This document shows positions 1 to 64,000 of a DNA stretch of 64,000 bases, piece by piece. This stretch comes from a virus. The position numbers were made by a program, and so were the translations under genes. Every line of letters starts with the position of its first letter. Positions within the stretch are counted from its first letter, which is position 1. The notes below the pieces were generated by a model that did no database searches, was not told where the DNA came from, and saw only the letters and a program-made list of their open reading frames with translations. The stretch covers positions 1-64,000 of the IMG/VR virus record IMGVR_UViG_3300006028_000010. One strand, written 5' to 3'.

Positions 1-410
1 GGTTGGGAGCGGGTTGTTGTCGCCGGGTGGTGGGTTGGCGCGGGTGCCGGGGCACGCCGGGGCTGGGCGGGGGCCGATGTATCAGGTGCAGCGGGGGACG
101 CGGCGTCAGGTGGGGGGGGTGACACCACCGACAACGGCGGGACAGCAGACGATGGGACAGTCGGGACACCGATCGGCTCCTGCGGCAACGGTCGGTGGGC
201 GGCGGTCAACGAGGGAGCGACCACGAACACCCCACCCACCAACACAAGACCAAGCCCGAGGGCGATCACCTTCAACCGGGCAGTAGCGGTCGCGAGGACG
301 TGGGGATGCCACGACCCCGGGTCCAGCCGCCGGTGCTTCCCCAACACCGGGATGGGAACGGTGGGGTGTTCATCCAACCGCGCTGGCCCGGTTTCGAGCT
401 GCTCGGTCAT
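1..410 (-). CDS. Pro-rich membrane protein, 3' end outside the window
   Basis: ATG at 410 overlaps the stop of the upstream ORF; no stop before the window edge; hydrophobic segment VIALGLGLVLVGGVFVVA followed by a Pro-rich tail. Confidence 0.55.
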   Translation of the reverse strand, partial: MTEQLETGPARLDEHPTVPIPVLGKHRRLDPGSWHPHVLATATARLKVIALGLGLVLVGGVFVVAPSLTAAHRPLPQEPIGVPTVPSSAVPPLSVVSPPPPDAASPAAPDTSAPAQPRRAPAPAPTHHPATTTRSQ

Positions 411-727
411 GGTTGCCACCCCCCTTGGGCTTTGATCGCGGTCCGCATCGCTTCCTGCATCAACTCATGGGCTTGTGTGTCGGTGAACCCCGCGGTTCTG
501 AACGCCTCCAGCTGGTCCTCCACGAGCCGCACCTGCGGCGGCGCCGACCCCGACACGACCCCCGGTTTGGTGCGACACCTCAGCAGCACCACCAGCGCCC
601 ACACCACGTTCACCCCGAGCCACACGAGTTGGGTGATCTGCGCGACCGGGTCGCCTGGGGGGAGCCGCACCACCTGAACAACCAGCAGCGCCAGCCCAGA
701 CAGCAGCAGCCGGTCCGTGGTGGTCAC
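407..727 (-). CDS. small membrane protein
   Basis: Part of ORF 407..826; GTGA-coupled start at 727; two hydrophobic segments. Confidence 0.55.
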   Translation of the reverse strand: MTTTDRLLLSGLALLVVQVVRLPPGDPVAQITQLVWLGVNVVWALVVLLRCRTKPGVVSGSAPPQVRLVEDQLEAFRTAGFTDTQAHELMQEAMRTAIKAQGGWQP

Positions 728-1246
728 TCGGTCCGCCGCCGCCGGTGCCGCCCACCCGTCCTGCGGGTGACTAGCCGCTCTAACCGTTCCTCCCGCTGCC
801 AGCGGGACACGACACGCTCCCACCAACCCCGCAACCCCACCCCCGAACGGTTGCCAACCACCCCGTGACCCCCTTCCCGGTGAATGCGCAGCCCTTGACC
901 TGAACCCCCTGATACGGGGCTAGACGCGCTGCTCAGGCCGCTGGTTGCCCGGCAGGGTACCCGCCCACCCCCACCGCGCCGGCGGTCGCTCACACGCTTT
1001 GCGGTGGCTAATCCCCGCCCTGGGATTTACGGTAAGCCGGTCCGATCGATGACGGCACATGCTGGCCTCTGAGACCGGAATGCGGCACCCTCCGAGAACC
1101 CCCGGGTCCGGGCGTTTCGCCCCCCTACCGATCCACCGGGCCCGGGGCCCACTCCGAGGGACACAACCCCAGAAAGAAGGGACACCCCAGCAGCCCCGGG
1201 GGGCACAACCGCCCGCAACCCCGGGGCACGAAAGGACAAAACGTAC

Positions 1247-1468
1247 ATGCTTGGGGGAGGTTGCCACCGACGCAAACTCATCACCTACCGACACGACACA
1301 GCCCGGCTCCGGGCGCTGATCTTCTCCTGGTACCCCAGCGAAATCGCCGCCCGCCGACGACGCAAACGTGTCCTCAACGACCTCGACCAAATCCTCGACT
1401 CGCTACCCCATCAAGCACTTCTGGAAATCACCATGCCCCTACTGACCATCCGCGGACGACGCCGATGA
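1247..1468 (+). CDS. hypothetical protein
   Basis: GAAAGGA upstream; stop overlaps the next start (ATGA). Confidence 0.45.
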   Translation: MLGGGCHRRKLITYRHDTARLRALIFSWYPSEIAARRRRKRVLNDLDQILDSLPHQALLEITMPLLTIRGRRR

Positions 1469-1722
1469 CCACCACCGAAGAGCCCAAACACGGGTCGTAC
1501 GCCGGCTACCAATGGCACCGCAAAAACGGTGAACCGCCCTGCGACGCCTGCGTCCTCGCGAACAGCGCCTACCAAACCGCCTGGCGCCGCAGCAACCCCG
1601 ACAAACACGCCGCGCAGCAACGCACCCAGTACGCCCGGATCCGGGCGCTCCGCAAACTCGCGAAACTCCACCCCGAAGACATGCACCGGCTCTACCAACA
1701 AGAACTCAAACACCAACAATGA
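1465..1722 (+). CDS. actinophage hypothetical protein with putative Zn-binding motif
   Basis: HGSYAGYQWH...GEPPCDAC motif; ATGA coupling at both ends. Confidence 0.65.
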   Translation: MTTTEEPKHGSYAGYQWHRKNGEPPCDACVLANSAYQTAWRRSNPDKHAAQQRTQYARIRALRKLAKLHPEDMHRLYQQELKHQQ

Positions 1723-1961
1723 CCAGACAGCTACGCCCCGGCAACCGCATCACGCGGGCTAACATCTCTTACCCGGAGCCGCTGCCGCCACACACCATGG
1801 TGCGGCGCCGCACAGACGGCGCCATCGGCGAAGTGCAGCCTTACCACCCCGACGCGCTCCCCGCCCGAATCGGCACTTTTCCTGTTTTATGGCACAACGC
1901 CCAGTGGGGGACATTCGGCGCCAACGACGTCACCCCACTCATCCCCACCAGCCGATCATGA
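1719..1961 (+). CDS. hypothetical protein
   Basis: ATGA-coupled 80-aa ORF. Confidence 0.5.
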   Translation: MTRQLRPGNRITRANISYPEPLPPHTMVRRRTDGAIGEVQPYHPDALPARIGTFPVLWHNAQWGTFGANDVTPLIPTSRS

Positions 1962-1977
1962 ACGGGTGCGCTGGATC

Positions 1978-2109
1978 ATGAACGGGCCACCGCGGATCCC
2001 GTGGACGTTCTACCTAGCGGTGGTCGTGTTCATCGTCTGCTGCGGCGTCGCTAGTTACATGCTGGGCTGGGCCTACATCATCAACAGCGTCAACCACACC
2101 CATCCCTAG
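1978..2109 (+). CDS. small single-pass membrane peptide (43 aa)
   Basis: MNGPPRIPWTFYLAVVVFIVCCGVASYMLGWAYII...; below the ORF-track size cut-off. Confidence 0.4.
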   Translation: MNGPPRIPWTFYLAVVVFIVCCGVASYMLGWAYIINSVNHTHP

Positions 2110-2145
2110 GGTGGACCGCCCGCGCAAGCACCAGCTGCGGTCCGG

Positions 2146-3996
2146 ATGAGCGAGCGGCGGCGGTTCAACCGGACCGAACGGGCTGTCCTCTACATCGCCG
2201 CTGATGGACGTTGCTCCAACTGCGGCGCGGCACTTCAGTCCGGTTGGCATTCCGACCACATCACCCCCCATTCCGCAGGCGGCGGCACTGACGTCGTCAA
2301 CGGCCAGGCGCTGTGTCCCCCGTGCAACGTGCAGAAGGGAAACGTCATGATCGCAGAGCCGCGTGCTTGGCAAACCCGAGCTGCTGCCGCATTCGCAGCG
2401 CATGCTTACCGAGATTTCCTCGTCTGCGCTACACCAGGTGCCGGGAAAACACGCTTCGCTCTGGATCTAGCCGTTGAACAACGACGTATCGGTGCCGTGC
2501 AACGCGTCGTCGTGGTGGTACCCACGGACCCATTACGGCAACAGTGGGTGGATGCCGCTGCCGCTCGCGGCCTGGACCTCATGCCTGTAGCGCAACCAGA
2601 GGACTACGACAAAGACGGCTACCACGGCTGCGTTGTCACCTATGCCCAGTTAGCCGTCGGTGTTGGAGCTGAGTTAGTTCGCCGCTCGACCCGCACACCA
2701 ACCATCGCGATCCTCGACGAAATCCACCACGCCGGGGACAACGAGTCCTGGGGTGTCGCCCTGTCGCACGCTGTGGAGCACGCCACATACCGGCTCGCGC
2801 TGACGGGCACACCATGGCGGCGAAACCCCAGCAGTCCCATCCCGTTCGTTGGTTACGGCCCGGACGGACGTGTCATCGTTAACTCAAGCTACGAATACGG
2901 TGAGGCTGTCGCCGATGGTGTGTGCCGACGCGTTGAATTCCATGCTTACGACGGTGAGGCCCGTTGGGCTGACTGCGGCCGGATCATCGAAGCTGGGCTG
3001 GGCGCTGACTTGTCCGACCGTGACATGTCAGCAGCGCTTGATGCTGTTCTGGCACCTTCGCATAGGTGGATACCATCATTGCTTGACCAAGCGAACAGAG
3101 CTCTAACTGAGCTGCGCGAAGAGGTTCCCGATGCTGGCGGCTTGGTGGTTGCCCACGAGCAGTGGCTAGCGAAAGAATACGCGCGGCTCCTTCGCAATAT
3201 CACCGGCGAGGAACCCACCCTGGCCATCTCCGAGGATGATGACGCCAAGGACAACATCGACTCCTTCAGCCGCAACCACAATCGATGGCTGGTTGCTGTC
3301 AAGATGGTCTCCGAGGGTGTGGACATTCCCCGGCTGCTAGTGGGTGTGTATGCGGCGAAGGCTAAGACACCGTTGTTTTTCCGGCAGGTCGTCGGCCGGT
3401 TCGTCCGAACCAGGCCGGGGGAAGAGGTCAACGCTCGCCTGTTCATCCCTGCCGTCCCAGCGTTCATGGCTCACGCTCGTGCGATTGAGGAGGAGCTACG
3501 TCACCAACTTGACTTAGAGGCTGAGCGGGACGATAAGACAAGGGCGGAGGCCCGCGCAGGGCAGCAGCTGTTCGAGCTGCGTCAGCCGCTGTCCGCCTCG
3601 GAACCGGTGTTCTCGCAGGCGATTTATGGTGGTGAGGGCACAGCCGCTGACCGGTATTCTCAAGCCGAAGCGCAATGCCGAAAGCTTGGGTTGCCGGAGC
3701 GCTACGCGATCAATCTGGTTCCAGTGCTCGACCAGTTGCTAGCCGACCAGATGGCTCCTGCCTATGAAGTGACGGTCACGCCCGCGCCACCGAGGGAGCC
3801 GCGGGCGCGGCGTGAGAAGCTGTTACGAGCCGAGATCAAAACCCTCGTGGGTAAGGTCGCCTACCGCGCAGGGCACGATCCACAAGAAGTCAACACGCAA
3901 CTCCTCCGTAGTGGTTTCCCGGCCCGCGCCAAAGCCTCCATCGACGACCTAGAACGAACCCTCCGCTATCTAGCCGAGTGGCTGGCCGAGCTATGA
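2146..3996 (+). CDS. HNH endonuclease fused to a superfamily-2 (DEAD/DEAH, ResIII-like) helicase
   Basis: N-terminal CSNC...DHITPHSAGG...NGQALCPPCN; Walker A ATPGAGKT, DEIHH, TGTP, SEGVDIP, QVVGRFVR. Confidence 0.9.
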   Translation: MSERRRFNRTERAVLYIAADGRCSNCGAALQSGWHSDHITPHSAGGGTDVVNGQALCPPCNVQKGNVMIAEPRAWQTRAAAAFAAHAYRDFLVCATPGAGKTRFALDLAVEQRRIGAVQRVVVVVPTDPLRQQWVDAAAARGLDLMPVAQPEDYDKDGYHGCVVTYAQLAVGVGAELVRRSTRTPTIAILDEIHHAGDNESWGVALSHAVEHATYRLALTGTPWRRNPSSPIPFVGYGPDGRVIVNSSYEYGEAVADGVCRRVEFHAYDGEARWADCGRIIEAGLGADLSDRDMSAALDAVLAPSHRWIPSLLDQANRALTELREEVPDAGGLVVAHEQWLAKEYARLLRNITGEEPTLAISEDDDAKDNIDSFSRNHNRWLVAVKMVSEGVDIPRLLVGVYAAKAKTPLFFRQVVGRFVRTRPGEEVNARLFIPAVPAFMAHARAIEEELRHQLDLEAERDDKTRAEARAGQQLFELRQPLSASEPVFSQAIYGGEGTAADRYSQAEAQCRKLGLPERYAINLVPVLDQLLADQMAPAYEVTVTPAPPREPRARREKLLRAEIKTLVGKVAYRAGHDPQEVNTQLLRSGFPARAKASIDDLERTLRYLAEWLAEL

Positions 3997-4571
3997 CCAT
4001 TGACCAACTCGCCGCCAACGCCAACCTCATCGACCACATGGGCGCCCTGCTCCGCGACGAGGCCCACGCATTCAGCACCGGACCAGCATTGCTGCGTCGC
4101 ATCCTTGAGCAGGAAGCGTGGCGAGAGTTCACCACCAAACGCGGTGACCTTGTCCGGCCACGATCGTTCGCTGAGTTCGTTACCACTAAGCCCCTGAAGG
4201 GGCTGGGAGCTGACCTGAGTCTCGTGCGGCGGGTGGCGTCCGCTGACGCCGTCACCCTCGACCTACTCGACCAAGCAATGCAGCGATCACACGGCGGCGA
4301 CCGGAGCAACTGTGACAATGTACCGCTTGCTCCTTCCGGAAACAGTGCTACTAAGGCGCTGCGCCGGCTGCGTAAGGACGCGCCCGAGTTGCACGCTGAG
4401 GTACTCGCTGGACGGTTATCCGCTCACGCGGCGATGCTCCAAGCTGGCCTCCGCGTCCGAACATTCAGCGTCCGGCAAGACGTCACCTCGGCAGCCCGGT
4501 CGCTGCGCCGCAACTTCAGCAGCGACCAACTACAGGAACTCGCTCGACTACTCGCCGAGACAGACGTATGA
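3993..4571 (+). CDS. helical, probably DNA-binding protein coupled to the helicase
   Basis: ATGA overlap; GGDR linker followed by GNS..ALRRLRKD.PELH..VLAG.LSAH, reminiscent of ParB-associated helical regions. Confidence 0.7.
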   Translation: MTIDQLAANANLIDHMGALLRDEAHAFSTGPALLRRILEQEAWREFTTKRGDLVRPRSFAEFVTTKPLKGLGADLSLVRRVASADAVTLDLLDQAMQRSHGGDRSNCDNVPLAPSGNSATKALRRLRKDAPELHAEVLAGRLSAHAAMLQAGLRVRTFSVRQDVTSAARSLRRNFSSDQLQELARLLAETDV

Positions 4572-4636
4572 GGTAACAACCAGACAGGCGGTGACGAAAC
4601 AGACACCAACACATCGAACCTCTGGGGAGGAACACC

Positions 4637-4804
4637 GTGCGCGTCTCCGACGTCTTCACCGCCAACCTGACACCCACCCCCGCCCCCACCGACCGGGACG
4701 ACTGGCGCCACCACCGCGACCACGGCCGGCACCGGCGTGGGCACTGGGGCTGGTGGCGTGACCGCTGGGGCCACCCCAGACGCTCCTGGCACTGGGACGA
4801 CTAA
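4637..4804 (+). CDS. 55-aa His/Trp/Arg/Asp-rich peptide
   Basis: GGGGAGG RBS 6 nt before GTG; MRVSDVFTAN...DDWRHHRDHGRHRRGHWGWWRDRWGH; followed by a terminator-like hairpin. Confidence 0.5.
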   Translation: MRVSDVFTANLTPTPAPTDRDDWRHHRDHGRHRRGHWGWWRDRWGHPRRSWHWDD

Positions 4805-4821
4805 CACCCCGGAAACAAGCA

Positions 4822-4859
4822 GTGAGGCCCCCTTGACCGGCTACCGGTGGGGGCCTCAC
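4822..4859. terminator. hairpin between convergent genes, likely bidirectional terminator
   Basis: GTGAGGCCCCC...GGGGGCCTCAC 11-bp perfect stem. Confidence 0.65.
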
Positions 4860-4878
4860 GCGCGTCACGTCGAGGGGG

Positions 4879-5250
4879 TTAACCAACAGCAGCTAGGCCA
4901 CTGCTGTGCGCGTGGTCGAACGCTCGCTGCACCTCAGTGGGGATACGCCCCCGATCACTAACATTCCACCCATTCTGCCGGGCCCATTCCCGCACCGCCT
5001 GGGTCTGCTCCCGCGACCGGCTAGGCGCACTCACCGCGCCGCTGCTCTTACGGCCACGCTTACCGGGGACGGACGTAGACATCCGCCGCGCGCTCTCCAC
5101 GAAACCCGCAACAGCGTCAGTGAACTCCTTAATGTTCTCACTGCTCAGATCGATCTCATACTGCGCGCCGTCCACCGCGAACGTGAACGTCCGCTCAGCC
5201 ACCGAACCGTCAATATCATCAATGAACTCACGGATCACCCGCTGCGCCAT
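4879..5250 (-). CDS. lsr2: Lsr2-family nucleoid-associated xenogeneic silencer
   Basis: N-terminal DDIDG...F.VDG..YEIDL dimerisation domain; C-terminal VREWARQNG..VSDRGRIP AT-hook. Confidence 0.95.
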   Translation of the reverse strand: MAQRVIREFIDDIDGSVAERTFTFAVDGAQYEIDLSSENIKEFTDAVAGFVESARRMSTSVPGKRGRKSSGAVSAPSRSREQTQAVREWARQNGWNVSDRGRIPTEVQRAFDHAHSSGLAAVG

Positions 5251-5317
5251 TCGACACTCTCCTATCGCTCAACGCTTCCGAAAATAGGGGGGTGCGCCGA
5301 TACTACACACGCGCCCA

Positions 5318-6301
5318 CTAACCACCTAGGCCAGCCACCGGTGAACTTTGCTCCCGCTCAGCCCGCACCCGTTGCAAGTTCCCATCCCCATACAACCCCG
5401 GGTCAGACACGCGGAAAAACAACTCCGCCTCAGCATCCAACTGACCCTGCGTCTTCAACGACCCCGACCAACCACGCTCATCCTCCACGCTCGCCACCGC
5501 AGCGAACACCGCAGTAGCATCATCGCACCGCTTGTTCCGCGGATACCTCACACCCAACGGATCCGCGTCCTCAATGACCCGCACCAGTTTATTGATGAAC
5601 CAATGCGGCCCGCTGGATTCCAAGATCCGCAACACCCCGTCCCAATCACCGAGCTGGAACAGATCCGTGTACCTCGCCGCACCATCCGTCAAAACCGCGA
5701 GCCGCTCAACCTCACCAAGAGGCATCTGCCCAACCGTGGCCTGGTAAGCCGCAGCCGGGTCCGCCGCGGCGATCCAATACCCCCCAGGTGTGTTCCGGGC
5801 GGCCAGCTCAGCATGCTTCATGGGGACCAACGCCGCCGCTTTCTCGAGGCTACCGATGGGATACCGGTCAACTTCTCGGCGTTCCGCGGCGGCTGACGCG
5901 CTGATCCGCTGATCGCTGACCGGCCACACCCGCCCATCAACGGCGCCGATGACGATCGTGACGTCCCCCAGCACCAGATATTGCATGTCGCCGCCAACGA
6001 CGCGGACGATTCCCACGGCCGCTGATGGGGTGCCCGGGTGGGTCAGGTCACACGTCCCTGCGTGGAGTGTGGCGACGTGAGCGATGGCGTCGTGTAAGGC
6101 GCCGGTTAGGGGCTGGTTGGTGGTGTGGGTGAGGATCGCGGCGCCGAGTTGGCGGGTGTACCAGGCGGCGCCGTGGGCGCAGCCGGTTTCGGTGCGGATC
6201 GTGGCACCGTCGAGGACCACGATCAGGTCTGGTGTGGCGGCGTACCAGTCCTCGGTGGGGACGGACGGGTCACCGGGGGCAGTGGCTGCGGTGACGTTCA
6301 C
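5318..6301 (-). CDS. PP2C-like (PPM-fold) phosphatase-domain protein
   Basis: ED, VLDG, LGD, LTDG and DDATAV motifs; AAGGAG RBS before GTG at 6301. Confidence 0.75.
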   Translation of the reverse strand: MNVTAATAPGDPSVPTEDWYAATPDLIVVLDGATIRTETGCAHGAAWYTRQLGAAILTHTTNQPLTGALHDAIAHVATLHAGTCDLTHPGTPSAAVGIVRVVGGDMQYLVLGDVTIVIGAVDGRVWPVSDQRISASAAAERREVDRYPIGSLEKAAALVPMKHAELAARNTPGGYWIAAADPAAAYQATVGQMPLGEVERLAVLTDGAARYTDLFQLGDWDGVLRILESSGPHWFINKLVRVIEDADPLGVRYPRNKRCDDATAVFAAVASVEDERGWSGSLKTQGQLDAEAELFFRVSDPGLYGDGNLQRVRAEREQSSPVAGLGG

Positions 6302-6354
6302 GACACAGGACTCCTTTAGGTGCGGAGGGAAGTGTTTGGCTGTCGGCATTATTG

Positions 6355-7239
6355 TCATGCGTCGCGCTGCTCGCGGAGCATTCTGACCACCGTCCTCGGA
6401 GGGTGCTCGTCCATTAAGGCCCGTGCCTGCGCTCGTTCGCTGGTGGTGAAGCCGCCGTATTCCTGTTCGATCCGGTTGAGTTCTCGGGCCATGAAGTAGT
6501 CGCCGATGCTGAGGTCGGGGTCGTGTTGATTGTGGGCTGTGACCTGTTCCGGGTCCGTTAGCCAGGACGTGGGTGTGGTCGGCGTGCCGCTCGCGGCCCT
6601 TGGTGCTGGAGGGTGGTCGGCGTCGTCTCGCGCGCACGTTACGTTAGGTGACGCTACGTCATCAACTTGCGTCCTCGTCTCCGGATGAACGGCACGCAAG
6701 CCAAAATGTGATCTTGGGTCTGGTTCTTCTTTTGGGTTTGGTTGCTTTAGTAGGTCTGGTTCTTGATGCGTCAGATCTGACGCATGGTCATGCGTCTCTG
6801 GTGACGCTTGGTGCTGACCTGCGAAAATAGGCTGTTCTTGCACGTCGAGGCCATGCGTCTCTGGTGACGCTTGGGTGGCGTGCTCGGCCTCGACGGTTGA
6901 TGAGTTGTCGGAAGGGTTCGGCGAGAGGTTCGCGAAGGTGTCGCGGGGGTCGTCCAGCGGGAGCCGGTAGAGATTCCCGCCGTAGTGCCCGTCGGCCTTA
7001 CGTGGGCGCACCACGATCAGCGCGTCGGCGACTCTTAGCTTCCGCAGTGCGCGTTGGATCGTGCTCCTTGAACAGCTCAGGTCTTTCGCGAGGCGTTCCT
7101 CGCTGGGGAACGCGTGACGCTTAGCGTTGGCGTACCGCCACGCGATGTATGTGTAGACCCGTAACGCGACAGGATCGGTGACACGCTCTATAACCCAGCA
7201 GGGCACCGCAGCAAACGGGGTCTGGATAGGGGCTGACAC
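6355..7239 (-). CDS. winged-HTH replication initiator-like protein
   Basis: FAAVP.W...FPSEERLAKDLSCSRSTIQRALRKL...N.Y.L; iteron-like repeats within the gene. Confidence 0.75.
   Translation of the reverse strand: MSAPIQTPFAAVPCWVIERVTDPVALRVYTYIAWRYANAKRHAFPSEERLAKDLSCSRSTIQRALRKLRVADALIVVRPRKADGHYGGNLYRLPLDDPRDTFANLSPNPSDNSSTVEAEHATQASPETHGLDVQEQPIFAGQHQASPETHDHASDLTHQEPDLLKQPNPKEEPDPRSHFGLRAVHPETRTQVDDVASPNVTCARDDADHPPAPRAASGTPTTPTSWLTDPEQVTAHNQHDPDLSIGDYFMARELNRIEQEYGGFTTSERAQARALMDEHPPRTVVRMLREQRDA
6766..6874. repeat. three palindromic iteron-like boxes GCGTC-N6-GACGC (candidate origin 1)
   Basis: ATGCGTCAGATCTGACGCAT at 6766-6785; identical 23-mers CATGCGTCTCTGGTGACGCTTGG at 6789-6811 and 6852-6874. 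Confidence 0.7.
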
Positions 7240-7386
7240 TGTGGTCCTCTCGTGTCTTCATGGACACGTGGGACGTGAGGGTGGCTAACGCTTCCCGCCG
7301 AGTTGTGGTCTACACTCGGCTGCGGTTAGGTTAGGGATGGAGCGCGCGTTAGGATGGTTCCACGTCCTACGTGTTGAGCTGTTGGT

Positions 7387-7418
7387 TGAGGCCCTGGGAA
7401 TCGGCGCCCTGGGCCTCA
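7387..7418. terminator. hairpin downstream of the NUDIX gene, within the rep leader
   Basis: TGAGGCCC.GGG...CCC.GGGCCTCA inverted repeat. Confidence 0.45.
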
Positions 7419-7453
7419 CTTCCGTTTGTGCCTAGTTGTCGCCCAGCAGGATG

Positions 7454-8179
7454 TCATCCCATGGGTATCCCCAGCAGATAGTCATGTACGGGTTTGAACA
7501 TGCCACCGAAGGGCGCGAACGCGGCGTCAGCTTCGGCCAAACTCACCCAGCGAACGTCACTTAACTCAACGTCATCGCCTACGAACACTTCCGAGTCCTC
7601 AATCGGCGTGCCAGCAATATAAATTATTGTGCGACCGGTCTTCGGGTGGATGCGGCGCCCGAGTTCCACGCCTGGTCTCACGCGTAAGCCGGCTTCCTCC
7701 TTGCATTCTCGGACCATGGCGTCGACGGCTGATTCACCAGGCTCGACTTCTCCGGTGAGGAAGCCAGCCGGGGGTGTTTTGTCGTGTCGGTAGGTGATGA
7801 GCAGGCCACGGTCCGACGTGATGATTGCGGCGACAATGGGCTGCGGCTCAGCGGTCATAGAGGGCTCCAATGCGGGTTGTGGGAGGCCGCTTAGGCGTCG
7901 GCCTTGTCGTGCCAATTGGGACAGGCGTTGGGGGGTGACACCTACCCTGCGGGCGACGGCCGCGATGGTCGTCAGGTCGTCGCTCTGGATCTTGGCGGCT
8001 ATGTCAGCTCGGAGCATCTTGGCGTCTTGCTCTAGTTTTCCGAGTAGATCACGCAGGTCAGACGCTTGCTGGAACGACTTCGCAAGATCGTCTGACCGTC
8101 TGATCGATTCAACGGCCCGCGTGTAGGCACGGGCGATCGCGGCCAGACGTGCTTGGTGTTTGCGCGGGTCGGGGGACAT
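7454..8179 (-). CDS. HTH-NUDIX hydrolase fusion
   Basis: HTH TIAAVARRVGVTPQRLSQL; canonical Nudix box GEVEPGESAVDAMVRECKEEAGL. Confidence 0.85.
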   Translation of the reverse strand: MSPDPRKHQARLAAIARAYTRAVESIRRSDDLAKSFQQASDLRDLLGKLEQDAKMLRADIAAKIQSDDLTTIAAVARRVGVTPQRLSQLARQGRRLSGLPQPALEPSMTAEPQPIVAAIITSDRGLLITYRHDKTPPAGFLTGEVEPGESAVDAMVRECKEEAGLRVRPGVELGRRIHPKTGRTIIYIAGTPIEDSEVFVGDDVELSDVRWVSLAEADAAFAPFGGMFKPVHDYLLGIPMG

Positions 8180-8360
8180 GACTGGGAAGTGTAACCCATG
8201 TGTTGATCGCCCTCGCCGTCGCTGGCCGTAAGACAGGGCTTGCGGATCCACATCCCATGGATTTATGCTATGGAGAGTGCGCGGGAAACGGCCCGCGCAA
8301 TTGCCGAGAAAGGCCGACGTGCGGCGTATTCAGCGCGCCCAAAATGGGACGGAACCCGTA

Positions 8361-8645
8361 ATGTTCACGTTCACGGCACCCGACTGGCGTCAGCACAGTG
8401 CGTGCCGTGACGTTGATCCCGACATTTTCCACGGCCCCGCAGATTCACCCGACGGGCACCCCCTGTACGCGTGGGAGAAGGCGGCGCTGACCGTGTGCGC
8501 CCGCTGCCCCGTCGCCCCGGCGTGTCTCGCTGAGGCCCTGACCTACCCGGCCGGGGAGCAGTACGGCGTCGTGGGTGGCTTAACCGCCAGCCAGCGGCGA
8601 CGGCTGCCGTGCCACACCAACCGCCACCACAAGGCGGCGGCATGA
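8361..8645 (+). CDS. whiB: WhiB-family Fe-S transcriptional regulator
   Basis: W...SAC...DIF...VCARCPV..AC...YGVVGG. Confidence 0.9.
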   Translation: MFTFTAPDWRQHSACRDVDPDIFHGPADSPDGHPLYAWEKAALTVCARCPVAPACLAEALTYPAGEQYGVVGGLTASQRRRLPCHTNRHHKAAA

Positions 8646-8808
8646 ACAACAACGGAAAGGGGGGACGCGCGCCGGGTGTGGTCGCCGTCAGGCGGGAGGG
8701 CCACGGCGACCACACCCACCAACCAACCCGGACACAAAAAGGGGCCGGGGGCACTCACGATGCCAACCCGGCCCAGTCGAAACGCCCCTAGCGAGAGGGA
8801 TTCAACCC

Positions 8809-9138
8809 GTGAACACTAACCCCACCACCCCACACGGGGCCAGGATGTGCCCCCCATGGTGTTCCCACTGCATCACCGACAACGCTGGCGTCACCCACAC
8901 CTCCGCACCCACCACGGTCCAAGTCGGGGACGAGCAACTAACCCTGCGGCTCACGCACACCGTCCACTTCGACGACCCGGAACCCCGCTCCGTTGAAGTC
9001 CACATCGACGGGGAAAGCCAAGGCTTCGTCCTCCCCACCACCCAACACGAGTGGCCCGTCAACGACCTACCAGGGTTGATCGCCGCGTTAACCGATGTGT
9101 ATTTCCGGCTCACCCCGATGCTGGTGGTGGCGTCGTGA
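8809..9138 (+). CDS. hypothetical protein (CPPWC...H motif)
   Basis: N-terminal CP.WC motif common in actinomycete mobile elements; coupled to the next ORF. Confidence 0.6.
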   Translation: MNTNPTTPHGARMCPPWCSHCITDNAGVTHTSAPTTVQVGDEQLTLRLTHTVHFDDPEPRSVEVHIDGESQGFVLPTTQHEWPVNDLPGLIAALTDVYFRLTPMLVVAS

Positions 9139-9317
9139 TGCGCGTCGTGTTCGAGGACACCGAAACCGGGTGCACCGTCCACGCTGACATCGCACCCGCC
9201 GAACTGAAACGCCTCTCAGGTGTGCAACTCGCTGCGGCGCTTTTCCCGGACCCCACCACCACAGAAGTCACGACCATCAACGAGTTCCTCACCCGATATC
9301 AGGCGGGTGCGCCGTGA
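9138..9317 (+). CDS. hypothetical protein
   Basis: TGATG coupling. Confidence 0.5.
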   Translation: MRVVFEDTETGCTVHADIAPAELKRLSGVQLAAALFPDPTTTEVTTINEFLTRYQAGAP

Positions 9318-9478
9318 CCGCCGCCTACGAGCACGACGAGCGTGGCTTGTACCCGGCGGATGATCGGGTGGAAACGTTCGAAGACGTCGTGTATTTCGAC
9401 CGCTACTCGCCGGACCAAACCAGCCCCTACGCCTACTACATCGAACCACGCGACCGGTGGGACGAGGTGACCCGATGA
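9314..9478 (+). CDS. small acidic hypothetical protein (54 aa)
   Basis: GTGA and ATGA overlaps at both ends fill the gap exactly. Confidence 0.5.
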   Translation: MTAAYEHDERGLYPADDRVETFEDVVYFDRYSPDQTSPYAYYIEPRDRWDEVTR

Positions 9479-9987
9479 AAAACAACATCGACGTGCCGGA
9501 CCTCTCCCCGACCGGTTGCACGGTCCTCTTCAGCTACCTACCGGACACCGACGACAGCTTCCCCGTCGCCGTCAAATTAGTTTGGGATCCCTGTGATCCT
9601 CTCGCGGTGCGGCTGGGGTTCGCCCACGGAAACTGGTGGGCGGTGGGTCGCGACCTGCTGGAAGAGGGGTTGTCAACGGACGACGTCGCCGGGTTGGGTG
9701 ATGTCCGGATTTACCCGGACAGGGTTTTCGGCGATTCGGTGATTATTGAGTTCGACAGTCCCGACGGGTGGGCGGTTTTCCGCGCGCCTCGGGACCAGTT
9801 GACCGAGTTCCTGGCGGCAACAGCCCGGCCTGGGGTAGATCCGATGGACGCGTTGGACACGTGGCTTGAGCGGGAGGTACCCGCAGCGAGCCCCCACGGT
9901 TCCGTACCGAGCCTAAACGTTACTGGGATCGGCATAGGAATCGCTTTGATGCTTGCCGGTGTGACGCTTTGGGTGTTCCGTGACTGA
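9475..9987 (+). CDS. SsgA-like protein with C-terminal hydrophobic anchor
   Basis: WDPCDPLAVRL.F...W..GRDLL.EGL....GLGDVRIYP...SPDG.A...FLAAT; C-terminal GIGIGIALMLAGVTLWVF. Confidence 0.85.
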   Translation: MKNNIDVPDLSPTGCTVLFSYLPDTDDSFPVAVKLVWDPCDPLAVRLGFAHGNWWAVGRDLLEEGLSTDDVAGLGDVRIYPDRVFGDSVIIEFDSPDGWAVFRAPRDQLTEFLAATARPGVDPMDALDTWLEREVPAASPHGSVPSLNVTGIGIGIALMLAGVTLWVFRD

Positions 9988-10186
9988 TAGGGGGATCCCG
10001 GAGATGAGTTTCGCTGCTGCTCTTGAGTTGCTGCGTCGGGCGGAGCAGGAACTGATGGACACCACACCGGCCGGTAGCACGCAGCGGCACGCGAAAGACG
10101 CCGCCCTCGCCCACATCACCGACGCGTGCACCGCGCTACGCAAAGCCACCGACGAACCCCGCGCCAACAACGAGTGGGGGCGGTAA
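9980..10186 (+). CDS. hypothetical protein
   Basis: ORF within a tightly packed operon. Confidence 0.5.
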   Translation: MTDRGIPEMSFAAALELLRRAEQELMDTTPAGSTQRHAKDAALAHITDACTALRKATDEPRANNEWGR

Positions 10187-10190
10187 CAAG

Positions 10191-10604
10191 ATGTTCGGTA
10201 GAAAAACTCCGCAGCAGATCTGGGATGAGCAGCAAGAACTGAACCGGGACGCGTTCGAAACCCACAAGCACACCGTCCGACGCGCGAACCAACTCAGCCG
10301 ACTAGGTATCAGCGAATGGTACATAGCCGGTGCTGGTACCCGATCCAGGGAAACATCACACGCTGAAGCCCGGGACCTCCAGTGGATGCTGGACCGCGCT
10401 GAACGGTGCCCGAACAATCCCCACAACGGCGCACAGTACAAGCCACCGACCTGGTGCGGCGGGATGGAAATCCGGGAAGACCGGCGCGGACCCGGGTGGC
10501 GATACGTCGAAGACCAGCGGGAGATCGAGGCGCGGGAATCCGCGATCGATCCTCTAACCAAACCGAACGTCGACGCGATCCACGAACAATTGGAGAGGCA
10601 ATGA
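10191..10604 (+). CDS. hypothetical protein
   Basis: 137-aa ORF in operon; ATGA coupled to the next ORF. Confidence 0.6.
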   Translation: MFGRKTPQQIWDEQQELNRDAFETHKHTVRRANQLSRLGISEWYIAGAGTRSRETSHAEARDLQWMLDRAERCPNNPHNGAQYKPPTWCGGMEIREDRRGPGWRYVEDQREIEARESAIDPLTKPNVDAIHEQLERQ

Positions 10605-10774
10605 GCACATACCGGTGCGATATGGGCTGGTCAGATACCGGCGGCTTTGAGCACGGGTGCCGAAACGAGGCGACCACTCAATTTGGTCTCGCTAGCCTGT
10701 GCGAACCCTGCGCTGATGACCATCGGGCGATTGCGCAGAAGCGAGAACAAGAGCAACGGGAGATGGGCCTGTGA
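10601..10774 (+). CDS. small Cys-containing hypothetical protein
   Basis: MSTYRCD...GC...LCEPC; coupled at both ends. Confidence 0.5.
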   Translation: MSTYRCDMGWSDTGGFEHGCRNEATTQFGLASLCEPCADDHRAIAQKREQEQREMGL

Positions 10775-12660
10775 AACTGTTCGATAATATACGTGCGCGC
10801 CACGAACTGAACACCGCGTTCGGGCAGCTGGACATTTACTGGCATGAGGTTCGCGGCACCGACCGGGACACCCCCGAGGTCAGGGCCGCGGTCATGCAAC
10901 GCTGCGACGAGGCGGTACGCAGCGCGCCAACGTCTTGGGCGCTGGACAGTGTGCACGATCACCTCGCCGACCCGAACGATGAACGGCGCAGTATGGAACA
11001 CGACGAATACATCTGCGCCTGGGAGAAACTACAACTCGAACTAGCCGAAGAAGCGATCGAGGATGAGCTAGACGAAACGGATCCGCTTCTCCGCGAGGAC
11101 GAAGAGGCTGCGTACGAAAAGCTCGCGCCCGCGCAGGATGCGTTTGATCAGCGGTGGCCGTACGCGAAAGAAGCCGACGAGGCAAACCGCCGCGGGTGGG
11201 ACCCCGTTGAGCTCAACAACCGCGAAGGCGACGCGGAACTAGGGACCGATGCGCCGGTTGATGAACTCCCAGCGGACGAGCCGGAGGTTGCTGAAGAGTC
11301 AGTCACGGCAGCGCCCACGCAGTACCTCGGGTACGCCGATGGTGAGCTGGTGCGGGACGTACGGTCCGGTGTTACGGGTCGTGTCCGGGTCCGTGACGAC
11401 GAAGAAATCGGCCGGTATGCCGAGGTCCGGTGGGACGGCGTAGCCGTCAGCGACCAGCTCGAGGTCGCTATCGACAACGGCCCGGAACGCGAGCCGGATC
11501 CTTCGGTTGGTGTACCGGACACTGAACTGGGCCACGAGCTAGACGACGTGGCTGGCGTCGCTGGCGCTAATGAAGCCGAACTTGACGATGACAGGTCTGC
11601 CGAATACCGCGATGACATCAACACCGTAGTTGAAGGGCTCCGTGCTCGCGGTCGCCATGAGGAAGCCCAGATATGGCGCGACGGCGCCGATGAGTTCCTG
11701 GCTGGTCGCACCGGTAGCCATAACTGGCACTCGGCTAAGGAGCTGCTGCACGAGTTCGATCAGGATCCGGCGCCGACGTCGACCACGCCCGAGTTGGGGA
11801 TTGACGACGCGGAGCTCGTGGTCGAACCCGACGGGCTGGCGGAGCCGGAACCAACCACCGACGAAGCAACCGAGCCCACACCCGCCGCGCCCGTGGCGCT
11901 TGAGGTTGCTGAGCCGGAGCTGGTGGCCAGCGAGCAGGAACCAACCGGGCCGGCCAGTCAGGTGGCGCTGACCGAACCCGAGCTGGTGGCTGGTGAGCAA
12001 GAGCTACCCGAACTGGGTCAGCCTGTCGCCGTTGCAACGGCCGAACCAGAACTCGTCGCCAACGAACAGGAACTAGCCGCCCCCACTGCTGACGCTGAAC
12101 TAGAAGCCGACGCCACGCCCCCGAGCGGCGCTGAGGTTGTCGCTGAGCAGGAACAGTCCACCCTGACGGTTGCCGAGCCGGAGCTGACGGTTGACGAGCC
12201 CGGCGCCCCGGATGATGAGGTCAAAACCGACCCCGAGCCGGAGCCGGAGCCCGGGCCGGAGCAGCCGTCGTCGTGGTGGCAATCCAAGACCGCGACCGCC
12301 AAGACCTGGCTAGACAACAAAGCCGCCGTGGTCCGGGGCCGGATACAAGACAAAGCCCAATTCGCCAAGGCGTGGATCAGTGAGCTACGCAGCGGGCGGC
12401 ACCGCCAGTGCCACGGCGCGTGGGAAGAATCCAGCCCGTTCGGCGGTGTCAGCGAATGCACCATCCAAGTCGCGAAAAACGAGTTCGGCGTGTCCCTGGA
12501 TGAGATCCAACGAACCTTCGGGCACGGGCTTGTGAACGACGTTCTTTACCAAAACGACGTTGAAGGAAAGTCGTACCGCCACATCTCGGACTTCATGGAG
12601 GACACCCTATTGAAGGGCCGTCGCCGGGAGTTAGACGGCAGCAAGGAAATCGAATTGTGA
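10771..12660 (+). CDS. large, highly acidic protein with AEPELVA.EQE repeats
   Basis: 629-aa Asp/Glu-rich ORF; GTGA coupled to the coupling-protein gene. Confidence 0.75.
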   Translation: MKLFDNIRARHELNTAFGQLDIYWHEVRGTDRDTPEVRAAVMQRCDEAVRSAPTSWALDSVHDHLADPNDERRSMEHDEYICAWEKLQLELAEEAIEDELDETDPLLREDEEAAYEKLAPAQDAFDQRWPYAKEADEANRRGWDPVELNNREGDAELGTDAPVDELPADEPEVAEESVTAAPTQYLGYADGELVRDVRSGVTGRVRVRDDEEIGRYAEVRWDGVAVSDQLEVAIDNGPEREPDPSVGVPDTELGHELDDVAGVAGANEAELDDDRSAEYRDDINTVVEGLRARGRHEEAQIWRDGADEFLAGRTGSHNWHSAKELLHEFDQDPAPTSTTPELGIDDAELVVEPDGLAEPEPTTDEATEPTPAAPVALEVAEPELVASEQEPTGPASQVALTEPELVAGEQELPELGQPVAVATAEPELVANEQELAAPTADAELEADATPPSGAEVVAEQEQSTLTVAEPELTVDEPGAPDDEVKTDPEPEPEPGPEQPSSWWQSKTATAKTWLDNKAAVVRGRIQDKAQFAKAWISELRSGRHRQCHGAWEESSPFGGVSECTIQVAKNEFGVSLDEIQRTFGHGLVNDVLYQNDVEGKSYRHISDFMEDTLLKGRRRELDGSKEIEL

Positions 12661-14330
12661 CTAAACACAAACAGATAGCGGTCGGCGCTGGGGTGGTGGC
12701 CTGCGTCGCCCTGGTCGGGTGGTTCACCGCCCCGGTCCTCACCGTCATCGTGAGCGCGCTGCTCACCCTCACCACCGTGTACGGCGCCTGGTGGCGGCGC
12801 CGTCGCGCTGGTTCCGCCGCGCTGGTGGCCCGGTGGACGGACAAAGCGAAGAAACACCACGGGGTCGCGAACTACTGGACGATCCTGCGGGTCTCCTCCT
12901 GGTGGTCGCTACGACGCCGGGCCCGCGTCCTACGCCCCTCCCTGCGTGGCCAAACGTGGTGGGCCAGATGGCGACAAACCCCCATCACCCAACTCGGCAC
13001 CCGCGTCATCCGCTCCGGGTGGCTATGGGTCATGTCCAGCGTGGAAGAGCACAGCATCACACTCGGAGGACCCCGCCAGGGCAAGAGTGGACGCCTCGCC
13101 AACACGATCCTCGACGCCCCCGGCGCGGTGCTCGTCACGTCGACTGGCAGCGACCTCGTGCGCAACACCGCTGATCTACGCGCGAAGCTAGGCCCGGTTC
13201 ACATCTTCAACCCATCCAACATCGGCGGCTTAGCATCCACCCTCGGTTTCAACATTCTCGGTGGCTGCGAAAACCCCCGGACCGCCAGCGAACGAGCCGC
13301 TGACCTTCTCTCAGCCACACCCCTAGCGCAGGGCCATAAAGAGCAAGAGTGGGTTGAGCGCGCCACCGAAGCGTTGTCCGCGTTCATGCACGCCGCCGCG
13401 ATCGGCGGGGCCACCATGCACCACGTCCAACGCTGGGTCGCCGACCCCGATGCGGCGATCGAACCGGTACTCGGCATCCTGCGGAACTCGCCGGAACCCG
13501 CGATCGCGCACCAGGCGTTGCAGTTCTTCAAACTCGGCCGCCCACAAAGCTCCGTGTGTATGACGATCACTCCCGCGCTTCGGTGGCTCGCCGACCCGGT
13601 CACCGTCGCCACCGTCACCACCGGTCACTTCGACGTCGCACAATTCCTCGAGCAGCGGGGCACGATCTACCTCCTCGCGGAGAAAGACGGCCCCATCGCC
13701 CCGCTGATCACCGCGTTCGCTGGTCACATCACCCGAACCGCGCGACGTCTCGCCGATCAGCAACCATTTGAGCGGCTCGAGCCGGCATTCACGATGGTCC
13801 CCGACGAGGCCGTTTCCATCTGCCCACTGCCCATCCCATCGTGGAGCGCCGATCTAGGCAAACGGAACATCACCATGCACATCGGCGCCCAATCATTTTC
13901 CCAACTTCAGGACCGCTGGGGCGAGAAAGGCGCGGGCACGTTACTGACGAACTGCGCCACGATCATGGTGTTCGGTGGCACGAAAGACCCCGCAGGGCTC
14001 AACGCGTTCTCCACCCTGGCTGGTGGCCTGTTGACCCCCGCGCAGATTCAGCAGTTGCCGCCGTTGCATGCGGTGGTGTTCCGCAACGGCATGCTCCCGG
14101 TCGTGGGGCGCCCGCAGATGGTGTGGCAACGCCCGGACCACAAAGCAGCGGCCAGCAAAGCCGTGTGGGACACGCGGCTCGCACGAATCAGCGCCATCTG
14201 CCGCGCACCATTCCGGCTAGCCCTCACACCACGCCGCACCCCGGTCCGCCAGCCCATGGCCGCGCTACCCCCCGGTGGGGCCGCGATGCGGGAACACGCG
14301 CAACTCCTCGAACAACACGGACTCAAATAA
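12657..14330 (+). CDS. VirD4/TraG-like type IV coupling protein
   Basis: N-terminal TM helices; GGPRQGKS Walker A, DAPGAVLVTST, FNP, DEA Walker B, QSFSQLQDRWG. Confidence 0.85.
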   Translation: MTKHKQIAVGAGVVACVALVGWFTAPVLTVIVSALLTLTTVYGAWWRRRRAGSAALVARWTDKAKKHHGVANYWTILRVSSWWSLRRRARVLRPSLRGQTWWARWRQTPITQLGTRVIRSGWLWVMSSVEEHSITLGGPRQGKSGRLANTILDAPGAVLVTSTGSDLVRNTADLRAKLGPVHIFNPSNIGGLASTLGFNILGGCENPRTASERAADLLSATPLAQGHKEQEWVERATEALSAFMHAAAIGGATMHHVQRWVADPDAAIEPVLGILRNSPEPAIAHQALQFFKLGRPQSSVCMTITPALRWLADPVTVATVTTGHFDVAQFLEQRGTIYLLAEKDGPIAPLITAFAGHITRTARRLADQQPFERLEPAFTMVPDEAVSICPLPIPSWSADLGKRNITMHIGAQSFSQLQDRWGEKGAGTLLTNCATIMVFGGTKDPAGLNAFSTLAGGLLTPAQIQQLPPLHAVVFRNGMLPVVGRPQMVWQRPDHKAAASKAVWDTRLARISAICRAPFRLALTPRRTPVRQPMAALPPGGAAMREHAQLLEQHGLK

Positions 14331-14348
14331 CCAACGGGAGCTAATCCG

Positions 14349-14657
14349 ATGTCTTTTATGACCGGGCTGTATTTGTTCGGTGTGGTGGTCGTGTTCATGG
14401 TGGGGTTCGCGGTGGGGTACGCGGCGCGCAGGGACGACACCCGCGGCTGGTACGAGAGTGGTTACCAGCCGGAACCGGTACCACAAATCGCCGCCCCCAT
14501 CCCCGCCGTAGCCGAACGGGTCCTACCCCCGCAGCAGCCGCCGGCGGTGGTGAACGTGTGGGTCGCCAGCCCGCAACTACCCCAGCCGAATCCGTACGCG
14601 CGGCTCGAGCCACCCATAGACCTCGACGCGCTCCAACTACCGAGGGGCACGCAGTGA
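14349..14657 (+). CDS. membrane-anchored Pro-rich protein
   Basis: N-terminal TM helix, GGGAG RBS. Confidence 0.6.
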   Translation: MSFMTGLYLFGVVVVFMVGFAVGYAARRDDTRGWYESGYQPEPVPQIAAPIPAVAERVLPPQQPPAVVNVWVASPQLPQPNPYARLEPPIDLDALQLPRGTQ

Positions 14658-14784
14658 TCCACGGTCAGGGCAAAAACACTGAGCAGCTCGCCCGGATGCA
14701 TGAACTCATGACCACAAAAGTCAAACTCGTAAGGGTTGATCCCCCCGCGCTCGGACCCAATGTCACCGACCCTAAGCGCGGGCT

Positions 14785-15654
14785 ATGACCGCAGCCGTCC
14801 ACGAACGCACCCCGGCCGCTATCGACACGGCCGGGGTCTCACACGTTGTCCTCACCGGACTATGGGCCGACGCGGCGCTCGTCATGGCCGCATCCGCCTG
14901 GAACGGCGGCCGAGCAGCCCAAGCCCTCGGCGACCCCTTCTGGTGGGGCTTCATGCTCGGCATAGCCGTCGACGTCGGCCTCGCCACCGCCCTCGCCGGC
15001 GACCGGTCCCTCTACCAACTCGGACGACGAGAACCATGGGGCCGCGCCGTCCGCATCGTCACCGCCCTCATGTCCCTCGGCCTCAACTGCGCCTACCCAA
15101 TCTGGGCTGGGCAAGTTGGGCTCGTCCTGTTCCACGCGTTCCTACCAGTCCTGCTTGTCCTGCTCTCCGAGTACGCGCAAAGCCTCACGCTGCACTTCAA
15201 CACAATCGCGGCGGAACAGGTAGCGGCGGTGAAAGCCGACTGGGACGCGAACCACACCGCCGCTCAAGCAGCAGCCGATAGCGCCGCTGAGGCCGCGCGG
15301 ATACGCCAAGAACGCGACGACGCCCGCGTGGAAACCGCCCGACTCCAACGGGAAATAACCCGGCTCAGTGCTGACCTCGAATCGCAGATCACCGCCACAC
15401 GAACCGCCCAGACACAAACCCCACCACCACCTGCAACACCCACCCAACCACCCACCACCCGGCCAACACACAAACAACCCGCAGACCGCGAAACCAGACG
15501 GCAATGGGTCCGAGACCAACGCGCCCACGGAACAACACCCACCGGCGCCGACGTCGACAAACGATTCGGACCACCCCGCAACGGCGCCGCCGTCATCCGA
15601 GAAGTCCTCGCAGAGGAGAAGAACAGGTTGCACGTGGTTGGAGGAAAACGGTGA
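14785..15654 (+). CDS. Spd-like (DUF2637-type) membrane protein with coiled coil and putative C-terminal DNA-binding region
   Basis: About 4 TM helices with a VD motif, coiled coil and Pro/Thr linker; directly upstream of the traB-like gene. Confidence 0.65.
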   Translation: MTAAVHERTPAAIDTAGVSHVVLTGLWADAALVMAASAWNGGRAAQALGDPFWWGFMLGIAVDVGLATALAGDRSLYQLGRREPWGRAVRIVTALMSLGLNCAYPIWAGQVGLVLFHAFLPVLLVLLSEYAQSLTLHFNTIAAEQVAAVKADWDANHTAAQAAADSAAEAARIRQERDDARVETARLQREITRLSADLESQITATRTAQTQTPPPPATPTQPPTTRPTHKQPADRETRRQWVRDQRAHGTTPTGADVDKRFGPPRNGAAVIREVLAEEKNRLHVVGGKR

Positions 15655-17837
15655 CAGACGGTCCCGGCAAGGGTGCTGACATTCTGCGGCTCCCCGTGCG
15701 CAAAGACGCGGGGGGTGACTCGTCACCAGCTGAACCATCAACCTCTGATCTTGACCTGAGGGACACCAGCTTCGAGATCGCCCTCGACGATGCACCCATC
15801 GGCCGACCGGTACCGGTGGATTCGGAACCAAGCAAAGATCCGGTATTCAAACCGGTCATCCCAGAGCACCTACAGACCTGGGTTGGTGTCAAGAGGACCG
15901 CGGTCCGGTTCACGGGCCGGCAGTGGCACAGGGTCAAGGTGCATTCGGTTCGCTCACCGGCGTATGCGTTCTGGGCGGTCATCTACGCGTTTGTGGGCGC
16001 ATACAAAGCCGCCAAGGCGCTGGGCCAGTGGTGTTTTCTGGCCGAAGCTGCCCCGCTGCGCAAACACGCCGCGCAGAACAATCACCACAAGGAATACCTA
16101 GAGCTGCACAAGACCGGGCAAGCCACGGCCTCAGGGCGCGTCAAGCGAACATTATTCGCGGTCGTGTGCCTCATCGCCGCGCTCGCCGCGTTGTTTTTCC
16201 TCGCGCCGTGGTGGATCTGGATTGCCATCAGCGTCTGCCTCATCCTCCTGTTGGCCCACTATGGGAGACCCGCTGACAGGCCAATCGTCAACGCGGCGGT
16301 GGTGACACCACAGTTCCGTAAGCTCAACGCCGATACCGTGCTCCGCGCCTACTACGCCGCCGGGCTGGGCAACGCGGACAAGCCGGACCAGCAAATCAAG
16401 TTCGGATCCACGATGAGCCGCAACCACAACAACACCGGCTCAAAAGTCCTCGTGTGGCTACCCTACGGGAAAGGGTTCGACGACGCCCTCAAAAACAAAG
16501 GAGCCATCGCCAGTGGCCTGGATGTGGCCACCTCACAGGTGTACCTCACCAAACACAAAGACTCGCACCGCGGGCATTGGCTGTTCGTGACTGACGTGGA
16601 CCCGTTGTCCATCCCCGCTGGGCGCACACCACTACTGGACGGGAAGCGGCGGGACATTTGGCGGCCCGCGCCCCTCGGATTAGATGAGCACGCTAACAAG
16701 GTTGCGTTCCCGCTCGTGTTCTGGTCCATGTTGTTCGGGGCGCCACCGAGGAAGGGTAAGAGCTACTCGGCGCGGCTCCTAGCCCTCTACTCCGCGCTAG
16801 ACCCCTATGTGCGGCTGTCGGTGTTCGACGGTAAAGGCTCACCCGACTGGCGCATGTTCGCCGCTGTCGCACACACCTACGGGTTCGGTCTCCTACCGGA
16901 CCGGAAGCAGGGTGACCCGGTGCAGAACCTGCTCGCCACTCTCCGGTCCGGGAAACGCGAGATCCAGGAACGGAACCAGCGCCTATCCGACCTACCGACC
17001 AATGTGTGCCCAGAAGGGAAACTGACTCGGGAGATCGCCCGGAACAAGGCATACAAGATGCCCGTGTGGGTGCTCGTGTTCGACGAGATCCAAGAGTTCC
17101 TGACCCTGGAAGACAAAGCTGTCGCACTGGAGATCGCCCGACTGCTGGTGTCCATCATCAAAGTCGGCCCATCGGTGGGTGTCATCCCCATCACCGCGAC
17201 ACAACGACCAAGCGGTATCGGCTCCGAAGGGAACGTGCAAAAGTTGTTCACCGACTTCCGCGACAACCACCTCATCCGATTCGCGCTCAAGAGCCCGTCG
17301 TGGCAGTTCTCTGACCTTGTACTCGGGGCCGGTGCACACACAGAGGGATACGACGCGGCCACGCTCCCCGTCGGGGACGAATACCGGGGGGTCGGGATCC
17401 TCTACAACGCCCCCGTCGACAACTGCACCGTCCGCTGTTACCTCGCCGATAATGAGGACGCGGAGAAGATCCTGCTTGCCGCGCGGAGGCATCGTGAGGC
17501 GTGTGGAACTTTGGATGGGATGGCCGCCGGTGAAGCTGTTGCGATCCAGCCCCGCGATCCGCTGGCGGACACGCTTGACGTTTTCCAGCTGGGGGAGAAC
17601 TGGCTTTCCTGGACTGAGATCGCGTCGCGTTTAGCGGAGCAGTTACCGGAGCAGTACGCGCAGATAACAGGCCGCGCGATCGGCGACACGTTACGCGGGA
17701 TGAACCTTGGTATTGAGAACTCTGACGGACGCGTACCCAAGTGCGACGAGGTGCCCTCCGGTGTCACGTCCGGCGTCAAGCGGGCAGTGCTGGAGCGGGC
17801 CATAGCGCGACGGGACCGCGAGGAGGTGCGGCCGTGA
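15651..17837 (+). CDS. traB: FtsK/SpoIIIE-family conjugal DNA translocase (TraB-like)
   Basis: TM region; GAPPRKGKS Walker A; FDGKG; LVFDEIQE Walker B; ATQRP; probable C-terminal wHTH (SWTEIASRL). Confidence 0.85.
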   Translation: MTDGPGKGADILRLPVRKDAGGDSSPAEPSTSDLDLRDTSFEIALDDAPIGRPVPVDSEPSKDPVFKPVIPEHLQTWVGVKRTAVRFTGRQWHRVKVHSVRSPAYAFWAVIYAFVGAYKAAKALGQWCFLAEAAPLRKHAAQNNHHKEYLELHKTGQATASGRVKRTLFAVVCLIAALAALFFLAPWWIWIAISVCLILLLAHYGRPADRPIVNAAVVTPQFRKLNADTVLRAYYAAGLGNADKPDQQIKFGSTMSRNHNNTGSKVLVWLPYGKGFDDALKNKGAIASGLDVATSQVYLTKHKDSHRGHWLFVTDVDPLSIPAGRTPLLDGKRRDIWRPAPLGLDEHANKVAFPLVFWSMLFGAPPRKGKSYSARLLALYSALDPYVRLSVFDGKGSPDWRMFAAVAHTYGFGLLPDRKQGDPVQNLLATLRSGKREIQERNQRLSDLPTNVCPEGKLTREIARNKAYKMPVWVLVFDEIQEFLTLEDKAVALEIARLLVSIIKVGPSVGVIPITATQRPSGIGSEGNVQKLFTDFRDNHLIRFALKSPSWQFSDLVLGAGAHTEGYDAATLPVGDEYRGVGILYNAPVDNCTVRCYLADNEDAEKILLAARRHREACGTLDGMAAGEAVAIQPRDPLADTLDVFQLGENWLSWTEIASRLAEQLPEQYAQITGRAIGDTLRGMNLGIENSDGRVPKCDEVPSGVTSGVKRAVLERAIARRDREEVRP

Positions 17838-17890
17838 ACGCAGCACGCGTAGGCCCAGTCGCCGCGAGCCGGGATCTGGCTCAACACGCC

Positions 17891-18095
17891 ACCTACCATG
17901 ATCCTCACAGCGGGGACCTGCGACCTACACCTGACAGTAACCGCAGGTCACGCCGCTTCCCTCGTGTAGGTTCTCGTGAAGGTCAGCACCTACGTGTAGG
18001 TCGGCCGAACCTACAGAAACGATCGCATCCGGGGTGCTGTCGCATCACCCGTCGCACCGAACAGACAGCGATGCGATGCGCCGCGCGACCGCGAC
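17891..18095. repeat. clt-like cluster of short direct and inverted repeats downstream of traB
   Basis: ACCTAC(AC)/(GT)GTAGGT at 17891, 17923, 17964, 17988, 17994 and 18009, variant at 17976; then several TCGCA/TGCGA units. Confidence 0.55.
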
Positions 18096-18294
18096 AAGAG
18101 CGCTCGTCGTGACGCGCGACGACGGGACCGGGCCGCGTGGTTTGACGCGTCGCCAGTTCCTTGAAGACGTGCTCGACGTGATGAGTGACGCAGACCGGAT
18201 CTACCACCTTGACGCGGACGGAAACGAGGTTGTTGTCGCCACCCGGCTCGATATTCTCACGATGCTCGCGGCTGAAATGGGTGATGGCTCATGA
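18076..18294 (+). CDS. hypothetical protein
   Basis: ATGA coupled to the next gene; start uncertain. Confidence 0.45.
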   Translation: MRRATATRALVVTRDDGTGPRGLTRRQFLEDVLDVMSDADRIYHLDADGNEVVVATRLDILTMLAAEMGDGS

Positions 18295-18566
18295 ACATGC
18301 CTATGACGGTCGCGGTTGTCGCTGTCGTGTTCTTCTGGCTCGGTGGGCGGCGTGACGTTGCGCTGGAGATAGCCGCGCTGGCGGCGGTTGTGTACTTCGC
18401 TCAGGTGTTTGTGTTCCACCTGATTACATGCAGCCGGTGTGGCGGTAAAGGGAAGCTGGAGAATCCGTTCGGGGCGGGGCATCGGCCGTGTAAGAAGTGT
18501 GGGCGTAAGGGTGAGCATGTGCGGTGGGGGCGTCGTATGTGGGATAAACGAGTGACAGGAGATTGA
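18291..18566 (+). CDS. membrane protein with DnaJ-type CxxCxGxG zinc finger
   Basis: Two TM segments; CSRCGGKG...CKKCGRKG. Confidence 0.7.
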   Translation: MNMPMTVAVVAVVFFWLGGRRDVALEIAALAAVVYFAQVFVFHLITCSRCGGKGKLENPFGAGHRPCKKCGRKGEHVRWGRRMWDKRVTGD

Positions 18567-18922
18567 GGATGGTTCGTAAGCTGATGATGTTGGTGGTTGG
18601 TGTTGGTGCGGTGTTTTTGTTGGTGTCGGCGTGTGATGTGTTGGGTTCGGGTTCGGCGCCGCAGCAGCAGCAACAGGAACACACCACGGTGGTCACGACA
18701 GGTGACAGCTCGGCGTTGTATGTGTTGTTGACGTTGGCGATTGTTGGGGTGGTGGGGTTGGTGTGGTATGCGATGAATCAGAGGGTGGAGCGGGTGTTGG
18801 ACCGGGTGGAGTATCGGGAGTTGTTGTTGGCGGGGCGGGAGCGGCCTGAGTTGAATGGGGAGCCGTATGTGCCTGCGTCGTCGCGGTTGGACGTGGGGGA
18901 TCATCGGCGGATGCTGCGGTAA
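18563..18922 (+). CDS. membrane or lipoprotein-like protein
   Basis: Signal-like N-terminus ending LVSAC, plus a second TM helix. Confidence 0.6.
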   Translation: MRMVRKLMMLVVGVGAVFLLVSACDVLGSGSAPQQQQQEHTTVVTTGDSSALYVLLTLAIVGVVGLVWYAMNQRVERVLDRVEYRELLLAGRERPELNGEPYVPASSRLDVGDHRRMLR

Positions 18923-19008
18923 CGGTTCACCCGATTAGCCCCTAGCTGTGTCGGATCCCCACACATACGATTGGTGTTACAAGAACAACACTAGTCGGGG
19001 AGCCGAAG

Positions 19009-19212
19009 ATGTGGATCGTCAGCCTCGTCCTGATCGGAATGAAATACTACGGAGCCATCAACCTTGACTGGTCCACCGTCCTCATCTTCGCCACCGGACC
19101 GGTGTGGATGCCGCTGGTGTTCGCTTACTTCATCAGCCACCGCACCACCCGCACCGCATCAACCCGGAAACGCGCCAGCAGCCGTCGTCGTCGTTCCCCG
19201 TCGTTCCTATGA
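19009..19212 (+). CDS. small membrane protein
   Basis: GGGGAG RBS; hydrophobic, IDW.W...P.W-like pattern. Confidence 0.55.
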   Translation: MWIVSLVLIGMKYYGAINLDWSTVLIFATGPVWMPLVFAYFISHRTTRTASTRKRASSRRRRSPSFL

Positions 19213-19481
19213 GCACAACCAAAACGCAGCTGCTGGCCCTGTTAGCTGCCGCCGCGAGCCGTCACGCAGCTGCCCAGACCGAAGCGCAGCGCACACGTAG
19301 CTCCCTGCATCGGGCGGTATTAGCCGCTGTGGATGGTGGGTGCAGTCTCGCGGAGATCGGCGCGGTGATGGGGATTGATCGGCAGTCGGTGCGGTGGCAC
19401 ATCACCAAAGCACACGAAACAAAGGAACAAAATGGCAGACAAATGGATGATCGAAACCCCCATTCAAGACATGCTCATTGA
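19209..19481 (+). CDS. small HTH protein
   Basis: G.SLAEIGAVMGIDRQSV HTH pattern; ATGA coupled. Confidence 0.65.
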   Translation: MSTTKTQLLALLAAAASRHAAAQTEAQRTRSSLHRAVLAAVDGGCSLAEIGAVMGIDRQSVRWHITKAHETKEQNGRQMDDRNPHSRHAH

Positions 19482-19506
19482 AATCGAGTGGTCAGCGATG
19501 TGTGAA

Positions 19507-19558
19507 GCAAGCCGAGAGGCAAACCGAGAGGCAAGCCGAGAGGCAAGCCGAGAGGCAG
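19507..19558 (+). repeat. 12-bp tandem repeat, about 4.3 copies (GCAAGCCGAGAG)
   Basis: Seen directly; encodes ASRE/ANRE in small ORF 19432..19581. Confidence 0.85.
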
Positions 19559-19584
19559 ACGACCTCACCAAGGAGGGCTGAGTG

Positions 19585-19782
19585 ATGTTTTGGCAGCGTC
19601 GTCGCCGGCATAACGTGCCCGGCGGCTTCTACTGGAACAGTTTCAACTTCCGGCCGACGTCGTGGGGTGTCCACGAAGGCCCAGCTACCTACAATGTGAC
19701 GCGTCGCCGGTTGTCGCTTCGTTTGCCGTTCGGTTTGGGTGATTTGGTGTTCGGTGGGCGGCGGGGCAGGAGACGACGGTGA
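19585..19782 (+). CDS. small basic hypothetical protein
   Basis: AGGAGG upstream; GTGA coupled to the next ORF. Confidence 0.5.
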   Translation: MFWQRRRRHNVPGGFYWNSFNFRPTSWGVHEGPATYNVTRRRLSLRLPFGLGDLVFGGRRGRRRR

Positions 19783-19994
19783 GTACGCCGGAGACGGATC
19801 CGGATCGTATTGAGCAGGCGATTGAGTTGGCGCTGTACTACGGGGGTTACGACGGCGCTGATCATAAGGCGTGGGTGATTGATCAGATGCTTCGTGTTCT
19901 CACCGGGGACCGATACGAGCGGGTGATCACCGATTATTGTGCTGGTGAGGACGGCCCCGACACCTACAGCTGGGACACCGGGAGCGCACCATGA
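19779..19994 (+). CDS. phage hypothetical protein
   Basis: YGG.DG..HKAWVIDQMLR.L...W..G.AP motif typical of small phage proteins. Confidence 0.7.
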   Translation: MSTPETDPDRIEQAIELALYYGGYDGADHKAWVIDQMLRVLTGDRYERVITDYCAGEDGPDTYSWDTGSAP

Positions 19995-20235
19995 CGCGCT
20001 TAGGTGGGCAGGCACGGCGATGACCCGGTATCCGAATGTGGAAGACGAACACGGCGGGAAAGTCCACCTCGGCGCCAGAGTGGGTGGTGTCCTCGAGCCT
20101 GTTTGTCGGTGGGCGCGGCACGGCATCACCTACCGCCCCGTGAACAAAGACCTCACCTGCAAAGACTGCCTAGCCATCCGCGCCCGCACCGACCGCAAAC
20201 GAACCGCGAACACGATCAACGGAGACAACCAATGA
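19991..20235 (+). CDS. small Cys/His hypothetical protein
   Basis: H...C...TCKDC; start uncertain (in-frame ATG at 20020). Confidence 0.45.
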
Positions 20236-20555
20236 GCAATCCATCAGACCCGTTGCTGTACGGAGCCGACGCGGACGCATGGGGCGCGTCGGCTGGCACT
20301 CCAGCGTCAACGCTGCCGAAGAACTACACAGAATGGCTAGCCGAGGGCCGGGTCGAGAACGGCGCTGAGATGCCGCAGCGGGGCAAGCTCCAACCTAAAG
20401 TCGTGTGGGTATGCAAAGACTGTTTAGAACGCAGCCATGCCGTCTGCGGCAATCGTGGATGCATCTTTGAGGACTGGCCGATTGGGAACGTTCCTGACCT
20501 GTTCGATTTTCCGAAACCAACCGGGCTTGACTGGGGCGAGGACGCCCACCGATGA
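20232..20555 (+). CDS. hypothetical protein
   Basis: GGAGA RBS; ATGA coupling. Confidence 0.5.
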   Translation: MSNPSDPLLYGADADAWGASAGTPASTLPKNYTEWLAEGRVENGAEMPQRGKLQPKVVWVCKDCLERSHAVCGNRGCIFEDWPIGNVPDLFDFPKPTGLDWGEDAHR

Positions 20556-20977
20556 CGACGAACATCGCGGTAAATGACAGCATCATCCTAACTGCTACAC
20601 CAACACTACTCGATCCAACCGCAGACAAGCGGGTCCTACCTGATGTCACGTGGGCACCTCGAATTCTGATCTACCTCACGTGGTCTTCCGGGAAGCGGGA
20701 TGCGGCACACTTGCAGCTCGTGCCTACACCATCACTCGCTCAGTGGCTCCCCGACAGCGTGCTCAACCACAAAGGCTGGAATCTTGACCTGGCGCTGCTG
20801 ACCGATGGTCTAGACGCCCCCGCCGGTGATGACGACGTGATGGTCAGCCCTTCACGTCGTAAAGATCTCATTGAAATCATCCTCGATTCGGGACGTGATC
20901 AGATCGGTCTGCGCTTCCGGAGAGCGGCGCTCGTTGAGTTCGTCGCGAGGGTGCACGAACACTCCGTTCAGTCATAA
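20552..20977 (+). CDS. hypothetical protein (possibly a very divergent SsgA-like fold)
   Basis: W.LD..LL.DGL..PAG.DDV.V.P...L.EFV loosely resembles the SsgA core. Confidence 0.5.
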   Translation: MTTNIAVNDSIILTATPTLLDPTADKRVLPDVTWAPRILIYLTWSSGKRDAAHLQLVPTPSLAQWLPDSVLNHKGWNLDLALLTDGLDAPAGDDDVMVSPSRRKDLIEIILDSGRDQIGLRFRRAALVEFVARVHEHSVQS

Positions 20978-20994
20978 TCTTGGTTATGTGCCAA
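20967..20994. other. dif-like tyrosine-recombinase core site (11-6-11)
   Basis: TTCAGTCATAA-TCTTGG-TTATGTGCCAA: CATAA-N6-TTATG inner palindrome as in dif; about 430 bp upstream of a Xer-like recombinase. Confidence 0.55.
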
Positions 20995-21070
20995 GATCGA
21001 GCTGAGCCATATTCGATCACTTGGAGATCAACATGGAAGCCATCATCTTTATCGACATAGCCAAGTACGC

Positions 21071-21427
21071 ATGAGTTGCGTACTGACGTTCCTCCACGCT
21101 CGCCTCGACGAAGACGAGCAACGCGCCCGGGCCGAAGCTGTCCTGCGCGACGGTGACCCATACTTCGTGAACGAGGCCAGCAACTTTGAGCGCTGCTTCA
21201 CCCCCCAACGGGCGCTGGCCGAGGTGGAAGCTAAACGGGAAATCCTCAAGCTGCATCGGCCGGGGCGACCCATCTATGAAGCCGAGGACTCGACCCGTCG
21301 CACATGCTGGTCGTGTGGTGTGGATGACGGCTGGTATGACGTGCCCGCGCCGTGCGACACGTTGAAAGCCTTAGCGCTGCCCTACGCGGACCATCCTGAC
21401 TACGACCCCGCGTGGAGCGTTCAGTGA
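21071..21427 (+). CDS. DUF6221-like actinomycete hypothetical protein
   Basis: FL.ARLDEDE...P.R.LAEVEAKR.IL...LALPYADHPDY...W. Confidence 0.8.
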   Translation: MSCVLTFLHARLDEDEQRARAEAVLRDGDPYFVNEASNFERCFTPQRALAEVEAKREILKLHRPGRPIYEAEDSTRRTCWSCGVDDGWYDVPAPCDTLKALALPYADHPDYDPAWSVQ

Positions 21428-22500
21428 CCGCTGAACTCGTTCCCGCTGCCGCAGCCACCGAAGATGAGCGGTGGCTCACCGAACTCAAACTCGTCGGCCA
21501 ATGGCTCCTCGAACACTCCGGTAACACACTCGCCGCCTACTCCAGCAGCATCGGCTGGCCCTACCGCACCAACGGCACCTGGCGCGGCTACCAAAGCGCC
21601 CGCAACGGCGTCACCTGGCTAGGCTGGTGCCACACCAACGGCGTCTACCTACTCGACGCGAAACGGATCCACATCCTCGCCTGGATCGAAGCGGTCAATG
21701 CCAGCCGGCACCCCGACAGCGGGGAACCACTCGCAAAACGGAGCCGCGCGCAGCTGGTGTCCACCGCATCAAGCTTCTACACCTGGGCCATGCACGAAGG
21801 GCACACCGAATCCAACCCCGTCGCGCTGATCAACCGCCGCAAGAAACAACTCAACGTCAGCCACGACCCTTCCGCGAGCCGGTCCCTGTCAGCGACAGAA
21901 TCCCAAGCGATGATCGCCGCAGCGGACAACGACCCCGTCCAGTTCACCCGACCACGCACCGCCGCGATCATCGCCCTACTGTTCTGCTGCGGGCCACGCG
22001 TCGGAGAGGTGTGCAACGCCAAGCTCAGCGACATGCGCGTGCAAGATGGTAGGCGCGTCCTCCGCACCGTAGCCAAAGGCGGGAAGGAACTCCTCTTCGC
22101 CTTACCGCCACAGGTATGCACGAGACTTGACGCCTACCTGGCGACGCGAGAAGACATCTCACGGCTACCAGCCCGCCGCGGTGAGGGCTCCGGGTCCTCA
22201 ATACCTCTGATCGCCACCTCAACAGGTAAACCGCTAGGTCGGGGGGAGGTGCGTACGCTGGTCAAACGCATCGCCCGGTTCGCGGGTCTGGATGACCCAC
22301 AGAGCGTTTACCCGCACGTGGCGAGGCACACGTACATCACCGAAGCCCGACGGCTGGGCTATTCTGGGGATGTGATCCAGCACTCGGTTGGTCACGCCCA
22401 CATTGAGCAAACCGACAAGTACGGCAAGCACATCATCAACATCGAGAAGTCCCCGGCGTACGGGGTAGCGGAAGCATTCGCGCCCGAGAGGCAGTCGTGA
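21424..22500 (+). CDS. XerC/D-like tyrosine recombinase
   Basis: SAM-like N-terminus (NTLAAY); catalytic R (GPRVGE), K (KGGK), HVAR, GH and Y (TDKY). Confidence 0.9.
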   Translation: MTAELVPAAAATEDERWLTELKLVGQWLLEHSGNTLAAYSSSIGWPYRTNGTWRGYQSARNGVTWLGWCHTNGVYLLDAKRIHILAWIEAVNASRHPDSGEPLAKRSRAQLVSTASSFYTWAMHEGHTESNPVALINRRKKQLNVSHDPSASRSLSATESQAMIAAADNDPVQFTRPRTAAIIALLFCCGPRVGEVCNAKLSDMRVQDGRRVLRTVAKGGKELLFALPPQVCTRLDAYLATREDISRLPARRGEGSGSSIPLIATSTGKPLGRGEVRTLVKRIARFAGLDDPQSVYPHVARHTYITEARRLGYSGDVIQHSVGHAHIEQTDKYGKHIINIEKSPAYGVAEAFAPERQS

Positions 22501-22793
22501 GCACCTACCATCGGTATCGAGCGTGGCCGCCGCGTCGCCCATGTCCTCAATGCGGCGACGTGACAGCCGTGCGACCCAACGGGCTATTCAGAGTGCACCC
22601 CATCGCACGTGGTAATCCGCGATGTCCTGGCGGTGGCCAAGTAGCGCCTCCACTACCAGTGACAGACACCCTACGTGGTCGCAGGTTGGCTTATTTGGAA
22701 CTACTGCTCGGCTTGATTGAGCGGCATGGTTACCAGCCCGGTCTTTGTGATCGGGTTGAACGAGTAATGCGCTGCGAAGAAACCCCCGCTTAG
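22497..22793 (+). CDS. small Zn-finger hypothetical protein
   Basis: CPQCG...H...CPGGG; GTGA coupled. Confidence 0.55.
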   Translation: MSTYHRYRAWPPRRPCPQCGDVTAVRPNGLFRVHPIARGNPRCPGGGQVAPPLPVTDTLRGRRLAYLELLLGLIERHGYQPGLCDRVERVMRCEETPA

Positions 22794-22823
22794 TTATCTT
22801 ATCGGGGGTGCTGGCGACGGAAT

Positions 22824-23021
22824 CTAGCTGGTGTCAGATTCTGACTCATCAGCGCGCTCTCGAGCCCGACCAGCAGCGCGACCTAAACCGTACGCCACAC
22901 CACCCTCATGCGGATGCGTCACCTCAAACTCCTGCGCATCAGCCTCAAGGTCATCAGCAAACGCGCGTAACGTCTCGGGGGGATCCTCCGGTGCATCGCC
23001 AATCGTGTTGCATCCTCTCAA
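22824..23021 (-). CDS. hypothetical protein
   Basis: Last ORF of the leftward early operon. Confidence 0.4.
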   Translation of the reverse strand: MRGCNTIGDAPEDPPETLRAFADDLEADAQEFEVTHPHEGGVAYGLGRAAGRARERADESESDTS

Positions 23022-23024
23022 AGG

Positions 23025-23624
23025 TCATGCTGCTGCTTGTGTGTTGAGCGCGCGTATCGCTGTGGCCAACTCGCTGATGGTGCCGCCCTGGGTCAGGTAC
23101 TCAATCGGCTGCGTCGTAACCGATTCGCGGAGACAAGCCACGCCGTGATGCTGCGCGGTTTTCACCGCGCCCTCACTGATCCCCAGAATCTTCGCGGTCT
23201 GGGGGATCGACAGGCCGTGTATGAGACGCAGCCGCAGGACCTCAGCCTGCCGGGGTGTTGCTAGGCGCGTGATGCGCCGGCTGATTTCACCAGCGGCGAG
23301 AGCGGCGAGGATACGGTCCACGACGATGCTGTCCGGGCCCGGTTCGTCGTCGGCGGTGTCGGTGATCGCCGCTACGGGTGTTTCACGCCGCGCCGCTGCG
23401 GCCTTGTGGTGGTCGTACAGGACGTTCCGGGCCATCACCCGCAGCCAGCCACCCGGGTTCCGCCCATCGAACCGGTCGGCGTATCTCAGGGCGCGTTCGA
23501 ACGTGGCCGCGGTCAAATCCTCAGCGAAAGCGGGGTCCTGGGTTTTCCTGGTAAGCCACCCCAGGATCCACGGGTGGTGTTCGGTGTACATGTCAGCGAC
23601 CACCCGGGCCGGGTCAGGGCGCAT
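23025..23624 (-). CDS. ECF-type RNA polymerase sigma-70 factor
   Basis: Region 2 AEDLTAATFERA...WLRVMARN..YD; region 4 QAEVLRLR...GLS..TAKILG.SEGAVK. Confidence 0.9.
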   Translation of the reverse strand: MRPDPARVVADMYTEHHPWILGWLTRKTQDPAFAEDLTAATFERALRYADRFDGRNPGGWLRVMARNVLYDHHKAAAARRETPVAAITDTADDEPGPDSIVVDRILAALAAGEISRRITRLATPRQAEVLRLRLIHGLSIPQTAKILGISEGAVKTAQHHGVACLRESVTTQPIEYLTQGGTISELATAIRALNTQAAA

Positions 23625-23907
23625 CCGGGGTGCCCCATTCCCACACACGGCCTTCCACAGGTCTTACCGAACCGGGATGGACCTCAGCTGGGTGACTGAC
23701 CAGATGCGGGGTCGGTCGGTAACGACACACCGGGTTCGGTGCCACGGTCCGCCAATCCCGGTGCACATTCCAGCAAGCCTGCTGGTGCCGTTCAAGCTCG
23801 GTCCGCCACCACCACGACCCATCCAAATACACCGGGCCCCCGCAGAGCACCGCCAGCTCCCCTTTAGCGGGAATGTCCCTCGCCCAACCATCCGGTTTAC
23901 GTTTCAT
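23614..23907 (-). CDS. hypothetical protein
   Basis: ATGA coupled; L.GGP..G motif. Confidence 0.55.
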   Translation of the reverse strand: MKRKPDGWARDIPAKGELAVLCGGPVYLDGSWWWRTELERHQQACWNVHRDWRTVAPNPVCRYRPTPHLVSHPAEVHPGSVRPVEGRVWEWGTPDAP

Positions 23908-24326
23908 CGTGTTTCCTCGAGGATCCGGGTGAGTGCCTCGTCAAGCGCGGCGCGGGTGCGGCCGTGTTCAACACAGGCCGGGTCCACGCAAGCCGGGTCC
24001 ACGCACGGCGGGTTCACGACCATCGTGGCGCCCAGGAACGCGGACGCCACCGCAACCGGGCAGGACACCCGCACAGCCTCCCCAGGGGGCCGCAGAACAA
24101 CCCACAAGCGGCTACCAGCGGCCAGCAGCCGGACGTCGCCTTCCCCGACCAGCGTGTGGGTTTGGAGAGCGGCGGTGAGTAAGTCCCGGGCGAACACCCA
24201 CTCAACCTGCCCCCCGCTGGGGGTGTGGAAGGTGAGGGTGACCGCGTGCGGGTCCGTGGTGGCGTAGGCCCAGCGGGCGTTGACCGGCTCCCCCCTAGTG
24301 GTGCGGAACACCACACCCGAACTCAC
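23904..24326 (-). CDS. SsgA-like protein (second copy)
   Basis: Y...DPHAVTL.F...VEWVFARDLL..AL.....GEGDVR...FL.AT. Confidence 0.85.
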   Translation of the reverse strand: MSSGVVFRTTRGEPVNARWAYATTDPHAVTLTFHTPSGGQVEWVFARDLLTAALQTHTLVGEGDVRLLAAGSRLWVVLRPPGEAVRVSCPVAVASAFLGATMVVNPPCVDPACVDPACVEHGRTRAALDEALTRILEETR

Positions 24327-24562
24327 CTCCACGGCGCGCCCGTCCGGTATTCGATGACGCACACGCAGTCTTCTGTTCGCCTGGATTGATCCGCCGGACA
24401 GTCCGGGCGATGCGGTTCCCCATAGCCCCGTTTCCGGCAGACCGGATCCGCGCACGCTAACGCCGCTTCGCGGGTGCAGAACGTACACTCACGCGGGTAC
24501 CACTCGTCCATCACGCCGCCGATCCGTCCATTGAATACGTCGGACTTGTTCATAGGGTTCAT
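24323..24562 (-). CDS. Cys-rich hypothetical protein
   Basis: Coupled at both ends; several Cys residues. Confidence 0.5.
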   Translation of the reverse strand: MNPMNKSDVFNGRIGGVMDEWYPRECTFCTREAALACADPVCRKRGYGEPHRPDCPADQSRRTEDCVCVIEYRTGAPWR

Positions 24563-25878
24563 GCTGCGGTTCCCCGTGCGAGGGAACGGATCCGGGCGTA
24601 ATGCGGCGACCACGCCAACGTCACCACACCCGTTCGACCGTGACGGTTTTTCACCACATACGCGTCGAGTTCACCGGCGCGTTCCGGTTCCGTAGGCAGC
24701 TTCAAAATGATCCCAACATCACAATCAGCTTCGATGCTGCCCGACTCGCGAAAATCGCTCATATCCGGCGTCTGCCGCTCCATCGATTTCCGGCTCGTTT
24801 GGTAAAGAGCGATGATAGGAATGTTCAGGAGCATCGCCAGCAACTTGAAATCGCGGGTGATCTCACTGATTTGTTGCTCACGGACCGCTTTAGGATCAGC
24901 CGGGGTCATCCGCTGGGTGTAATCAACAATGACAAGCCCCAAACCGGGTGGCCTACGCGCAAGCCTCTCAGCCTGCCGACGTAACCCCACCGATGTGAGA
25001 CTCGGCGTGTCCCGAATCAACAAAGGCGCACCACGGAACTGGGCTTGAGCCTTCCGCAACCGCACCCAATCAAAATCATTCAACCTATGCGTGTTAATAG
25101 CAGTCAGCTCAACACCCGACATATCAGAAAGAATCCGACTAGTGATCTCACAACGCCCCATCTCCAGGGAATTGATGAGCACACCCACACCACGCTCAGC
25201 GACGCGAAGCCCGATACCGCTACCAACAAGCGACTTCCCGCACCCAGGCCGCGCCCCAACCGCGTAAACCGCGCCGTTACGCAAACCCCCATTAAGAACA
25301 TCATCCAAATCATGCAAACCAGTAGGAACCGTCGGCGGCACCGGGCCCGCTAAACGCTCCAACGCCTCCGCCACAGCCGTATCCAAATCAACCAACCCAT
25401 CATCAACCCCCGACCCGGCCGACACACCCGCCGCGAGCTGCTCAACACGCTCCCTCAGACCATCCTCATCCGCAGGCCACGAATAACCAACCTGAACAAT
25501 ACGATTCCCAGTTTCAACAGCCAGCCGCTTCACCGCCTGCCGACTCACCAACCCCACATAATACGCAACATTCAACGCCGTCGGCACATCCCGAGTCAAA
25601 GTATGCAAATACGGAGCCCCACCCACACGCCGCAACTCACCATCAGCATCCAAACGCGCCGCAACCGTCACCGGATCAACCGGCTCACCACACCCATACA
25701 ACGCCAACACCGTCGCATAAATCACCTGATGCGCCGGACGCCAAAACTCCGCCACACTCAACGTGTCCACCACCACATCAAGCGCCGCCGGGGAAATCAA
25801 CACCGAACCCAACACCGCCCGCTCAGCATCCACATCACACGGCGGCAACAGCTCCTGCCCCGCATCGGGGGGGCTCAT
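24559..25878 (-). CDS. dnaB: replicative DNA helicase DnaB
   Basis: AERAVLG N-terminus; GARPGCGKS; SLEM; IVDY; SDFRESGSIEAD.D; KNRHG. Confidence 0.97.
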   Translation of the reverse strand: MSPPDAGQELLPPCDVDAERAVLGSVLISPAALDVVVDTLSVAEFWRPAHQVIYATVLALYGCGEPVDPVTVAARLDADGELRRVGGAPYLHTLTRDVPTALNVAYYVGLVSRQAVKRLAVETGNRIVQVGYSWPADEDGLRERVEQLAAGVSAGSGVDDGLVDLDTAVAEALERLAGPVPPTVPTGLHDLDDVLNGGLRNGAVYAVGARPGCGKSLVGSGIGLRVAERGVGVLINSLEMGRCEITSRILSDMSGVELTAINTHRLNDFDWVRLRKAQAQFRGAPLLIRDTPSLTSVGLRRQAERLARRPPGLGLVIVDYTQRMTPADPKAVREQQISEITRDFKLLAMLLNIPIIALYQTSRKSMERQTPDMSDFRESGSIEADCDVGIILKLPTEPERAGELDAYVVKNRHGRTGVVTLAWSPHYARIRSLARGTAA

Positions 25879-26708
25879 AACCGCACCCGCAGTTCCGGCT
25901 GGCCACCGAAACCCCGCAGCAACGCCGCCTGGCGTTCCAGTTCGCTAGCAGCCCGATCCACCACCTGCTGGGCTCGTTTCACCGCGCCATTACCTTCGAG
26001 GACCGTTCTCAGCGCCGCGGCCACCTCCGCGGTCCTCACGCCGGGCGAACTACCCCACCCCGTTATATGAGTCCCCAACACGTTTTCTATCTCAGCGACC
26101 GCTCGGCGTGCTCTTTCAGCATCCTCGATCGCCCGTTCATACAACCGCTTCCACTCATGCCCGCTGTCTTCAGCCGATTTACGACCCGCCTCCCACCCCT
26201 GCTCCCGGGCTTCCTTAATAGCCGCCTCATCCGGTGTGAACGACAACCCCGCACCAGCAGCCCGAAGAACCGGAACCAGAAGATTCCGCTCCAGCGGCAA
26301 ACGGGTTTCCCGAAGCAGCGGCGCCTGCACCGTGACCGTGAGACCGCGCGCACCCGTCTCCAGCAGCCCCCACGTTGACGGCAGCTCGTCCCGAGGAACG
26401 ACACCACGGGGCGCCACAATCCACCAGCGGTCAACAATCGCGCACCAACCATCCGCCTTAGCCGGATCGGCTAGTTCCCGACGCCAATCACCCCGACTGA
26501 CCTTCACCTCAAACCCATGCAACTCACAACCACGGCTCTGCCACAAACTCAGAGCTAAGGCATCCGCAGTTCGTTTAGCGTCGAAACCAGCAGCATCGCG
26601 AACCTTCTCGACATACGCCCATTCTGGCCCGTTGCCGCGTTTCGCCGCGTGACGCTCCCGCAGCAAACCCAATATCGACGCCTCAGTGTGACGCTCCACC
26701 GCGGTCAT
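25875..26708 (-). CDS. PD-(D/E)XK (MmcB-like) nuclease-domain protein
   Basis: R.ADAL...HGFEVKVSRGDW..EL..P.K...WGL. Confidence 0.7.
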   Translation of the reverse strand: MTAVERHTEASILGLLRERHAAKRGNGPEWAYVEKVRDAAGFDAKRTADALALSLWQSRGCELHGFEVKVSRGDWRRELADPAKADGWCAIVDRWWIVAPRGVVPRDELPSTWGLLETGARGLTVTVQAPLLRETRLPLERNLLVPVLRAAGAGLSFTPDEAAIKEAREQGWEAGRKSAEDSGHEWKRLYERAIEDAERARRAVAEIENVLGTHITGWGSSPGVRTAEVAAALRTVLEGNGAVKRAQQVVDRAASELERQAALLRGFGGQPELRVRL

Positions 26709-26745
26709 CAGCAGATCCCTCCGAGCGACAAGACACCAGCCACGA

Positions 26746-27129
26746 TCACGCCTCCAACTCAAGAGGCTGCGGCAACCGCCCAAACTCAGCCCACTCCGCC
26801 AAACCAACAACCATATGCTCAGCAGCACACCCCCTCGCCCACGCCACAAACCCCGGACCATCATCCGCCAACTCAGCCGAATGCGGTGGAATCCGAAACG
26901 CTGCGTACACAGCCTTACGGGCCTCACCGATACGACGAGTGATATCCGCCGGCATCACCCGATCCCGACACTCCCCGTAATGGTCAATCAACGCGCGACG
27001 AGCCAACGGCCACGTCCAACCCTGAGCCACCGCGACAGCATGCCAAGCCCGAGCATCACCCTGCCCAACCGTACGCTGATCAAAACAAGCAGCCAAAGCC
27101 AACAACGCAAGAATCTCCTCAACACTCAC
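26746..27129 (-). CDS. putative helicase loader/inhibitor-like protein
   Basis: A..D.R......AW...HY.....MPADI; lies between the initiator and dnaB. Confidence 0.55.
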   Translation of the reverse strand: MSVEEILALLALAACFDQRTVGQGDARAWHAVAVAQGWTWPLARRALIDHYGECRDRVMPADITRRIGEARKAVYAAFRIPPHSAELADDGPGFVAWARGCAAEHMVVGLAEWAEFGRLPQPLELEA

Positions 27130-28079
27130 GCCGCACCACCCGGAAGCGCAAACAAATTCACAGACGCCGCATCCCCACCACACATCTCATCACGCAAAGC
27201 CAAAACCGCAGCCACCCGCTGATCCGTCGTGGACGGGCGAGGAGGGGACTGGGCCGGCGGGTTCACGATCGCGTCTCGGGTGCGGATCACCTCAGAAACA
27301 AGAGAGGGCAACGTTCTAGGTCCGAGAGTCGGTTTCACCAACCACAGTTTGAGCGCGGCAGTGATAAGGTCCTCACTGATTTCGTCGCGGAGGAGTCCGG
27401 TAACTTGAATAGCTAAATCGGTCCGGACGGCGGACGGGTGGTTAAGTCCGATGGCTCGATCAACGATCCGATAGGCGCCGCCTGAGTGGGGTCCGGTAAT
27501 GGCGGGGCCTGGGCGCGGCGTTGGGGGGTCTGCTGGCTCGTGCGCGGGCGCAAACGCAGGCGCACGGTCTGGAGTTAAGTTTTTAGCTGCGTCACAGGAG
27601 ATCTTTTCCCCTGTTCCTCTTTTCCCCTCTTCCCCTGTTCCAGCTACGCGCGCGCGGGGCGAGACCGTCGCGATATCTCGCGGCACCTTCGCGAGATGAT
27701 CCGGCCCATTGTGGTTTCCCCTGGTAGAAGGGTCAAAGTCGGTCGGTGGGCGCGGGAACCGTGGCTTGGCTGGGCGATCAACCTTTTGATGCCGATCCCA
27801 GTTCGTGACGAAGATCAACGATTTGTCGTCGATCTTGTATCGAACCACCAACAACCGTCGCGACAGGATCGCGAGCCCGTCGCGAACGAACTGCCGGAAG
27901 CCTGCTTGGTCTTCCTCCAATGCGAACAGATCAGCCGTGATCTGACGGTAGTCATCCAGGCCAACCCCGTTGTCATCCACGTACGACCACAGACCAACGA
28001 AAAGCATGCGCACATCCATCGGAAGTGCTGTGATGTCGTCTGAGCGCCAGAACGACGGCTTGATCGTCCTAATGCGCAT
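27126..28079 (-). CDS. phage replication initiator
   Basis: MRIRTIKPSFW...RMLFVGLWSYVDDNG...NW.RHQK N-terminal domain; internal repeats. Confidence 0.8.
   Translation of the reverse strand: MRIRTIKPSFWRSDDITALPMDVRMLFVGLWSYVDDNGVGLDDYRQITADLFALEEDQAGFRQFVRDGLAILSRRLLVVRYKIDDKSLIFVTNWDRHQKVDRPAKPRFPRPPTDFDPSTRGNHNGPDHLAKVPRDIATVSPRARVAGTGEEGKRGTGEKISCDAAKNLTPDRAPAFAPAHEPADPPTPRPGPAITGPHSGGAYRIVDRAIGLNHPSAVRTDLAIQVTGLLRDEISEDLITAALKLWLVKPTLGPRTLPSLVSEVIRTRDAIVNPPAQSPPRPSTTDQRVAAVLALRDEMCGGDAASVNLFALPGGAA
27600..27885. repeat. phased TCGCGA boxes and polypurine repeats within the initiator gene (candidate origin 2)
   Basis: TCGCGA at 27858, 27869 and 27880 (11-bp spacing) and at 27668, 27678 (variant) and 27689; GGAACAGGGGAA twice on the minus strand at ~27603-27640. 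Confidence 0.55.
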
Positions 28080-28777
28080 CAGACCCGCGACCCCTTCCTG
28101 GAGTTGCACGACACGCACAGAACTTGCATGTTTTCGTATGCATTAGTTCCACCGCGGGCAAGCGGGACAATGTGATCTACCGTGAGCGAGTTGTTGGCCC
28201 CGCAGGGGCATGTGTGCAACCCAGCTTTGATTTCGGCGTGCAGCCGACGGCGCCCGGCGCTGACTGCGAATGACCGTCGCAACTCTTTCAGCTCGCTCAC
28301 TGAAATGAGATTATTTCGTTTGCGCAGGACCGAGTTGGGCGCAAGATTCGTTTGCGCTATCAACGCGACGGCGGCGTCGAGAGCTCTCTGGTTACCGCTA
28401 GCCTCGAACACGCTCGCGATAAGAAGTTGTAGTGGCCGTGAGCGGACCGCTTCGACGTCACGGATGGCGCGCTCCAGCACGGTTGGAACTTTGAACACAT
28501 ACTCGTCATGGATGGCGTCCTCGATGAACAACTCCGCTGTCTCATCATCGATCGCGATAACGCCATTTGATCGGAGGTCAAGGAGTGCTACGTTAACCCC
28601 GTGATGGGTCATGTTCGTCCATTCAACCCAGAGGTCGGGGAGCAGTGTCGTGACTCCAACCCGGTTAAGGGTTGGAGTGGTGCGAATGGCAAAGTAAAGA
28701 AGTTGCGACCAACGGTGCAATGCGCGGAACTCTGATCGGCGCCATACATGTGTTGAGATTAGCGCTGATTCTCGCAT
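28079..28777 (-). CDS. HNH endonuclease with initiator-like N-terminal domain
   Basis: C-terminal CPCG...LTVDHIVPLARGG.N...NMQVLCVSCNSRK. Confidence 0.85.
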   Translation of the reverse strand: MRESALISTHVWRRSEFRALHRWSQLLYFAIRTTPTLNRVGVTTLLPDLWVEWTNMTHHGVNVALLDLRSNGVIAIDDETAELFIEDAIHDEYVFKVPTVLERAIRDVEAVRSRPLQLLIASVFEASGNQRALDAAVALIAQTNLAPNSVLRKRNNLISVSELKELRRSFAVSAGRRRLHAEIKAGLHTCPCGANNSLTVDHIVPLARGGTNAYENMQVLCVSCNSRKGSRV

Positions 28778-29232
28778 CCGGCCCCCCTCGTCAAGCTATT
28801 GACGTCCCCCGACTGCCCAAGTTGAGTTATGGTGATTTCGAGCCACATTCCGCCGGTGTGTGGTGGTGGGAGGATGACGGGTGTGTGTTTGGTCATGTGG
28901 CGGGGTGTGTCTTTGGGGACGATGCGCGCGTCTTCTGCTATGGCGTCGCAACATGCTTTATAGGTGGGGTAGGGGTTGTCTTCGTCGCGTTCGCGGTGGT
29001 CGCCTGGTGCCCAGTAGAGGACGACGGTGCAGTGCTCAACGGGGGGTATTCGGGCGGCTTTGATGAGCCAGGTGACGTCGTGGCGGATTTGTTTGGTGAG
29101 GCGGGCTCGGGCCATGTGGTGGAGTCGTTGGTTGGCGGTGAGTGGCGGCTTGGGCCAGGGGAGGTTGATGTGGTGGGTGGTGGGGGCGTCGGTGTGGTGG
29201 GGTTGTGGTTTTGTGGTTGGTTGTGGTGTCAT
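28759..29232 (-). CDS. RusA-like Holliday junction resolvase
   Basis: LPW..PPLTANQR.H...RDEDN..PT.KA..DAI......DT. Confidence 0.7.
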   Translation of the reverse strand: MTPQPTTKPQPHHTDAPTTHHINLPWPKPPLTANQRLHHMARARLTKQIRHDVTWLIKAARIPPVEHCTVVLYWAPGDHRERDEDNPYPTYKACCDAIAEDARIVPKDTPRHMTKHTPVILPPPHTGGMWLEITITQLGQSGDVNSLTRGAGCENQR

Positions 29233-29428
29233 GGGGGTGCCGGCGCTCCTTTTCGTGGGTGTTTGGGTGTGTCGGGGTTGGTTGTTGGCTGGGTCTCTGG
29301 GTGTGGTGTCTGGGGGCCCAGTCTTTTTTGTGTTTAGGGGCTCATGGGGCCGCTCCGTTGAGCCTTCAGTAGGTCCAGCAGATCTAGCGGATCCTCATGA
29401 CCAGTTGAGGTGTACCTGCACGGGTGGA

Positions 29429-30220
29429 TCACGATGCCTCCCCGTCAATAATGTCTAGGAGAGAGCCTTGGCGGTCGTTCAGTCGTAACGCGGCCGTTTC
29501 GCAGGTTGCTTCGTCGGCTTCAATGAGGAGAGCGCGGCGTCCGATAGTCTTGGCTGCTACTCCGGTGGTTCCTGAACCCGCGAAGCAGTCCAGGACGAGT
29601 CCACCGGGTGGTGTGCATTCACGAACCAGTGGAATAACAGCAGAAAGGGGTTTCTCGTCTTGGTGTCGTTTCTGATATCGAACGGATCCAGCCTCAATTA
29701 CGAACGTGACAGACCGGGGTTGGCGTGTGCCGTCGTCGGTCCAGGCTTGGTTTTCGTATCCGTTACGTTGGGGTGAGCTGGGGGTAATCCGTTGTTTCGT
29801 TCCTTCGCTGGAGCCGAAATATTTATCTCGTTCCCATTCGTGATGTAAATCGGACCAGCGCCCGCGGTACCAGTGGTAGGCCCATTCGTGGATCTTCACG
29901 AGTCGGTCACGGCTCGCGGGTCCGGTTCCGTTTCTCTTTACCCAGAGCGCTTCTTGTGCGTAGCGCCACTGGGTGAATTCGTTCACGTGATCGAGGAACA
30001 TCCGCGCTGATCCGAAGCACCAAAGAGATGCTGTGTCGGGCACTACGGCGCCTACTGCGGCGACCCATCCATCAGGCCAGCGATCCCACGCTGCTGACGT
30101 TTCCCCGTACGGTGGATCACATACGGCCGAATCGGGTTTGATGTCCAGGGTTGGCAGCAATTCGCGGCAATCGCCAAGCAACAATGTGACGTGTTCGTCA
30201 GCGTAGTACGGTTTATTCAT
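29429..30220 (-). CDS. orphan DNA amino-methyltransferase (N6A/N4C, beta class)
   Basis: GDC, DPPY, H...KP, VLDCFAGSGTT. Confidence 0.92.
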   Translation of the reverse strand: MNKPYYADEHVTLLLGDCRELLPTLDIKPDSAVCDPPYGETSAAWDRWPDGWVAAVGAVVPDTASLWCFGSARMFLDHVNEFTQWRYAQEALWVKRNGTGPASRDRLVKIHEWAYHWYRGRWSDLHHEWERDKYFGSSEGTKQRITPSSPQRNGYENQAWTDDGTRQPRSVTFVIEAGSVRYQKRHQDEKPLSAVIPLVRECTPPGGLVLDCFAGSGTTGVAAKTIGRRALLIEADEATCETAALRLNDRQGSLLDIIDGEAS

Positions 30221-30405
30221 GGCGCTATCACCGCGTCGTGGGCGTGATATTGGTGCCACGTGCCGTCTTCTTTCGCATCCAGCGGGTTGGCGTAGGGCCC
30301 GGCCCATCTACGGCAGCCTCGCGTCAAGCAGCGGCGATACCATGCATCTTTGGCTGTGGCGCCGAGTTCTGTGGTTTGTGACCGACGCCATGGCATGTAT
30401 ATCAT
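30217..30405 (-). CDS. hypothetical protein
   Basis: ATGA coupled; C...GC...H...H. Confidence 0.5.
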   Translation of the reverse strand: MIYMPWRRSQTTELGATAKDAWYRRCLTRGCRRWAGPYANPLDAKEDGTWHQYHAHDAVIAP

Positions 30406-30482
30406 GCGCGGTGCTTTGCCTTGGCCAAATGTTGGATTTGACACGGTGGATTGCGCCAGACTCCAGCGTGCTGCGTCGGCGA

Positions 30483-30869
30483 TCATGTCGTGATTTGTCG
30501 GTAGGTGGATATGGATGCTTGTCCTGGGTGGCTTCCGGTGACGCCGGGTAGGGCTGTGAGGGTTGTGTGTATTTGTTGGGGGTTGGCGCCGTGTCGTAGT
30601 AGGGCGACGGTGGTGAGGCAGCCGGGGTTGTTGTTGGTGGGCCACGTAACGATTCGGCTGATTTGGTGTCGTAGCCCAGCCGTGGTGAGGGCGGTGTGGG
30701 CGTCTTGGGTGGCTTGTTCTGGGGTGAGGGTTGGTGGGGTGTGGCGGACGGTGGGTGGGTTGTTGGGGATGGGTCGTAAATGCCGTCTGGTTCGCTTGTG
30801 GGGCGGTTTAGCGGGCTGGGGGGTGTCCCAGAGTGGGGGTTGGGACATGGCGGGGTTGGCGGGGCTCAC
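30483..30869 (-). CDS. hypothetical protein
   Basis: ORF within the early operon. Confidence 0.5.
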   Translation of the reverse strand: MSPANPAMSQPPLWDTPQPAKPPHKRTRRHLRPIPNNPPTVRHTPPTLTPEQATQDAHTALTTAGLRHQISRIVTWPTNNNPGCLTTVALLRHGANPQQIHTTLTALPGVTGSHPGQASISTYRQITT

Positions 30870-30900
30870 AGTGGCACCGCCGGCCGGTTCGGGTGGGGTT

Positions 30901-31479
30901 TCATGCGGCGGTTGTCTTTCGGCGTTCGCGTTGGCGGCGTGTGTAGTTGTCGCGTTGGCAGGTGGGGCCGCAGGTGATCTGGTTTTTGTGTTTGGGGGTG
31001 AAGGGTAGGTCGCAGATGCGGCAGTTTTGTGTGACTGGTGCTGGTCGTGTGGCGTTCCGGCGGTTTCGTTTGCGGTCCACGGCGGCTTGTTTTTCGCAGG
31101 TGTCGGAGCAGTATTTGCGGAGGGTGGAGTAGTTGTTGTTGGTGATGGGTCCGCCGCAGTGTGTGCAGTTGCCTTGTTTGTGTTCGAAGAGTTGGCCGCC
31201 CCATATTCCGGGGCCGAGGGTGGGGTTGGTGAGGCGTTGTGTGAGGCATGCGGCTTGTTCGGGGCAGTTGTTGCAGCTGGCGGTGGCCTTGGTGTGCCGC
31301 TGGGCGCGTTCGTCGTCTTCCTCGCCGTCGATGTTGGCGTCCCAGAGGTTGCCTCCGCCTTTGCATGCGGCGTCGGGGAGGTTGGGGCCGAGGGTGAGGG
31401 GTGTGGGTCGGTGGTATTCGGGTGGGTGGGTGTAGTGGCCCATGCGGCGGGCGCCGATGGGTTCGAGTGTGGTGGTCAC
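30901..31479 (-). CDS. whiB: WhiB-family protein with two C-terminal CxxC...CxxxC zinc-finger repeats
   Basis: AAC...CNNCPEQAAC...GIWGG; CTHCG...YCSDTC; CRIC...TCGPTC. Confidence 0.8.
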   Translation of the reverse strand: MTTTLEPIGARRMGHYTHPPEYHRPTPLTLGPNLPDAACKGGGNLWDANIDGEEDDERAQRHTKATASCNNCPEQAACLTQRLTNPTLGPGIWGGQLFEHKQGNCTHCGGPITNNNYSTLRKYCSDTCEKQAAVDRKRNRRNATRPAPVTQNCRICDLPFTPKHKNQITCGPTCQRDNYTRRQRERRKTTAA

Positions 31480-31850
31480 GCGGCGCCCGCTTCGCGCGGT
31501 TCAGGTGCGGTCGCTTCAGGGGCCGGTGGGGGGTGGTCGCCGTTTTGTGACGTGTCTGGGGTGGTTGCTGCGGGGTTGTCCAAAACGGATGGCGCGGCCG
31601 GTGGGGGGGTGGGGGTGATAACGGTGGGTGGGGTGAGTTGCACCACGACCTGCACGGCTTTGTCGTCGGCGTCGAATTCGACTTGCTGAATGGTTAGGGT
31701 GATGACGCCTCTGGCGCCTTTGGTGATGATGGCGTCGGCGCGGACGAATTTGCTGTTGATGTAGTGGAGTCCGGTGACGGAGTCCGCGATGAGTTGCGCG
31801 ACGAGTTTCGCGGTGTCGGTTTCGGGGTTTTGGATTGTTGTGGTGGTCAC
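31476..31850 (-). CDS. hypothetical protein
   Basis: GTGA coupled. Confidence 0.5.
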   Translation of the reverse strand: MTTTTIQNPETDTAKLVAQLIADSVTGLHYINSKFVRADAIITKGARGVITLTIQQVEFDADDKAVQVVVQLTPPTVITPTPPPAAPSVLDNPAATTPDTSQNGDHPPPAPEATAPEPREAGAA

Positions 31851-32050
31851 GAGAGGATCACTCCGATCGCGATGATGAGCATGAGGGCGGCGATGACGAT
31901 GGCGGCGGTGGTGTCGTTGCTGGTACGCACGTGTGGTCTTTCGTCTGGTGGTTGGCATTCGCATTCGGGGTTGTTGCAGGGGGGTTCGGTGAGGGCTGCG
32001 CCCCACAAATCCCAGAGGGAATCCCGGTCCCAGCCGTCGGGCGGGCTCAC
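31847..32050 (-). CDS. small membrane protein
   Basis: C-terminal TM helix; coupled. Confidence 0.5.
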   Translation of the reverse strand: MSPPDGWDRDSLWDLWGAALTEPPCNNPECECQPPDERPHVRTSNDTTAAIVIAALMLIIAIGVILS

Positions 32051-33078
32051 TGGTCATCACCATCTTCGGGTTGTCCGATTAGTTCAGCGATGGTTTCCGC
32101 GAGGTTGCCCGTGGCCTCAAACTGTTCTAGTTGGTCAATCAGGTGGGATGCTTCCCGCTTGGTGAGGTCAGCAGAGGATCCGAGTTCGCGGCCCACGATG
32201 AGGCTGGCCGCTTGGAGTTTCGTTTCGCGGTCTTTGACGCCCGCGTTCCCGAACAGGGCGTGGAGCTCGTCGCTTTGCGGCTTCGTGATCCCCGGCTCAG
32301 GTTCGGTGGCGGGTTCGTAGTCGTCTTCGCCGGGCAGAGGCGGTCCCTGCGGCTCCGCAGCGAGCTCCGTGGGTGGTTCCGGCTCGGGTGGGGCCTGTCG
32401 GGGTTGTGTGCGCCGCTGCGCGGTCCGGCGCGCCGGCGGCGCGGATGGTTGTTGCGCGCGTTCAAGTTCTGGCCCGGGGGCAAAATCCGGTAGCAACCCG
32501 TCGGCGAGTTCTTCCGCCGAGTACGGGATACCCATGATCGCGTCGGACGCCACCAGTCGACACACCTCAGACGTCGCACGCGCCATCAGCATCGCCTTCG
32601 GCTGTTTCTTGTAATTGTCTTTGTTCGCTAGCCCCAGCTGACGAGCACGCTCAATTGTCCACACGGATTCCTGAACTTCGGTTTCCCCGGCGCGTCGACC
32701 CCGGAAGATCGCCCGAGTGTCCGTCGCTTCTACCAGCCAAACCGAATGACCCACTGACTGCAACACGGCGCGCTGTGTGATGGCTTTGGGTGCCGCGTTT
32801 CCTTCGATAACGTCGAAGGCGCGTAACGACGCCATCGGCGAGAAACCCAGTTCGTCTCCAGCGAGGATCGCCGCGGTTGCTTCGTGTGGCTTATCCCGAA
32901 ACTGCTTAGGGACGAACGATGTTTTGACCAACTTCTCGGCCACGGTGTAGGCCGCCTGCGCGGACTCCGCCCACTCGGTGAGCCGCTGCACGGTACGCGG
33001 CCGCAACGCGACCTGATTGGGTTGCTGGTAGTGGGTGAGACCGTTGCGGGAGTCGTCGTAGGTTTCGAGTTCGGTCAC
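32047..33078 (-). CDS. RecT/Redbeta-like single-strand annealing protein
   Basis: FVPKQFR.KP....AAIL.G.ELG..PM...VIEG...W.IERA..LGL..K.NY...P..ML.ARA; adjacent to an exonuclease. Confidence 0.8.
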   Translation of the reverse strand: MTELETYDDSRNGLTHYQQPNQVALRPRTVQRLTEWAESAQAAYTVAEKLVKTSFVPKQFRDKPHEATAAILAGDELGFSPMASLRAFDVIEGNAAPKAITQRAVLQSVGHSVWLVEATDTRAIFRGRRAGETEVQESVWTIERARQLGLANKDNYKKQPKAMLMARATSEVCRLVASDAIMGIPYSAEELADGLLPDFAPGPELERAQQPSAPPARRTAQRRTQPRQAPPEPEPPTELAAEPQGPPLPGEDDYEPATEPEPGITKPQSDELHALFGNAGVKDRETKLQAASLIVGRELGSSADLTKREASHLIDQLEQFEATGNLAETIAELIGQPEDGDDQ

Positions 33079-33884
33079 GACGCCACCTCGCTGGCCACGA
33101 TCTCCAGACGGCGGCGCTGCACCCGGCTGGGCGGGTCGATCGGCGCGCCGATCAGATCGCGGGCCTCGTCGTCGAACCGTTTGATCTGCTGCGCGTACAA
33201 AAAGTCACGGAATTGTTGGGGTCCAGCGATGACGGGAACAAGGTCGAACCCGTCGGACCGGACGTGGATCGCGGCGCAGTCGTCGACCTCTATCATCGGC
33301 CGGGGCTCGCCATCAACGACGCAGGTCTCTGCGTATCGGTACCCGGCGAGTTGCAGCGCGGTCTCACCAAAGATACCGGTGCGGTTGGTTTTGACGTCGA
33401 CGAGTAGCCGCTTACCCATTGTGGGGAAGTCCGCGATCAGGTCAAGCGTTCCCGCATACCCGTACTTGATCGAGTAGATGGTGCCTTCGATCAGGACGGG
33501 TTGCGGTTCGAACTGGTCTAAGAATTGGACGTAGCTTTCGGTGTGCCCGGCTAGTTCTTCGGGGATGGGTACTTCGGCGCCGGTGATGAGTTGTTCAGCT
33601 AGTTTGTGGACTTGGGTGCCGCGGTTCGCGGCTTTGTCTCGGTCTTCGTACCGTCCGCCTTGGAGCCTGCGTAGGCGTTCGGAGGGGGGGAGTGTCGCGA
33701 GTTCGTCCCAGTTGTCGATGGCGTAGCCAGCGGTGGCGTTCCCGGCCCAGTTGATGAGGGCTGCTTTGGGTAGACCACCACCGAGGATGGTGGTGACTCC
33801 GGGGACCCGGCGCCCGTTGGCGTCCACGTAGTGGTGGCCTTTGGCGGTGTCGACGCGCCGGATAGGCCCGGTGAATAGGCTCAT
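33075..33884 (-). CDS. PD-(D/E)XK exonuclease (RecE/Cas4-like)
   Basis: PGVTTIL...RGTQVH...YAGTLDL...DVKT...QLAGY. Confidence 0.85.
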   Translation of the reverse strand: MSLFTGPIRRVDTAKGHHYVDANGRRVPGVTTILGGGLPKAALINWAGNATAGYAIDNWDELATLPPSERLRRLQGGRYEDRDKAANRGTQVHKLAEQLITGAEVPIPEELAGHTESYVQFLDQFEPQPVLIEGTIYSIKYGYAGTLDLIADFPTMGKRLLVDVKTNRTGIFGETALQLAGYRYAETCVVDGEPRPMIEVDDCAAIHVRSDGFDLVPVIAGPQQFRDFLYAQQIKRFDDEARDLIGAPIDPPSRVQRRRLEIVASEVAS

Positions 33885-34225
33885 CCGCTGTCGCCTTGCC
33901 CGGCCTGACGCGCCTCACGGGCGATGTCTTGGTCGGTGACGTCGAACATGTGGTGTTCGAACGCGCGCCACTGCCCAGGGTCCGAGAAGTCGGGGCCGCA
34001 GTGTTCAGCGAGTTCAGCGCGTCCCCGGTCGGTGAGGGTGACGTAAGAATCATCCGTGACGGTGACCCATCCCCACTGGTGCAGCACGGCGACGGCGAGC
34101 CCCTGGAACAGGGTCGCTGGTGTGTTGTCGATGTAGATGACGTCGTGGGGATCGAGGGTGATGCGGTGTTCCCGGGCGGCGTCCGCGATGACACGCAGCG
34201 ACGCGAGGACCGCCGCGCTGGTCAT
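33881..34225 (-). CDS. hypothetical protein
   Basis: ATGA coupled; LT.RGR wHTH-like tail. Confidence 0.55.
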   Translation of the reverse strand: MTSAAVLASLRVIADAAREHRITLDPHDVIYIDNTPATLFQGLAVAVLHQWGWVTVTDDSYVTLTDRGRAELAEHCGPDFSDPGQWRAFEHHMFDVTDQDIAREARQAGQGDSG

Positions 34226-34497
34226 GACGCAGCCTCATGAGGCGCAAGGCTCATTCCTGCGGCCGGCGATCCCGGTACCGATCCGATTACTGGCCAATGC
34301 GCGACTCGCGCTGGTTCTTCATAGCCGACGGAACCGCAATGATCGATGAGATGCCATGAACGTGGGTGCGGCGGACTGGGCCACATGATCGCGAGGAAGC
34401 AGCCGTTGGGGGATCGGCGGACTGTTCCGATCGGGTCCGCAGAGGAATCGCCTTGGATCTGTCCGCGTCCACCGAAGGGCGGTTTACGCGTGCTCAC
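34222..34497 (-). CDS. hypothetical protein
   Basis: Coupled at both ends. Confidence 0.55.
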   Translation of the reverse strand: MSTRKPPFGGRGQIQGDSSADPIGTVRRSPNGCFLAIMWPSPPHPRSWHLIDHCGSVGYEEPARVAHWPVIGSVPGSPAAGMSLAPHEAAS

Positions 34498-35123
34498 GCC
34501 GCGCCCCTAGCCGCCATTGCCGCGAGATCACCAGCAAGGTGCCGCCAATCGGGGAACCACCGGATCTGCGGGAGGGTGTGGAAAATGTTCTCCCTGGGGC
34601 CACAAATTATGACTTGCTTGCCCAGCCCGAGAGCGAACCCGTGTTCAACGTGCCGGCCGCCTTTACCGCCCCCGTCGACGGAGGTGAAGGAGATGACGGT
34701 GTCCGCGGCTTTCAGATCGTCCAAGTCATGTTGCCCGAGGACGGCGCATTCGTCGGGGTCGGCGTTTAGTTTGGCGGGGGTGTATGACTGCTCAAGTGTG
34801 CCGTTGTGTTGGTCGATCCACCGTGAGGTGACTTCGTACCCGAGTGCGAGGAGGACGTCGCGGACTGCGCGCATTTCGTTGTGGCGGCTGTACCGGGCGG
34901 CGAGGTAGATCCTGCGGGGCCTGTTCAGGGGGCCGCCGTTGCGTTGTTGCCAGTCCCGCGCGCCGTGGGCGAGGAGGGTGTAGCAGCGGTCGCCGAGTAC
35001 CTCGGCGGCCCGGTCGGACAGGTCCGGTTCACCGATGTGAGCACCGCCGCTGTAGTAGCGGGCGGTCCATTCGAACGCGCCCCGGATCTGTTCCCTGGTT
35101 GGTGACTTGACGGGTTGTGGCAT
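34494..35123 (-). CDS. nucleoside 2-deoxyribosyltransferase/N-glycosidase-like protein
   Basis: IYLAARY...DLDDLKAAD.V...GRHVEHGFALGLGK. Confidence 0.75.
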   Translation of the reverse strand: MPQPVKSPTREQIRGAFEWTARYYSGGAHIGEPDLSDRAAEVLGDRCYTLLAHGARDWQQRNGGPLNRPRRIYLAARYSRHNEMRAVRDVLLALGYEVTSRWIDQHNGTLEQSYTPAKLNADPDECAVLGQHDLDDLKAADTVISFTSVDGGGKGGRHVEHGFALGLGKQVIICGPRENIFHTLPQIRWFPDWRHLAGDLAAMAARGAA

Positions 35124-35246
35124 GATGTGTTTAAGACCTTTCTTGGGTTGGTTGGGCACCGTTCGTGGTGGTTCGGGTGCCGGTTGGTGTTGTTGCGGGG
35201 CGGCTTTCGGGTGTTTTGTGGGCACCTGGGGGCCGCTTCCGCATTT

Positions 35247-35525
35247 TCAGGCGGTGTTTTCGTGGGTGGCCCAGTCGAGGATTTTGGGGATCTCCGAGAG
35301 GGGGATCACTTTCTCGCGGAGCCCTTCGCTGATGACCCGGATCCGGCCTTCGTGGATGCGGTCGTGCAGCCACCGGTACGGCAGTCGTGTGAACACGGCT
35401 GCTTCTTTGACGGTGAGCGCGCCGACTGTGATGTCCCCGATGTTGAGCACGTGAAGCGCGGGAGCGGTTTCGACTGCGGCGTCGCGGAGGGCGTCGAGTC
35501 CTTTGAGTCGCCGGGGTGTGGCCAT
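35247..35525 (-). CDS. excisionase-like HTH protein
   Basis: LTVKEAA......WL...I..GRI. Confidence 0.65.
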   Translation of the reverse strand: MATPRRLKGLDALRDAAVETAPALHVLNIGDITVGALTVKEAAVFTRLPYRWLHDRIHEGRIRVISEGLREKVIPLSEIPKILDWATHENTA

Positions 35526-35528
35526 GGT

Positions 35529-35774
35529 TCAGGCCGCTGGTTCTGTTTGGTGGCGGCGGAGGGCGTCAATGAGTTCGGAGGGGCGCAGGTGGTAGATGCC
35601 AGCGATGGCTTGGAGGAGTTCGTCGCTGGGGTTCCCGCTGCCGCGTTCGATGCGGGCGAGGTGGTTCGGGGAGCAGCCGATATGGGTGGCTGCTGCGCGG
35701 AGGCTGAGGTTCGCGTCTAGGCGCAGTCTGCGTAGGTAGTTGTCGCTGGTTCGCCAGGATGGTGTTCCGCCCAT
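35529..35774 (-). CDS. Cro-like XRE HTH regulator
   Basis: LRRLR...LSLR.AA..IG.S..HLARIERG...PS; divergent from the repressor. Confidence 0.85.
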   Translation of the reverse strand: MGGTPSWRTSDNYLRRLRLDANLSLRAAATHIGCSPNHLARIERGSGNPSDELLQAIAGIYHLRPSELIDALRRHQTEPAA

Positions 35775-36111
35775 GATGCCAGAATAGGGCTTATGAGACC
35801 ATACCGCAACACATCAGGACCCACCAGGGCAGACTGCGGTGTGTGACAACAGGGGCACAGACCGTTACTTCCGGGTGTTTTTTGTTGCTCTTACAGGTGG
35901 TTACCCACCGTTGAGACAGCCGTGTTCAGGGTTCACGTGGCAACATGCGAACAGTGCCCGCCCCAAACCCCCAAACCCCCGGACGTCATCCGCGGGGGTT
36001 GCAGGCCACCCACGGGGCCAACGAGCCCAACAAACCAAACACTCACCCGCACGCCTATTCCCGCCCACGACCTTAACCAGCCGTGGGCTTTTTCCTTCGG
36101 GAGGATTCTCA

Positions 36112-36552
36112 GTGCCCGTGAAAACGTTCGCAACGAAAGTCAGGACCGCGCGGGAAGAACAGCGCCTATCCCGCCCGGATCTCGCGAAACTGGCCGGGGT
36201 GTCCCCTAACCTCCTGGAACGGCTGGAAGGGATGGATCACCCACCTAAACCGAAACGCCCCACCGTGATCGACCTATCTCACGCCCTAGGGCTGAACATA
36301 GACGCGGAACTCGCCGCGCTGGGCTACCCGCCACTGACGAACGCGGAACGGTCACGGCTACCGAGCAGAACGGACCCGTGGCCCGAGTTAGAACAGTTAT
36401 GGGGCCGGCTGACCCCCGCACAGAAGCACGCCGTCGTGTCCCTGATCGGCGCGTTCACCGAAGGGCGGAACCCCGCGCCCGGGCGGGAACCCGTGAACGT
36501 GGTCCGGTTGTCCACAACCGACGGCGTCCCAGAAGACATGAACAACCATTAA
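36112..36552 (+). CDS. immunity repressor (XRE HTH)
   Basis: VRTAREEQRLSR.DLAKLAGVS...LERLE; GGGAGG RBS; divergent from cro. Confidence 0.8.
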   Translation: MPVKTFATKVRTAREEQRLSRPDLAKLAGVSPNLLERLEGMDHPPKPKRPTVIDLSHALGLNIDAELAALGYPPLTNAERSRLPSRTDPWPELEQLWGRLTPAQKHAVVSLIGAFTEGRNPAPGREPVNVVRLSTTDGVPEDMNNH

Positions 36553-36911
36553 ACCCGGCTGTCGCAGCCAGGGCAGCCCTCACTGCACCCCAACAGGTGC
36601 TGCCCCCGCCTCGTAAGTTCCGCCGTGACACGGGGATCGTCCCCAGTGGGGTACACCGCGAAGACCTCCCCGTCCTCGGTCAACGCGAGGGTGACCCAAG
36701 CGGCCACCGGTTTACCGACACGCTCAGCGATGTGAAAGCGGGCGCTGGACGTGTCAACGGCGCCGCCAAGACTCTCAGGCATAGCTATGGGGTACCCCCT
36801 CCGTAAGGTCGCGGGGTTCGCCACATCGGCTACTGGTGGGTCACCCGATCGATCCTTTGCTAACGGGGGTGGCTCCCAACCGGTGGACTTACCGGCGGCC
36901 TGCACATGCAC
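36549..36911 (-). CDS. hypothetical protein
   Basis: Convergent with the repressor; C-terminal H...C..GC..C. Confidence 0.4.
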   Translation of the reverse strand: MHVQAAGKSTGWEPPPLAKDRSGDPPVADVANPATLRRGYPIAMPESLGGAVDTSSARFHIAERVGKPVAAWVTLALTEDGEVFAVYPTGDDPRVTAELTRRGQHLLGCSEGCPGCDSRV

Positions 36912-37258
36912 GTGCCGATGCTAACCCCAGCACGCTCAGCGTCGCATCCGTCAACACGGATTAAACCCGATGCGCTGCCCCTAGCCCAAACTGTCACCAC
37001 GGTCGTAGACACGCAAACACACCCTGTTCCATAATGGCCCGTTTGCCACCACCGGAGTAGCCGCGTCAATGGTGCGTTTGTCGTATTCCTGGTCGGTGAG
37101 CGCGGCTAGCTGGGGTGCCATGCGAAAGCCCACTCTGGCGCTGGTTCCGCCCTGGGGTTGCCCTTATGTTGGTATGCACTGTCGTGCGTTGTGCGGCACA
37201 GTTCGGGGCGGCCGGCTTGGCATGATGCCACGTAATGCACTGTTACGCACGAGCGCCA

Positions 37259-37299
37259 GTTAATCGCAGGGTTGTTGGTTCGAGTCCAACTCGGGGAGC
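37259..37299 (+). other. attP core: 3' half of tRNA-Asn(GTT)
   Basis: GTTAATCGCAGGGTTGTTGGTTCGAGTCCAACTCGGGGAGC is anticodon loop through T-arm and acceptor 3' strand; no 5' half; integrase nearby; ATGCACTGT repeats at 37174 and 37235 may be arm sites. Confidence 0.85.
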
Positions 37300-37407
37300 C
37301 CAAACGCCCAGGTCAGAGGCCGAGTTAAGGGCAGACGTCACCGTTAGGTGATAAGATCGGCCCGTACGCACGCCCATGATCACCGTTCGATCGAGGGCGT
37401 AATAAGA

Positions 37408-37465
37408 GACCCCGGCAACGGCGGCAACCGTCCCGGGGCGTGGCCGACTGGTAGGAGTCGACGTG
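37408..37465 (+). promoter_or_regulatory. structured 5' leader, copy 1, with RBS-occluding hairpin
   Basis: CCCCGG/CCGGGG outer stem, ACGG/CCGT inner stem, GACT-GGTAGG-AGTC hairpin; homologous to 63672-63735. Confidence 0.65.
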
Positions 37466-38173
37466 GGCAACAGTAAGACGAAGGTGAACCGACCGACCCC
37501 CTCTGTTGTCTTTCAGATAGACGAGTTCACCTACGAGGGGCACCCTGTGCGGACGGTGGTCCTTGACGATCAGCCCTGGTTCGTCGCATACGACGTGTGC
37601 CGGATCACCGGGTGGAACCTCATGACTGCTGTATGGTCAGTTCACGGTGATGACCGGTACAGCATCCCCGCGCGATGCCTAGGAACGGGTCAGGCTCATC
37701 TGCGGATCACTGGCGACGATGCGGTCTGGTTCTTCTCCGAGTATGGCCTTCATGACGTCGTGTTTCGCAGCGGCGATCCCTACAGGAAGAACTTCCGGCG
37801 TTGGATCATCGGCGAGCTGCTTCCAACCATCGCGGCACGAGGACTGCCTTCAACTAACAGAACGGACCTGCCGGCGCGTCGCCACAAAGTGACGGTCAGC
37901 AAGAGCGATCAGCGTCGCCAGAAGGTGGATCCCCTGTGGCGCAAGCCGCACGCTCTGTATCGCTTGTTCACCGACCGCTGCGATCTGTTGTATGTGGGCA
38001 TATCACTATCGGCGCTTCAACGGATGAGTTCGCACCGGGCACGACAGCCATGGTGGCACGAAGTGGCATCGATCGAGATCGAGTACTACCCGACTAGGCA
38101 AGCCGTACTTAGTGCTGAGAGACAGGCGATCCGCACGGAGCATCCCAGGTACAACGTCGCGCTCGTGAGTTAG
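37463..38173 (+). CDS. BRO-N antirepressor domain fused to a GIY-YIG nuclease domain
   Basis: F.YEG..VR......PWFVA.DVC...SEYGL...FRRWI..E.LP.I; ALYRLF...LLYVGIS...R...H...E..AI..E.P.YN. Confidence 0.85.
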   Translation: MGNSKTKVNRPTPSVVFQIDEFTYEGHPVRTVVLDDQPWFVAYDVCRITGWNLMTAVWSVHGDDRYSIPARCLGTGQAHLRITGDDAVWFFSEYGLHDVVFRSGDPYRKNFRRWIIGELLPTIAARGLPSTNRTDLPARRHKVTVSKSDQRRQKVDPLWRKPHALYRLFTDRCDLLYVGISLSALQRMSSHRARQPWWHEVASIEIEYYPTRQAVLSAERQAIRTEHPRYNVALVS

Positions 38174-38188
38174 CAGGGGGGGTCAACC

Positions 38189-39451
38189 ATGCCGAACAGT
38201 CGTTTGCGTCCAGGCGAGCCGCCGCGCACCGTCCGTTTCGACGAACGCACTCGCACGCTTGCGGACGGCACCACCAAGACCGTTATCCGTGCGCGGGCCT
38301 ACGTGTGCAACCTTCAGGGCCGCCGCGTGGAGTGCTCCGCGAGCGCGGCCACACAGAAACAAGCCGAACGCAAGCTCCGTCACCTCATTGCTGAAACCTT
38401 CTCCAGTCGTCGACCGACCATCAACGGCCAGACCCGCTTGCGCGCGTTCGCTGAGGTCATGTTCGACGAGAAACGCGCCATGGTCGCCGAAGCCCAGATG
38501 TCACCCGGCTCCCTACGGACTTATGAAGGGCACTGGCGGCGACACATCGAACCCGAACTCGGGGACCTCGCCGTCGAGTGGGTCGGCGTGCAACGCTGCG
38601 ACCGGTTCCTGAAAACCCTGCGGGCCGCACACGGCTATGCCACCGTGAAAGGCGTCCGCTCGGTGCTGTCAGAGATCCTCGCGGTCGCCGTGCGGCATGA
38701 GGTCATCCCCCGTAACCCCATCGAAGGCTGCGCCGACATCCACGGCGACGGCCGGCGCCGCATCAAAGCCCTCGAGGCCGGGGAGGCGGTGCACATTTGG
38801 CGGTTACTGTCAGACCTTGCCCGCACCCCCGCGCCGGCGGTGAACAACCGGCGTTACCGGGCGATGATGTGCGAGGCGTTCATCCCTGATCTGTGGTTGT
38901 GGATGCTCGGCACCGGGGACCGGATCTCTAACGCCCTCGCTGTCCGCTGGCCCTTGATCGACATGGTCAACGGGACCGCGCGCCTCGGCCCGAACGTGAT
39001 CCGGGTCCCCGGCGAAGGTTTACGGATCAACGAGGGCACCAGCAAAAGCCAGGAAGTTGAGGGCGTTGATCTGCCTGAGCAGGTGATCGCGATGCTGCTC
39101 GCCCGCCAACAACGGGATGACTACAACCCGAAGGGGCTGGTGTTCCCCGGCCGGTTCGGGGAGCTTCGTGACCCGTCGAACGTGTCCAGCAAGCAGCTAC
39201 GGCCAGCGTTGAAAGCGATCGGTTACGGGCATGTGTCGTCGCATTGGTGCCGCCGCACCCTCGGGTCGGAACTGAACGCCGCTGGGTGCACCTTGATGGA
39301 GATCGCTGGTCGTCTCCGTCACTCCGATTCGCGGACGACTGAACGTCACTACATCGCTAAACGGGGCGGTAACTCCCGCGTCAAGGCCGCGATCGAGGCC
39401 ATGCTGGACACCGATCCTGAACAAACCGTGATCACATTGAACCGCAACTAG
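38189..39451 (+). CDS. int: phage tyrosine integrase
   Basis: TGDRISNAL (R), SKS (K), HWCR, LRH, HY; adjacent to attP. Confidence 0.92.
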   Translation: MPNSRLRPGEPPRTVRFDERTRTLADGTTKTVIRARAYVCNLQGRRVECSASAATQKQAERKLRHLIAETFSSRRPTINGQTRLRAFAEVMFDEKRAMVAEAQMSPGSLRTYEGHWRRHIEPELGDLAVEWVGVQRCDRFLKTLRAAHGYATVKGVRSVLSEILAVAVRHEVIPRNPIEGCADIHGDGRRRIKALEAGEAVHIWRLLSDLARTPAPAVNNRRYRAMMCEAFIPDLWLWMLGTGDRISNALAVRWPLIDMVNGTARLGPNVIRVPGEGLRINEGTSKSQEVEGVDLPEQVIAMLLARQQRDDYNPKGLVFPGRFGELRDPSNVSSKQLRPALKAIGYGHVSSHWCRRTLGSELNAAGCTLMEIAGRLRHSDSRTTERHYIAKRGGNSRVKAAIEAMLDTDPEQTVITLNRN

Positions 39452-39471
39452 GGAAAGGAGGCCACTAGCCG

Positions 39472-39981
39472 ATGCAGACCTGGACAACTGTGGCGGATAA
39501 AGCTGCTTGGGGCGATGGCCCGTGGGTGGATGAGCCCGACAAGGTGCAATGGGTCGACCAGGCAACCGGTCTAACATGCCTAGCGAAGCGCAGCGGGACG
39601 TCTGGGAGTTGGTGCGGTTACGTCGGTGTCCATGCCGATCACCCACTCCACGGCCGTGACTACGACTCGGATGCCGCTGGGCACCTCGAGGTGCATGGTG
39701 GCCTCACGTACGCGGACGGCTGTCAGGAAGACGAACGGCCTATTGAACACCGCGTGTGCCACATCCCGGCACCCGGTGAGCCGGATGACGTGTGGTGGTT
39801 CGGTTTCGACTGCGCGCACTGCAGGGATTACAGCCCAGCGATGGCTGCCTGCATGACCGCGGTGGGGGTGCCCTATGACCGTTTATACGGTGAGGAGTAC
39901 CGCACCTTGGCGTACGTGCAGGCGGAATGCGCGGATCTTGCTAAGCAACTCGCTGACGTAGCGGCAGGAGACGCGTCATGA
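39472..39981 (+). CDS. conserved phage hypothetical protein
   Basis: WCGYV...HP...VHGGLTY...WWFGFDCAH...Y.T..YV..EC..LA.QL. Confidence 0.8.
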   Translation: MQTWTTVADKAAWGDGPWVDEPDKVQWVDQATGLTCLAKRSGTSGSWCGYVGVHADHPLHGRDYDSDAAGHLEVHGGLTYADGCQEDERPIEHRVCHIPAPGEPDDVWWFGFDCAHCRDYSPAMAACMTAVGVPYDRLYGEEYRTLAYVQAECADLAKQLADVAAGDAS

Positions 39982-39987
39982 TCCTGG

Positions 39988-40206
39988 TCAATGGTGAATT
40001 GTGTTCGTTGGTGGAGGCGTTGGAGCGTGTGCGCCGCTGGTTCGGGGTGGTGTCGGGGCCGGTGTTGTCGTCGGAGAGGCCATGAATGGCTGACATAGCG
40101 GCAGTGGCGCTCCCTCGCAACAGCTCGCGCGATGAAAACAGTTAGGGCAGCGCCAGCGATACCTGATCGGGTCAAACTGCCGGTTGCACTGGAGGCAGGT
40201 CTCCAC
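39988..40206 (-). CDS. small Zn-finger protein
   Basis: CLQC...RWRCPNC...SCCEG. Confidence 0.45.
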   Translation of the reverse strand: METCLQCNRQFDPIRYRWRCPNCFHRASCCEGAPLPLCQPFMASPTTTPAPTPPRTSGAHAPTPPPTNTIHH

Positions 40207-40211
40207 GGGCT

Positions 40212-40361
40212 CTACAGCACCGTGTGCAGCAGCAGGATGATCCCGGTGACCGCGAACAGGACGACGCCGATCAGGGCGAGCAGGGCGAGTTTGATGACGA
40301 ACCCGAAGATCGCTAACGCAAGCCACACGAGGAGCGCGACGAGGATGAGGGGGAGCATCAT
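40212..40361 (-). CDS. small hydrophobic membrane peptide (49 aa)
   Basis: MMLPLILVALLVWLALAIFGFVIKLALLALIGVVLFAVTG. Confidence 0.6.
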   Translation of the reverse strand: MMLPLILVALLVWLALAIFGFVIKLALLALIGVVLFAVTGIILLLHTVL

Positions 40362-40549
40362 CGGTCACCGGTGGTGGTGAAGCTGGTGTTGACTGTGACG
40401 TAGCGCCAGGCGAACACACCGGCGGCGGTGATGAGGGCGACGGCGGGTGCCCATTTGGCGGCGTTGCGTAGGTGTGGGTGTTTGGGTTGTTGGGGGTGGA
40501 GTTGGTTGAGCGCGTCGCGGACGTGTCGGCGCGTTGTGCGTTTGCTCAA
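40358..40549 (-). CDS. small membrane protein
   Basis: GAAGGA RBS and TTG start; one TM helix; true start may be further upstream. Confidence 0.45.
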   Translation of the reverse strand: MSKRTTRRHVRDALNQLHPQQPKHPHLRNAAKWAPAVALITAAGVFAWRYVTVNTSFTTTGDR

Positions 40550-40794
40550 GTGTGTTCCTTCCGGGCCCGGCTCTCTGTTTGTGGTAGTTGGCTCGCCGGT
40601 CGGGGCGGTGGTGGCTGGCCATTTAACCGAGGTGGTCCAAGTCTCTCGCCGGTTGGACACGATGACCCCGTAAACCGGGTCGTCCGCTCCGGGATTGAGG
40701 ACGATGAGCCCAGGGCCGCCCTGGGGTAGCGCGCCCATCTCACTGTCCGGGGCGCGGGGTATTTGACAACTGGGTGTCTTTCCGTCTGGTCGTG

Positions 40795-40836
40795 GGTCGG
40801 TCGCGTGCCGCTCAGACGAGGGACACGCGACCGACC
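40795..40836. terminator. 13-bp perfect hairpin downstream of the late operon
   Basis: GGTCGGTCGCGTG...CACGCGACCGACC. Confidence 0.55.
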
Positions 40837-40874
40837 TGGGGGAGGATCTTTTAACCCGACCTAGCTGGGTGTTT

Positions 40875-41342
40875 TTACTGAGCGACGGGCGCACCGGTGG
40901 TGATCGTGAGGCTCGTGGCGTCACCAGCGGTCACATCGACCGCCAACGTGCCTTGAAGATCCCCACCGGGACTGTCGGGCCAGTCCGCTGTGATCACGGT
41001 AGAGCCTGGGTTGCCGGCGACGACCCAGACTGTGCCGTCCGGGTCTGTGGTGATCGTGGCGATCGTGGGGTCTGCTGAGGTGAAGGTGACGTCGGTAACG
41101 GAAGCGGTGACTTGACCTTTCGCGTCTTCAGCGGTGACGGTGATCGGCGCTTTTTCGGTGTCTTTCATCGTGTCTCCTTCGTTGTTTGTTGGTTGCCTGG
41201 TTGTTTGGTCAATCGTTGGTCCGCGGTTGAGGGTGAGTCGGATGGGTGCGGTGAGCCAGCAGAAGTAGAGGTTCGCGGTGCGCAGCACCCGGCGTGGGTT
41301 GCATGGCCCGAAGTCGTTTCTGTGTGAGAGCGCCGCGTACAT
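40875..41342 (-). CDS. Ig-like (Big-type) domain protein
   Basis: ITVTAEDAKG...VTFTSADPTIATI...V.AG..G...IT; alternative start at 41168 has a GAAGGAG RBS. Confidence 0.65.
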   Translation of the reverse strand: MYAALSHRNDFGPCNPRRVLRTANLYFCWLTAPIRLTLNRGPTIDQTTRQPTNNEGDTMKDTEKAPITVTAEDAKGQVTASVTDVTFTSADPTIATITTDPDGTVWVVAGNPGSTVITADWPDSPGGDLQGTLAVDVTAGDATSLTITTGAPVAQ

Positions 41343-41468
41343 GAGCGCGTAGTTACGTTCATCGCTGTAGTCGGTGATCCCTGATCCCTCCCTTCGCGAG
41401 TTCTGGTGTGTCGGGAGGTTACTTCCCGCTGGGGGTGAGGCCGGTGGCGGCGAACCAGTTGGGCATGG

Positions 41469-42422
41469 TCAGATCCCTTTAGCCCGTCGCCAGGTGTTGA
41501 TGGCGTCGGCGATGTTCTGCGTCCACGGATGCCAGCCCTGCGTCGCCCAGGGTCCGACAGCGGTGACGAGGGCCTGGTCGGCGGCGTCAACAACAGGCGT
41601 GGGGGTTGGTGTGGGGGTTGGTGCGACAGGGAACGGTCCAGGCTGCCCGGTCAACTGCTGGAACGCGGCATTAAGCGCCACCACGTCCAGCCCTTGCGGG
41701 GCCTTATTAGCGCTGATCCACTCAAATGAGACCGGAGCCCACGCTTCTTCCATATAACGCGCCCAGAACCTGGGGGTAACATGTTGCAATCGTCCCCATG
41801 TCGTTACCACCAAATCCTGCCCGTTCACGTTGCAACCTAGATGGACGCAGTGACCACCAGCAATACCCCCGTCATTAGGGACCACATCCCAGGGTTGCCC
41901 GTTGCGGAATTGCTGAAGGGCGGAGTTGGGGCAGTTGAGGCCCACATAGAGTCCACCGAATAGATACAACGCGGCTTTGAGTTCGACCAAGTCCGTGACG
42001 TTGATCTCAAAAAACGCGCCGATCCTGTGCCCGCCGATCCCGGTTTTGCGCCAGATGTTGAGGCAGTCCTGCATTACCGCGCCGCTGTCACTGCTGGGAT
42101 TGTTTGGATTGTACCCGGAGCACAGTTCGTAGAAGGTGAGGACATCCTGGTCTGTCGGTGTTGCGGTCACACCGGAACCATACGTAGTCCACGCCTCGGT
42201 GCAGTGGCATGCGGCTGATGCTGTGCAGCACCCGAGACGGTCGTTCAACGCCATCGGCCACGTTTTCACCGACGACAGATAATCAACAGTTGGGGGAACT
42301 TGGCCGGTGTACTCGGCTCTAAGGAACGGGCTGAGCCTAAGCCGAGGCTTCGTTGGGTCGTTCGGTAAACGACCGAATTTCAATTCTGGGTAGTGAGTAC
42401 CAATATGTGGGGGTGTTGGCAT
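41469..42422 (-). CDS. papain/C1-like cysteine peptidase
   Basis: PPTVDY...ND.LGCCT (Cys), GGHCV (His), VTTWG. Confidence 0.7.
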   Translation of the reverse strand: MPTPPHIGTHYPELKFGRLPNDPTKPRLRLSPFLRAEYTGQVPPTVDYLSSVKTWPMALNDRLGCCTASAACHCTEAWTTYGSGVTATPTDQDVLTFYELCSGYNPNNPSSDSGAVMQDCLNIWRKTGIGGHRIGAFFEINVTDLVELKAALYLFGGLYVGLNCPNSALQQFRNGQPWDVVPNDGGIAGGHCVHLGCNVNGQDLVVTTWGRLQHVTPRFWARYMEEAWAPVSFEWISANKAPQGLDVVALNAAFQQLTGQPGPFPVAPTPTPTPTPVVDAADQALVTAVGPWATQGWHPWTQNIADAINTWRRAKGI

Positions 42423-42474
42423 TGTGACCCCTTCGCATGTTGAGTGGTCCGACGCGGAATACCGCACCAGGTGG

Positions 42475-43230
42475 TTATCCTTTGAAGCCGGCGCGGGTTA
42501 ACGCTGCGATGGTCTGGGGTCCGATGTCTCTACCGTCCGCGCCGGTGATGCCCACTCGCCGCTGAAATTCGGCGATGACCGCTCGGGTCATGTCCCCGTA
42601 GTATCCGGTCACTGGTAGTTTGCTGTATGACGCGTAGTTCGCGTTGAGCCAGGTTTGTAGGCGCCGGATTTCGTCGCTGGTCTGGCCGTAGTGCATCTCA
42701 ATGATCGGGCCTGGCTGCGGTGGCGGCGGCGGGTGGTTGCCGCCCGGGTTGGCGTACGCCATGAACACGTCCCACGGGAAATTCGGGCCGGGGTCGGTGT
42801 GCGTTCCATCGTTTTTTCCGAGGGTCCAGTCCCAGTGCCCGCAGATACCTGAGTGGTCCGCGCCGACTTGCGCTGGGGTGAGTTTCACCGCCGGGATGCC
42901 CCACTTGGCGCACCATGCGCGGGCGACGGCGGCGGCGGAGCGGAGCATCCGGTCGTGGGCTAGCCATTCGGAGCGGGGCCATTTCGCGAACCCTGTGAAG
43001 CAAACTTGGAGTGATCTGTGGTTGCCGGACAGCATCGCCCATGCTGCGACGTCGTCGGGTAGGTATTGGATGGTGGTGGTGTCGTCGACGATGACGTGGT
43101 AGGAGGCTTCGACGCCTGGCTGGTCCAAGTAGTTGACTAGGCCCGCTGCTGTGGTCGCGCCTTCCGCAGTGTGCACGCTGATGAGGCTGATGGGGGTGCC
43201 TTGGCGGTTTTCGCAGCCTCGGGGTATCAC
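42475..43230 (-). CDS. endolysin: N-acetylmuramoyl-L-alanine amidase with peptidoglycan-binding domain
   Basis: VHTAE, ASYH, AW, CGH, HTDPG.NFPW; C-terminal G..SDEIRRLQ..LN...G.YG..T...EFQRR.G. Confidence 0.92.
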   Translation of the reverse strand: MIPRGCENRQGTPISLISVHTAEGATTAAGLVNYLDQPGVEASYHVIVDDTTTIQYLPDDVAAWAMLSGNHRSLQVCFTGFAKWPRSEWLAHDRMLRSAAAVARAWCAKWGIPAVKLTPAQVGADHSGICGHWDWTLGKNDGTHTDPGPNFPWDVFMAYANPGGNHPPPPPQPGPIIEMHYGQTSDEIRRLQTWLNANYASYSKLPVTGYYGDMTRAVIAEFQRRVGITGADGRDIGPQTIAALTRAGFKG

Positions 43231-43451
43231 CGGAGGTGTCCTTGAGGTGGCGGCGCTGGGGGTGTGTTGGGTATTTGGTGTACGCCGAGCGCGCCGAGCG
43301 CGGCGGTGGCGATGATGAGCCATCCGGCGGTGGTGAATCCGCCGGCGATGTTGACGGCTTGCGCGGCGGTGAGTGCGGCGAAGAGGACCGCGACCACGGT
43401 TTTCGAGTAAGGGCGTAGGTCCCACGCGGGCGGGCTGGGCACAAGGATCAC
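43227..43451 (-). CDS. holin
   Basis: 74 aa, two TM helices, Y.K..VA...A.LGALGV..PN; coupled to the endolysin. Confidence 0.75.
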   Translation of the reverse strand: MILVPSPPAWDLRPYSKTVVAVLFAALTAAQAVNIAGGFTTAGWLIIATAALGALGVHQIPNTPPAPPPQGHLR

Positions 43452-43457
43452 TCCCGG

Positions 43458-43850
43458 TTAGTGGGTGATGAGGGGGTCGAGGGCGACGGTGCCTTCGGCG
43501 AGGCACGCTGGTTCGTCTTGGGCGTGGGTGAGGAAGCAGTCCCAGGACGCGAGCCCGGGGAAGGTGAGCGCGGCGGTTTGCGCGCCGGTGATGACCAGCG
43601 TCAGGGTTGAGGTGAGGGTGACCGTGGAGTAGGTCAAAGCGGCGGCGCCGGTCTCTTCCCCGGGGGTGGTGTTCCATTCGAACAGGGCCGGGCCGCCACC
43701 GGCCCGGATTTGGGCGCGTGCCCCGTATCCGGTGGGGTCGGTGATGGCTGCGCCTAGCCGGTCGACGACGGTGAGGGTGATCACGGCCCCGGCGCCCTGT
43801 TTGAGGACCAGGTTGAGGTTGAGGATCGTCGGCGCGAGAAGGGTGGACAC
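43458..43850 (-). CDS. phage virion-associated beta-sandwich protein
   Basis: LNL...QG...D.TGY.ARAQIR...WD...L.EG.V...IT. Confidence 0.7.
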   Translation of the reverse strand: MSTLLAPTILNLNLVLKQGAGAVITLTVVDRLGAAITDPTGYGARAQIRAGGGPALFEWNTTPGEETGAAALTYSTVTLTSTLTLVITGAQTAALTFPGLASWDCFLTHAQDEPACLAEGTVALDPLITH

Positions 43851-43865
43851 GGGGGGCTCCTCGCG

Positions 43866-46316
43866 TTAGACGTACGCGGCGGATGGGGCGGTGGGGGTGT
43901 CGGCGAGTGCTGCGGTGGCGCACCCGGTTGTTGATTCGGTGGTGGTGTTGGTGGCCGAGGCGGCGACGATTGTGACGCGGCCGTTGGTTGCGGTGGCTGC
44001 GCCGGCGAGGGCGGCGGTGATGCTGTGGTTCCCGACCAGTTCGGCGTTGGACACGCCGCTACTGGTGACGACCAGTTCCCCGTTGGTGGCGGAGCTGAGG
44101 ATCGTGACCCGGCCGTTGATTCCAGCTGCGGTGACGCTGATGCCACCGGCGGTGGCCAGCGGGGGCCAGGCCGCGGGGTGGGAAACCACCGCGTGTCCGT
44201 GGGCGTTGTCGGCGCTGGCGGCGATGTCGTCGCTGACTGGCCGTGCTTGGGTGGTGAGCCAACGAATGGCGGTGTCGGTGGTGGTGGCAGCGTCTGCGGC
44301 GAGGGAGAGCAGGGGGGCGCGGTAATAGGCGCTGGACACAACGTCAGCGGCGACGGCTTGGTCGGTGCTGGTGTCACGAAGCAGGTCTTGTGTACGGGTC
44401 GTGGTGTCGTCGCCAGCCCCGGTGATGTCGGTGGCGGCGCGGTAGGTTACCCCGGACGCGGCACCGGCCGTGTCCGTTGCGGTGGCGGCGTCGCTGACCA
44501 CCCGGCTGCTGACGGTGGCCGCGCTGGCGCTGTCCCCAGCGGGAGCGGTATCGCCGCTGGCTACCCGATTGCTGATGGTCGCGCTGGCGGCGCTGTCCAA
44601 AGCCGAAGCGGTGTCGTTGACCACCCGGCTGCTGACGGTGGTCGCGCTGGTGCTGCTTTCCCCAGAGGAAGCGGTATCGCTGATCGGGCGCCCGGCACCC
44701 GTAACGGGAGTAACAACATCGGCGGAGGTCGCGGTGTCGGCGCGGTCGCGTGCCGCAGTGTTTGACCGGGTTGCGGCGTCGCTGGTGACAGCGGCGTCAC
44801 CAAGGGCGCGGTCTTGGAGACCGCTAGATGATGAGGTGCTGACGAATTCCGTGGCGGGCGCGGTGCCCGATGTTTCGCGTAACACGATCAGGGCGCGACC
44901 GGCGCCGTCTGCGGCGGTGCCGCTGTCCGTGACAGCGCGGGTAACGGTCAGACCGCGGCTGGTGGCTTCTACGAATGCTGCTGTGGAATCGGCGGTGCTG
45001 CGGGCAAGGGACCGCGGGGAGCGGGTTGCGGTGTCAGCGGTATTCGCCGAGTCGGCGCAGCCGCGTACCCGGGTGGGGATACTGCGGGCGGCAACGTCGA
45101 GGAAAGCGGCTGCCGTGTCCGGGGTGGCGCGGGCCTCAGATAGCGGCGAGTGAACGGCGGTGTCCGCGGCAGCGGCGATGTCAGCGGCAACACGCGCCCG
45201 GACCGGGGCGCTACGCGCGGTCGTGTCAGCGCCCAACGCGCTCTCAACGGTGGCTCTGCCGAAAGCCTGGGTTGCGCGGCTTTCGGTGTCCGCGCCCGCA
45301 GCGGTGTTGTCCGTGGCCACGCGAACCAGGGCGAAGGCGCGGGACGAGGCGTCTGAGGCGGTCGCGGTGTCCAGCGACGCGATGCGGACTTTGGTGCCAG
45401 CGCTGCGGGTAACGCTATCGGTGGCCGTGGTGATGTCAGTGCTGACCCGCGCCCAGGTGGCGCCGCCGCGGGTGGCGCCGTCCGCGGCTGTCGCCGTGTC
45501 CGGGGCGGCGCGGGTACTAGATCGCGATGAGCGGGCCGCGGTGTCAGCGACGGCAGCGCTATCAGCAACGGAACGCGCCCAGCCCACGAGTGCGCGGCCA
45601 ATCGCATCAACAACAGGTGCGCTGTCAATACCCAACCTGGGTAGAACCGGAGTTGCCCGGGTGGCGGTTTCCGTTGCTTGCGCGGTGTCCGCAATGACCG
45701 CTCGGATCAGGGCGAAGGCGCGGGCCACGGCGTCGGTGGTGGGCGCCTGATCTGAAGTAGTACGCGATTTGGCGGCGCCGCAGGTCACAGCGTCCGTGGC
45801 TGTCGCAGTGTCGGCGCGGGCACGGGTGAAACTCAGCGCCGAGCGGGCGGGGGCATCCGACGCGGCGGACGTGTCCCCAGCAGCCCCGGCTTTAACCGAA
45901 ACCCGTGTCGCGGTGTCCGTTGCGGTGGCGGTGTCCGTCGTGACGCGGGTGAGGGTTGACGCTGCCCGGCTGGTGGCGTCAACAGCGCCGCCAATGTCCG
46001 TGGCGGCGCGGGAACCCGCAGCGCCCCGGGTTGCCGCGTCGGTGCCCGTCGTTGCGTCCGCGACGGTGCGGGTGACTTGAGTGGTTCTCCCCGCCGCGTC
46101 GGTAGCTGGCGCGTTTTCGCCGTCAGGGCGGGTTTTTAATCCTGCGACCCCGGTGACGGAATCCGTCGCTAGGGTCGTATCAACCACGGTCCGGGTTTTC
46201 GCGGCAAACCTTGACACGGAATCAGTCGCTGACGCCGTATCGGTTGCCGTCGCAGTAACAGTGCGCGCCGCTAGGGGAAGCCAGTGAGCGTGATAATGCT
46301 TGACCGCCACGGTCAA
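43866..46316 (-). CDS. 816-aa Ala/Thr/Asp/Arg-rich repeat protein (putative fibre scaffold)
   Basis: ~20-21-aa repeat R...D.A.A.D...R; C-terminal PAAWPPLAT. Confidence 0.8.
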   Translation of the reverse strand: MTVAVKHYHAHWLPLAARTVTATATDTASATDSVSRFAAKTRTVVDTTLATDSVTGVAGLKTRPDGENAPATDAAGRTTQVTRTVADATTGTDAATRGAAGSRAATDIGGAVDATSRAASTLTRVTTDTATATDTATRVSVKAGAAGDTSAASDAPARSALSFTRARADTATATDAVTCGAAKSRTTSDQAPTTDAVARAFALIRAVIADTAQATETATRATPVLPRLGIDSAPVVDAIGRALVGWARSVADSAAVADTAARSSRSSTRAAPDTATAADGATRGGATWARVSTDITTATDSVTRSAGTKVRIASLDTATASDASSRAFALVRVATDNTAAGADTESRATQAFGRATVESALGADTTARSAPVRARVAADIAAAADTAVHSPLSEARATPDTAAAFLDVAARSIPTRVRGCADSANTADTATRSPRSLARSTADSTAAFVEATSRGLTVTRAVTDSGTAADGAGRALIVLRETSGTAPATEFVSTSSSSGLQDRALGDAAVTSDAATRSNTAARDRADTATSADVVTPVTGAGRPISDTASSGESSTSATTVSSRVVNDTASALDSAASATISNRVASGDTAPAGDSASAATVSSRVVSDAATATDTAGAASGVTYRAATDITGAGDDTTTRTQDLLRDTSTDQAVAADVVSSAYYRAPLLSLAADAATTTDTAIRWLTTQARPVSDDIAASADNAHGHAVVSHPAAWPPLATAGGISVTAAGINGRVTILSSATNGELVVTSSGVSNAELVGNHSITAALAGAATATNGRVTIVAASATNTTTESTTGCATAALADTPTAPSAAYV

Positions 46317-46331
46317 CCCCCGGAGGTCAGG

Positions 46332-46988
46332 TCAGTCCAATGTGAGCACGCACCATGGGTACGCTCGCCCGGTGCCAGCGGTTTGTTTAAGGATGAACGT
46401 GGCCCCCTGGTTGGACGACACCGGAACGGTTTCGATGATGGGGACACCGAGCGTGTTAGCGAATGTCTGATAATACTGGTCCCGCAGGGTGCCGGCCGCC
46501 AGTACGGGTGTTTGTACATGCAATTCCAGAATATCCCCGGATGCCATCGCCGCGAGGTCAACACGCAGCACCCGCGTTTTGTTGGTGCTGGGCGCCGCCA
46601 ATGTGTGCGAGGTGCCGATTACTGCGGTTTGGGTGCCAGATGATTCGACCGCCGGGACGAGGCCCGTAGTAAGTATCGTCCACGGATATGCTTTGGCTGC
46701 GCCCGCGGTTTGTTTAAGGGTGACCGTCAAACCCTGGTTAGCGGTAACCGGGATGGTTTCAACGATCGGAACACCGGGCGCGTGGAAATAAGTCTGATAT
46801 AACTGATCGCCCACTGCGCCAGCGGCGAGTACCGCTGACTTGAGGCGAACCTCAATCGTGTCACCGGCCACCATCGCACCGCGATCAATCCGCAGCAACC
46901 GGCACTGACTAGTGCTCGGCGTCGCCAGCGTATGCTCAGTACCTATGACTGTTGTTTGGGTGCTCGATGACTCGACGGTAAGGGTCAT
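46332..46988 (-). CDS. virion beta-domain protein with internal tandem duplication
   Basis: Two ~107-aa copies (ESS.TQT.VIGT.HTLA.PST...LKQTAG...AYPW). Confidence 0.75.
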   Translation of the reverse strand: MTLTVESSSTQTTVIGTEHTLATPSTSQCRLLRIDRGAMVAGDTIEVRLKSAVLAAGAVGDQLYQTYFHAPGVPIVETIPVTANQGLTVTLKQTAGAAKAYPWTILTTGLVPAVESSGTQTAVIGTSHTLAAPSTNKTRVLRVDLAAMASGDILELHVQTPVLAAGTLRDQYYQTFANTLGVPIIETVPVSSNQGATFILKQTAGTGRAYPWCVLTLD

Positions 46989-47812
46989 CAGCCGAATCCC
47001 GTCAGCGTGATGTTAGGCCGCGAGGCGGTGGAAATCGACGTGCACTGGTAACGCGCCGCGAGGCTAATGCCCGCAGGAATGTCCACGGGGAATAGCAGCG
47101 GTCTCCCGCAGTTGATCTCTTCATTCACGGACACAGAAAACGGCAGGTCCGGGATGATGACCCCGGGGGTGGCGCCCGTTCCAATGTCCAACAAGCCATC
47201 CCCCGCGGTCGCCGTCGTGGTGGGCGGTGAGCTGATGCCTACCAGCATCCAGCGAGCGGGGGCGGTGGTCGTGGCGATGGCTGTCCACGCCGATTTGGTG
47301 TTGATCGCGGTGGGTGCGGCGATCGCGGTTCCGGTGCTGGATGCGGTGACCGCCCCGTAGGTCACCGCCCGGTGCGCGGCCTCGATGCCCTGCCCCCCAC
47401 CGAAAAGGCGGATGGCGAACGTGTTTGCTTTGCTGGCAACCGCGGAACGGACTCGCATTACCACGCGGCTACCGATAGGGATGTACAGCGGGAATGACCA
47501 GGATGCGAACGCTACCGATCCGCCGAACGCGATATCTTGGCTGATGGCGACCTCAGCTCCGGATGCTCCCCGACCTAGGTCTAGTAGTGCCTGAGTGTTG
47601 CTGGCCGCTACCGCCCATCCGGTTTTTCCCATAAACAGCTCGACACCGAAGACCGGAAACGTGACCCCCGCGTGCAGCTGTATCCAGTTTCCTACCGCGT
47701 TAACCGTGGCTGAGGCTGTCACAGTCGTCATAAGCGAAGTGGTCGGGACGTGTCCGCCCATGCCGTTGCATCCCGCATCGGACACAAACCAGGGCACTAG
47801 CTCGACCCCCAC
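46988..47812 (-). CDS. virion beta-domain protein with two related halves
   Basis: LLD(L/I)G.GA...FP..IP.G repeated twice. Confidence 0.7.
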   Translation of the reverse strand: MGVELVPWFVSDAGCNGMGGHVPTTSLMTTVTASATVNAVGNWIQLHAGVTFPVFGVELFMGKTGWAVAASNTQALLDLGRGASGAEVAISQDIAFGGSVAFASWSFPLYIPIGSRVVMRVRSAVASKANTFAIRLFGGGQGIEAAHRAVTYGAVTASSTGTAIAAPTAINTKSAWTAIATTTAPARWMLVGISSPPTTTATAGDGLLDIGTGATPGVIIPDLPFSVSVNEEINCGRPLLFPVDIPAGISLAARYQCTSISTASRPNITLTGFG

Positions 47813-48222
47813 CCGGCCTGCAAATCGATGTCCTGAAAATCGAACCGGTAGCGGTACGGCCCGAGCATCTGCCCGATCCGAGCCTGCATCGCTTGACTAT
47901 CGTTAGCGGAAAGTGAAGCCCATGCCGAGGTGAGTGTGGGGTCGGCAACCAGATCCACCACCCGGTCCACGAGAGTAGCGACAGGGGCGGCCACATAATT
48001 TCTCGCGGTGGTGTCCCAGATCAGTGAGGCGTCTGGTTCGTTACCTATTACTAAAACATCAGTACCGGACGGCAGAGGTAAATCCAGGGTGGTACCCAAA
48101 GAGAGCAGTTCACCCGTGGTCGTGTCATAGAGGGCGTACCAGAGGGTTTGCGGAACGGCAGTTATATTGTTGTAGGGGGTGATTTTTGCTTGGAGCGCGT
48201 AGCTGCGGCCTAAACGAGACAA
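47797..48222 (-). CDS. virion protein with N-terminal MSRLGRS motif
   Basis: GGGGGA RBS and TTG start at 48222. Confidence 0.65.
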   Translation of the reverse strand: MSRLGRSYALQAKITPYNNITAVPQTLWYALYDTTTGELLSLGTTLDLPLPSGTDVLVIGNEPDASLIWDTTARNYVAAPVATLVDRVVDLVADPTLTSAWASLSANDSQAMQARIGQMLGPYRYRFDFQDIDLQAGWGSS

Positions 48223-48279
48223 CTGAATCCCCCCCTGCACTGTTACTGTTGCGTGCGGTGGGCAACAGACCGTCCCCGA

Positions 48280-48780
48280 TCAACATTCTTGCCAGAGCAC
48301 CCATGTGTAACAATTGACGGCGACTGGGGCGGTGACCCGCACCCTCAAGAACTTGCTGACCGGGACTTGTGGTTCGTTGTCCAGTGGCCACTGGTAGCTG
48401 TATTGGTTGGTGGGCGCGATGAATTGTAAATCAAATTGCCGGGTGGCGGTGATGGTGCCTTCGGCGGTAGCGGTGTATCCGGTGGCTGTGGTGCCCAGTG
48501 TGACTAAAGATAGGGGAGCATTCGGGTCGTTGAACGCCTGCACCCCGGTGGAGGTGTGCGCGGTGACCGTGGCAGCCACGTCGGTTTGGAGTAGTTCACA
48601 TCGGATGGGGGTAGCGGCGGCGCTGCCGTCGAAGCTGATGGACCATGCTTTGATGGTGAGCGGCCGGGTCGCTGGGGTGGCGATTTGCAGCATCGTTTTG
48701 ATGGCGGAGCCGGTGGTGACCGGTGCGAACGCGGCGGTCGTGGGCATGGGGCCATTGCCGGCCCAGTACAGATCAGGCAC
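48280..48780 (-). CDS. small beta-rich virion protein, paralogue of 53264..53749
   Basis: SISFDG.AA..P...YQWPL..E...W.E. Confidence 0.75.
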   Translation of the reverse strand: MPDLYWAGNGPMPTTAAFAPVTTGSAIKTMLQIATPATRPLTIKAWSISFDGSAAATPIRCELLQTDVAATVTAHTSTGVQAFNDPNAPLSLVTLGTTATGYTATAEGTITATRQFDLQFIAPTNQYSYQWPLDNEPQVPVSKFLRVRVTAPVAVNCYTWVLWQEC

Positions 48781-48839
48781 CTTAGTCTACCCCATTACCG
48801 ATAGTAAGATCGTCGGACGGCCTCTTGGGCAAAGAGTGT

Positions 48840-49391
48840 TCATTCGCCTGGGTCGAGGCCGGCGATCGCGCTGAACACATTCGTCGGGACAGTGGAATTA
48901 ACGGTGAAATTGAGGTTGGTGTCCGTTTCCATCTTCTGCACCGTGCCGGTCGCGCCACCAACACCGTTACCAGGCCAAGGGATTGAGAACGTGGTGGTGC
49001 TCAACACCGTCACGACCCACGTACCGTTGGCGTTGGTGTTCACCGCGTGGTTGAGGACCTCCACCACATCACCGGAGGTGTATCCGTGTACTGGCGTGGT
49101 GATCACGATGGGGTTAGCGTTGGTCGATGACGTGATCGCAATTGGGGCGAACCACGACAGCGATAGCCCAGGGTCGGAGGCCACCGCCGCCACAAACGAC
49201 GGTAGATACGAGTCCGGGTTAACGAGGATCCGGTTAGCTAGTCGTCGACGCTTCCACCAAGCGTTGACGCTTAGTGTGCCTTGCGGTTCGGTGGATACGT
49301 TCATCGCGGCCTTGACCATCGCCGCTCGGATCCGTGCCTGGAATGACGCGTCGTTCACGAGCTGCGCGCCTTGACCTAGCGTCAACGCCAT
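48840..49391 (-). CDS. virion protein with an E1-FCCH-like beta insert
   Basis: AITSSTNANPIVITT..HGY.SGD.V...NGTWVVTV...TTFSI. Confidence 0.7.
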   Translation of the reverse strand: MALTLGQGAQLVNDASFQARIRAAMVKAAMNVSTEPQGTLSVNAWWKRRRLANRILVNPDSYLPSFVAAVASDPGLSLSWFAPIAITSSTNANPIVITTPVHGYTSGDVVEVLNHAVNTNANGTWVVTVLSTTTFSIPWPGNGVGGATGTVQKMETDTNLNFTVNSTVPTNVFSAIAGLDPGE

Positions 49392-49417
49392 CGAGAACTC
49401 TCCTCATGCGGGCTCGA

Positions 49418-50083
49418 TTACCAGTAATAGGACCGTCGCACAGCCTCCTGAACCAACACCCTCGGAGGAGGTGGCGGAGGTACAGGCGGAACAGCGAACG
49501 TCACCGCGAACCAAGTGCCAGACCCCCCACCGAACGCGCCGGGGTTTTCGCTTGCGGCGTTGAGCTGGCGCGTTCCTACAGCCACACTTAGACCAAGCCC
49601 GTTCAGGGGATTAACAAGCCCGGCATAGTTCGTTGGGAGAGTCGCGGCGGTTGACCCCGCATACGATTCAGCGGCTATCCATAACGTGTCGAGTTGGCCG
49701 TAGCTCGGCGTGTACGAGGGTGGGTCACCACTACCTGTACCACTAGTCGCGAAAGTACCGATCTGTGGTGCAGTGACAGCCGATGCGGTAGTAATCCGGA
49801 GCATCACCCAAGCCCACGAAACGGTAGTAGCCGCAGTTAATGACGGTGGCGAATCACCAGTCTGATAATACCGGTACCCAGACTCCAACTTATTGGCGGT
49901 GCCACCGTTGTTGTTGAGCTGTGTCCAACCGGTCCAGCCTGTCGTTTGCCCAGCAGAAGTACCCGCAGCGGCAATCAACAGCAACAAATCGCCTTGGGTT
50001 ACACCTGTGGGAAAAGTTATAGTGGTTATCGTTGCTGCGGTCGCTATACCGTTAGAGCTTGTGGCAACAGACGGAAACGCCAT
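49418..50083 (-). CDS. Thr/Gly-rich beta-domain virion protein with C-terminal QEAVRRSYYW motif
   Basis: GDLLLL..A domain; near-copy of the second domain of 53766..55028. Confidence 0.75.
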   Translation of the reverse strand: MAFPSVATSSNGIATAATITTITFPTGVTQGDLLLLIAAAGTSAGQTTGWTGWTQLNNNGGTANKLESGYRYYQTGDSPPSLTAATTVSWAWVMLRITTASAVTAPQIGTFATSGTGSGDPPSYTPSYGQLDTLWIAAESYAGSTAATLPTNYAGLVNPLNGLGLSVAVGTRQLNAASENPGAFGGGSGTWFAVTFAVPPVPPPPPPRVLVQEAVRRSYYW

Positions 50084-50149
50084 CTACATCACGCTTTGAT
50101 TAAAGCTGGAAAAACCCATCGGTGATGAGGCGTCTTCAGGAATAGGCAT
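50084..50149 (-). pseudogene. 21-codon relic ORF MPIPEDASSP..., in frame with the downstream gene
   Basis: Strong AAGGAGG RBS; N-terminus resembles MAIAEDASTP of 58503..61010; ends TAG directly before the ATG at 50083. Confidence 0.45.
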
Positions 50150-50190
50150 GGGCCTCCTTTGGGTACCTCTGAAACGAGGGCGCCTCGCGT

Positions 50191-53181
50191 TTAGTGAGCA
50201 ATAAATGCGGGTGGGGTTAGTGTGGCGGTGGGTGCTCTGAGTGTCGCGAATTGTGGTCGGCTGGTGGCGTTGGGGATGAGCGCGGCGCTGGTGGCGTGTG
50301 GTGGCCACGGCGCGGGGTACAGCCAACGGGTGGTGTCCGCTGCGGCGGCGGTGTCCGCGGTGGTGGCGGTGATCAGGACCTGGGTGATCGCGGTAGCGGC
50401 GTCGGTGGTGGGCGCGGGGTCGCCAAGGAGTCGGGTGATGCGACGGCCGGTGACGGTGGTGGTGTCGGTGACCGCCGCGGTGTCCGTAGCGGTTCGGGTC
50501 TTGACTGGCGCCCCGACGGGGGTGTCGGCTGCGGGTGCGGTGTCCAGCGCCAGGGACCGGAGCTGGGTCAGCGCCTGGGTTTCCGCGTCTAGGGCGAGAG
50601 CTGTGCCGGTGACCGGTCGGGCTGTGCTAACCCGGCGGGTCAACGCGTCGGCGGCGGGTGCGGTGTCGGTGGTCGCCCGGGGTTGGGCCGCTGCCCTAGT
50701 GACGACCCCGGTTGCTGGTGCGGTGTCGGTGGGGGCGCTGGACTGGGTGCCCGCGGTTGCGGGCGTGTCCACCGCGGTCGCGGTGTCCCCTCGGTTGCGG
50801 GTCAGGGTCAGCCCGCCGCGGAGTGCGGCGTCCGCGGCGGGCGCTGTGTCGGTCGTGACCGCAGACGCGCCCCGAACTGGGGTGGTCGTGTCGTTGACGG
50901 TGGCGGCGTCGGTTGCGGTGCGGGTGAATAGCTGAGCTGTTCGGGTGGTGAGGGCGGTGGCGGTGGCGGGGTCTGGGGTGCTGCGGACGCTGGTCGTGGC
51001 CCGGGTGGTGGTGTCGGTCCCGGCGGCAGCGTCGGTTGCGGCGCTGATCCGCGTCGTGGCTCGGGTGGCGGCGTCGCCGGCAGTAGCGGTGTCCGCGGTG
51101 GCCCGGGGCGTGGTGGCCAGGACCCGGGTGGTGGTGTCCGCTGCGGTCGCCGTATCGGTGGGCGCGGCACTCGCGACGTGACCTGAAGAAGCAGCGTCCC
51201 CCGCCGTCGCGACGTCGCCCGTGCTGCGCCCTAGGGCCACCGTGGCGCGCTGGGTTACGTCGGCGGGTAGGGCAGTGTCGGTGGCTGCCCGCGTCGCAGT
51301 GCGGGCTCGCGTGGGCAGGTCAGTGACGGTGGTTGCGTCCGCCGCGGCCCGGGTCCGGGTGGTGCCACCACGGGTGGCGGTGTCCGATGCGGTGGCAGCG
51401 TCCGCGGTGCCCCTGGCCCCCGCACCCGCGGCCCGACTCGTGGCGTCGAATGCCCCCGCGGTGTTGTCGGTAACCAGTCGGGTCTCGATCGGCGAGCGGG
51501 TTGCGGCGTCGGTGGCGGGTGCGGGGTCGCCACCGATCCGCGTGGAGGTTCTACCCCGAACAGCTACGTCAACAGCGGAAGACGACGCGTCGGTAACCAC
51601 CCGGAGCTGCGCCGACACCCGGCTACCCGCATCGGTAACCGGTGCGAGATCACCGACCGCGCGGGCGCGGACCGATATCGGGCCGGCCACGTCGGCGCTG
51701 TGCGCGGTGTCGCTGATCGGCCGTGCCGCGATACCAGTACGAGAAGCTGCATCAGCGGCCGGTGCGATGTCGGCAGCGGCGCGGGGGTTTGTTTCAGCAC
51801 CCCGAATGGCGGTGTCAGTAGCGGGCGCGGTGTCCGCGGTGGCGGTGCGCGTGGCGTGCCCAACGCTCACCGCATCAGCTGCGGTCGCGGTGTCTGTGCC
51901 GCCGCGGCCCAACCCGAGAGCGCTCCGTCCGGTACTGTCCGACGCCGACGCAAGGTTGGTACCGGCGCGACTGAAGGCGCTAACACCGCGGGCGGACACC
52001 TCGCCGGCGTTGGCGGTGTCGCTGGCCGCACCCGTAAGGCTTTGACCTGCGCGAACGGCCGCATCGGTCGCAGCAGCGGTGTCCGTAACGGCGCCGCGGG
52101 TGAGAACCAACCCGGCCCGGGTGACGGCATCCGCCACCGGGGCGGAATCAACGAGGCCGCGGGTTTTCCCGCTCGCGTCGCGAACAACCGCATCGGCTGC
52201 TGCGCTGGTGTCAACTGTTGACCGCGCCAGTAACAGCGTCGCCCTGACCGGGGTGTCCGCGGCGGGTGCGGAATCCGCGGTGCTACGGGTGATGCTTTGC
52301 GCTGACCGCGCGACACCATCAGACGCGGACGCTAGATCACCAACGGTTCGCGCTTTGGTTAACGCGCTGCCCGTGGCAACGTCGCTAGCCGAGCTCGTGT
52401 CACCTAATGCCCGGGCGAACAGCTGAGATGGGCGGGTAACAATGTCCGCGGCGGGGCTAGCGTCCGCTCTAGCCCGAGCCGTGGTGATAGTTCGGGCGCA
52501 GCTATCACTAGCGCTGGCCGAGTCGCCCAGCGTGCGTGACCAAGCCGCTGCGCCACGAGAAGTGCTATCAGTGGCCGCTGCCGCGTCGGCGGCGCCGCGA
52601 ATGAACACCTGGCCAGCGCGCGAGCTTACGTCCGTGGCGGCAGCAGCGTCGGCGACGGCCCGGGAATGGGGCGCCGTCCGGCTGGTGCCATCGACCGCGG
52701 GGGACGTGTCGGTGGCACCACGAACCCACGCCGACCCGGATTTGGCCGCCGCGTCCGCGGCTGACGAGGTGTCCGTGGTGGCCCGCGACTGCACAGCAGC
52801 ACGGGTCACGGAATCCGTGGCGCCGCCGCCGGAATCAGAAACAGCGCGTGTTTTCAGCGCCGCGCTGCTTACTGTCGCGTCCACTATGGGAGCCGTGTCC
52901 GCGGCGGCGCGGATCAGGGCTTGCGCGGTTTTCGACGAGGTGTCCGTGGCCGCAGCGGTGTCGGCGGCCACCCGGGTTTTGATTGCTGCGCTGGTGGTGA
53001 CCGCATCGACCGCGCCCGCGGTGTCCACGGCGCCCCGGGTGGGGACAAAAGCGGCCCGAGGGGCCGCGTCAGTCGCCGCAGCGGTGTCCGCCGCAGCGCG
53101 CGTTAAAGCAGCCGACCCCGCCCCGGGAATCGGCCGAATCCAGCGAACCCGATCGGGGAAACCGCGCCCAAGCCTGGCCAT
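50191..53181 (-). CDS. 996-aa repeat protein (putative fibre scaffold) with N-terminal MARLGRG motif
   Basis: ~20-21-aa R...D.A.A.D repeats over most of its length; C-terminal PAPWPPHAT. Confidence 0.8.
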   Translation of the reverse strand: MARLGRGFPDRVRWIRPIPGAGSAALTRAAADTAAATDAAPRAAFVPTRGAVDTAGAVDAVTTSAAIKTRVAADTAAATDTSSKTAQALIRAAADTAPIVDATVSSAALKTRAVSDSGGGATDSVTRAAVQSRATTDTSSAADAAAKSGSAWVRGATDTSPAVDGTSRTAPHSRAVADAAAATDVSSRAGQVFIRGAADAAAATDSTSRGAAAWSRTLGDSASASDSCARTITTARARADASPAADIVTRPSQLFARALGDTSSASDVATGSALTKARTVGDLASASDGVARSAQSITRSTADSAPAADTPVRATLLLARSTVDTSAAADAVVRDASGKTRGLVDSAPVADAVTRAGLVLTRGAVTDTAAATDAAVRAGQSLTGAASDTANAGEVSARGVSAFSRAGTNLASASDSTGRSALGLGRGGTDTATAADAVSVGHATRTATADTAPATDTAIRGAETNPRAAADIAPAADAASRTGIAARPISDTAHSADVAGPISVRARAVGDLAPVTDAGSRVSAQLRVVTDASSSAVDVAVRGRTSTRIGGDPAPATDAATRSPIETRLVTDNTAGAFDATSRAAGAGARGTADAATASDTATRGGTTRTRAAADATTVTDLPTRARTATRAATDTALPADVTQRATVALGRSTGDVATAGDAASSGHVASAAPTDTATAADTTTRVLATTPRATADTATAGDAATRATTRISAATDAAAGTDTTTRATTSVRSTPDPATATALTTRTAQLFTRTATDAATVNDTTTPVRGASAVTTDTAPAADAALRGGLTLTRNRGDTATAVDTPATAGTQSSAPTDTAPATGVVTRAAAQPRATTDTAPAADALTRRVSTARPVTGTALALDAETQALTQLRSLALDTAPAADTPVGAPVKTRTATDTAAVTDTTTVTGRRITRLLGDPAPTTDAATAITQVLITATTADTAAAADTTRWLYPAPWPPHATSAALIPNATSRPQFATLRAPTATLTPPAFIAH

Positions 53182-53263
53182 CGCGACAGCCCCCCACCGA
53201 GCGGCTCAATACGTTATTGCCCGGCGGGGGATGCCCTCAAGAAACGGGCCGCTACAGAATGGG

Positions 53264-53749
53264 CTATTCAGTCCACGCGAGGCAGGCTGTGCACGCCACT
53301 ATAGCCGGGGCCACGCATTGAATACCGATACCGCTGCCAGCCACCGCGGGGGTCACCACCTCTAAACCGAGGGGTATTTGGTAAACCATTCCCGAGGTGG
53401 GGGAGATGTACCAGCTGCGAAGCATGACACCCACGGTGGGTGCTGTTGTTGCATACACCCCCGGGCTTGCCGTGGTGGGCATATACGCGGTGCATAAACT
53501 GGCCGGGGAGTTGGTGTCGGTCGGCGTTGGCGCCTGGGTGATCGTGCCGCCCCCCACCGGAACCACCGTGGTCCGCACCACCCGAACAATTACCGGTACC
53601 GCCGTCGCGCTGGTGCCGTTGAACGTCACCGACAGCTCATTCAGGCCCATGCGCCGGGTGGTGCCAGTGGGGGTAACATCCAGCACCACCAAGGCAGTCG
53701 CCGCGCCCAGGTTAATACCTTCCGATATGGCAACATACTGGTCGGCCAC
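53264..53749 (-). CDS. small beta-rich virion protein, paralogue of 48280..48780
   Basis: SVTFNG.SA..VP...YQIPL..E...W.E. Confidence 0.75.
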   Translation of the reverse strand: MADQYVAISEGINLGAATALVVLDVTPTGTTRRMGLNELSVTFNGTSATAVPVIVRVVRTTVVPVGGGTITQAPTPTDTNSPASLCTAYMPTTASPGVYATTAPTVGVMLRSWYISPTSGMVYQIPLGLEVVTPAVAGSGIGIQCVAPAIVACTACLAWTE

Positions 53750-53765
53750 AGCACCCTCTTATTCG

Positions 53766-55028
53766 CTAAAAGTTCGCGGCGCGTGCCACGGCCTGGGAGA
53801 CAATCCGAAGTCTGATGGGAACACCACCTGACACCGGGGGTACGGCGAACGTCACCGCGAACCAGGTGCCAGAACCCCCACCGAACGCGCCGGGGTTTTC
53901 GCTCGCGGCATTGAGTTGGCGGGTTGCTATAGCCACGCTTAGACCAAGCCCGTTTATGGGATTAACAAGCCCGGCATAGCTCGTTGGGACGGTAGCCGCG
54001 GTTGACCCCGCATACGACTCCGCCGCTATCCATAGCGTGTCAAGCTGACCGTAACCCGGCGTATACGACGGTGGGTCACCACTACCTGTACCACTAGTCG
54101 CGAAAGTACCAATCTGCGGCGCCGTGGAGGCCGATGCGGCAGTGATCCGAAGCATTAACCAAGCCCAAGAGACAGTAGTGGCCGCGGTTAACGTCGGAGC
54201 GGTATCACCGGTTTGGTAATACCGGTACCCGGATTCCAGTTTGTTAGCAGTACCACCATTGTTGTTCAGCTGAGTCCAACCGGTCCAGCCTGTCGTTTGC
54301 CCAGCAGAAGTACCCGCGGCGGCGATTAACAGTAATAGATCCCCCTGCGTTACACCCGCAGGGAAGGTGGTGGTTACTGATGCCGCGGTTGTTGTGCTAT
54401 TAGAGTTACTAGCAACGGTCGGAAACGCCCCGGGTGGGACGGCTATCGTTGCGGCATACCAGGTGCCACTGAAACCGGCAAAAGCGCCGGGGTCTTCCGT
54501 GGCGGTCGTGAGTTGCCGCGTTCCTATCCCCACGGTCGGCCCGACCGCCGCGGAAGACTGGACCAATCCCGTGTAGTTGGCGGGCGCGGCACTCGGAATC
54601 GCGTTACCGGTAGCTGACGCTATGGCTATCCATAACGTGGCGGCGCTTCCGTAGCTCGCGGTATACGACGGCGGGTCAGGCTGACCGCTCGCGGAGGTCG
54701 AGAATGTGCCCACCTCGGGCGCGGCGGTAGCACTTCCTCCGGTGATTCGTAGCATTAGCCACGCCCACCCCGTGGACGGTCCACCAATGGTTGGTGCGGT
54801 ATCCCCGGCCTGATACCGGCGATAAGCAATCTCCGCTTTTCCACCGAGCGTGGTGTTCACGAGCTTGGTCCATCCGGTCCACCCGGTGGTGGTTCCCGGT
54901 GCCGCACCCGTCGCGATCACTAGGAGCAGTAAATCCCCAGCGGTGACACCCGTGGGAAATGTTGTCACCGCTGAGGTACCGGAGGTGACCGTGTTACTTG
55001 AACTGGTGGCAACAGTGGCGAAACTCAC
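53766..55028 (-). CDS. two-domain Thr/Gly-rich virion protein with C-terminal SQAVARAANF motif
   Basis: Two ~200-aa GDLLLL domains. Confidence 0.75.
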   Translation of the reverse strand: MSFATVATSSSNTVTSGTSAVTTFPTGVTAGDLLLLVIATGAAPGTTTGWTGWTKLVNTTLGGKAEIAYRRYQAGDTAPTIGGPSTGWAWLMLRITGGSATAAPEVGTFSTSASGQPDPPSYTASYGSAATLWIAIASATGNAIPSAAPANYTGLVQSSAAVGPTVGIGTRQLTTATEDPGAFAGFSGTWYAATIAVPPGAFPTVASNSNSTTTAASVTTTFPAGVTQGDLLLLIAAAGTSAGQTTGWTGWTQLNNNGGTANKLESGYRYYQTGDTAPTLTAATTVSWAWLMLRITAASASTAPQIGTFATSGTGSGDPPSYTPGYGQLDTLWIAAESYAGSTAATVPTSYAGLVNPINGLGLSVAIATRQLNAASENPGAFGGGSGTWFAVTFAVPPVSGGVPIRLRIVSQAVARAANF

Positions 55029-55037
55029 ACGCCGTCC

Positions 55038-55688
55038 TTACATACTGACTGTTTCAGTAACGGTCAAAGCGTCGCCGGTGGCCGTCAACGTGGCGGTGGG
55101 TGAAATAAGCGTCAAAAACTGCGGACGACCAGTCGCGCCGGACAGGGTATTAAAAATACCCATCTTTCCAATAGTGCGCGCCCCAAAAGTCTGGTCAGTA
55201 CCCGTGTACGTAAAAGTCGCCGCCAGCGAATAAGAGGCCACCGTGGTGGTGTGCGCGTAGGTGGCGAGTTTCCGTAAACAACCCGAGCTGGCCGCAGTAA
55301 TTTCCGAAGTAAGGGTCGAGTCCGTGGCCAAGACGGTGGCCGTGTCAGTGCTGATCGCCATATACCAGTAGGGCGCCTGGCCAGGCACAATCATGAACAC
55401 GGTGGTCGCGGTCGGCGTTGTCGCCGGGCCGGAACCGGGGGTGCCCAACGCATACCACTGATCCACCGTCAACTGAGACGTAGTATTCGCTGTGATAACC
55501 CCGTACGCCGCTGCTGCGGAAACGGTGACCACAATGTGCCCAATGTAGGCACTGGCCACGAACGGTGTGCCGGTGGCTGTTAATGTGGTGGCCGTGCTGG
55601 CGGTGGCTGTGCCAGTATACCCAGCAAGATCACCACCCATCGAGGCGGCTTGGGCGTCAGTCCCGCTATTGATCCGGATCTTGAACAC
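55038..55688 (-). CDS. tail-collar/fibre-base-like protein
   Basis: YMAISTD....ATD.TL.SE...TIG..GIFN...GD.LTVT. Confidence 0.65.
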   Translation of the reverse strand: MFKIRINSGTDAQAASMGGDLAGYTGTATASTATTLTATGTPFVASAYIGHIVVTVSAAAAYGVITANTTSQLTVDQWYALGTPGSGPATTPTATTVFMIVPGQAPYWYMAISTDTATVLATDSTLTSEITAASSGCLRKLATYAHTTTVASYSLAATFTYTGTDQTFGARTIGKMGIFNTLSGATGRPQFLTLISPTATLTATGDALTVTETVSM

Positions 55689-55708
55689 CTTCTTCTATTT
55701 AGGGCACG

Positions 55709-55740
55709 AAAAAGCCCCGGACGATGATCCAATCCTGGGC
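55709..55740 (-). terminator. intrinsic terminator-like hairpin with T5, just upstream of the fibre-base gene
   Basis: Minus strand GCCCAGGA...TCCGGGGC-TTTTT. Confidence 0.5.
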
Positions 55741-55825
55741 GGTTCGCGCGGGAGTGACTTAAAGCCACCCAACGTTTAGGGTGGGTCGGAGGCAGCGACT
55801 AGGTAGCCAATTGCTGCCATAAGCC

Positions 55826-56116
55826 TTATTCGGTGAGTTCGCGGGCGTCGTCGGGTGCTTTATCTAAATCGGGTTCGCCGGCTGGGCAGTCGAAATGCCG
55901 GGCGAGCGCGGCTTCGAGTTCGGGGTCGTCGGACGCGACCCACGCGGGGGGTTCAGCGGCGAGCCGGGACCACAACCCGTCCCGGTGGGTGATGTTCCGC
56001 ATCCGGTCCTCGTGGGGGTCCGTGTCGGGGATGTGGATGGTGGTGATCTGCTGACCGGGTACGGTGTTGCCGTCCGGGTCGAGCGCGGCGTGGTTACCGA
56101 GGCGGACAGTGGGCAT
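55826..56116 (-). CDS. hypothetical protein
   Basis: AAGGAG RBS. Confidence 0.65.
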   Translation of the reverse strand: MPTVRLGNHAALDPDGNTVPGQQITTIHIPDTDPHEDRMRNITHRDGLWSRLAAEPPAWVASDDPELEAALARHFDCPAGEPDLDKAPDDARELTE

Positions 56117-56128
56117 AACACAACTCCT

Positions 56129-56482
56129 TTAGTGATGCGTTTCCTCGCGGTGCCGGCCGGTGGGTTCGTTGGGGGACAGTTGGTGTTTGAGCCGCAGGTC
56201 GAGGAGGCTGCTGCCCAGCCAGAGGCATTGGGTGAACCCGAAACACAGGAACGCGGCGACCCCGGCGACGGCTGGGGTGACGAGCAGCGCACCAGTTCCG
56301 AGGAGCACGTAGAGGGCGGCGGCGAACACGCGGCAGGCCACGGTGCGGACCAACCCGCGGCGCCGCACATCACCTGCCGTTTTGTTGCGTCGGATGCGGA
56401 TGAGGGTCACGGTTTGCGCGGTCAACGCGACCGTGCTGATGACGAGGAAGGCGCCGGGTGCTGCGTCGAGGGCGAAACTCAT
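56129..56482 (-). CDS. membrane protein (3 TM)
   Basis: Hydrophobic segments. Confidence 0.65.
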   Translation of the reverse strand: MSFALDAAPGAFLVISTVALTAQTVTLIRIRRNKTAGDVRRRGLVRTVACRVFAAALYVLLGTGALLVTPAVAGVAAFLCFGFTQCLWLGSSLLDLRLKHQLSPNEPTGRHREETHH

Positions 56483-56512
56483 CGGTCGGGGCCCCGCCTT
56501 CAGGCGTGGGGT

Positions 56513-56965
56513 TTATGACCGCGGGGCCTCGTCTTCGATGAGTTCCCCACCTTCGGTCATCGCGTCTTCGGCTGCCTGGGAGGCTTCGGCGTTCATCCGC
56601 ATCCGGTTGGTGACCCGCAGTTCCTCGATTTGGCGGTGCGCGATGTCCAGGTCGGTGTGGAGTGTGGCGATGATCGCGGCCATGCGGGAGTTCTCGTCGT
56701 GCGCCCTGGTCAATTGTTCGGTGAACCGGGTGCGGTCCGTGCTGGCATCGCTTTCCGCTTTTTCGAGTCTCGTGTCGAGGGCTTTCACTTGCTCTTGAAG
56801 CATGGTCACCAGCGCCGCCGCGGCGGTGATTTGGGTGGCGTCGGAGGTGGTGTTGTTCATCCGCAGTTGGGATTTGCGGGTGAACAAGAAAATGAACAGG
56901 GGCACGGAGGCTGCGAATATGGCCACCATGGAGGTGGTGAGCGCACTGGGCAGGTCGACGGTCAC
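56513..56965 (-). CDS. membrane-anchored coiled-coil protein, possibly lysis-associated
   Basis: N-terminal TM helix and heptad-rich C-terminus. Confidence 0.7.
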   Translation of the reverse strand: MTVDLPSALTTSMVAIFAASVPLFIFLFTRKSQLRMNNTTSDATQITAAAALVTMLQEQVKALDTRLEKAESDASTDRTRFTEQLTRAHDENSRMAAIIATLHTDLDIAHRQIEELRVTNRMRMNAEASQAAEDAMTEGGELIEDEAPRS

Positions 56966-57420
56966 GAACCGTGGGGGTCGAGCCGGTCACGGTCACGGCC
57001 GTCGGTGACCTGAATGTGGACACGCCCCAACAAGGAAGCGATGACACAAACATGCCCAGCGGCGGCGAGTAAACCCAACATCCCCAACCCGAGCAGGTCA
57101 CCGACAACATAAATTCCGCTGCCTAGGGTGATGAGCACTAGCCCGACAACCTCGTAGAGAGGGTCGTTACGCCAAATCCCCCACAGTTTGGTCACGCTAC
57201 CAACGGTCCACGCCGCCCCCAGGATACGAACGTCGGCGCCGCCGCCCACGTTGGTGAACGCGCGAGAAACGTCCTCACCGAGGATCATGGCGATGATTCC
57301 GATGGGGCCCAGGATGATGGGGGTGGTTAACCCGGCTTGGTGGTCAACCCAGGCGCGGATGAAACGCGGCACCCAGCCCCGGATCCTGCCGCCGGTGCTC
57401 AAAGGGTGTTCCCCGCGCAT
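56962..57420 (-). CDS. 4-TM membrane protein (holin-like)
   Basis: Four hydrophobic segments. Confidence 0.65.
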   Translation of the reverse strand: MRGEHPLSTGGRIRGWVPRFIRAWVDHQAGLTTPIILGPIGIIAMILGEDVSRAFTNVGGGADVRILGAAWTVGSVTKLWGIWRNDPLYEVVGLVLITLGSGIYVVGDLLGLGMLGLLAAAGHVCVIASLLGRVHIQVTDGRDRDRLDPHGS

Positions 57421-58487
57421 TGGTGCCCGTTGTGGCTGGTCACTAATTTGTCAACGACCTCAGTTAAGGAGTCCACTCTGGCTTGTTCGATCCCTAACGC
57501 TGTCCACAACACGCGGACCATTCCCGCGGTTTGGTCCGCACCTGACGGCTGCCGGGTAGTGCGGTTACCGTCTTTGTTGGCTATCGGGGAGTAGGTGCGG
57601 TAGGGGCCGAACCCGGATACTGTGACTTCGGATCGGCGGGGTTCAACCAACAGGGCGGGAAGGTCTTTGCGTACGGCTTTGACGAGCCACCACACGTCGA
57701 TGTTTCCGGGACCGTCAGCGAAAATACGGAAACGACCCCCGGTGGGGTAGGTGGCGGAGAGGACGGGGGTGTCGATCACGTCTCGTACCGTGCGATCGGG
57801 TGGGGCTGTCGCGGTGAGATGCACCGACCGGTTCCCGGTTTCGGTGAGGGATTCGAAATAGGGGGGCAGCGCAACATCTACGAAACCGCCGGTGAGGGTC
57901 GCGGCACCCCAGTATTCAACCCCGTTATGCGGCGCCTCGGTGCAGGCGTGCACCAGCCAACGCTGCGAATCGGTGGGGTGGTCAACAACAAACCCTTTAG
58001 GACCGGCGGGTCCAACGGGGCCCACAGGACCAACAGGACCCTGCACCTGGGGGAACACATTCCCGAAGTGGTTTCCGTGACTATCCCCGAAGATGACCCC
58101 GTCTACCACATCGCCGTGATGGATACCCACAGTGTGACCATTGAAATAATACCAATCACCGGTTACTCCGACATCACCGTGGTGGGTGCCGAAGGTGGCC
58201 CCGTTCACATTATTTGCGGTGACGGAGTCCGCTTGCACGGCCCGATAGTTCGAGCCGGACTCGTCCATAACATGCAGCGTGCCTTCACGCATATTGAGGG
58301 CGACGTCGTGGCCTTGCGCGGCGAGTAGCGGGGTCGCCGATGTGGGATCGAGCGCGAGAATGTTCCCCGACGGGTCACGCAGCGCTGGCTGCCCGTGACT
58401 CACCGCCCGCGACAAATCCGCCTGGTTCTGCGCGAGCCGCTTGATGTGGTCCAGTGTGGACGTGTCAATTTCGGGGTGCGCGCCCAT
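57399..58487 (-). CDS. minor tail/fibre protein with His-Gly repeats, short collagen-like stretch and chaperone-like C-terminal domain
   Basis: HHGD repeats; GPVGPVGPVGPAGP; KGFVVDHP...LVHAC.E.P..GVEYWG. Confidence 0.75.
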   Translation of the reverse strand: MGAHPEIDTSTLDHIKRLAQNQADLSRAVSHGQPALRDPSGNILALDPTSATPLLAAQGHDVALNMREGTLHVMDESGSNYRAVQADSVTANNVNGATFGTHHGDVGVTGDWYYFNGHTVGIHHGDVVDGVIFGDSHGNHFGNVFPQVQGPVGPVGPVGPAGPKGFVVDHPTDSQRWLVHACTEAPHNGVEYWGAATLTGGFVDVALPPYFESLTETGNRSVHLTATAPPDRTVRDVIDTPVLSATYPTGGRFRIFADGPGNIDVWWLVKAVRKDLPALLVEPRRSEVTVSGFGPYRTYSPIANKDGNRTTRQPSGADQTAGMVRVLWTALGIEQARVDSLTEVVDKLVTSHNGHQCAGNTL

Positions 58488-58502
58488 AGGTTCCCTTCTC
58501 CC

Positions 58503-61010
58503 CTATAGTGATTCTGTGCTGGCCAGGGACACCCACGGGCTGGCGTCACCCGAGACTTCGGTGATCCGCCGGGTGTACACGTCGGGAATGATGATCGGGT
58601 GCCGCCTAATATCGAGCAGCATGGAATCACCCACCCGATAGGAGCCGAGGCCGGGTTCACCGTCGGCGCGGGTTTTCACCGTCCATTTGTCAACGGGTAG
58701 CGTGTACCGCGCCAGTGAGGCCCGCGCGTAGGAGTCCAACGCGGCTGGGTCGGCCACCGAACTTTGGGAGGTGTCGACCTCTTCCAACGCGGGGAACCCT
58801 TGATCCACCAACTGGTTGTCCACCCACCAAGACATCAGTTTCTTCTCGTCTTGTCCCGAGCCGGGGACGAACAGCATGCTGGCCATTCGGGCGGCGTCAA
58901 TGTCTTGGCTGATCAACGAATTGGAATCGTCGAAAACCCAGGGATCGCTGGTCGACCCAAGGTGCGGGTTGCCGATGTTGAGTTCCCACGCCACATACAG
59001 CCCGTCGCGCCCGGTTTGCAGATAGGGGTCCAAGCGAAAATCTGGGCCGTCTTCTAATGTGACGATGCTGTTGATCGCTTCGGTGGCTGTGACGGTGTCG
59101 AACCCTTGGAAGAATCGGGTGACCGATCCTTGGGTTGAGGGTGGGTTGCTGCACGTGATGGGCAGTTCCCGCCCGGTGCGCCACCACGTGGTTCCCGGGA
59201 TTTGTGAGGTGGCCGAATCGATGATCTGTTTGACCATGTCGCCGGGGCTGGTGGGTCCCAGGCTTAACGACCCGGCGGGGTCCGTCAGGACGCGCTTATC
59301 GAAAATGCGGGCCAGCTCGGAGGCGCCGATATCGATTTTCGGGGTGTCCCCCGGGATGGTGCCCGGCAGGTAGGGGCCGGCGAACACGACAGCGTTGCCC
59401 CACACCAGGACCAGCGAGATCCGGTAGGGGCCGGTCAGGACTTCCCGGAGGGTGGCCCTCGGATCGATCGACCCGGTGGCCGCGATCTGGTCCAAGGCGT
59501 CTTCGATGACCAGGGATGCGCGTAGCTGCCCGACCGCGTTGATCGGGGTGTTCCATTGGATCGACTCGAAGGGTAGTTCCCACCCGATGCGCCCGGTGCG
59601 GGTGTCCGCCGCGTAAAGCCGGTACTGCGGGGTTTGCACCGGGTGGTAGACGCTGCCAGCGGGGGTGACCAAAGCCGGTCGGTAAGAGTCCGCGTTGGCA
59701 ACAAGCCGGGATGAGACGACCAGGAGTACGAGGTCCGAACCGCCGCCTACCAAATATGGGCCGATGACAGTGAATTGCGCGGCAGCGCGCAGCGTAGCCG
59801 CTACCGCCGGAACAGTCCCACCGGAAGTTAATACGGTGATGCTGCGCAGATTCGCGGCCCCAGCCCAGGTGGTGAACAACGTACCCGCGAACCCCGACTG
59901 GGCGTTAAGTTGCGCACCAACCGGGATGAACCCGAACCCGACAATCCCCAGGCTTGAGGTCGCGGCCAATCCGCCGCCCGCCTTGGCGGGTGTTAACAAC
60001 CCGGTGGTGACCAGTTGGGAATTCGCCAGCAGCGCGGTCGGGGGTGTCGTCAACCCGCTGAACAAAGACGTGGCGCTCAAGGTGGCCTGGGACACCGCGT
60101 AATACGTCAGCGCCGCGCCCAGATTAGAGCTGGTCACCAACGTTGCCGCGGCTACAGGTACCGCCGCGCCGGCAACAAGGTTGGATTGCCCCGCTAACGT
60201 GGCCGTCAGGAGCTGGGTAGGTGCCGACGCGGATATGTTCGATGTCGCCGCCAGCGTTGCTGCCCCGGCCGGAAGTGACGCCCCCACCGTCAATGACGAT
60301 GCGGCAGCCAGCGTCGCCACACCGACCGCGGCGGCCGTGGGCAGAATCTCTAAAGCGGCGGTGTTGCTCTTGTCCGCGGTGGGCCACGTGCCACCGAACG
60401 ACGGGGACGTGCCCACCGCAGCTGACGTGGTGGCGCTAGCCGAACGCCACGCCACAAGCCGTACCGTGTCAGTCGTGTCGTTATAGTCACCACTCGCGAC
60501 AATGGTAGTAGCCGCATTAGGGGTCAGCGCCTCATTGATCGAACAGTTATCCGAGATCCCATAAACCCACGACCCGGTAACTGTCAGCGGGACAGTGAGC
60601 GCCCCATTAGTGGTGCCCGTCGCATCAACCCGTGTGTTAGAACCCGCGCCCGCCTGGCTACTAGCCGCGCCCGTAAGCACCCGAACGGCCAGCATCCGCC
60701 CGCCACCAAGATTGGTGAACGTCGCGGACACCGTCATCGCACCCGGCGCGGTAGTCAGATAACGCGTGAATATTTTGGCGACACCACGCGCGGCACTCGC
60801 TGTGCCCTGCGCATTAGGCCCCGCGGTCCACGTGCCCCCAACGGAGTCCGTGACCGAAGCATCCATGAGGCTGCCGCTGCCCCAACCACCAGCGACCAAA
60901 GCGACCAACAGTGACTGCGCGGGGGGCGTGAACGACGCGGTGGTACACGCCCCCGACGTGCCAGTAACCGGGACAGGCGCCGGGGTTGATGCGTCTTCGG
61001 CGATAGCCAC
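58503..61010 (-). CDS. minor tail (baseplate hub-like) protein fused to an N-terminal beta domain and ATL.A.S.L repeats
   Basis: C-terminal ~370 aa YRLY.ADTRTG....ELP...W...N..G...GPDFR..P typical of actinophage minor tail proteins. Confidence 0.8.
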   Translation of the reverse strand: MAIAEDASTPAPVPVTGTSGACTTASFTPPAQSLLVALVAGGWGSGSLMDASVTDSVGGTWTAGPNAQGTASAARGVAKIFTRYLTTAPGAMTVSATFTNLGGGRMLAVRVLTGAASSQAGAGSNTRVDATGTTNGALTVPLTVTGSWVYGISDNCSINEALTPNAATTIVASGDYNDTTDTVRLVAWRSASATTSAAVGTSPSFGGTWPTADKSNTAALEILPTAAAVGVATLAAASSLTVGASLPAGAATLAATSNISASAPTQLLTATLAGQSNLVAGAAVPVAAATLVTSSNLGAALTYYAVSQATLSATSLFSGLTTPPTALLANSQLVTTGLLTPAKAGGGLAATSSLGIVGFGFIPVGAQLNAQSGFAGTLFTTWAGAANLRSITVLTSGGTVPAVAATLRAAAQFTVIGPYLVGGGSDLVLLVVSSRLVANADSYRPALVTPAGSVYHPVQTPQYRLYAADTRTGRIGWELPFESIQWNTPINAVGQLRASLVIEDALDQIAATGSIDPRATLREVLTGPYRISLVLVWGNAVVFAGPYLPGTIPGDTPKIDIGASELARIFDKRVLTDPAGSLSLGPTSPGDMVKQIIDSATSQIPGTTWWRTGRELPITCSNPPSTQGSVTRFFQGFDTVTATEAINSIVTLEDGPDFRLDPYLQTGRDGLYVAWELNIGNPHLGSTSDPWVFDDSNSLISQDIDAARMASMLFVPGSGQDEKKLMSWWVDNQLVDQGFPALEEVDTSQSSVADPAALDSYARASLARYTLPVDKWTVKTRADGEPGLGSYRVGDSMLLDIRRHPIIIPDVYTRRITEVSGDASPWVSLASTESL

Positions 61011-61141
61011 CCGCCCGCCACCACCTCACCTCAACCAGTTACGGGCGGTGACACCTTCGCACGGGTGACAACGTCACATGTTTGCGTTGCTCCACGAGGC
61101 TTGACGCAAACACGCAGGTCAAACCAGACAATCGGCGCATA

Positions 61142-61555
61142 CTAGGTGAAACTGGCGACGAGCGCCCCTATGGCAAAGCTAAGCGTGTCACCGGCGGCGG
61201 TTATACGGGGAGTAGTCAACGCTCCGAACCATTCCCGGCGCGGGGTGGCCCCGTTGTCGTAAACCTCGACACCTTGCACACCAGGTGAGCCAACGGCGGG
61301 CATCCCGGTGAAGTTGATCGCCGCGACGTTCGAGTTACTCAACGACGCAGCCGAGGCCATCGTGAACGCTTGCCGCGCGTAGGAGCCGCCAGTGACTTCG
61401 GTGCCGGCCGTGGTGGTTGTGCCCACGGTGCTGCTCAGAGCGAGCCGCATCCCGGAGGTGCCGCCCCCGCCGGTGAGGCTGGGTGCGGTGTAGGTGGCGA
61501 CCCCGAAGCTCGCGTCTAGTAGCCGGTTGCCTTCGGTGGTGGTCAACGCTGCCAT
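61142..61555 (-). CDS. small phage tail-fibre-associated protein
   Basis: N.LLD...LAL....GTEVTGGSYARQ...F...GAL......GDTLSF..GAL. Confidence 0.75.
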   Translation of the reverse strand: MAALTTTEGNRLLDASFGVATYTAPSLTGGGGTSGMRLALSSTVGTTTTAGTEVTGGSYARQAFTMASAASLSNSNVAAINFTGMPAVGSPGVQGVEVYDNGATPRREWFGALTTPRITAAGDTLSFAIGALVASFT

Positions 61556-61882
61556 TTACTTGTCGTCCCTTCCCGGCGGGTCATGGCGCCGCTTTTCTTC
61601 CGCGTCTTTCTTCGCCTGGGCGTGCTGCAACAGGTGCAGCCGCAGCTGGTGCCCGGTGCGGCCTTCGGCGCCGTGGATCGCGACTTGGATGTCTTCCCAC
61701 CCGGGCTGCTGGGAGATGACGTAGCAGTCGTGGTGCCAGTAGATGGGTGGGGCGTCCAGCGCACCGGTGATGAGTTTGGGGTGGTTGTCTCGTTGCCCGC
61801 AGGCGATGCAGGTCCGTTCCAGTGCCCCCACCCACGCGGGCACCAGCTCGTTGGGGGGAGGCTTTTCGATAGCGTCGGTCAT
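61556..61882 (-). CDS. hypothetical protein with Cys/His motif
   Basis: R.CIACGQ.DNHPK...HHDC. Confidence 0.65.
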   Translation of the reverse strand: MTDAIEKPPPNELVPAWVGALERTCIACGQRDNHPKLITGALDAPPIYWHHDCYVISQQPGWEDIQVAIHGAEGRTGHQLRLHLLQHAQAKKDAEEKRRHDPPGRDDK

Positions 61883-63054
61883 TACAAAAGCTCCATTTCC
61901 CCGGTGATACTCAAAATTCCGGCCTGCGGGTAGTTACCCGAGATGTAGGGGATGCCGGTACCCGTGAATTGGGATGATGTCGACGCGACTTGGTAGTAGC
62001 CGAGACGGCAGTCGCTGGACGAGAACGGGTACTGCGGGTACATCAGGTTCCCGGATGCGAAGATGACCGCGTCGCCAACCCACCGGGTGGTGTTGGTGGC
62101 CACATACAGCCAGGTGTGCAGGTGGGTTTCTTGTTTGGCGAACGCCCCCGCGGGTAGGAGTGTGAATACCGCGCCCCATCCCATGTTGTAGGGGGAGTTG
62201 CCCCAGTCGAAGAAGTAGTTGAGTCGCAGTGTTTTACCGACGGTTTGGTAACGGGCCACGGTTACCGCGCCGGACCCGAGGCTGCAAATTTTGGTGAGGT
62301 CGACTGCGCTGCCCGGCCCGCTGGGCTGGTAGTAGAGGGACGGGGTGAAACTGGACCATCCGGTGAGCGACACGATAGGCACCCACGCCTGTGCGGTGCC
62401 CTCCCACCCTTCGTAGGCGAGGGTGGTGAGGTTGTACCGCATTTGCCCCGGGTAGCCGCCTTGGCGGGTGTCGATTGATGTTGCTGGGTAGATGCCGCCG
62501 CGGGCGGTGGCGTACACCCTGCGACCGGAGATGTCGCTGGTCAAGATTTGGGTGGTGGCTGCCCGGACAGTGACCGCGGCCAGCAGGAAATCGCCTTCGG
62601 TGAGCAGCCCGGTGGGTTCCGCCGGGGTTGATGAGGGGGTGCCCTGAAGGATGACGATGTCCGCGGTGCGTGTCGGGGCGGGGGTGTCCACGTCACCGTC
62701 GCGGATGCGGATCACCACGTAGTCGATGCGCGGGTTGGAGGCGTTAGCGGTGGCGAACGTGATCGGAACAGGTGAGGTGATCGCACCCAGGTACACGCCC
62801 CGGTAGGAGCGGGCGATCATGTAGTTGCCGAAGTTGACTTGGGCGCCCATGTTCGCGGTGGGGGTGTTCGCCGTGACCTGGCAGTCGGTGATGGTGCCGT
62901 TGCTGGTTTGGGTGGGGAAAATACCCGAGCCGAAACCGAACGAGCCGCCACCGGGCAGCCCCTGGCTTAACCCGCCGAGCGCGATCCGCCAGTCGTCGGT
63001 TGTGTTGCCTATCCCGTTAGTGACATCCTTGTGCACGGCGACGGGATCCGTCAT
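61882..63054 (-). CDS. minor tail protein
   Basis: A...NPRID.VV.RI.D...GTP...PA.P...LA.V.V.A; start at MTDPVAV. Confidence 0.8.
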   Translation of the reverse strand: MTDPVAVHKDVTNGIGNTTDDWRIALGGLSQGLPGGGSFGFGSGIFPTQTSNGTITDCQVTANTPTANMGAQVNFGNYMIARSYRGVYLGAITSPVPITFATANASNPRIDYVVIRIRDGDVDTPAPTRTADIVILQGTPSSTPAEPTGLLTEGDFLLAAVTVRAATTQILTSDISGRRVYATARGGIYPATSIDTRQGGYPGQMRYNLTTLAYEGWEGTAQAWVPIVSLTGWSSFTPSLYYQPSGPGSAVDLTKICSLGSGAVTVARYQTVGKTLRLNYFFDWGNSPYNMGWGAVFTLLPAGAFAKQETHLHTWLYVATNTTRWVGDAVIFASGNLMYPQYPFSSSDCRLGYYQVASTSSQFTGTGIPYISGNYPQAGILSITGEMELL

Positions 63055-63074
63055 TTGGGATAAATTGGAAATTG

Positions 63075-63674
63075 TCAAGCCCCCATCCTGGCCCCCTTGC
63101 GCTGGTTGCACACCAGGTGAGCCAATTGGACGTTATGTAGCGCGTGAACGCCGCCGCGAGTCAACGGAGTAATATGATCTAGTGTTGGACTTAGCGGGTG
63201 TGTGTACTTTACGCCTTTTTGTACAGGCTCCCCGCACAACTGGCAGATCCAGTTATCACGACGACACACGTCTATCCGAGAAAACGTAGCCATCTCGATA
63301 CGATAACCCGTACGCCGTTTATACCCGTTGCGTCGTGTTAGTTCCTTAACAATATCATGATTGTCAGCACGGTAACGCGCCTCTCGTCGGAGAATCATCT
63401 CACGCCCAGGCCCTAGCCTACGCGCTTTCTGTGTACATGAATTGCTGCAAAACCTACGGTTACGCTGGACACCCGCGGGAAGCATTCGGTCACAGCCAGT
63501 GCGTTCACAACTCCGAGCGGTTGAAGAGTCCCCTCGCGCTCTGCGTTCACATCTTAAGCCGACGACATGATGTTTACATGCGCGTGAACAATAAATCTTG
63601 TCAGAACGATTAGGTATAAAACGCTTGCCGCAACGTGTATCCGCGCAAGCGCGCGGGGTATGTATAATCGCCAC
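63075..63674 (-). CDS. free-standing HNH homing endonuclease with N-terminal zinc-finger repeats
   Basis: CGK.F...YCSRAC; FCSNSC; RDNWICQLCG...TLDHITPL.RGG.H...NVQLAHLVCNQRK; visibly AT-richer than its neighbours. Confidence 0.9.
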   Translation of the reverse strand: MAIIHTPRACADTRCGKRFIPNRSDKIYCSRACKHHVVGLRCERRARGDSSTARSCERTGCDRMLPAGVQRNRRFCSNSCTQKARRLGPGREMILRREARYRADNHDIVKELTRRNGYKRRTGYRIEMATFSRIDVCRRDNWICQLCGEPVQKGVKYTHPLSPTLDHITPLTRGGVHALHNVQLAHLVCNQRKGARMGA

Positions 63675-63735
63675 TGTCTGACCTGCCTCACAGGTTGGGC
63701 CACGCCCCCGGACGGTTGCGCCCGTCGCGGGGGTC
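63672..63735 (-). promoter_or_regulatory. structured 5' leader, copy 2
   Basis: GACCCCCGCGACGGGCGCAACCGTCCGGGGGCGTGGCC...ACCTG-TGAGG-CAGGT..GTG. Confidence 0.65.
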
Positions 63736-63765
63736 CGTTTAATCTACGCAGCATACAGTAAATGA

Positions 63766-64000
63766 TTAGTACCAAGCTGAGCGCACGGACGCGACGAGCA
63801 CGGCGGTGGACAGCGCGGACGCTGTGATTTGGTAGGTCGCGATGTCCTGCGGGTCGATTTGTGGCCAGTCGCCGTTGCGGACGACTTGGGACCACACGTT
63901 GGTGGCCCCGTTGAGGAGGGCGCTGTGCCCTGGTTGGCCCCGTTGTGGGAATTCGTCGCAGTTGATGGTGAGTACGTCACCGGCGAGTAGGGACCCGATG
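63766..64000 (-). CDS. 3' end of a distal tail (Dit-like) protein
   Basis: L.AGDVLTINC...W..I.P...VRSAWY-stop, a typical Dit C-terminus; 5' end outside the window. Confidence 0.65.
   Translation of the reverse strand, partial: IGSLLAGDVLTINCDEFPQRGQPGHSALLNGATNVWSQVVRNGDWPQIDPQDIATYQITASALSTAVLVASVRSAWY

What the first reader, a model, noticed from the sequence alone, without database searches (positions are those of the whole stretch)
4879..39451. Temperate phage carrying a Streptomyces-type conjugation module and a second replicon (candidate conjugative phage-plasmid)
Seen: one contiguous molecule has tail and lysis genes, repressor/cro, integrase with an intact attP and a phage initiator-loader-DnaB replicon. 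It also has an ~18-kb block with a second initiator and iterons, HTH-NUDIX, a VirD4-like ATPase, a Spd-like membrane protein, a TraB/FtsK translocase followed by short repeats, and a Xer-like recombinase with a dif-like site. Established: TraB, clt and Spd proteins drive dsDNA conjugation of Streptomyces plasmids and AICEs such as pSAM2 and pSVH1. Inference: this element may have three lifestyles (virion, integrated prophage, extrachromosomal circle that spreads between hyphae by conjugation). I saw no att-like duplication flanking the block, which favours an integral module over a recently inserted AICE, but I could not test this exhaustively.
Basis: partly seen in the sequence, partly recalled or inferred. 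Interest (0 to 1): 0.88.

Follow-up and report, generated by a model that had tools for sequence, protein, structure and literature searches.

The report
Temperate actinophage with plasmid-type DNA-transfer region
A 100-kb temperate tailed phage of a filamentous soil actinomycete carries an 18-kb region with the DNA pump (TraB), docking repeats and helper genes that Streptomyces plasmids use to push double-stranded DNA between hyphae, here joined to a second, VirD4-type transfer ATPase; it may therefore also spread without virus particles, but this is untested and two Streptomyces plasmid-phages are a precedent.

Summary
The window is the first 64 kb of a 100,329-bp IMG/VR virus record. It encodes a full siphovirus (terminase, portal, capsid, tape measure, lysin), a tyrosine integrase, a CI/Cro-type switch, RecT plus nuclease, and an initiator-loader-DnaB replicon.

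Bases ~4.6-22.8 kb hold plasmid/AICE-type genes:
- Lsr2, an O/RepA-like initiator with 22-bp repeats inside its own gene, and a Pif-like NUDIX;
- WhiB and two SsgA-like genes;
- one operon of acidic protein, VirD4-like coupling protein, TM protein, DUF2637-like protein and TraB;
- a clt-like cluster of ACCTACAC 8-mers right after traB, then small membrane proteins;
- a dif-like site and a Xer-like recombinase.

A second assembly of the probable source sample spans both junctions. There are no att repeats, and composition equals the backbone. TraB relatives occur in 15 IMG/VR contigs; 12 have locus-specific repeats at the same place, 11 have a terminase and four have terminal repeats. The phage-like 'plasmid' pPaSha2 also encodes a TraB relative. 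The region therefore looks integral, not a recent AICE insertion.

Conjugative spread is plausible but untested. Plasmid-phages pZL12 and pFP4 are precedents, and this scan already holds 41 notes naming phage-borne TraB and clt, in at least 37 genomes. The unusual part is VirD4-like plus TraB without relaxase or VirB4.

The parts
4879..5250 (-). Lsr2-like nucleoid-associated protein; left-most gene of the region
   Evidence: Pfam Lsr2 6e-23 and Lsr2_DNA-bd 7e-16. In run X2 a relative's contig matches from 4571 rightwards only.
5318..6347 (-). 342-aa protein (ATG at 6347), weak PP2C-like
   Evidence: PP2C_2 1.5e-4, below cut-off. The start is read from the sequence. Homologues up to 53% identical lie beside T4CP relatives in 5 of 80 bacterial loci.
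6355..7239 (-). O/RepA-like replication-initiator candidate (N-terminal wHTH) with repeats inside its own gene
   Evidence: HTH_36 9e-11. Ten PHROG families match, mostly 'replication initiation', best 1e-11. Weak hits to the RepA-like initiator of two Arthrobacter phages and to a GntR regulator.
6765..6875 (-). Candidate iterons/origin: 2 x 22-bp direct repeat 60 bp apart, a CGCAGGTCA core between them, and an adjacent 20-bp palindrome
   Evidence: Read directly from the sequence. 4 of the 20 GCGTCAY.. words in the window fall in 6645-7120.
7454..8251 (-). NUDIX hydrolase, Pif-like by position and family
   Evidence: NUDIX 7e-17. Pif of pSAM2 is a NUDIX immunity factor (PMC2440964).
8265..8645 (+). 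WhiB-like regulator
   Evidence: Whib 6e-17.
9457..9987 (+). SsgA-like protein
   Evidence: SsgA 1e-18.
10771..12660 (+). 629-aa very acidic repeat protein, no TM segment; its stop overlaps the T4CP start (4 nt)
   Evidence: Translation. No family in Pfam, PHROGs or NCBIfam. Kept upstream of the T4CP in L034-L036.
12657..14330 (+). VirD4/TraG-type coupling protein (T4CP) with N-terminal hydrophobic segment
   Evidence: PF02534 8e-18 and PF12696 6e-16, both over cut-off. NF045973 6.5e-13. Hydrophobic 5-45.
14349..14657 (+). 102-aa single-TM protein
   Evidence: Hydropathy. Conserved after the T4CP in L034-L036.
14785..15654 (+). 289-aa membrane protein, DUF2637-like by topology and position (SpdB-like partner candidate)
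   Evidence: Translation. Weak alignment to DUF2637 proteins of pPaSha2 and an S. chartreusis plasmid, E 0.02-0.03. 41% identical homologue directly before traB in L036.
15651..17837 (+). TraB-like FtsK-family dsDNA translocase, 728 aa
   Evidence: phrog_1358 4e-18. pSG5 TraB 6e-26, 28% over 393 aa. The fold's best matches are FtsK motor domains, E 2.8e-10. Walker A GK is invariant.
17895..18030 (.). clt-like site: ACCTACAC 8-mers in both orientations around a CGCAGGTCA core
18034..19212 (+). Small ORFs: an 86-aa soluble protein, a 2-TM zinc-ribbon protein (18291-18566), a lipoprotein-like TM protein and a 67-aa TM protein (Spd-like by kind only)
   Evidence: Hydropathy and sequences. The 18291-18566 homologue follows traB in 7 of the 15 IMG/VR loci and in L036.
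20552..20977 (+). Second SsgA-like protein of the region
   Evidence: SsgA 1e-8.
20967..21070 (.). dif-like site (CATAA-N6-TTATG) with flanking inverted repeats
   Evidence: Sequence read; first noted in e1-6075655.
21071..21427 (+). DUF6221 protein
   Evidence: PF19730 1e-18.
21412..22500 (+). Xer-like tyrosine recombinase; right-most gene of the region
   Evidence: Phage_integrase 1e-19. XerD/XerC models 2e-28 and 3e-27, below cut-offs.
23025..28118 (-). Backbone next to the region: sigma factor, SsgA-like, DnaB helicase, loader-like protein, phage initiator
35839..39451 (+). Lysogeny module: HTH_31 repressor, Bro-N/GIY-YIG, tyrosine integrase

Best explanation
This is one temperate siphovirus genome, in its non-integrated form, from a filamentous actinomycete of unknown identity. 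An 18-kb plasmid/AICE-like region is a settled part of it.

The core of that region is a TraB-clt dsDNA transfer module of a type that recurs in uncultivated temperate actinophages.

Proposed mechanism (inferred):
1. In a lysogen or carrier cell the circular phage genome is bound at the ACCTACAC repeats by TraB, acting as a hexamer anchored in the membrane together with the DUF2637-like protein. It is then pumped as double-stranded DNA into a neighbouring hypha.
2. The small membrane proteins downstream help it cross septa.
3. The NUDIX protein limits redundant transfer.
4. The O/RepA-like initiator and the Xer-like/dif-like pair replicate the circle and resolve multimers.
5. The integrase establishes lysogeny.

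The VirD4-like ATPase and the acidic protein coupled to it are an extra of unknown role. They may be a second substrate-recruiting ATPase for the same membrane apparatus.

Shown: gene content, homology, repeat architecture, one contiguous molecule, recurrence in phages. Inferred: every step of the mechanism.
For: One molecule:
- A 37,180-bp Logan contig covers 4000-23900 with 0 differences and flat depth of about 19.6.

Phage identity:
-, and a CheckV completeness of 100%.

TraB:
- 28% identity, E 6e-26, to pSG5 TraB, colinear with Walker A and B.
- 33 actinomycete plasmids hit.
- Best PDB fold matches are FtsK motor domains, then the TcpA conjugation protein.
- Hydrophobic segment at 163-207; the AF2 model ends in a helix-strand domain (residues ~600-728).

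clt-like site:
-. In 12 of 15 relatives the 200 nt after traB hold 4-7 copies of a locus-specific 7-mer. In 10 of these at most 2 other 200-nt windows of the locus reach that count.
- Established knowledge: hexameric TraB binds 8-bp TRS repeats at clt and transfers dsDNA (PMC4170104).

Integral to phages:
- 11 of 15 IMG/VR contigs with TraB also have a TerL, and 4 have terminal repeats.
- Their TraB neighbours are CI/Cro HTH genes, integrases, lysins and DUF2637.
- pPaSha2 is a phage genome with a DUF2637-FtsK pair.
- Phages sharing the left-flank helicase pair also carry FtsK-like genes nearby.

No sign of a recent insertion:
- no att repeats; GC 0.628 against 0.626; tetranucleotide correlation 0.90, within the 0.81-0.95 range of other segments.
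Against: - No experiment or read-level evidence shows a circle, transfer or expression.
- PF01580 does not score this TraB.
- The ACCTACA 7-mer count alone is unremarkable: 15 of 315 other windows reach it. The case rests on the exact 8-mer clustering and on the relatives.
- The Rep-like and NUDIX genes are replaced in a 95%-identical relative, so not all parts are needed.
- No parAB genes and no end repeats were found.
- Equal GC would also fit an AICE from the same host.
- ftsK-, ssgA- and whiB-like genes of actinophages are usually read as tools to manipulate host development (PMC10117723).
Confidence: 0.55

Rival explanations
1. The TraB-like pump and the SsgA, WhiB, sigma and Lsr2 genes serve the phage inside its own host. 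They would move or segregate phage DNA across septa or into spore compartments and reshape septation. There would be no cell-to-cell conjugation.
For: The phage carries three SsgA-like, two WhiB-like, one Lsr2 and one sigma gene. Reviews list ftsK, ssgA and whiB of actinophages as development manipulators (PMC10117723). TraB relatives in phages sit in the lysogeny region.
Against: The nearest characterised homologues are conjugative plasmid TraB proteins. No isolated phage in INPHARED has this family. A NUDIX Pif-like gene and a T4CP point to transfer between cells.
Confidence: 0.2
2. The 18-kb block is a separate AICE or IME-like element that inserted into the phage, or was captured by it, and hitch-hikes in its capsid.
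For: Its content matches AICE modules: Tyr recombinase at one end, Tra, a Rep candidate, NUDIX, HTH regulators (PMC2440964, PMC3218068). At 100 kb the genome is larger than the TraB-carrying relatives of 40-71 kb. In run X2 a relative's contig matches only from 4571 rightwards.
Against: No flanking repeats and no tRNA were found. The candidate recombination site is internal, not at the ends. Composition equals the backbone. TraB modules are a regular part of related phages.
Confidence: 0.15
3. The region is a decaying remnant without function.
For: There is no relaxase or VirB4 for the T4CP. The Rep-like and NUDIX genes are variable.
Against: All large genes are open and tightly packed, with overlapping stops and starts. 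Walker motifs are intact. 95%-identical copies occur in JGI metagenome contigs (Ga0207664, Ga0070714) and in run X2.
Confidence: 0.07
4. Assembly chimera of a phage and a plasmid or AICE.
For: It is a metagenome contig; the record is 'linear' without end repeats.
Against: A second assembler gives a contig across both junctions at uniform depth. It used data from the probable source sample, so the assembly is independent but the data probably are not. Composition is uniform.
Confidence: 0.03

Closest known systems
Streptomyces plasmid-phages pZL12/phiZL12 (Zhong et al. 2010, J Bacteriol 192:3747) and pFP4 (Chen et al. 2012, Plasmid 68:170). Both are known here only through citing papers (PMC3583192, PMC4487206, PMC4170104); the original papers are not held.
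   Same: One replicon carries virion genes together with a plasmid replication locus and a conjugal transfer locus. An 88-kb Streptomyces plasmid fits the published description of pZL12 and pSLE1 (ParAB, type III PKS, phage operon). It shares TerL (46% identity), capsid and a glycosyltransferase with this phage.
   Different: This genome has an integrase and no parAB. Its TraB family gives no match in that pZL12-like plasmid. It adds a VirD4-like T4CP, a NUDIX gene and a Xer-like recombinase with a dif-like site. That the 88-kb plasmid is pZL12-like is my inference from its annotation.
TraB-clt transfer system of Streptomyces plasmids (pSVH1, pSG5, pIJ101, pJV1)
   Same: An FtsK-like motor of about 730 aa with a membrane segment. 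28% identity to pSG5 TraB. Short repeats directly after traB. Small hydrophobic ORFs downstream.
   Different: It is too diverged for PF01580. The repeat word is its own. It sits in a phage, and it shares an operon with a T4CP.
AICEs such as pSAM2, SLP1, pMEA300 (PMC2440964, PMC3218068)
   Same: The module set: Tyr recombinase, Tra, a Rep candidate with repeats inside its own gene (as for RepAM), a NUDIX (Pif-like) gene and HTH regulators. The size of 18 kb fits.
   Different: It is not flanked by att repeats or a tRNA gene. The Rep is not of RepSA, RepAM or Prim-Pol type. It is embedded in a virion-encoding genome.
Pseudonocardia alni 'plasmid' pPaSha2 (CP052773.1) and 15 IMG/VR contigs
   Same: Phage genomes with a DUF2637/TraB-like pair beside lysis, immunity and integration genes.
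   Different: They are 30-59% identical in TraB. No T4CP, NUDIX or Rep-like gene lies within 10 kb.
Relaxase-dependent T4CP modules of actinomycete plasmids (e.g. S. chartreusis NZ_CP108823.1: DUF2637, T4CP, MobF)
   Same: A VirD4/TraG-type ATPase next to a DUF2637-type membrane protein.
   Different: No relaxase or VirB4 is present here. In the top 25 plasmid hits of each search, T4CP and TraB never fall on the same record. Only 1 of 80 bacterial T4CP loci has a TraB-like match nearby.

Membership tests
TraB/Tra dsDNA conjugative translocases of Streptomyces plasmids and AICEs | FtsK/HerA-type P-loop motor with Walker A and B | tested here: met
   GK of Walker A is invariant in 20 homologues. 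The motifs align with pSG5 TraB. The best PDB folds are FtsK motor domains, E 2.8e-10 (model pLDDT 70).
TraB/Tra dsDNA conjugative translocases of Streptomyces plasmids and AICEs | Scores with Pfam FtsK_SpoIIIE (PF01580), the criterion used for AICE Tra proteins | tested here: not met
   No Pfam hit at E<0.01. No six-frame hit at E<=1 in the whole record.
TraB/Tra dsDNA conjugative translocases of Streptomyces plasmids and AICEs | Sequence homology to a TraB of a known conjugative plasmid | tested here: met
   pSG5 738-aa FtsK/SpoIIIE protein: E 6e-26, 28% over 393 aa, colinear. That this pSG5 gene is traB is from my own knowledge.
TraB/Tra dsDNA conjugative translocases of Streptomyces plasmids and AICEs | Membrane-association region and C-terminal winged-helix DNA-binding domain | tested here: inconclusive
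   Hydrophobic 163-207. Long N-terminal helices and a C-terminal helix-helix-strand-strand-helix unit appear in the model at pLDDT 65-88. There was no separate fold match for the C-terminal domain.
TraB/Tra dsDNA conjugative translocases of Streptomyces plasmids and AICEs | Cognate clt with repeated 8-bp words near traB | tested here: met
   5 ACCTACAC-type words in 17923-18016. Equivalent locus-specific arrays occur in 12 of 15 relatives. Binding is not testable here.
AICE (actinomycete integrative and conjugative element) | Int, Rep and Tra modules with int at one end | tested here: inconclusive
   Tyr recombinase at the right end, TraB in the middle, a Rep candidate at the left. The Rep is not RepSA, RepAM or Prim-Pol, and Tra fails PF01580.
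AICE (actinomycete integrative and conjugative element) | Integrated copy flanked by direct att repeats, usually in a tRNA gene; attP directly downstream of int | tested here: not met
   No repeat beyond chance between the two borders. No tRNA or tRNA fragment.
AICE (actinomycete integrative and conjugative element) | NUDIX (Pif-like) gene and GntR/XRE regulator, present in most AICEs | tested here: met
   NUDIX 7e-17; HTH_36 with a weak GntR match; small HTH ORF 19104-19481.
VirD4/TraG type IV coupling proteins | T4SS-DNA_transf and TraG-D_C domains over cut-off, N-terminal TM | tested here: met
VirD4/TraG type IV coupling proteins | Works with a relaxase and a VirB4-type T4SS encoded nearby | tested here: not met
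   None among all ORFs over 100 aa of the region scanned in Pfam, PHROGs or NCBIfam. A partner supplied in trans cannot be excluded.
Phage-plasmids (P1-, N15- or pZL12-like) | Virion genes plus plasmid replication and partition genes on one replicon kept extrachromosomally | tested here: inconclusive
   Virion genes are present. The second initiator is only a candidate. No parAB was found; the only ParB-like domain is fused to a methylase. No end repeats. An integrase is present.

The most novel reading that the evidence does not exclude
An integrating temperate phage is self-transmissible as naked dsDNA through its own TraB-clt system. Here that system has recruited a VirD4-type ATPase that shares the DUF2637-like membrane partner. 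This ATPase might export the co-translated, very acidic protein, which could act as a DNA-mimic anti-restriction factor, into the recipient ahead of the DNA. That would make a two-ATPase, relaxase-free conjugation apparatus carried by a virus.
Probability: 0.25. Interest if true: 0.85.

Novelty: new variant of a known kind. Interest (0 to 1): 0.6.

Why it matters
If phage genomes of filamentous actinomycetes can move between hyphae by TraB as well as by virions, then host range, lysogen spread and gene flow in soil would not be set by receptors alone. The line between phage, plasmid and AICE would blur further.

The TraB-clt pairs with locus-specific repeats give directly testable protein-DNA specificities. 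The conserved T4CP, DUF2637-like and TraB operon offers a way to ask what a coupling protein does in a system that needs neither a relaxase nor a T4SS.

Tried and rejected
The contexts of the closest TraB (66-67%) and T4CP (75%) relatives could therefore not be read. Co-occurrence of T4CP and TraB on three more contigs is only inferred from equal contig lengths.
- Single-protein scans of IMG/VR with TraB and T4CP found nothing; the alignment query was needed.
- Megablast of the region and tblastn of TraB and T4CP against isolated phages found no match.
- Search for att repeats: only chance-level 10-13-mers.
- Search for an attP or tRNA fragment with Rfam: nothing. ARAGORN found none.
- The closest backbone relative (L032, DnaB 79%) ends at the sigma gene, just before the informative junction. 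No empty-site comparison was possible.
- Run X2 covers the stretch only in pieces. Its gaps say nothing about absence. The point where its contig stops matching at 4571 may be divergence below 90%.
- The SsgA and WhiB paralogues inside and outside the block are too diverged to show common descent.
- The GCGTCA word count is not enriched window-wide.
- No terminal overlap of the record.
- Host identity was not established.

Full report
What the DNA is. The window is bases 1-64000 of a 100,329-bp IMG/VR virus record, classed linear, with a CheckV completeness of 100%. GC is about 63% throughout and there are no tRNA genes. Family searches give a complete siphovirus set on the minus strand. TerL is at 80826-82451, the portal at 77484-80240, the major capsid at 74722-75681 and the tape measure at 64695-68435 (record coordinates). 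A minor tail protein is at 58503-61010 and the endolysin at 42475-43923.

Next comes a lysogeny and DNA-metabolism arm:
- Tyr integrase 38189-39451, Bro-N/GIY-YIG, and an HTH_31 repressor at 35839-36552 divergent from small HTH genes.
- A PD-(D/E)XK-like nuclease and RecT, an N6 methylase and an HNH nuclease.
- A phage initiator (phrog_2149, 8e-59), a loader-like protein and DnaB.
- An SsgA-like protein and a sigma factor.

The integrase lies inside the contig with phage genes on both sides. The record is therefore not a prophage cut at that integrase's att site. An 'intact attP' could not be verified.

The region in question. From about 4.6 to 22.8 kb the gene content changes to plasmid/AICE-type.
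- On the minus strand: Lsr2; a 342-aa weak PP2C-like protein; an HTH_36 protein that hits ten PHROG families, most of them annotated as replication initiators; and a NUDIX protein.
- On the plus strand: WhiB; an SsgA-like protein; a 629-aa extremely acidic repeat protein whose stop overlaps the start of a VirD4/TraG-type coupling protein (PF02534 and PF12696, both over cut-off); a 102-aa single-TM protein; a 289-aa multi-TM protein; and a 728-aa FtsK-like protein whose start overlaps the preceding stop.
- After these come small hydrophobic ORFs, an HTH ORF, a second SsgA-like gene, a dif-like CATAA-N6-TTATG site, DUF6221 and a Xer-like tyrosine recombinase.

No relaxase or VirB4 was found among any ORF over 100 aa in the region.

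Is the 728-aa protein a TraB? Pfam PF01580 does not score it, so by the HMM criterion used for AICEs it fails. Other tests agree that it is one:
- PHROG 1358 (FtsK/SpoIIIE-like) scores 4e-18.
- tblastn finds it on 33 actinomycete plasmids, mostly small Streptomyces plasmids.
- BLASTP to the 738-aa FtsK/SpoIIIE protein of pSG5 gives E 6e-26 and 28% identity over 393 colinear residues, including both Walker motifs.
- An AlphaFold model built on 20 homologues (mean pLDDT 70) has FtsK motor domains as best PDB matches (E 2.8e-10). The FtsK-like conjugation protein TcpA and the EssC/EccC ATPases follow.
- It has a hydrophobic segment at 163-207 and a C-terminal helix-strand unit compatible with a winged helix.

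The clt-like site. Directly after the stop codon, positions 17923-18016 hold three exact and two one-mismatch copies of ACCTACAC in both orientations. The whole 64-kb window has only one other exact copy. On its own the 7-mer count is not extreme: 15 of 315 other 200-nt windows reach it. The relatives make the case. In 12 of 15 IMG/VR loci with a TraB relative, the 200 nt after traB contain 4-7 copies of a 7-mer. The word differs between loci (CCGCTAC, CGGAACG, CGCGACC, CGCTACC, CGCGGCA, CGCTGCA and others). In 10 of these loci at most two other windows reach the count. A shared TGACCTGCG/CGCAGGTCA core lies among the repeats. This is the published architecture of clt, in which hexameric TraB recognises plasmid-specific 8-bp TRS repeats and transfers dsDNA (PMC4170104). 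A small 2-TM zinc-ribbon protein (18291-18566) is conserved just downstream in 7 of the 15 IMG/VR loci and in L036.

Integral module or inserted AICE? Several tests bear on this.
- Junctions. A Logan contig of 37,180 bp from run X1 (a rhizosphere metagenome and probably the source sample) spans 4000-23900 with no differences and flat depth. This is an independent assembly, but probably of the same data.
- Borders. No direct repeats beyond chance link the two borders, and there is no tRNA fragment. The candidate site of the Xer-like recombinase is internal, as expected for a resolution site or an unused attP.
- Composition. GC is 0.628 inside against 0.626 outside. The tetranucleotide correlation of 0.90 lies within the 0.81-0.95 range of other 18-kb segments. 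Bacterial loci with T4CP relatives average 0.70 GC. An AICE from the same host would look the same, so this is only consistent, not decisive.
- Recurrence. 15 IMG/VR contigs carry TraB relatives (43-59% identity). Eleven also have a phrog_9 terminase, and four have direct terminal repeats, at 40, 45, 53 and 71 kb.
- Neighbourhood. Within 5.5 kb of traB in 12 of those contigs, 113 ORFs were scanned. HTH_31 matched 9 of them and HTH_3 matched 7 (Cro/CI-type families, whose members may overlap). Phage_integrase matched 4, a serine recombinase 1, Amidase_2 3 and GH25 1 (lysins), and DUF2637 3.
- pPaSha2. This 41.9-kb Pseudonocardia alni 'plasmid' is a phage genome (terminase, portal, protease, capsid, holin, Bet, integrase) with a DUF2637-FtsK pair. 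Its FtsK is 30% identical to this TraB.
- Shared flank. Phages that share the left-flank HNH-helicase/197-aa gene pair also have FtsK-like or NUDIX genes a few kb downstream.

Together this favours a long-standing phage module. The empty-site test could not be done, because the closest backbone relative ends one gene short of the junction.

Mosaic variation. Two short JGI contigs (T4CP 95-96% identical at protein level; about 90-96% at nucleotide level over the aligned blocks) and run X2 (a microbial fuel cell metagenome) carry the same WhiB-SsgA-acidic-T4CP stretch. In L035 and in X2 the Rep-like and NUDIX genes (2.05 kb) are replaced by about 1.08 kb encoding a different HTH protein. The 'second replicon' is thus a swappable cassette.

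Its identity as an initiator is probable, not certain. Only the N-terminal wHTH finds relatives: the RepA-like initiator of two Arthrobacter phages and a GntR regulator of a Streptomyces plasmid. The two 22-bp repeats lie in the linker-coding part of its own gene. Lambda O and RepAM have a comparable arrangement (RepAM: PMC2440964; lambda O: own knowledge).

The coupling protein. T4CP relatives at 40-49% identity are common in Pseudonocardiales and other actinomycete genomes (309 loci). A TraB-like match lies nearby in only 1 of the 80 loci examined. On plasmids the top 25 hits for T4CP and for TraB share no record. In an S. chartreusis plasmid the T4CP sits with DUF2637 and a MobF relaxase.

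In contrast, contig L036 (T4CP 81% identical) keeps the order acidic protein, T4CP, small TM protein, DUF2637-like protein, TraB-like protein, although its TraB is only 24% identical. The pairing is therefore conserved while TraB was exchanged, which suggests a functional link. What the T4CP does without a relaxase or T4SS is open. Export of the coupled acidic protein is my speculation.

What is known. Streptomyces plasmid-phages pZL12 (replication locus, traA-traC, plaque-forming virions) and pFP4 are published. I could read them only through citing papers. An 88-kb Streptomyces plasmid fitting their description shares TerL (46%), capsid and a glycosyltransferase with this phage, but not its TraB family. 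Reviews also list ftsK, ssgA and whiB as actinophage genes thought to manipulate development. This scan itself holds 41 notes that name phage-borne TraB and clt, in at least 37 genomes, and another note on the two ATPases of this same stretch. I did not use those notes as evidence.

Verdict. The most likely reading (0.55) is a temperate phage whose genome includes a functional TraB-clt transfer module with AICE-like accessories, giving a possible virion-free route of spread. The rivals are an intracellular or developmental role (0.2), a hitch-hiking AICE (0.15), a remnant (0.07) and a chimera (0.03). It is a new variant of a known kind. The distinctive feature is the relaxase-free operon that couples a VirD4-type ATPase to TraB inside an integrating phage.

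Noticed in passing
window 6302-8355; L035:306-1347: In a 95%-identical relative (JGI contig Ga0070714_100010876 and run X2), the Rep-like and NUDIX genes are replaced by about 1.08 kb. That stretch encodes one HTH protein with an unrelated C-terminal domain.
   Followed up: partly
window 17942-17950, 6815-6823, 8052-8060; clt-like regions of L004-L018: A CGCAGGTCA / TGACCTGCG core is shared by the clt-like regions of most TraB relatives, in either orientation. It also sits between the two 22-bp repeats inside the Rep-like gene. There are 6 copies in the window against about 1 expected.
   Followed up: partly
P0038, P0059 (TraB relatives); P0131, P0141 (T4CP relatives): Some homologues are 300-350 aa longer and carry PF14528 (a LAGLIDADG-type homing endonuclease domain), which suggests inteins in both transfer ATPases.
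   Followed up: no
CP052773.1 (L019, L020): The Pseudonocardia alni 'plasmid' pPaSha2 (41.9 kb, circular) is annotated with terminase, portal, prohead protease, capsid, holin, Bet and integrase.
   Followed up: partly
window 5318-6347: Homologues of the 342-aa weak PP2C-like protein (up to 53% identity) lie within 10 kb of T4CP relatives in 5 of 80 bacterial loci. It may be a partner of the coupling protein.
   Followed up: no
window 18291-18566: A small protein with two TM helices and a CxxC...CxxC zinc ribbon is conserved directly after the clt-like site in 7 of the 15 IMG/VR loci and in L036.
   Followed up: partly
window 8265-8645, 9457-9987, 20552-20977, 23025-23648, 23904-24488, 30901-31479, 4879-5250: The phage carries three SsgA-like genes, two WhiB-like genes, a sigma factor and Lsr2. 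This is an unusually rich set of host-development and nucleoid regulators.
   Followed up: no
window 4637-4804: A 55-aa ORF with 93% GC3 encodes a His/Trp/Arg-rich peptide (…HHRDHGRHRRGHWGWWRDRWGH…), just left of Lsr2. In run X2 the relative's homology starts at 4571.
   Followed up: no
window 19504-19563: Five tandem copies of a 12-nt unit (GAGGCAAGCCGA) lie about 70 nt before the start of the 19582-19782 ORF. Its coding status is unclear.
   Followed up: no

What the first reader, a model, noticed from the sequence alone, without database searches (positions are those of the whole stretch)
47797..55028. Repeated tag-hub-tag gene cassettes: putative plug-and-socket virion appendage system
Seen: the same arrangement occurs twice in transcription order. 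First a Thr/Gly-rich GDLLLL-domain protein ending in a short shared motif (IVSQAVARAANF at 53766; LVQEAVRRSYYW at 49418). Then a ~160-aa beta-rich paralogue ending W-x-E (53264..53749; 48280..48780), with one extra gene inserted before it in the second cassette. Then a protein starting M(A/S)RLGR (MARLGRGF, 996 aa; MSRLGRSY, 141 aa) whose remaining sequence is unrelated between the copies. Inference: the terminal motifs are docking peptides that plug exchangeable cargo (adhesin-like domains, long stalks) into a common hub protein, giving branched, reconfigurable fibres. I know of no named system with this grammar.
Basis: partly seen in the sequence, partly recalled or inferred. Interest (0 to 1): 0.8.

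Follow-up and report, generated by a model that had tools for sequence, protein, structure and literature searches.

The report
Peptide-tagged head–clamp–rope phage fibre module
An uncultured soil phage carries two copies of a gene set (variable head protein, small jelly-roll protein, long repeat "rope" protein) marked by short conserved end-peptides; the set recurs in dozens of other uncultured phages and probably joins exchangeable host-binding heads to bead-on-a-rope tail fibres.

Summary
The window is the first 64 kb of a 100-kb uncultured phage. Both cassettes lie between the tail genes and the endolysin.

In about 90 related viral contigs:
- The C-terminal motif (..A-h-x-R-A-x-x-F/Y/W-end) occurs 45 times, always on the hub strand and within 3.4 kb of a hub gene. 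It never occurs on the opposite strand.
- The N-terminal motif (MARxGRxFP..) occurs 50 times on the hub strand against 3 on the opposite strand. 47 of the 50 lie just downstream of a hub.
- Both motifs flank the same hub far more often than chance predicts (p = 1e-9).

What the parts are:
- The hub is a single jelly-roll. Its family has at least 1,449 clusters and no Pfam or PHROG entry.
- The C-tagged proteins are hypervariable tandem beta-sandwich "heads".
- The N-tagged proteins are mostly ~20-residue repeat proteins.
- Gp80-family bead genes sit beside the module in 31 loci.

The nearest known system is therefore the GP4/A1002/Bas63 "chain-like" fibre.

A fusion supports the docking idea. 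One tagged head is 45% identical to the N-terminus of the window's 835-aa protein, where the head is fused directly to rope-like repeats.

Best reading: the hub clamps the head's C-tag to the rope's N-tag. Binding itself is untested. "Branched" fibres are not supported.

The parts
61142..61555 (-). 137-aa Gp80-family fibre 'bead' protein
   Evidence: Pfam PF23140 (podophage GP4 fiber I gp80), E 1.9e-14, above the curated cut-off. Homologues lie just upstream of the hub or C-tag genes in 31 related loci.
58503..61010 (-). 835-aa fusion: N-terminal head domain (residues 1-229), rope-like A/T/S/L repeats (about 230-450), C-terminal minor-tail domain
   Evidence: Residues 1-229 are 45% identical (E 1e-41) to the body of the separate, C-tagged 234-aa head of L007. 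Residues 458-830 match phrog_1885, minor tail protein, E 3.6e-44. The repeat region has only a weak period of about 19.
55038..55688 (-). 216-aa protein immediately upstream of cassette 1; possibly a divergent Gp80-like bead
   Evidence: It occupies the slot that Gp80-like genes occupy in L012-L015. Its C-terminal 40 residues follow the Gp80 consensus pattern by eye, but hhalign probability is only 0.2% and there is no Pfam hit. Weak.
53766..55028 (-). 420-aa protein: two tandem head units plus a Pro/Arg linker plus the C-tag IVSQAVARAANF (codons at 53769-53804)
   Evidence: The fold is taken from the paralogue model m599f177e9504: two beta-sandwiches and an unstructured tail.
53264..53749 (-). 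Hub 1: 161-aa single jelly-roll, ends ..AWTE
   Evidence: AF2 pLDDT 90.1, nine strands. Best structural matches are small jelly-roll capsid, penton and decoration proteins, Z 8-9.5. 83 close homologues; family of 1,449 clusters.
50191..53181 (-). 996-aa 'rope': N-tag MARLGRGFPDRVRWIRP (53131-53181), then about 45 repeats of about 21 aa (R-x3-D-T-A-x-A-x-D type)
   Evidence: N-tag orthologues are in L009-L015.
49418..50083 (-). 221-aa head (two beta-sandwich domains, residues 1-99 and 102-201) plus poly-Pro linker plus the C-tag LVQEAVRRSYYW (49421-49456)
   Evidence: AF2 pLDDT 90.8; residues 201-221 have pLDDT about 58 and no secondary structure. Each half matches receptor-binding or lectin-like jelly-rolls at Z 6-8.
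48840..49391 (-). 183-aa extra gene between head 2 and hub 2
   Evidence: Weak match to phrog_584 (E 1.9e-4). A 179-aa homologue precedes a third hub type in L005/L008.
48280..48780 (-). Hub 2: 166-aa paralogue, ends ..LWQEC
   Evidence: 29% identical to hub 1, E 2e-8. Matches the hub profile at E 5e-55. An orthologue lies in L007/L011 between a C-tag gene and a repeat-protein gene whose start (MARAGLSF) is only a degenerate N-tag.
47797..48222 (-). 141-aa N-tagged protein (MSRLGRSY..) without repeats
   Evidence: TTG start with a GGGGGGA ribosome-binding site. Other short N-tagged proteins (95-136 aa) exist in L028, L044, L059 and L081.
46988..47812 (-). 274-aa protein of unknown role inside the block
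   Evidence: No Pfam or PHROG hit.
46332..46988 (-). 218-aa protein made of two ~105-aa internal repeats
   Evidence: Read from the translation. No family hit.
43866..46316 (-). 816-aa second rope-like repeat protein (period 21) without a clear N-tag
   Evidence: 33% identical to the 996-aa protein, E 3e-27. Period 21.

Best explanation
The region encodes two copies of a conserved tail-fibre module of uncultured high-GC soil phages.

Each module has three proteins:
1. A hypervariable 'head' of two beta-sandwich domains. It ends in a flexible Pro/Arg linker and a 12-residue C-terminal peptide (h-h-x-x-A-h-x-R-A/S-x-x-F/Y/W).
2. A ~160-aa single-jelly-roll protein, the 'hub'.
3. A protein that begins M-A-R-x-G-R-x-F-P... 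and in most cases continues as tens of ~20-residue repeats.

The repeat protein is most likely a 'rope' like those of the chain-like fibres of phages GP4, A1002 and Bas63. Dimers of Gp80-family bead proteins would thread onto it, one per ~20 residues.

The hub most likely acts as a clamp. It would hold the head's C-terminal peptide and the rope's N-terminal peptide together. That gives, non-covalently, the same head-rope chain that the window's 835-aa protein has as one polypeptide. Because only the short tags and the hub must match, heads and ropes can be swapped by recombination at the linkers.

Shown here: the genes, the motifs, their co-occurrence, the folds, the repeat period, the cargo swap and the fusion.
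Inferred: peptide-hub binding, bead binding, presence in the virion, and the role in host recognition.
For: Linkage of the motifs to the hub:
- All 45 C-tag ORFs lie on the hub strand within 3.4 kb of a hub, against 0 on the opposite strand. N-tags are 50 against 3, and 47 of the 50 are downstream of a hub.
- Both tags flank a hub in 16 of 97 cases against about 5 expected (p = 1.3e-9).
- Two gene orders occur, C-H-N and H-C-N. In H-C-N the C-tag stop and the N-tag start are about 0-30 nt apart, or overlap by 4 nt (coordinates).

Folds:
- The hub is a confident single jelly-roll.
- The head is two beta-sandwiches with a disordered tagged tail.

Modularity:
- Hubs and tags are conserved while bodies sit at the alignment baseline.
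- Head bodies are mostly singletons by phmmer.
- In this window, DNA identity between the two head copies is 76-96% and collapses at the linker.

Fusion: the L007 tagged head is 45% identical (E 1e-41) to residues 1-229 of the 835-aa protein, which continues straight into repeats.

Rope and bead link:
- N-tagged proteins have periods of 18-22 residues.
- In A1002, 226 rope residues carry 11 dimers, about 20.5 residues each (PMC13730344, sections 9 and 11).
- Gp80-family genes (PF23140) are in the window and in 31 loci, giving orders G-C-H-N or G-H-C-N.
- Mycobacteriophage Phaedrus has a period-20 minor tail protein next to a Gp80-like gene, with no hub homologue and no matching tags. So the hub goes with the tags, not with ropes as such.

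Position: the block lies between the minor tail genes and the endolysin.
Against:
- C-tag similarity does not track hub similarity (Spearman 0.13, not significant). The N-tag correlation (0.39) is confounded by shared descent.
- With these regexes, 27 of 89 unique hub loci show no tag on the hub strand within the fetched flanks.
- Hub 2's N-tagged partner is a 141-aa protein without repeats. The 816-aa rope has no clear N-tag.
- No hub fused to a head or a rope was found, though that search was weak.
- Rope C-termini are not conserved, so the virion-proximal end is not identified.
- None of these proteins occurs in a cultured phage. Virion incorporation therefore rests on gene position alone.
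Confidence: 0.5

Rival explanations
1. The hub is itself a second kind of bead. Many hub copies would coat the ~20-residue repeats of the N-tagged rope, as Gp80 dimers do in GP4 and A1002. The terminal tags would attach head and rope to something else.
For: The hub is a small beta-sandwich of bead-like size, encoded next to a period-20 repeat protein. A1002 uses two different bead proteins on one rope (PMC13730344). Tandem double-hub proteins exist.
Against: - The hub shows no similarity to the Gp80 family (Pfam none; hhalign probability below 1%).
- Its model is all-strand, with no N-terminal helix of the kind described for the Bas63 whisker bead (PMC12609058).
- Repeat sequences differ completely between phages whose hubs are 66-70% identical to hub 1 (TD-type against TYTGVS-type), while the N-tag stays conserved.
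- N-tags also occur on short proteins without repeats.
- True Gp80 beads are already present in the module.
- Ropes with beads exist without hubs.
Confidence: 0.17
2. The tags do not touch the hub. They dock head and rope onto another virion part (baseplate, Tal or Dit) or onto each other. The hub is then a separate structural, decoration or assembly protein that merely travels in the same operon.
For: C-tag and N-tag genes directly abut in H-C-N loci, so a direct tag-tag contact is possible. C-tag variation does not follow hub variation. 27 of 89 hub loci have no detected tags.
Against: - Every detected C-tag, and 47 of 50 N-tags, lies next to a hub.
- The two hub paralogues in one genome each keep their own tag variant even though the head was swapped.
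- N-tag classes follow hub C-terminal classes: WTE, EVEEG, FERx.
Confidence: 0.23
3. The motifs are chance similarities or by-products of high-GC ORF calling. No real module exists.
For: The tags are short, and the genome has many spurious long ORFs.
Against: The strand and position statistics, the confident folds and the hundreds of homologues all argue against this.
Confidence: 0.01

Closest known systems
Chain-like ('beads on a rope') fibres: GP4 fiber I (gp80 dimers + rope + tail-fibre adaptor), A1002 gp39/gp40/gp41, Bas63 collar-whisker
   Same: - A Gp80-family bead gene (PF23140) is in the window and in 31 related loci.
- The long partner proteins have a ~20-residue period, which equals the ~20.5 residues per dimer of the A1002 rope.
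- In GP4 the separately encoded rope interlocks with a small beta-sandwich adaptor. That is the role proposed here for the hub.
- The 835-aa protein has a distal globular domain, a rope and a tail-anchoring domain in one chain. A1002 gp39 has all three in one chain too.
   Different: - The hub is an unrelated, larger (~160 aa) single jelly-roll family.
- A separate hypervariable head with a C-terminal peptide has no described counterpart.
- Ropes reach 700-1,270 aa (35-60 repeats), against 2-11 dimers in the solved phages.
It is probably an actinophage.
- Neither bead-rope nor hub-rope binding is shown here.
Adenovirus penton base-fibre tail, and PRD1 P31 penton with P5 and P2
   Same: A jelly-roll base protein receives short conserved terminal peptides of otherwise unrelated appendage proteins. 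The fibre has a short-period repeat shaft. In PRD1, two different proteins share one docking sequence.
   Different: - No sequence homology.
- Structural similarity is generic jelly-roll (Z 7-9, alongside many unrelated jelly-rolls).
- One partner here docks by its C-terminus.
- The module sits in a tail gene block, not in a capsid-vertex gene set.
- The oligomeric state is unknown.
Adaptor-based receptor-binding-protein systems: TP901-1/Tuc2009 BppU-BppA-BppL, and T4 gp10-like adaptors of G7C and CBA120 (from general knowledge)
   Same: Exchangeable receptor-binding proteins attach through conserved anchors to a dedicated adaptor encoded beside them.
   Different: The anchors there are folded N-terminal domains, not 12-17-residue peptides. 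No Pfam or PHROG similarity to them was found. Those systems branch, whereas the polarity here suggests a linear joint.

Membership tests
GP4-type chain-like fibre | A bead subunit of the Gp80 family (PF23140) is encoded in the locus | tested here: met
   The 137-aa gene at 61142-61555 matches at E 1.9e-14, above the curated cut-off. Three of ten tested hub-upstream proteins from other loci also match PF23140. A jackhmmer search finds relatives in 31 loci.
GP4-type chain-like fibre | A rope polypeptide offers serial docking segments of about 20 residues per bead dimer | tested here: inconclusive
   Period 21 in the 996-aa and 816-aa proteins, and 18-22 in N-tagged orthologues. This matches 226 residues per 11 dimers in A1002 (PMC13730344). 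Binding was not tested, and a self-folding beta-spiral shaft would give the same period.
GP4-type chain-like fibre | The rope is anchored in a small beta-sandwich adaptor or collar | not tested
   The hub is a beta-sandwich. The GP4 93-aa adaptor sequence or chain was not at hand for comparison, and 8JOU did not appear among the listed fold matches.
Gp80 bead family (the hub as a member) | Sequence or profile similarity to PF23140 | tested here: not met
   Pfam gives no hit for either hub or for 44 diverse relatives. hhalign of the hub profile against the Gp80-like profile gives probability 0.1%.
PRD1/adenovirus-type vertex module | Single jelly-roll base protein | tested here: inconclusive
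   The hub matches HHIV-2 6h82_b (Z 9.0, rmsd 2.6, 100 aligned) and PRD1 P5 (Z 7.5). It matches nanovirus and satellite-virus coats, Ena pilins and GOLD domains equally well.
PRD1/adenovirus-type vertex module | Double jelly-roll major protein | tested here: inconclusive
   The head has two beta-sandwiches, but PRD1 and PR772 P3 align over one barrel only (Z 4.9-5.0, 90-96 residues). The Foldseek matches are weak (E about 8e-3, TM 0.2).
Known adaptor or RBP families (BppU, T4 gp10-like, LtfC etc.) | Pfam or PHROG profile match in the hub, head or rope | tested here: not met
   None for any of the six cassette proteins. Only the neighbouring 130-aa gene has a sub-threshold LtfC-like match.

The most novel reading that the evidence does not exclude
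A large, unannotated jelly-roll family (at least 1,449 clusters at 50% identity) is a dedicated molecular clamp. It would join a 12-residue C-terminal peptide and a ~17-residue N-terminal peptide, letting soil phages assemble fibres from separately encoded, freely exchangeable heads and very long bead-coated ropes. This would be a natural split-protein 'plug standard' for host-range modules.
Probability: 0.4. Interest if true: 0.72.

Novelty: new variant of a known kind. Interest (0 to 1): 0.62.

Why it matters
If the hub really clamps the two tags, this is a compact, natural three-part connector for phage fibres. Short peptides alone would specify attachment, and that would explain how these phages swap receptor-binding heads; one such swap is visible inside this genome. 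It would also extend the recently discovered chain-like fibres from a few phages of Gram-negative hosts to a large group of uncultured soil phages, with ropes five to ten times longer. It gives a name and a testable role to a protein family of more than a thousand clusters that current databases leave blank. The peptide-clamp pair could be tried as a tool for phage host-range engineering in laboratory strains.

Tried and rejected
- Homology searches in cultured phages (INPHARED tblastn) with hub 1, the head and two distant hub relatives gave no match. The window's own Gp80-like protein also gave none. A better Gp80 query found cluster B mycobacteriophages.
Prophage hosts therefore remain unknown.
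- The search for fused forms with lengths 'longer' covered only 556-2,000 aa, because the query alignment was wide. It found nothing, which is weak evidence.
- A PDB sequence-profile search with the hub family gave nothing.
- Hub C-terminal class against the Arg position of the C-tag shows no clean compensatory pattern (inspection).
- The idea that head plus hub descend from a double/single jelly-roll capsid module was dropped. P3-type proteins align over one barrel only.
- Fold relatives in cultured phages (LIMEzero, CVT22, Coruscant) are themselves unannotated. The only 191-aa CDS in the part of the LIMEzero genome examined is its last gene, ORF57, which is the likely match but carries no functional clue.
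- Rope C-termini were aligned to look for a common virion anchor. None was found.
- No fused 'C-tag then N-tag' ORF exists in the loci.
Full report
**Setting.** The window is the first 64 kb of a 100,329-bp IMG/VR virus record that CheckV rates as complete. GC content is about 63%. On the minus strand, from 63.7 kb down to 41 kb, lies a late-gene block:
- an HNH nuclease;
- a virion structural protein;
- a 137-aa Gp80-family protein (PF23140, E 1.9e-14);
- an 835-aa protein whose C-terminal half matches the minor tail protein phrog_1885 (E 3.6e-44);
- a collagen-like protein;
- three small membrane proteins;
- the region of the finding;
- two more genes;
- an 816-aa repeat protein;
- a small LtfC-like protein (sub-threshold match);
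- an amidase endolysin.

I did not check that note.

- The two heads share a domain that is 83% identical.
- The two hubs are 29% identical, E 2e-8.
- Hub 2 ends WQEC rather than W-x-E.
- The second RLGR protein needs a TTG start at 48222. That start has a good ribosome-binding site.

**It is a conserved module, not a local oddity.** Hub 1 has 83 close homologues, all unnamed metagenomic proteins.

A profile search of 1.84 billion cluster representatives finds 1,449 hub relatives at E <= 1e-3 and 611 at E <= 1e-10. None of 44 diverse members hits Pfam or PHROGs. 109 of 149 representatives end in Glu, mostly as aromatic-x-Glu.

I fetched 12 close and 80 distant hub loci from viral contigs and scanned all ORFs of 100 aa or more.
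- The C-terminal motif A-[VMLIAPQY]-x-[RSQHD]-[AS]-x-x-[FYW]-end occurs 45 times. Every case is on the hub strand, either 9-18 nt upstream of a hub or 1.1-3.4 kb downstream of its start. None occurs among 2,082 opposite-strand ORFs.
- The N-terminal motif M-x-[RQI]-[LIHTFA]-G-R occurs 50 times on the hub strand and 3 times opposite. 47 of the 50 lie 0-2.8 kb downstream of a hub.
- Tags on both sides of a hub occur in 16 of 97 cases, against about 5 expected (Fisher p = 1.3e-9).
- Two gene orders exist: C-tag, hub, N-tag (the window's clade) and hub, C-tag, N-tag. In the second order the C-tag stop and the N-tag start are about 0-30 nt apart, or overlap by 4 nt (coordinates).

**What the three proteins are.**

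*Hub.* It folds with pLDDT 90 as a nine-stranded single jelly-roll. Its structural neighbours are small viral coat, penton, turret and cement proteins, Ena pilins and TNF/C1q domains, at Z 7-9.5. That is a generic match and identifies no function. BFVD gives TM 0.64-0.80 matches, but only to uncharacterised phage proteins.

*Head.* It folds with pLDDT 91 as two beta-sandwiches (residues 1-99 and 102-201). Each resembles receptor-binding or carbohydrate-binding jelly-rolls at Z 6-8. Residues 201-221, the poly-Pro linker plus the tag, are unstructured with pLDDT about 58. Across loci the heads are about 240 aa long and hypervariable, mostly singletons by phmmer.

*N-tagged protein.* Nearly all are A/T/S/G/V-rich repeat proteins with a period of 18-22 residues. 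The repeat sequences differ between phages: a TD type here, TYTGVS..LTAA in L012, L013 and L021, GQA.ETD in L039, and LTGTLTTAGAL in L052. A few are short and have no repeats, among them the window's 141-aa protein.

**Link to chain-like fibres.** Recent cryo-EM work shows that Gp80-family proteins form dimers that thread like beads onto a rope polypeptide.
- In GP4 the rope is a separate protein that interlocks with a small beta-sandwich adaptor.
- In Bas63 and A1002 the rope is part of a collar or nozzle protein (PMC12609058; PMC13730344).
- In A1002, rope residues 243-468 carry 11 dimers. That is about 20.5 residues per dimer by my arithmetic from sections 9 and 11 of PMC13730344, and it equals the period of the N-tagged proteins.

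Gp80-like genes lie on the hub strand in 31 of about 89 loci, typically giving G-C-H-N or G-H-C-N. In this sample they are modestly enriched where an N-tagged repeat protein is present (12 of 24 against 17 of 65, p = 0.04).

Cluster B mycobacteriophages such as Phaedrus have a period-20 minor tail protein (gp31) next to a Gp80-like gene (gp32). They have no hub homologue and no matching tags. Ropes and beads therefore exist without hubs, and the hub goes with the tags.

**Evidence that the tags join head to rope.**
1. *Cargo swap inside this genome.* The two head copies are 76-96% identical in DNA across the body. Identity falls to background exactly at the linker and tag (about 53861 and 49510). 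Each cassette thus kept its own tag next to its own hub paralogue while the head was exchanged.
2. *Conservation pattern in the close clade.* Hubs are 68% identical, N-tags 59% and C-tags 43%. Head and rope bodies sit at the global-alignment baseline of 28-30%.
3. *N-tag classes follow hub classes.* Hubs ending WTE go with GRxFPxHVxWIRP, hubs ending EVEEG with M[AP][QR]HGRS, and hubs ending FERx with MARLGRRQPNRP. Shared descent is a confounder here.
4. *A fusion.* The separate, C-tagged 234-aa head of L007 is 45% identical (E 1e-41) over its whole body to residues 1-229 of the window's 835-aa protein. There the same domain runs straight into rope-like repeats and then the minor-tail domain.

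The polarity is the same in both cases: the head's C-terminus meets the rope's N-terminus. The simplest reading is that head-tag, hub and tag-rope together form the non-covalent version of a head-rope fusion, with the hub as the clamp.

**Limits.**
- No complex could be predicted or measured.
- C-tag variation does not track hub variation.
- 27 of 89 unique hub loci show no tag within the fetched flanks.
- The 816-aa rope lacks a clear N-tag.
- Rope C-termini are not conserved.
- No cultured phage carries the hub or the heads, so presence in the virion rests on gene position.

**Verdict.** The docking interpretation is partly supported by independent comparative evidence. It is better framed as a split head-rope junction within a GP4-type chain-like fibre system. 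That makes it a new variant of a known kind, built around a large protein family that current databases leave unannotated.

Noticed in passing
window 58503-61555 (-): A Gp80-like bead gene is immediately followed by an 835-aa protein with a head domain, rope-like repeats and a minor-tail (Tal-like) domain in one chain. A1002's nozzle-rope protein gp39 likewise combines a distal globular domain, a rope and a tail-anchoring domain in one chain.
   Followed up: partly
L101 (Mycobacterium phage Phaedrus NC_011057) gp31-gp32, locus 5756-7372: gp32 is a Gp80-family fibre bead but is annotated 'head protein' in RefSeq. The adjacent minor tail protein gp31 has a strong 20-residue period. Cluster B mycobacteriophages may therefore carry chain-like fibres. 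334 Mycobacterium phage records match.
   Followed up: partly
window 56129-57420 (-): Three small membrane or coiled-coil proteins (117, 150 and 152 aa; weak hit to a PHROG labelled 'hol-like chemotaxis') sit in the middle of the tail-fibre genes, far from the endolysin at about 42.5-43.2 kb.
   Followed up: no
window 46332-46988 (-): The 218-aa protein is an internal tandem duplication of a ~105-aa unit. Each unit ends ..AYPW(T/C)(I/V)LT. It has no family match.
   Followed up: no
window 42475-43923 (-): The mechanical endolysin ORF has a 240-residue Arg/Pro-rich N-terminal extension that overlaps the 130-aa LtfC-like gene. The amidase domain starts at residue 242, so the real start is probably near 43.2 kb.
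   Followed up: no
window 43866-46316 (-): The 816-aa repeat protein has no MARLGR start. Its N-terminus (..HYHAHWLPLA) faintly resembles the second half of the N-tag (..YPAHVRWIRP). It may be a degenerate tag.
   Followed up: no
proteins P0202, P0227, P0262 (representative library): Some hub relatives are tandem double hubs (299-317 aa). Others carry a ~65-85-residue N-terminal extension of unknown nature.
   Followed up: no
window 57399-58487 (-): A 362-aa protein with a short collagen-like GPVGPVGPVGPAGP stretch; probably another fibre.
   Followed up: no
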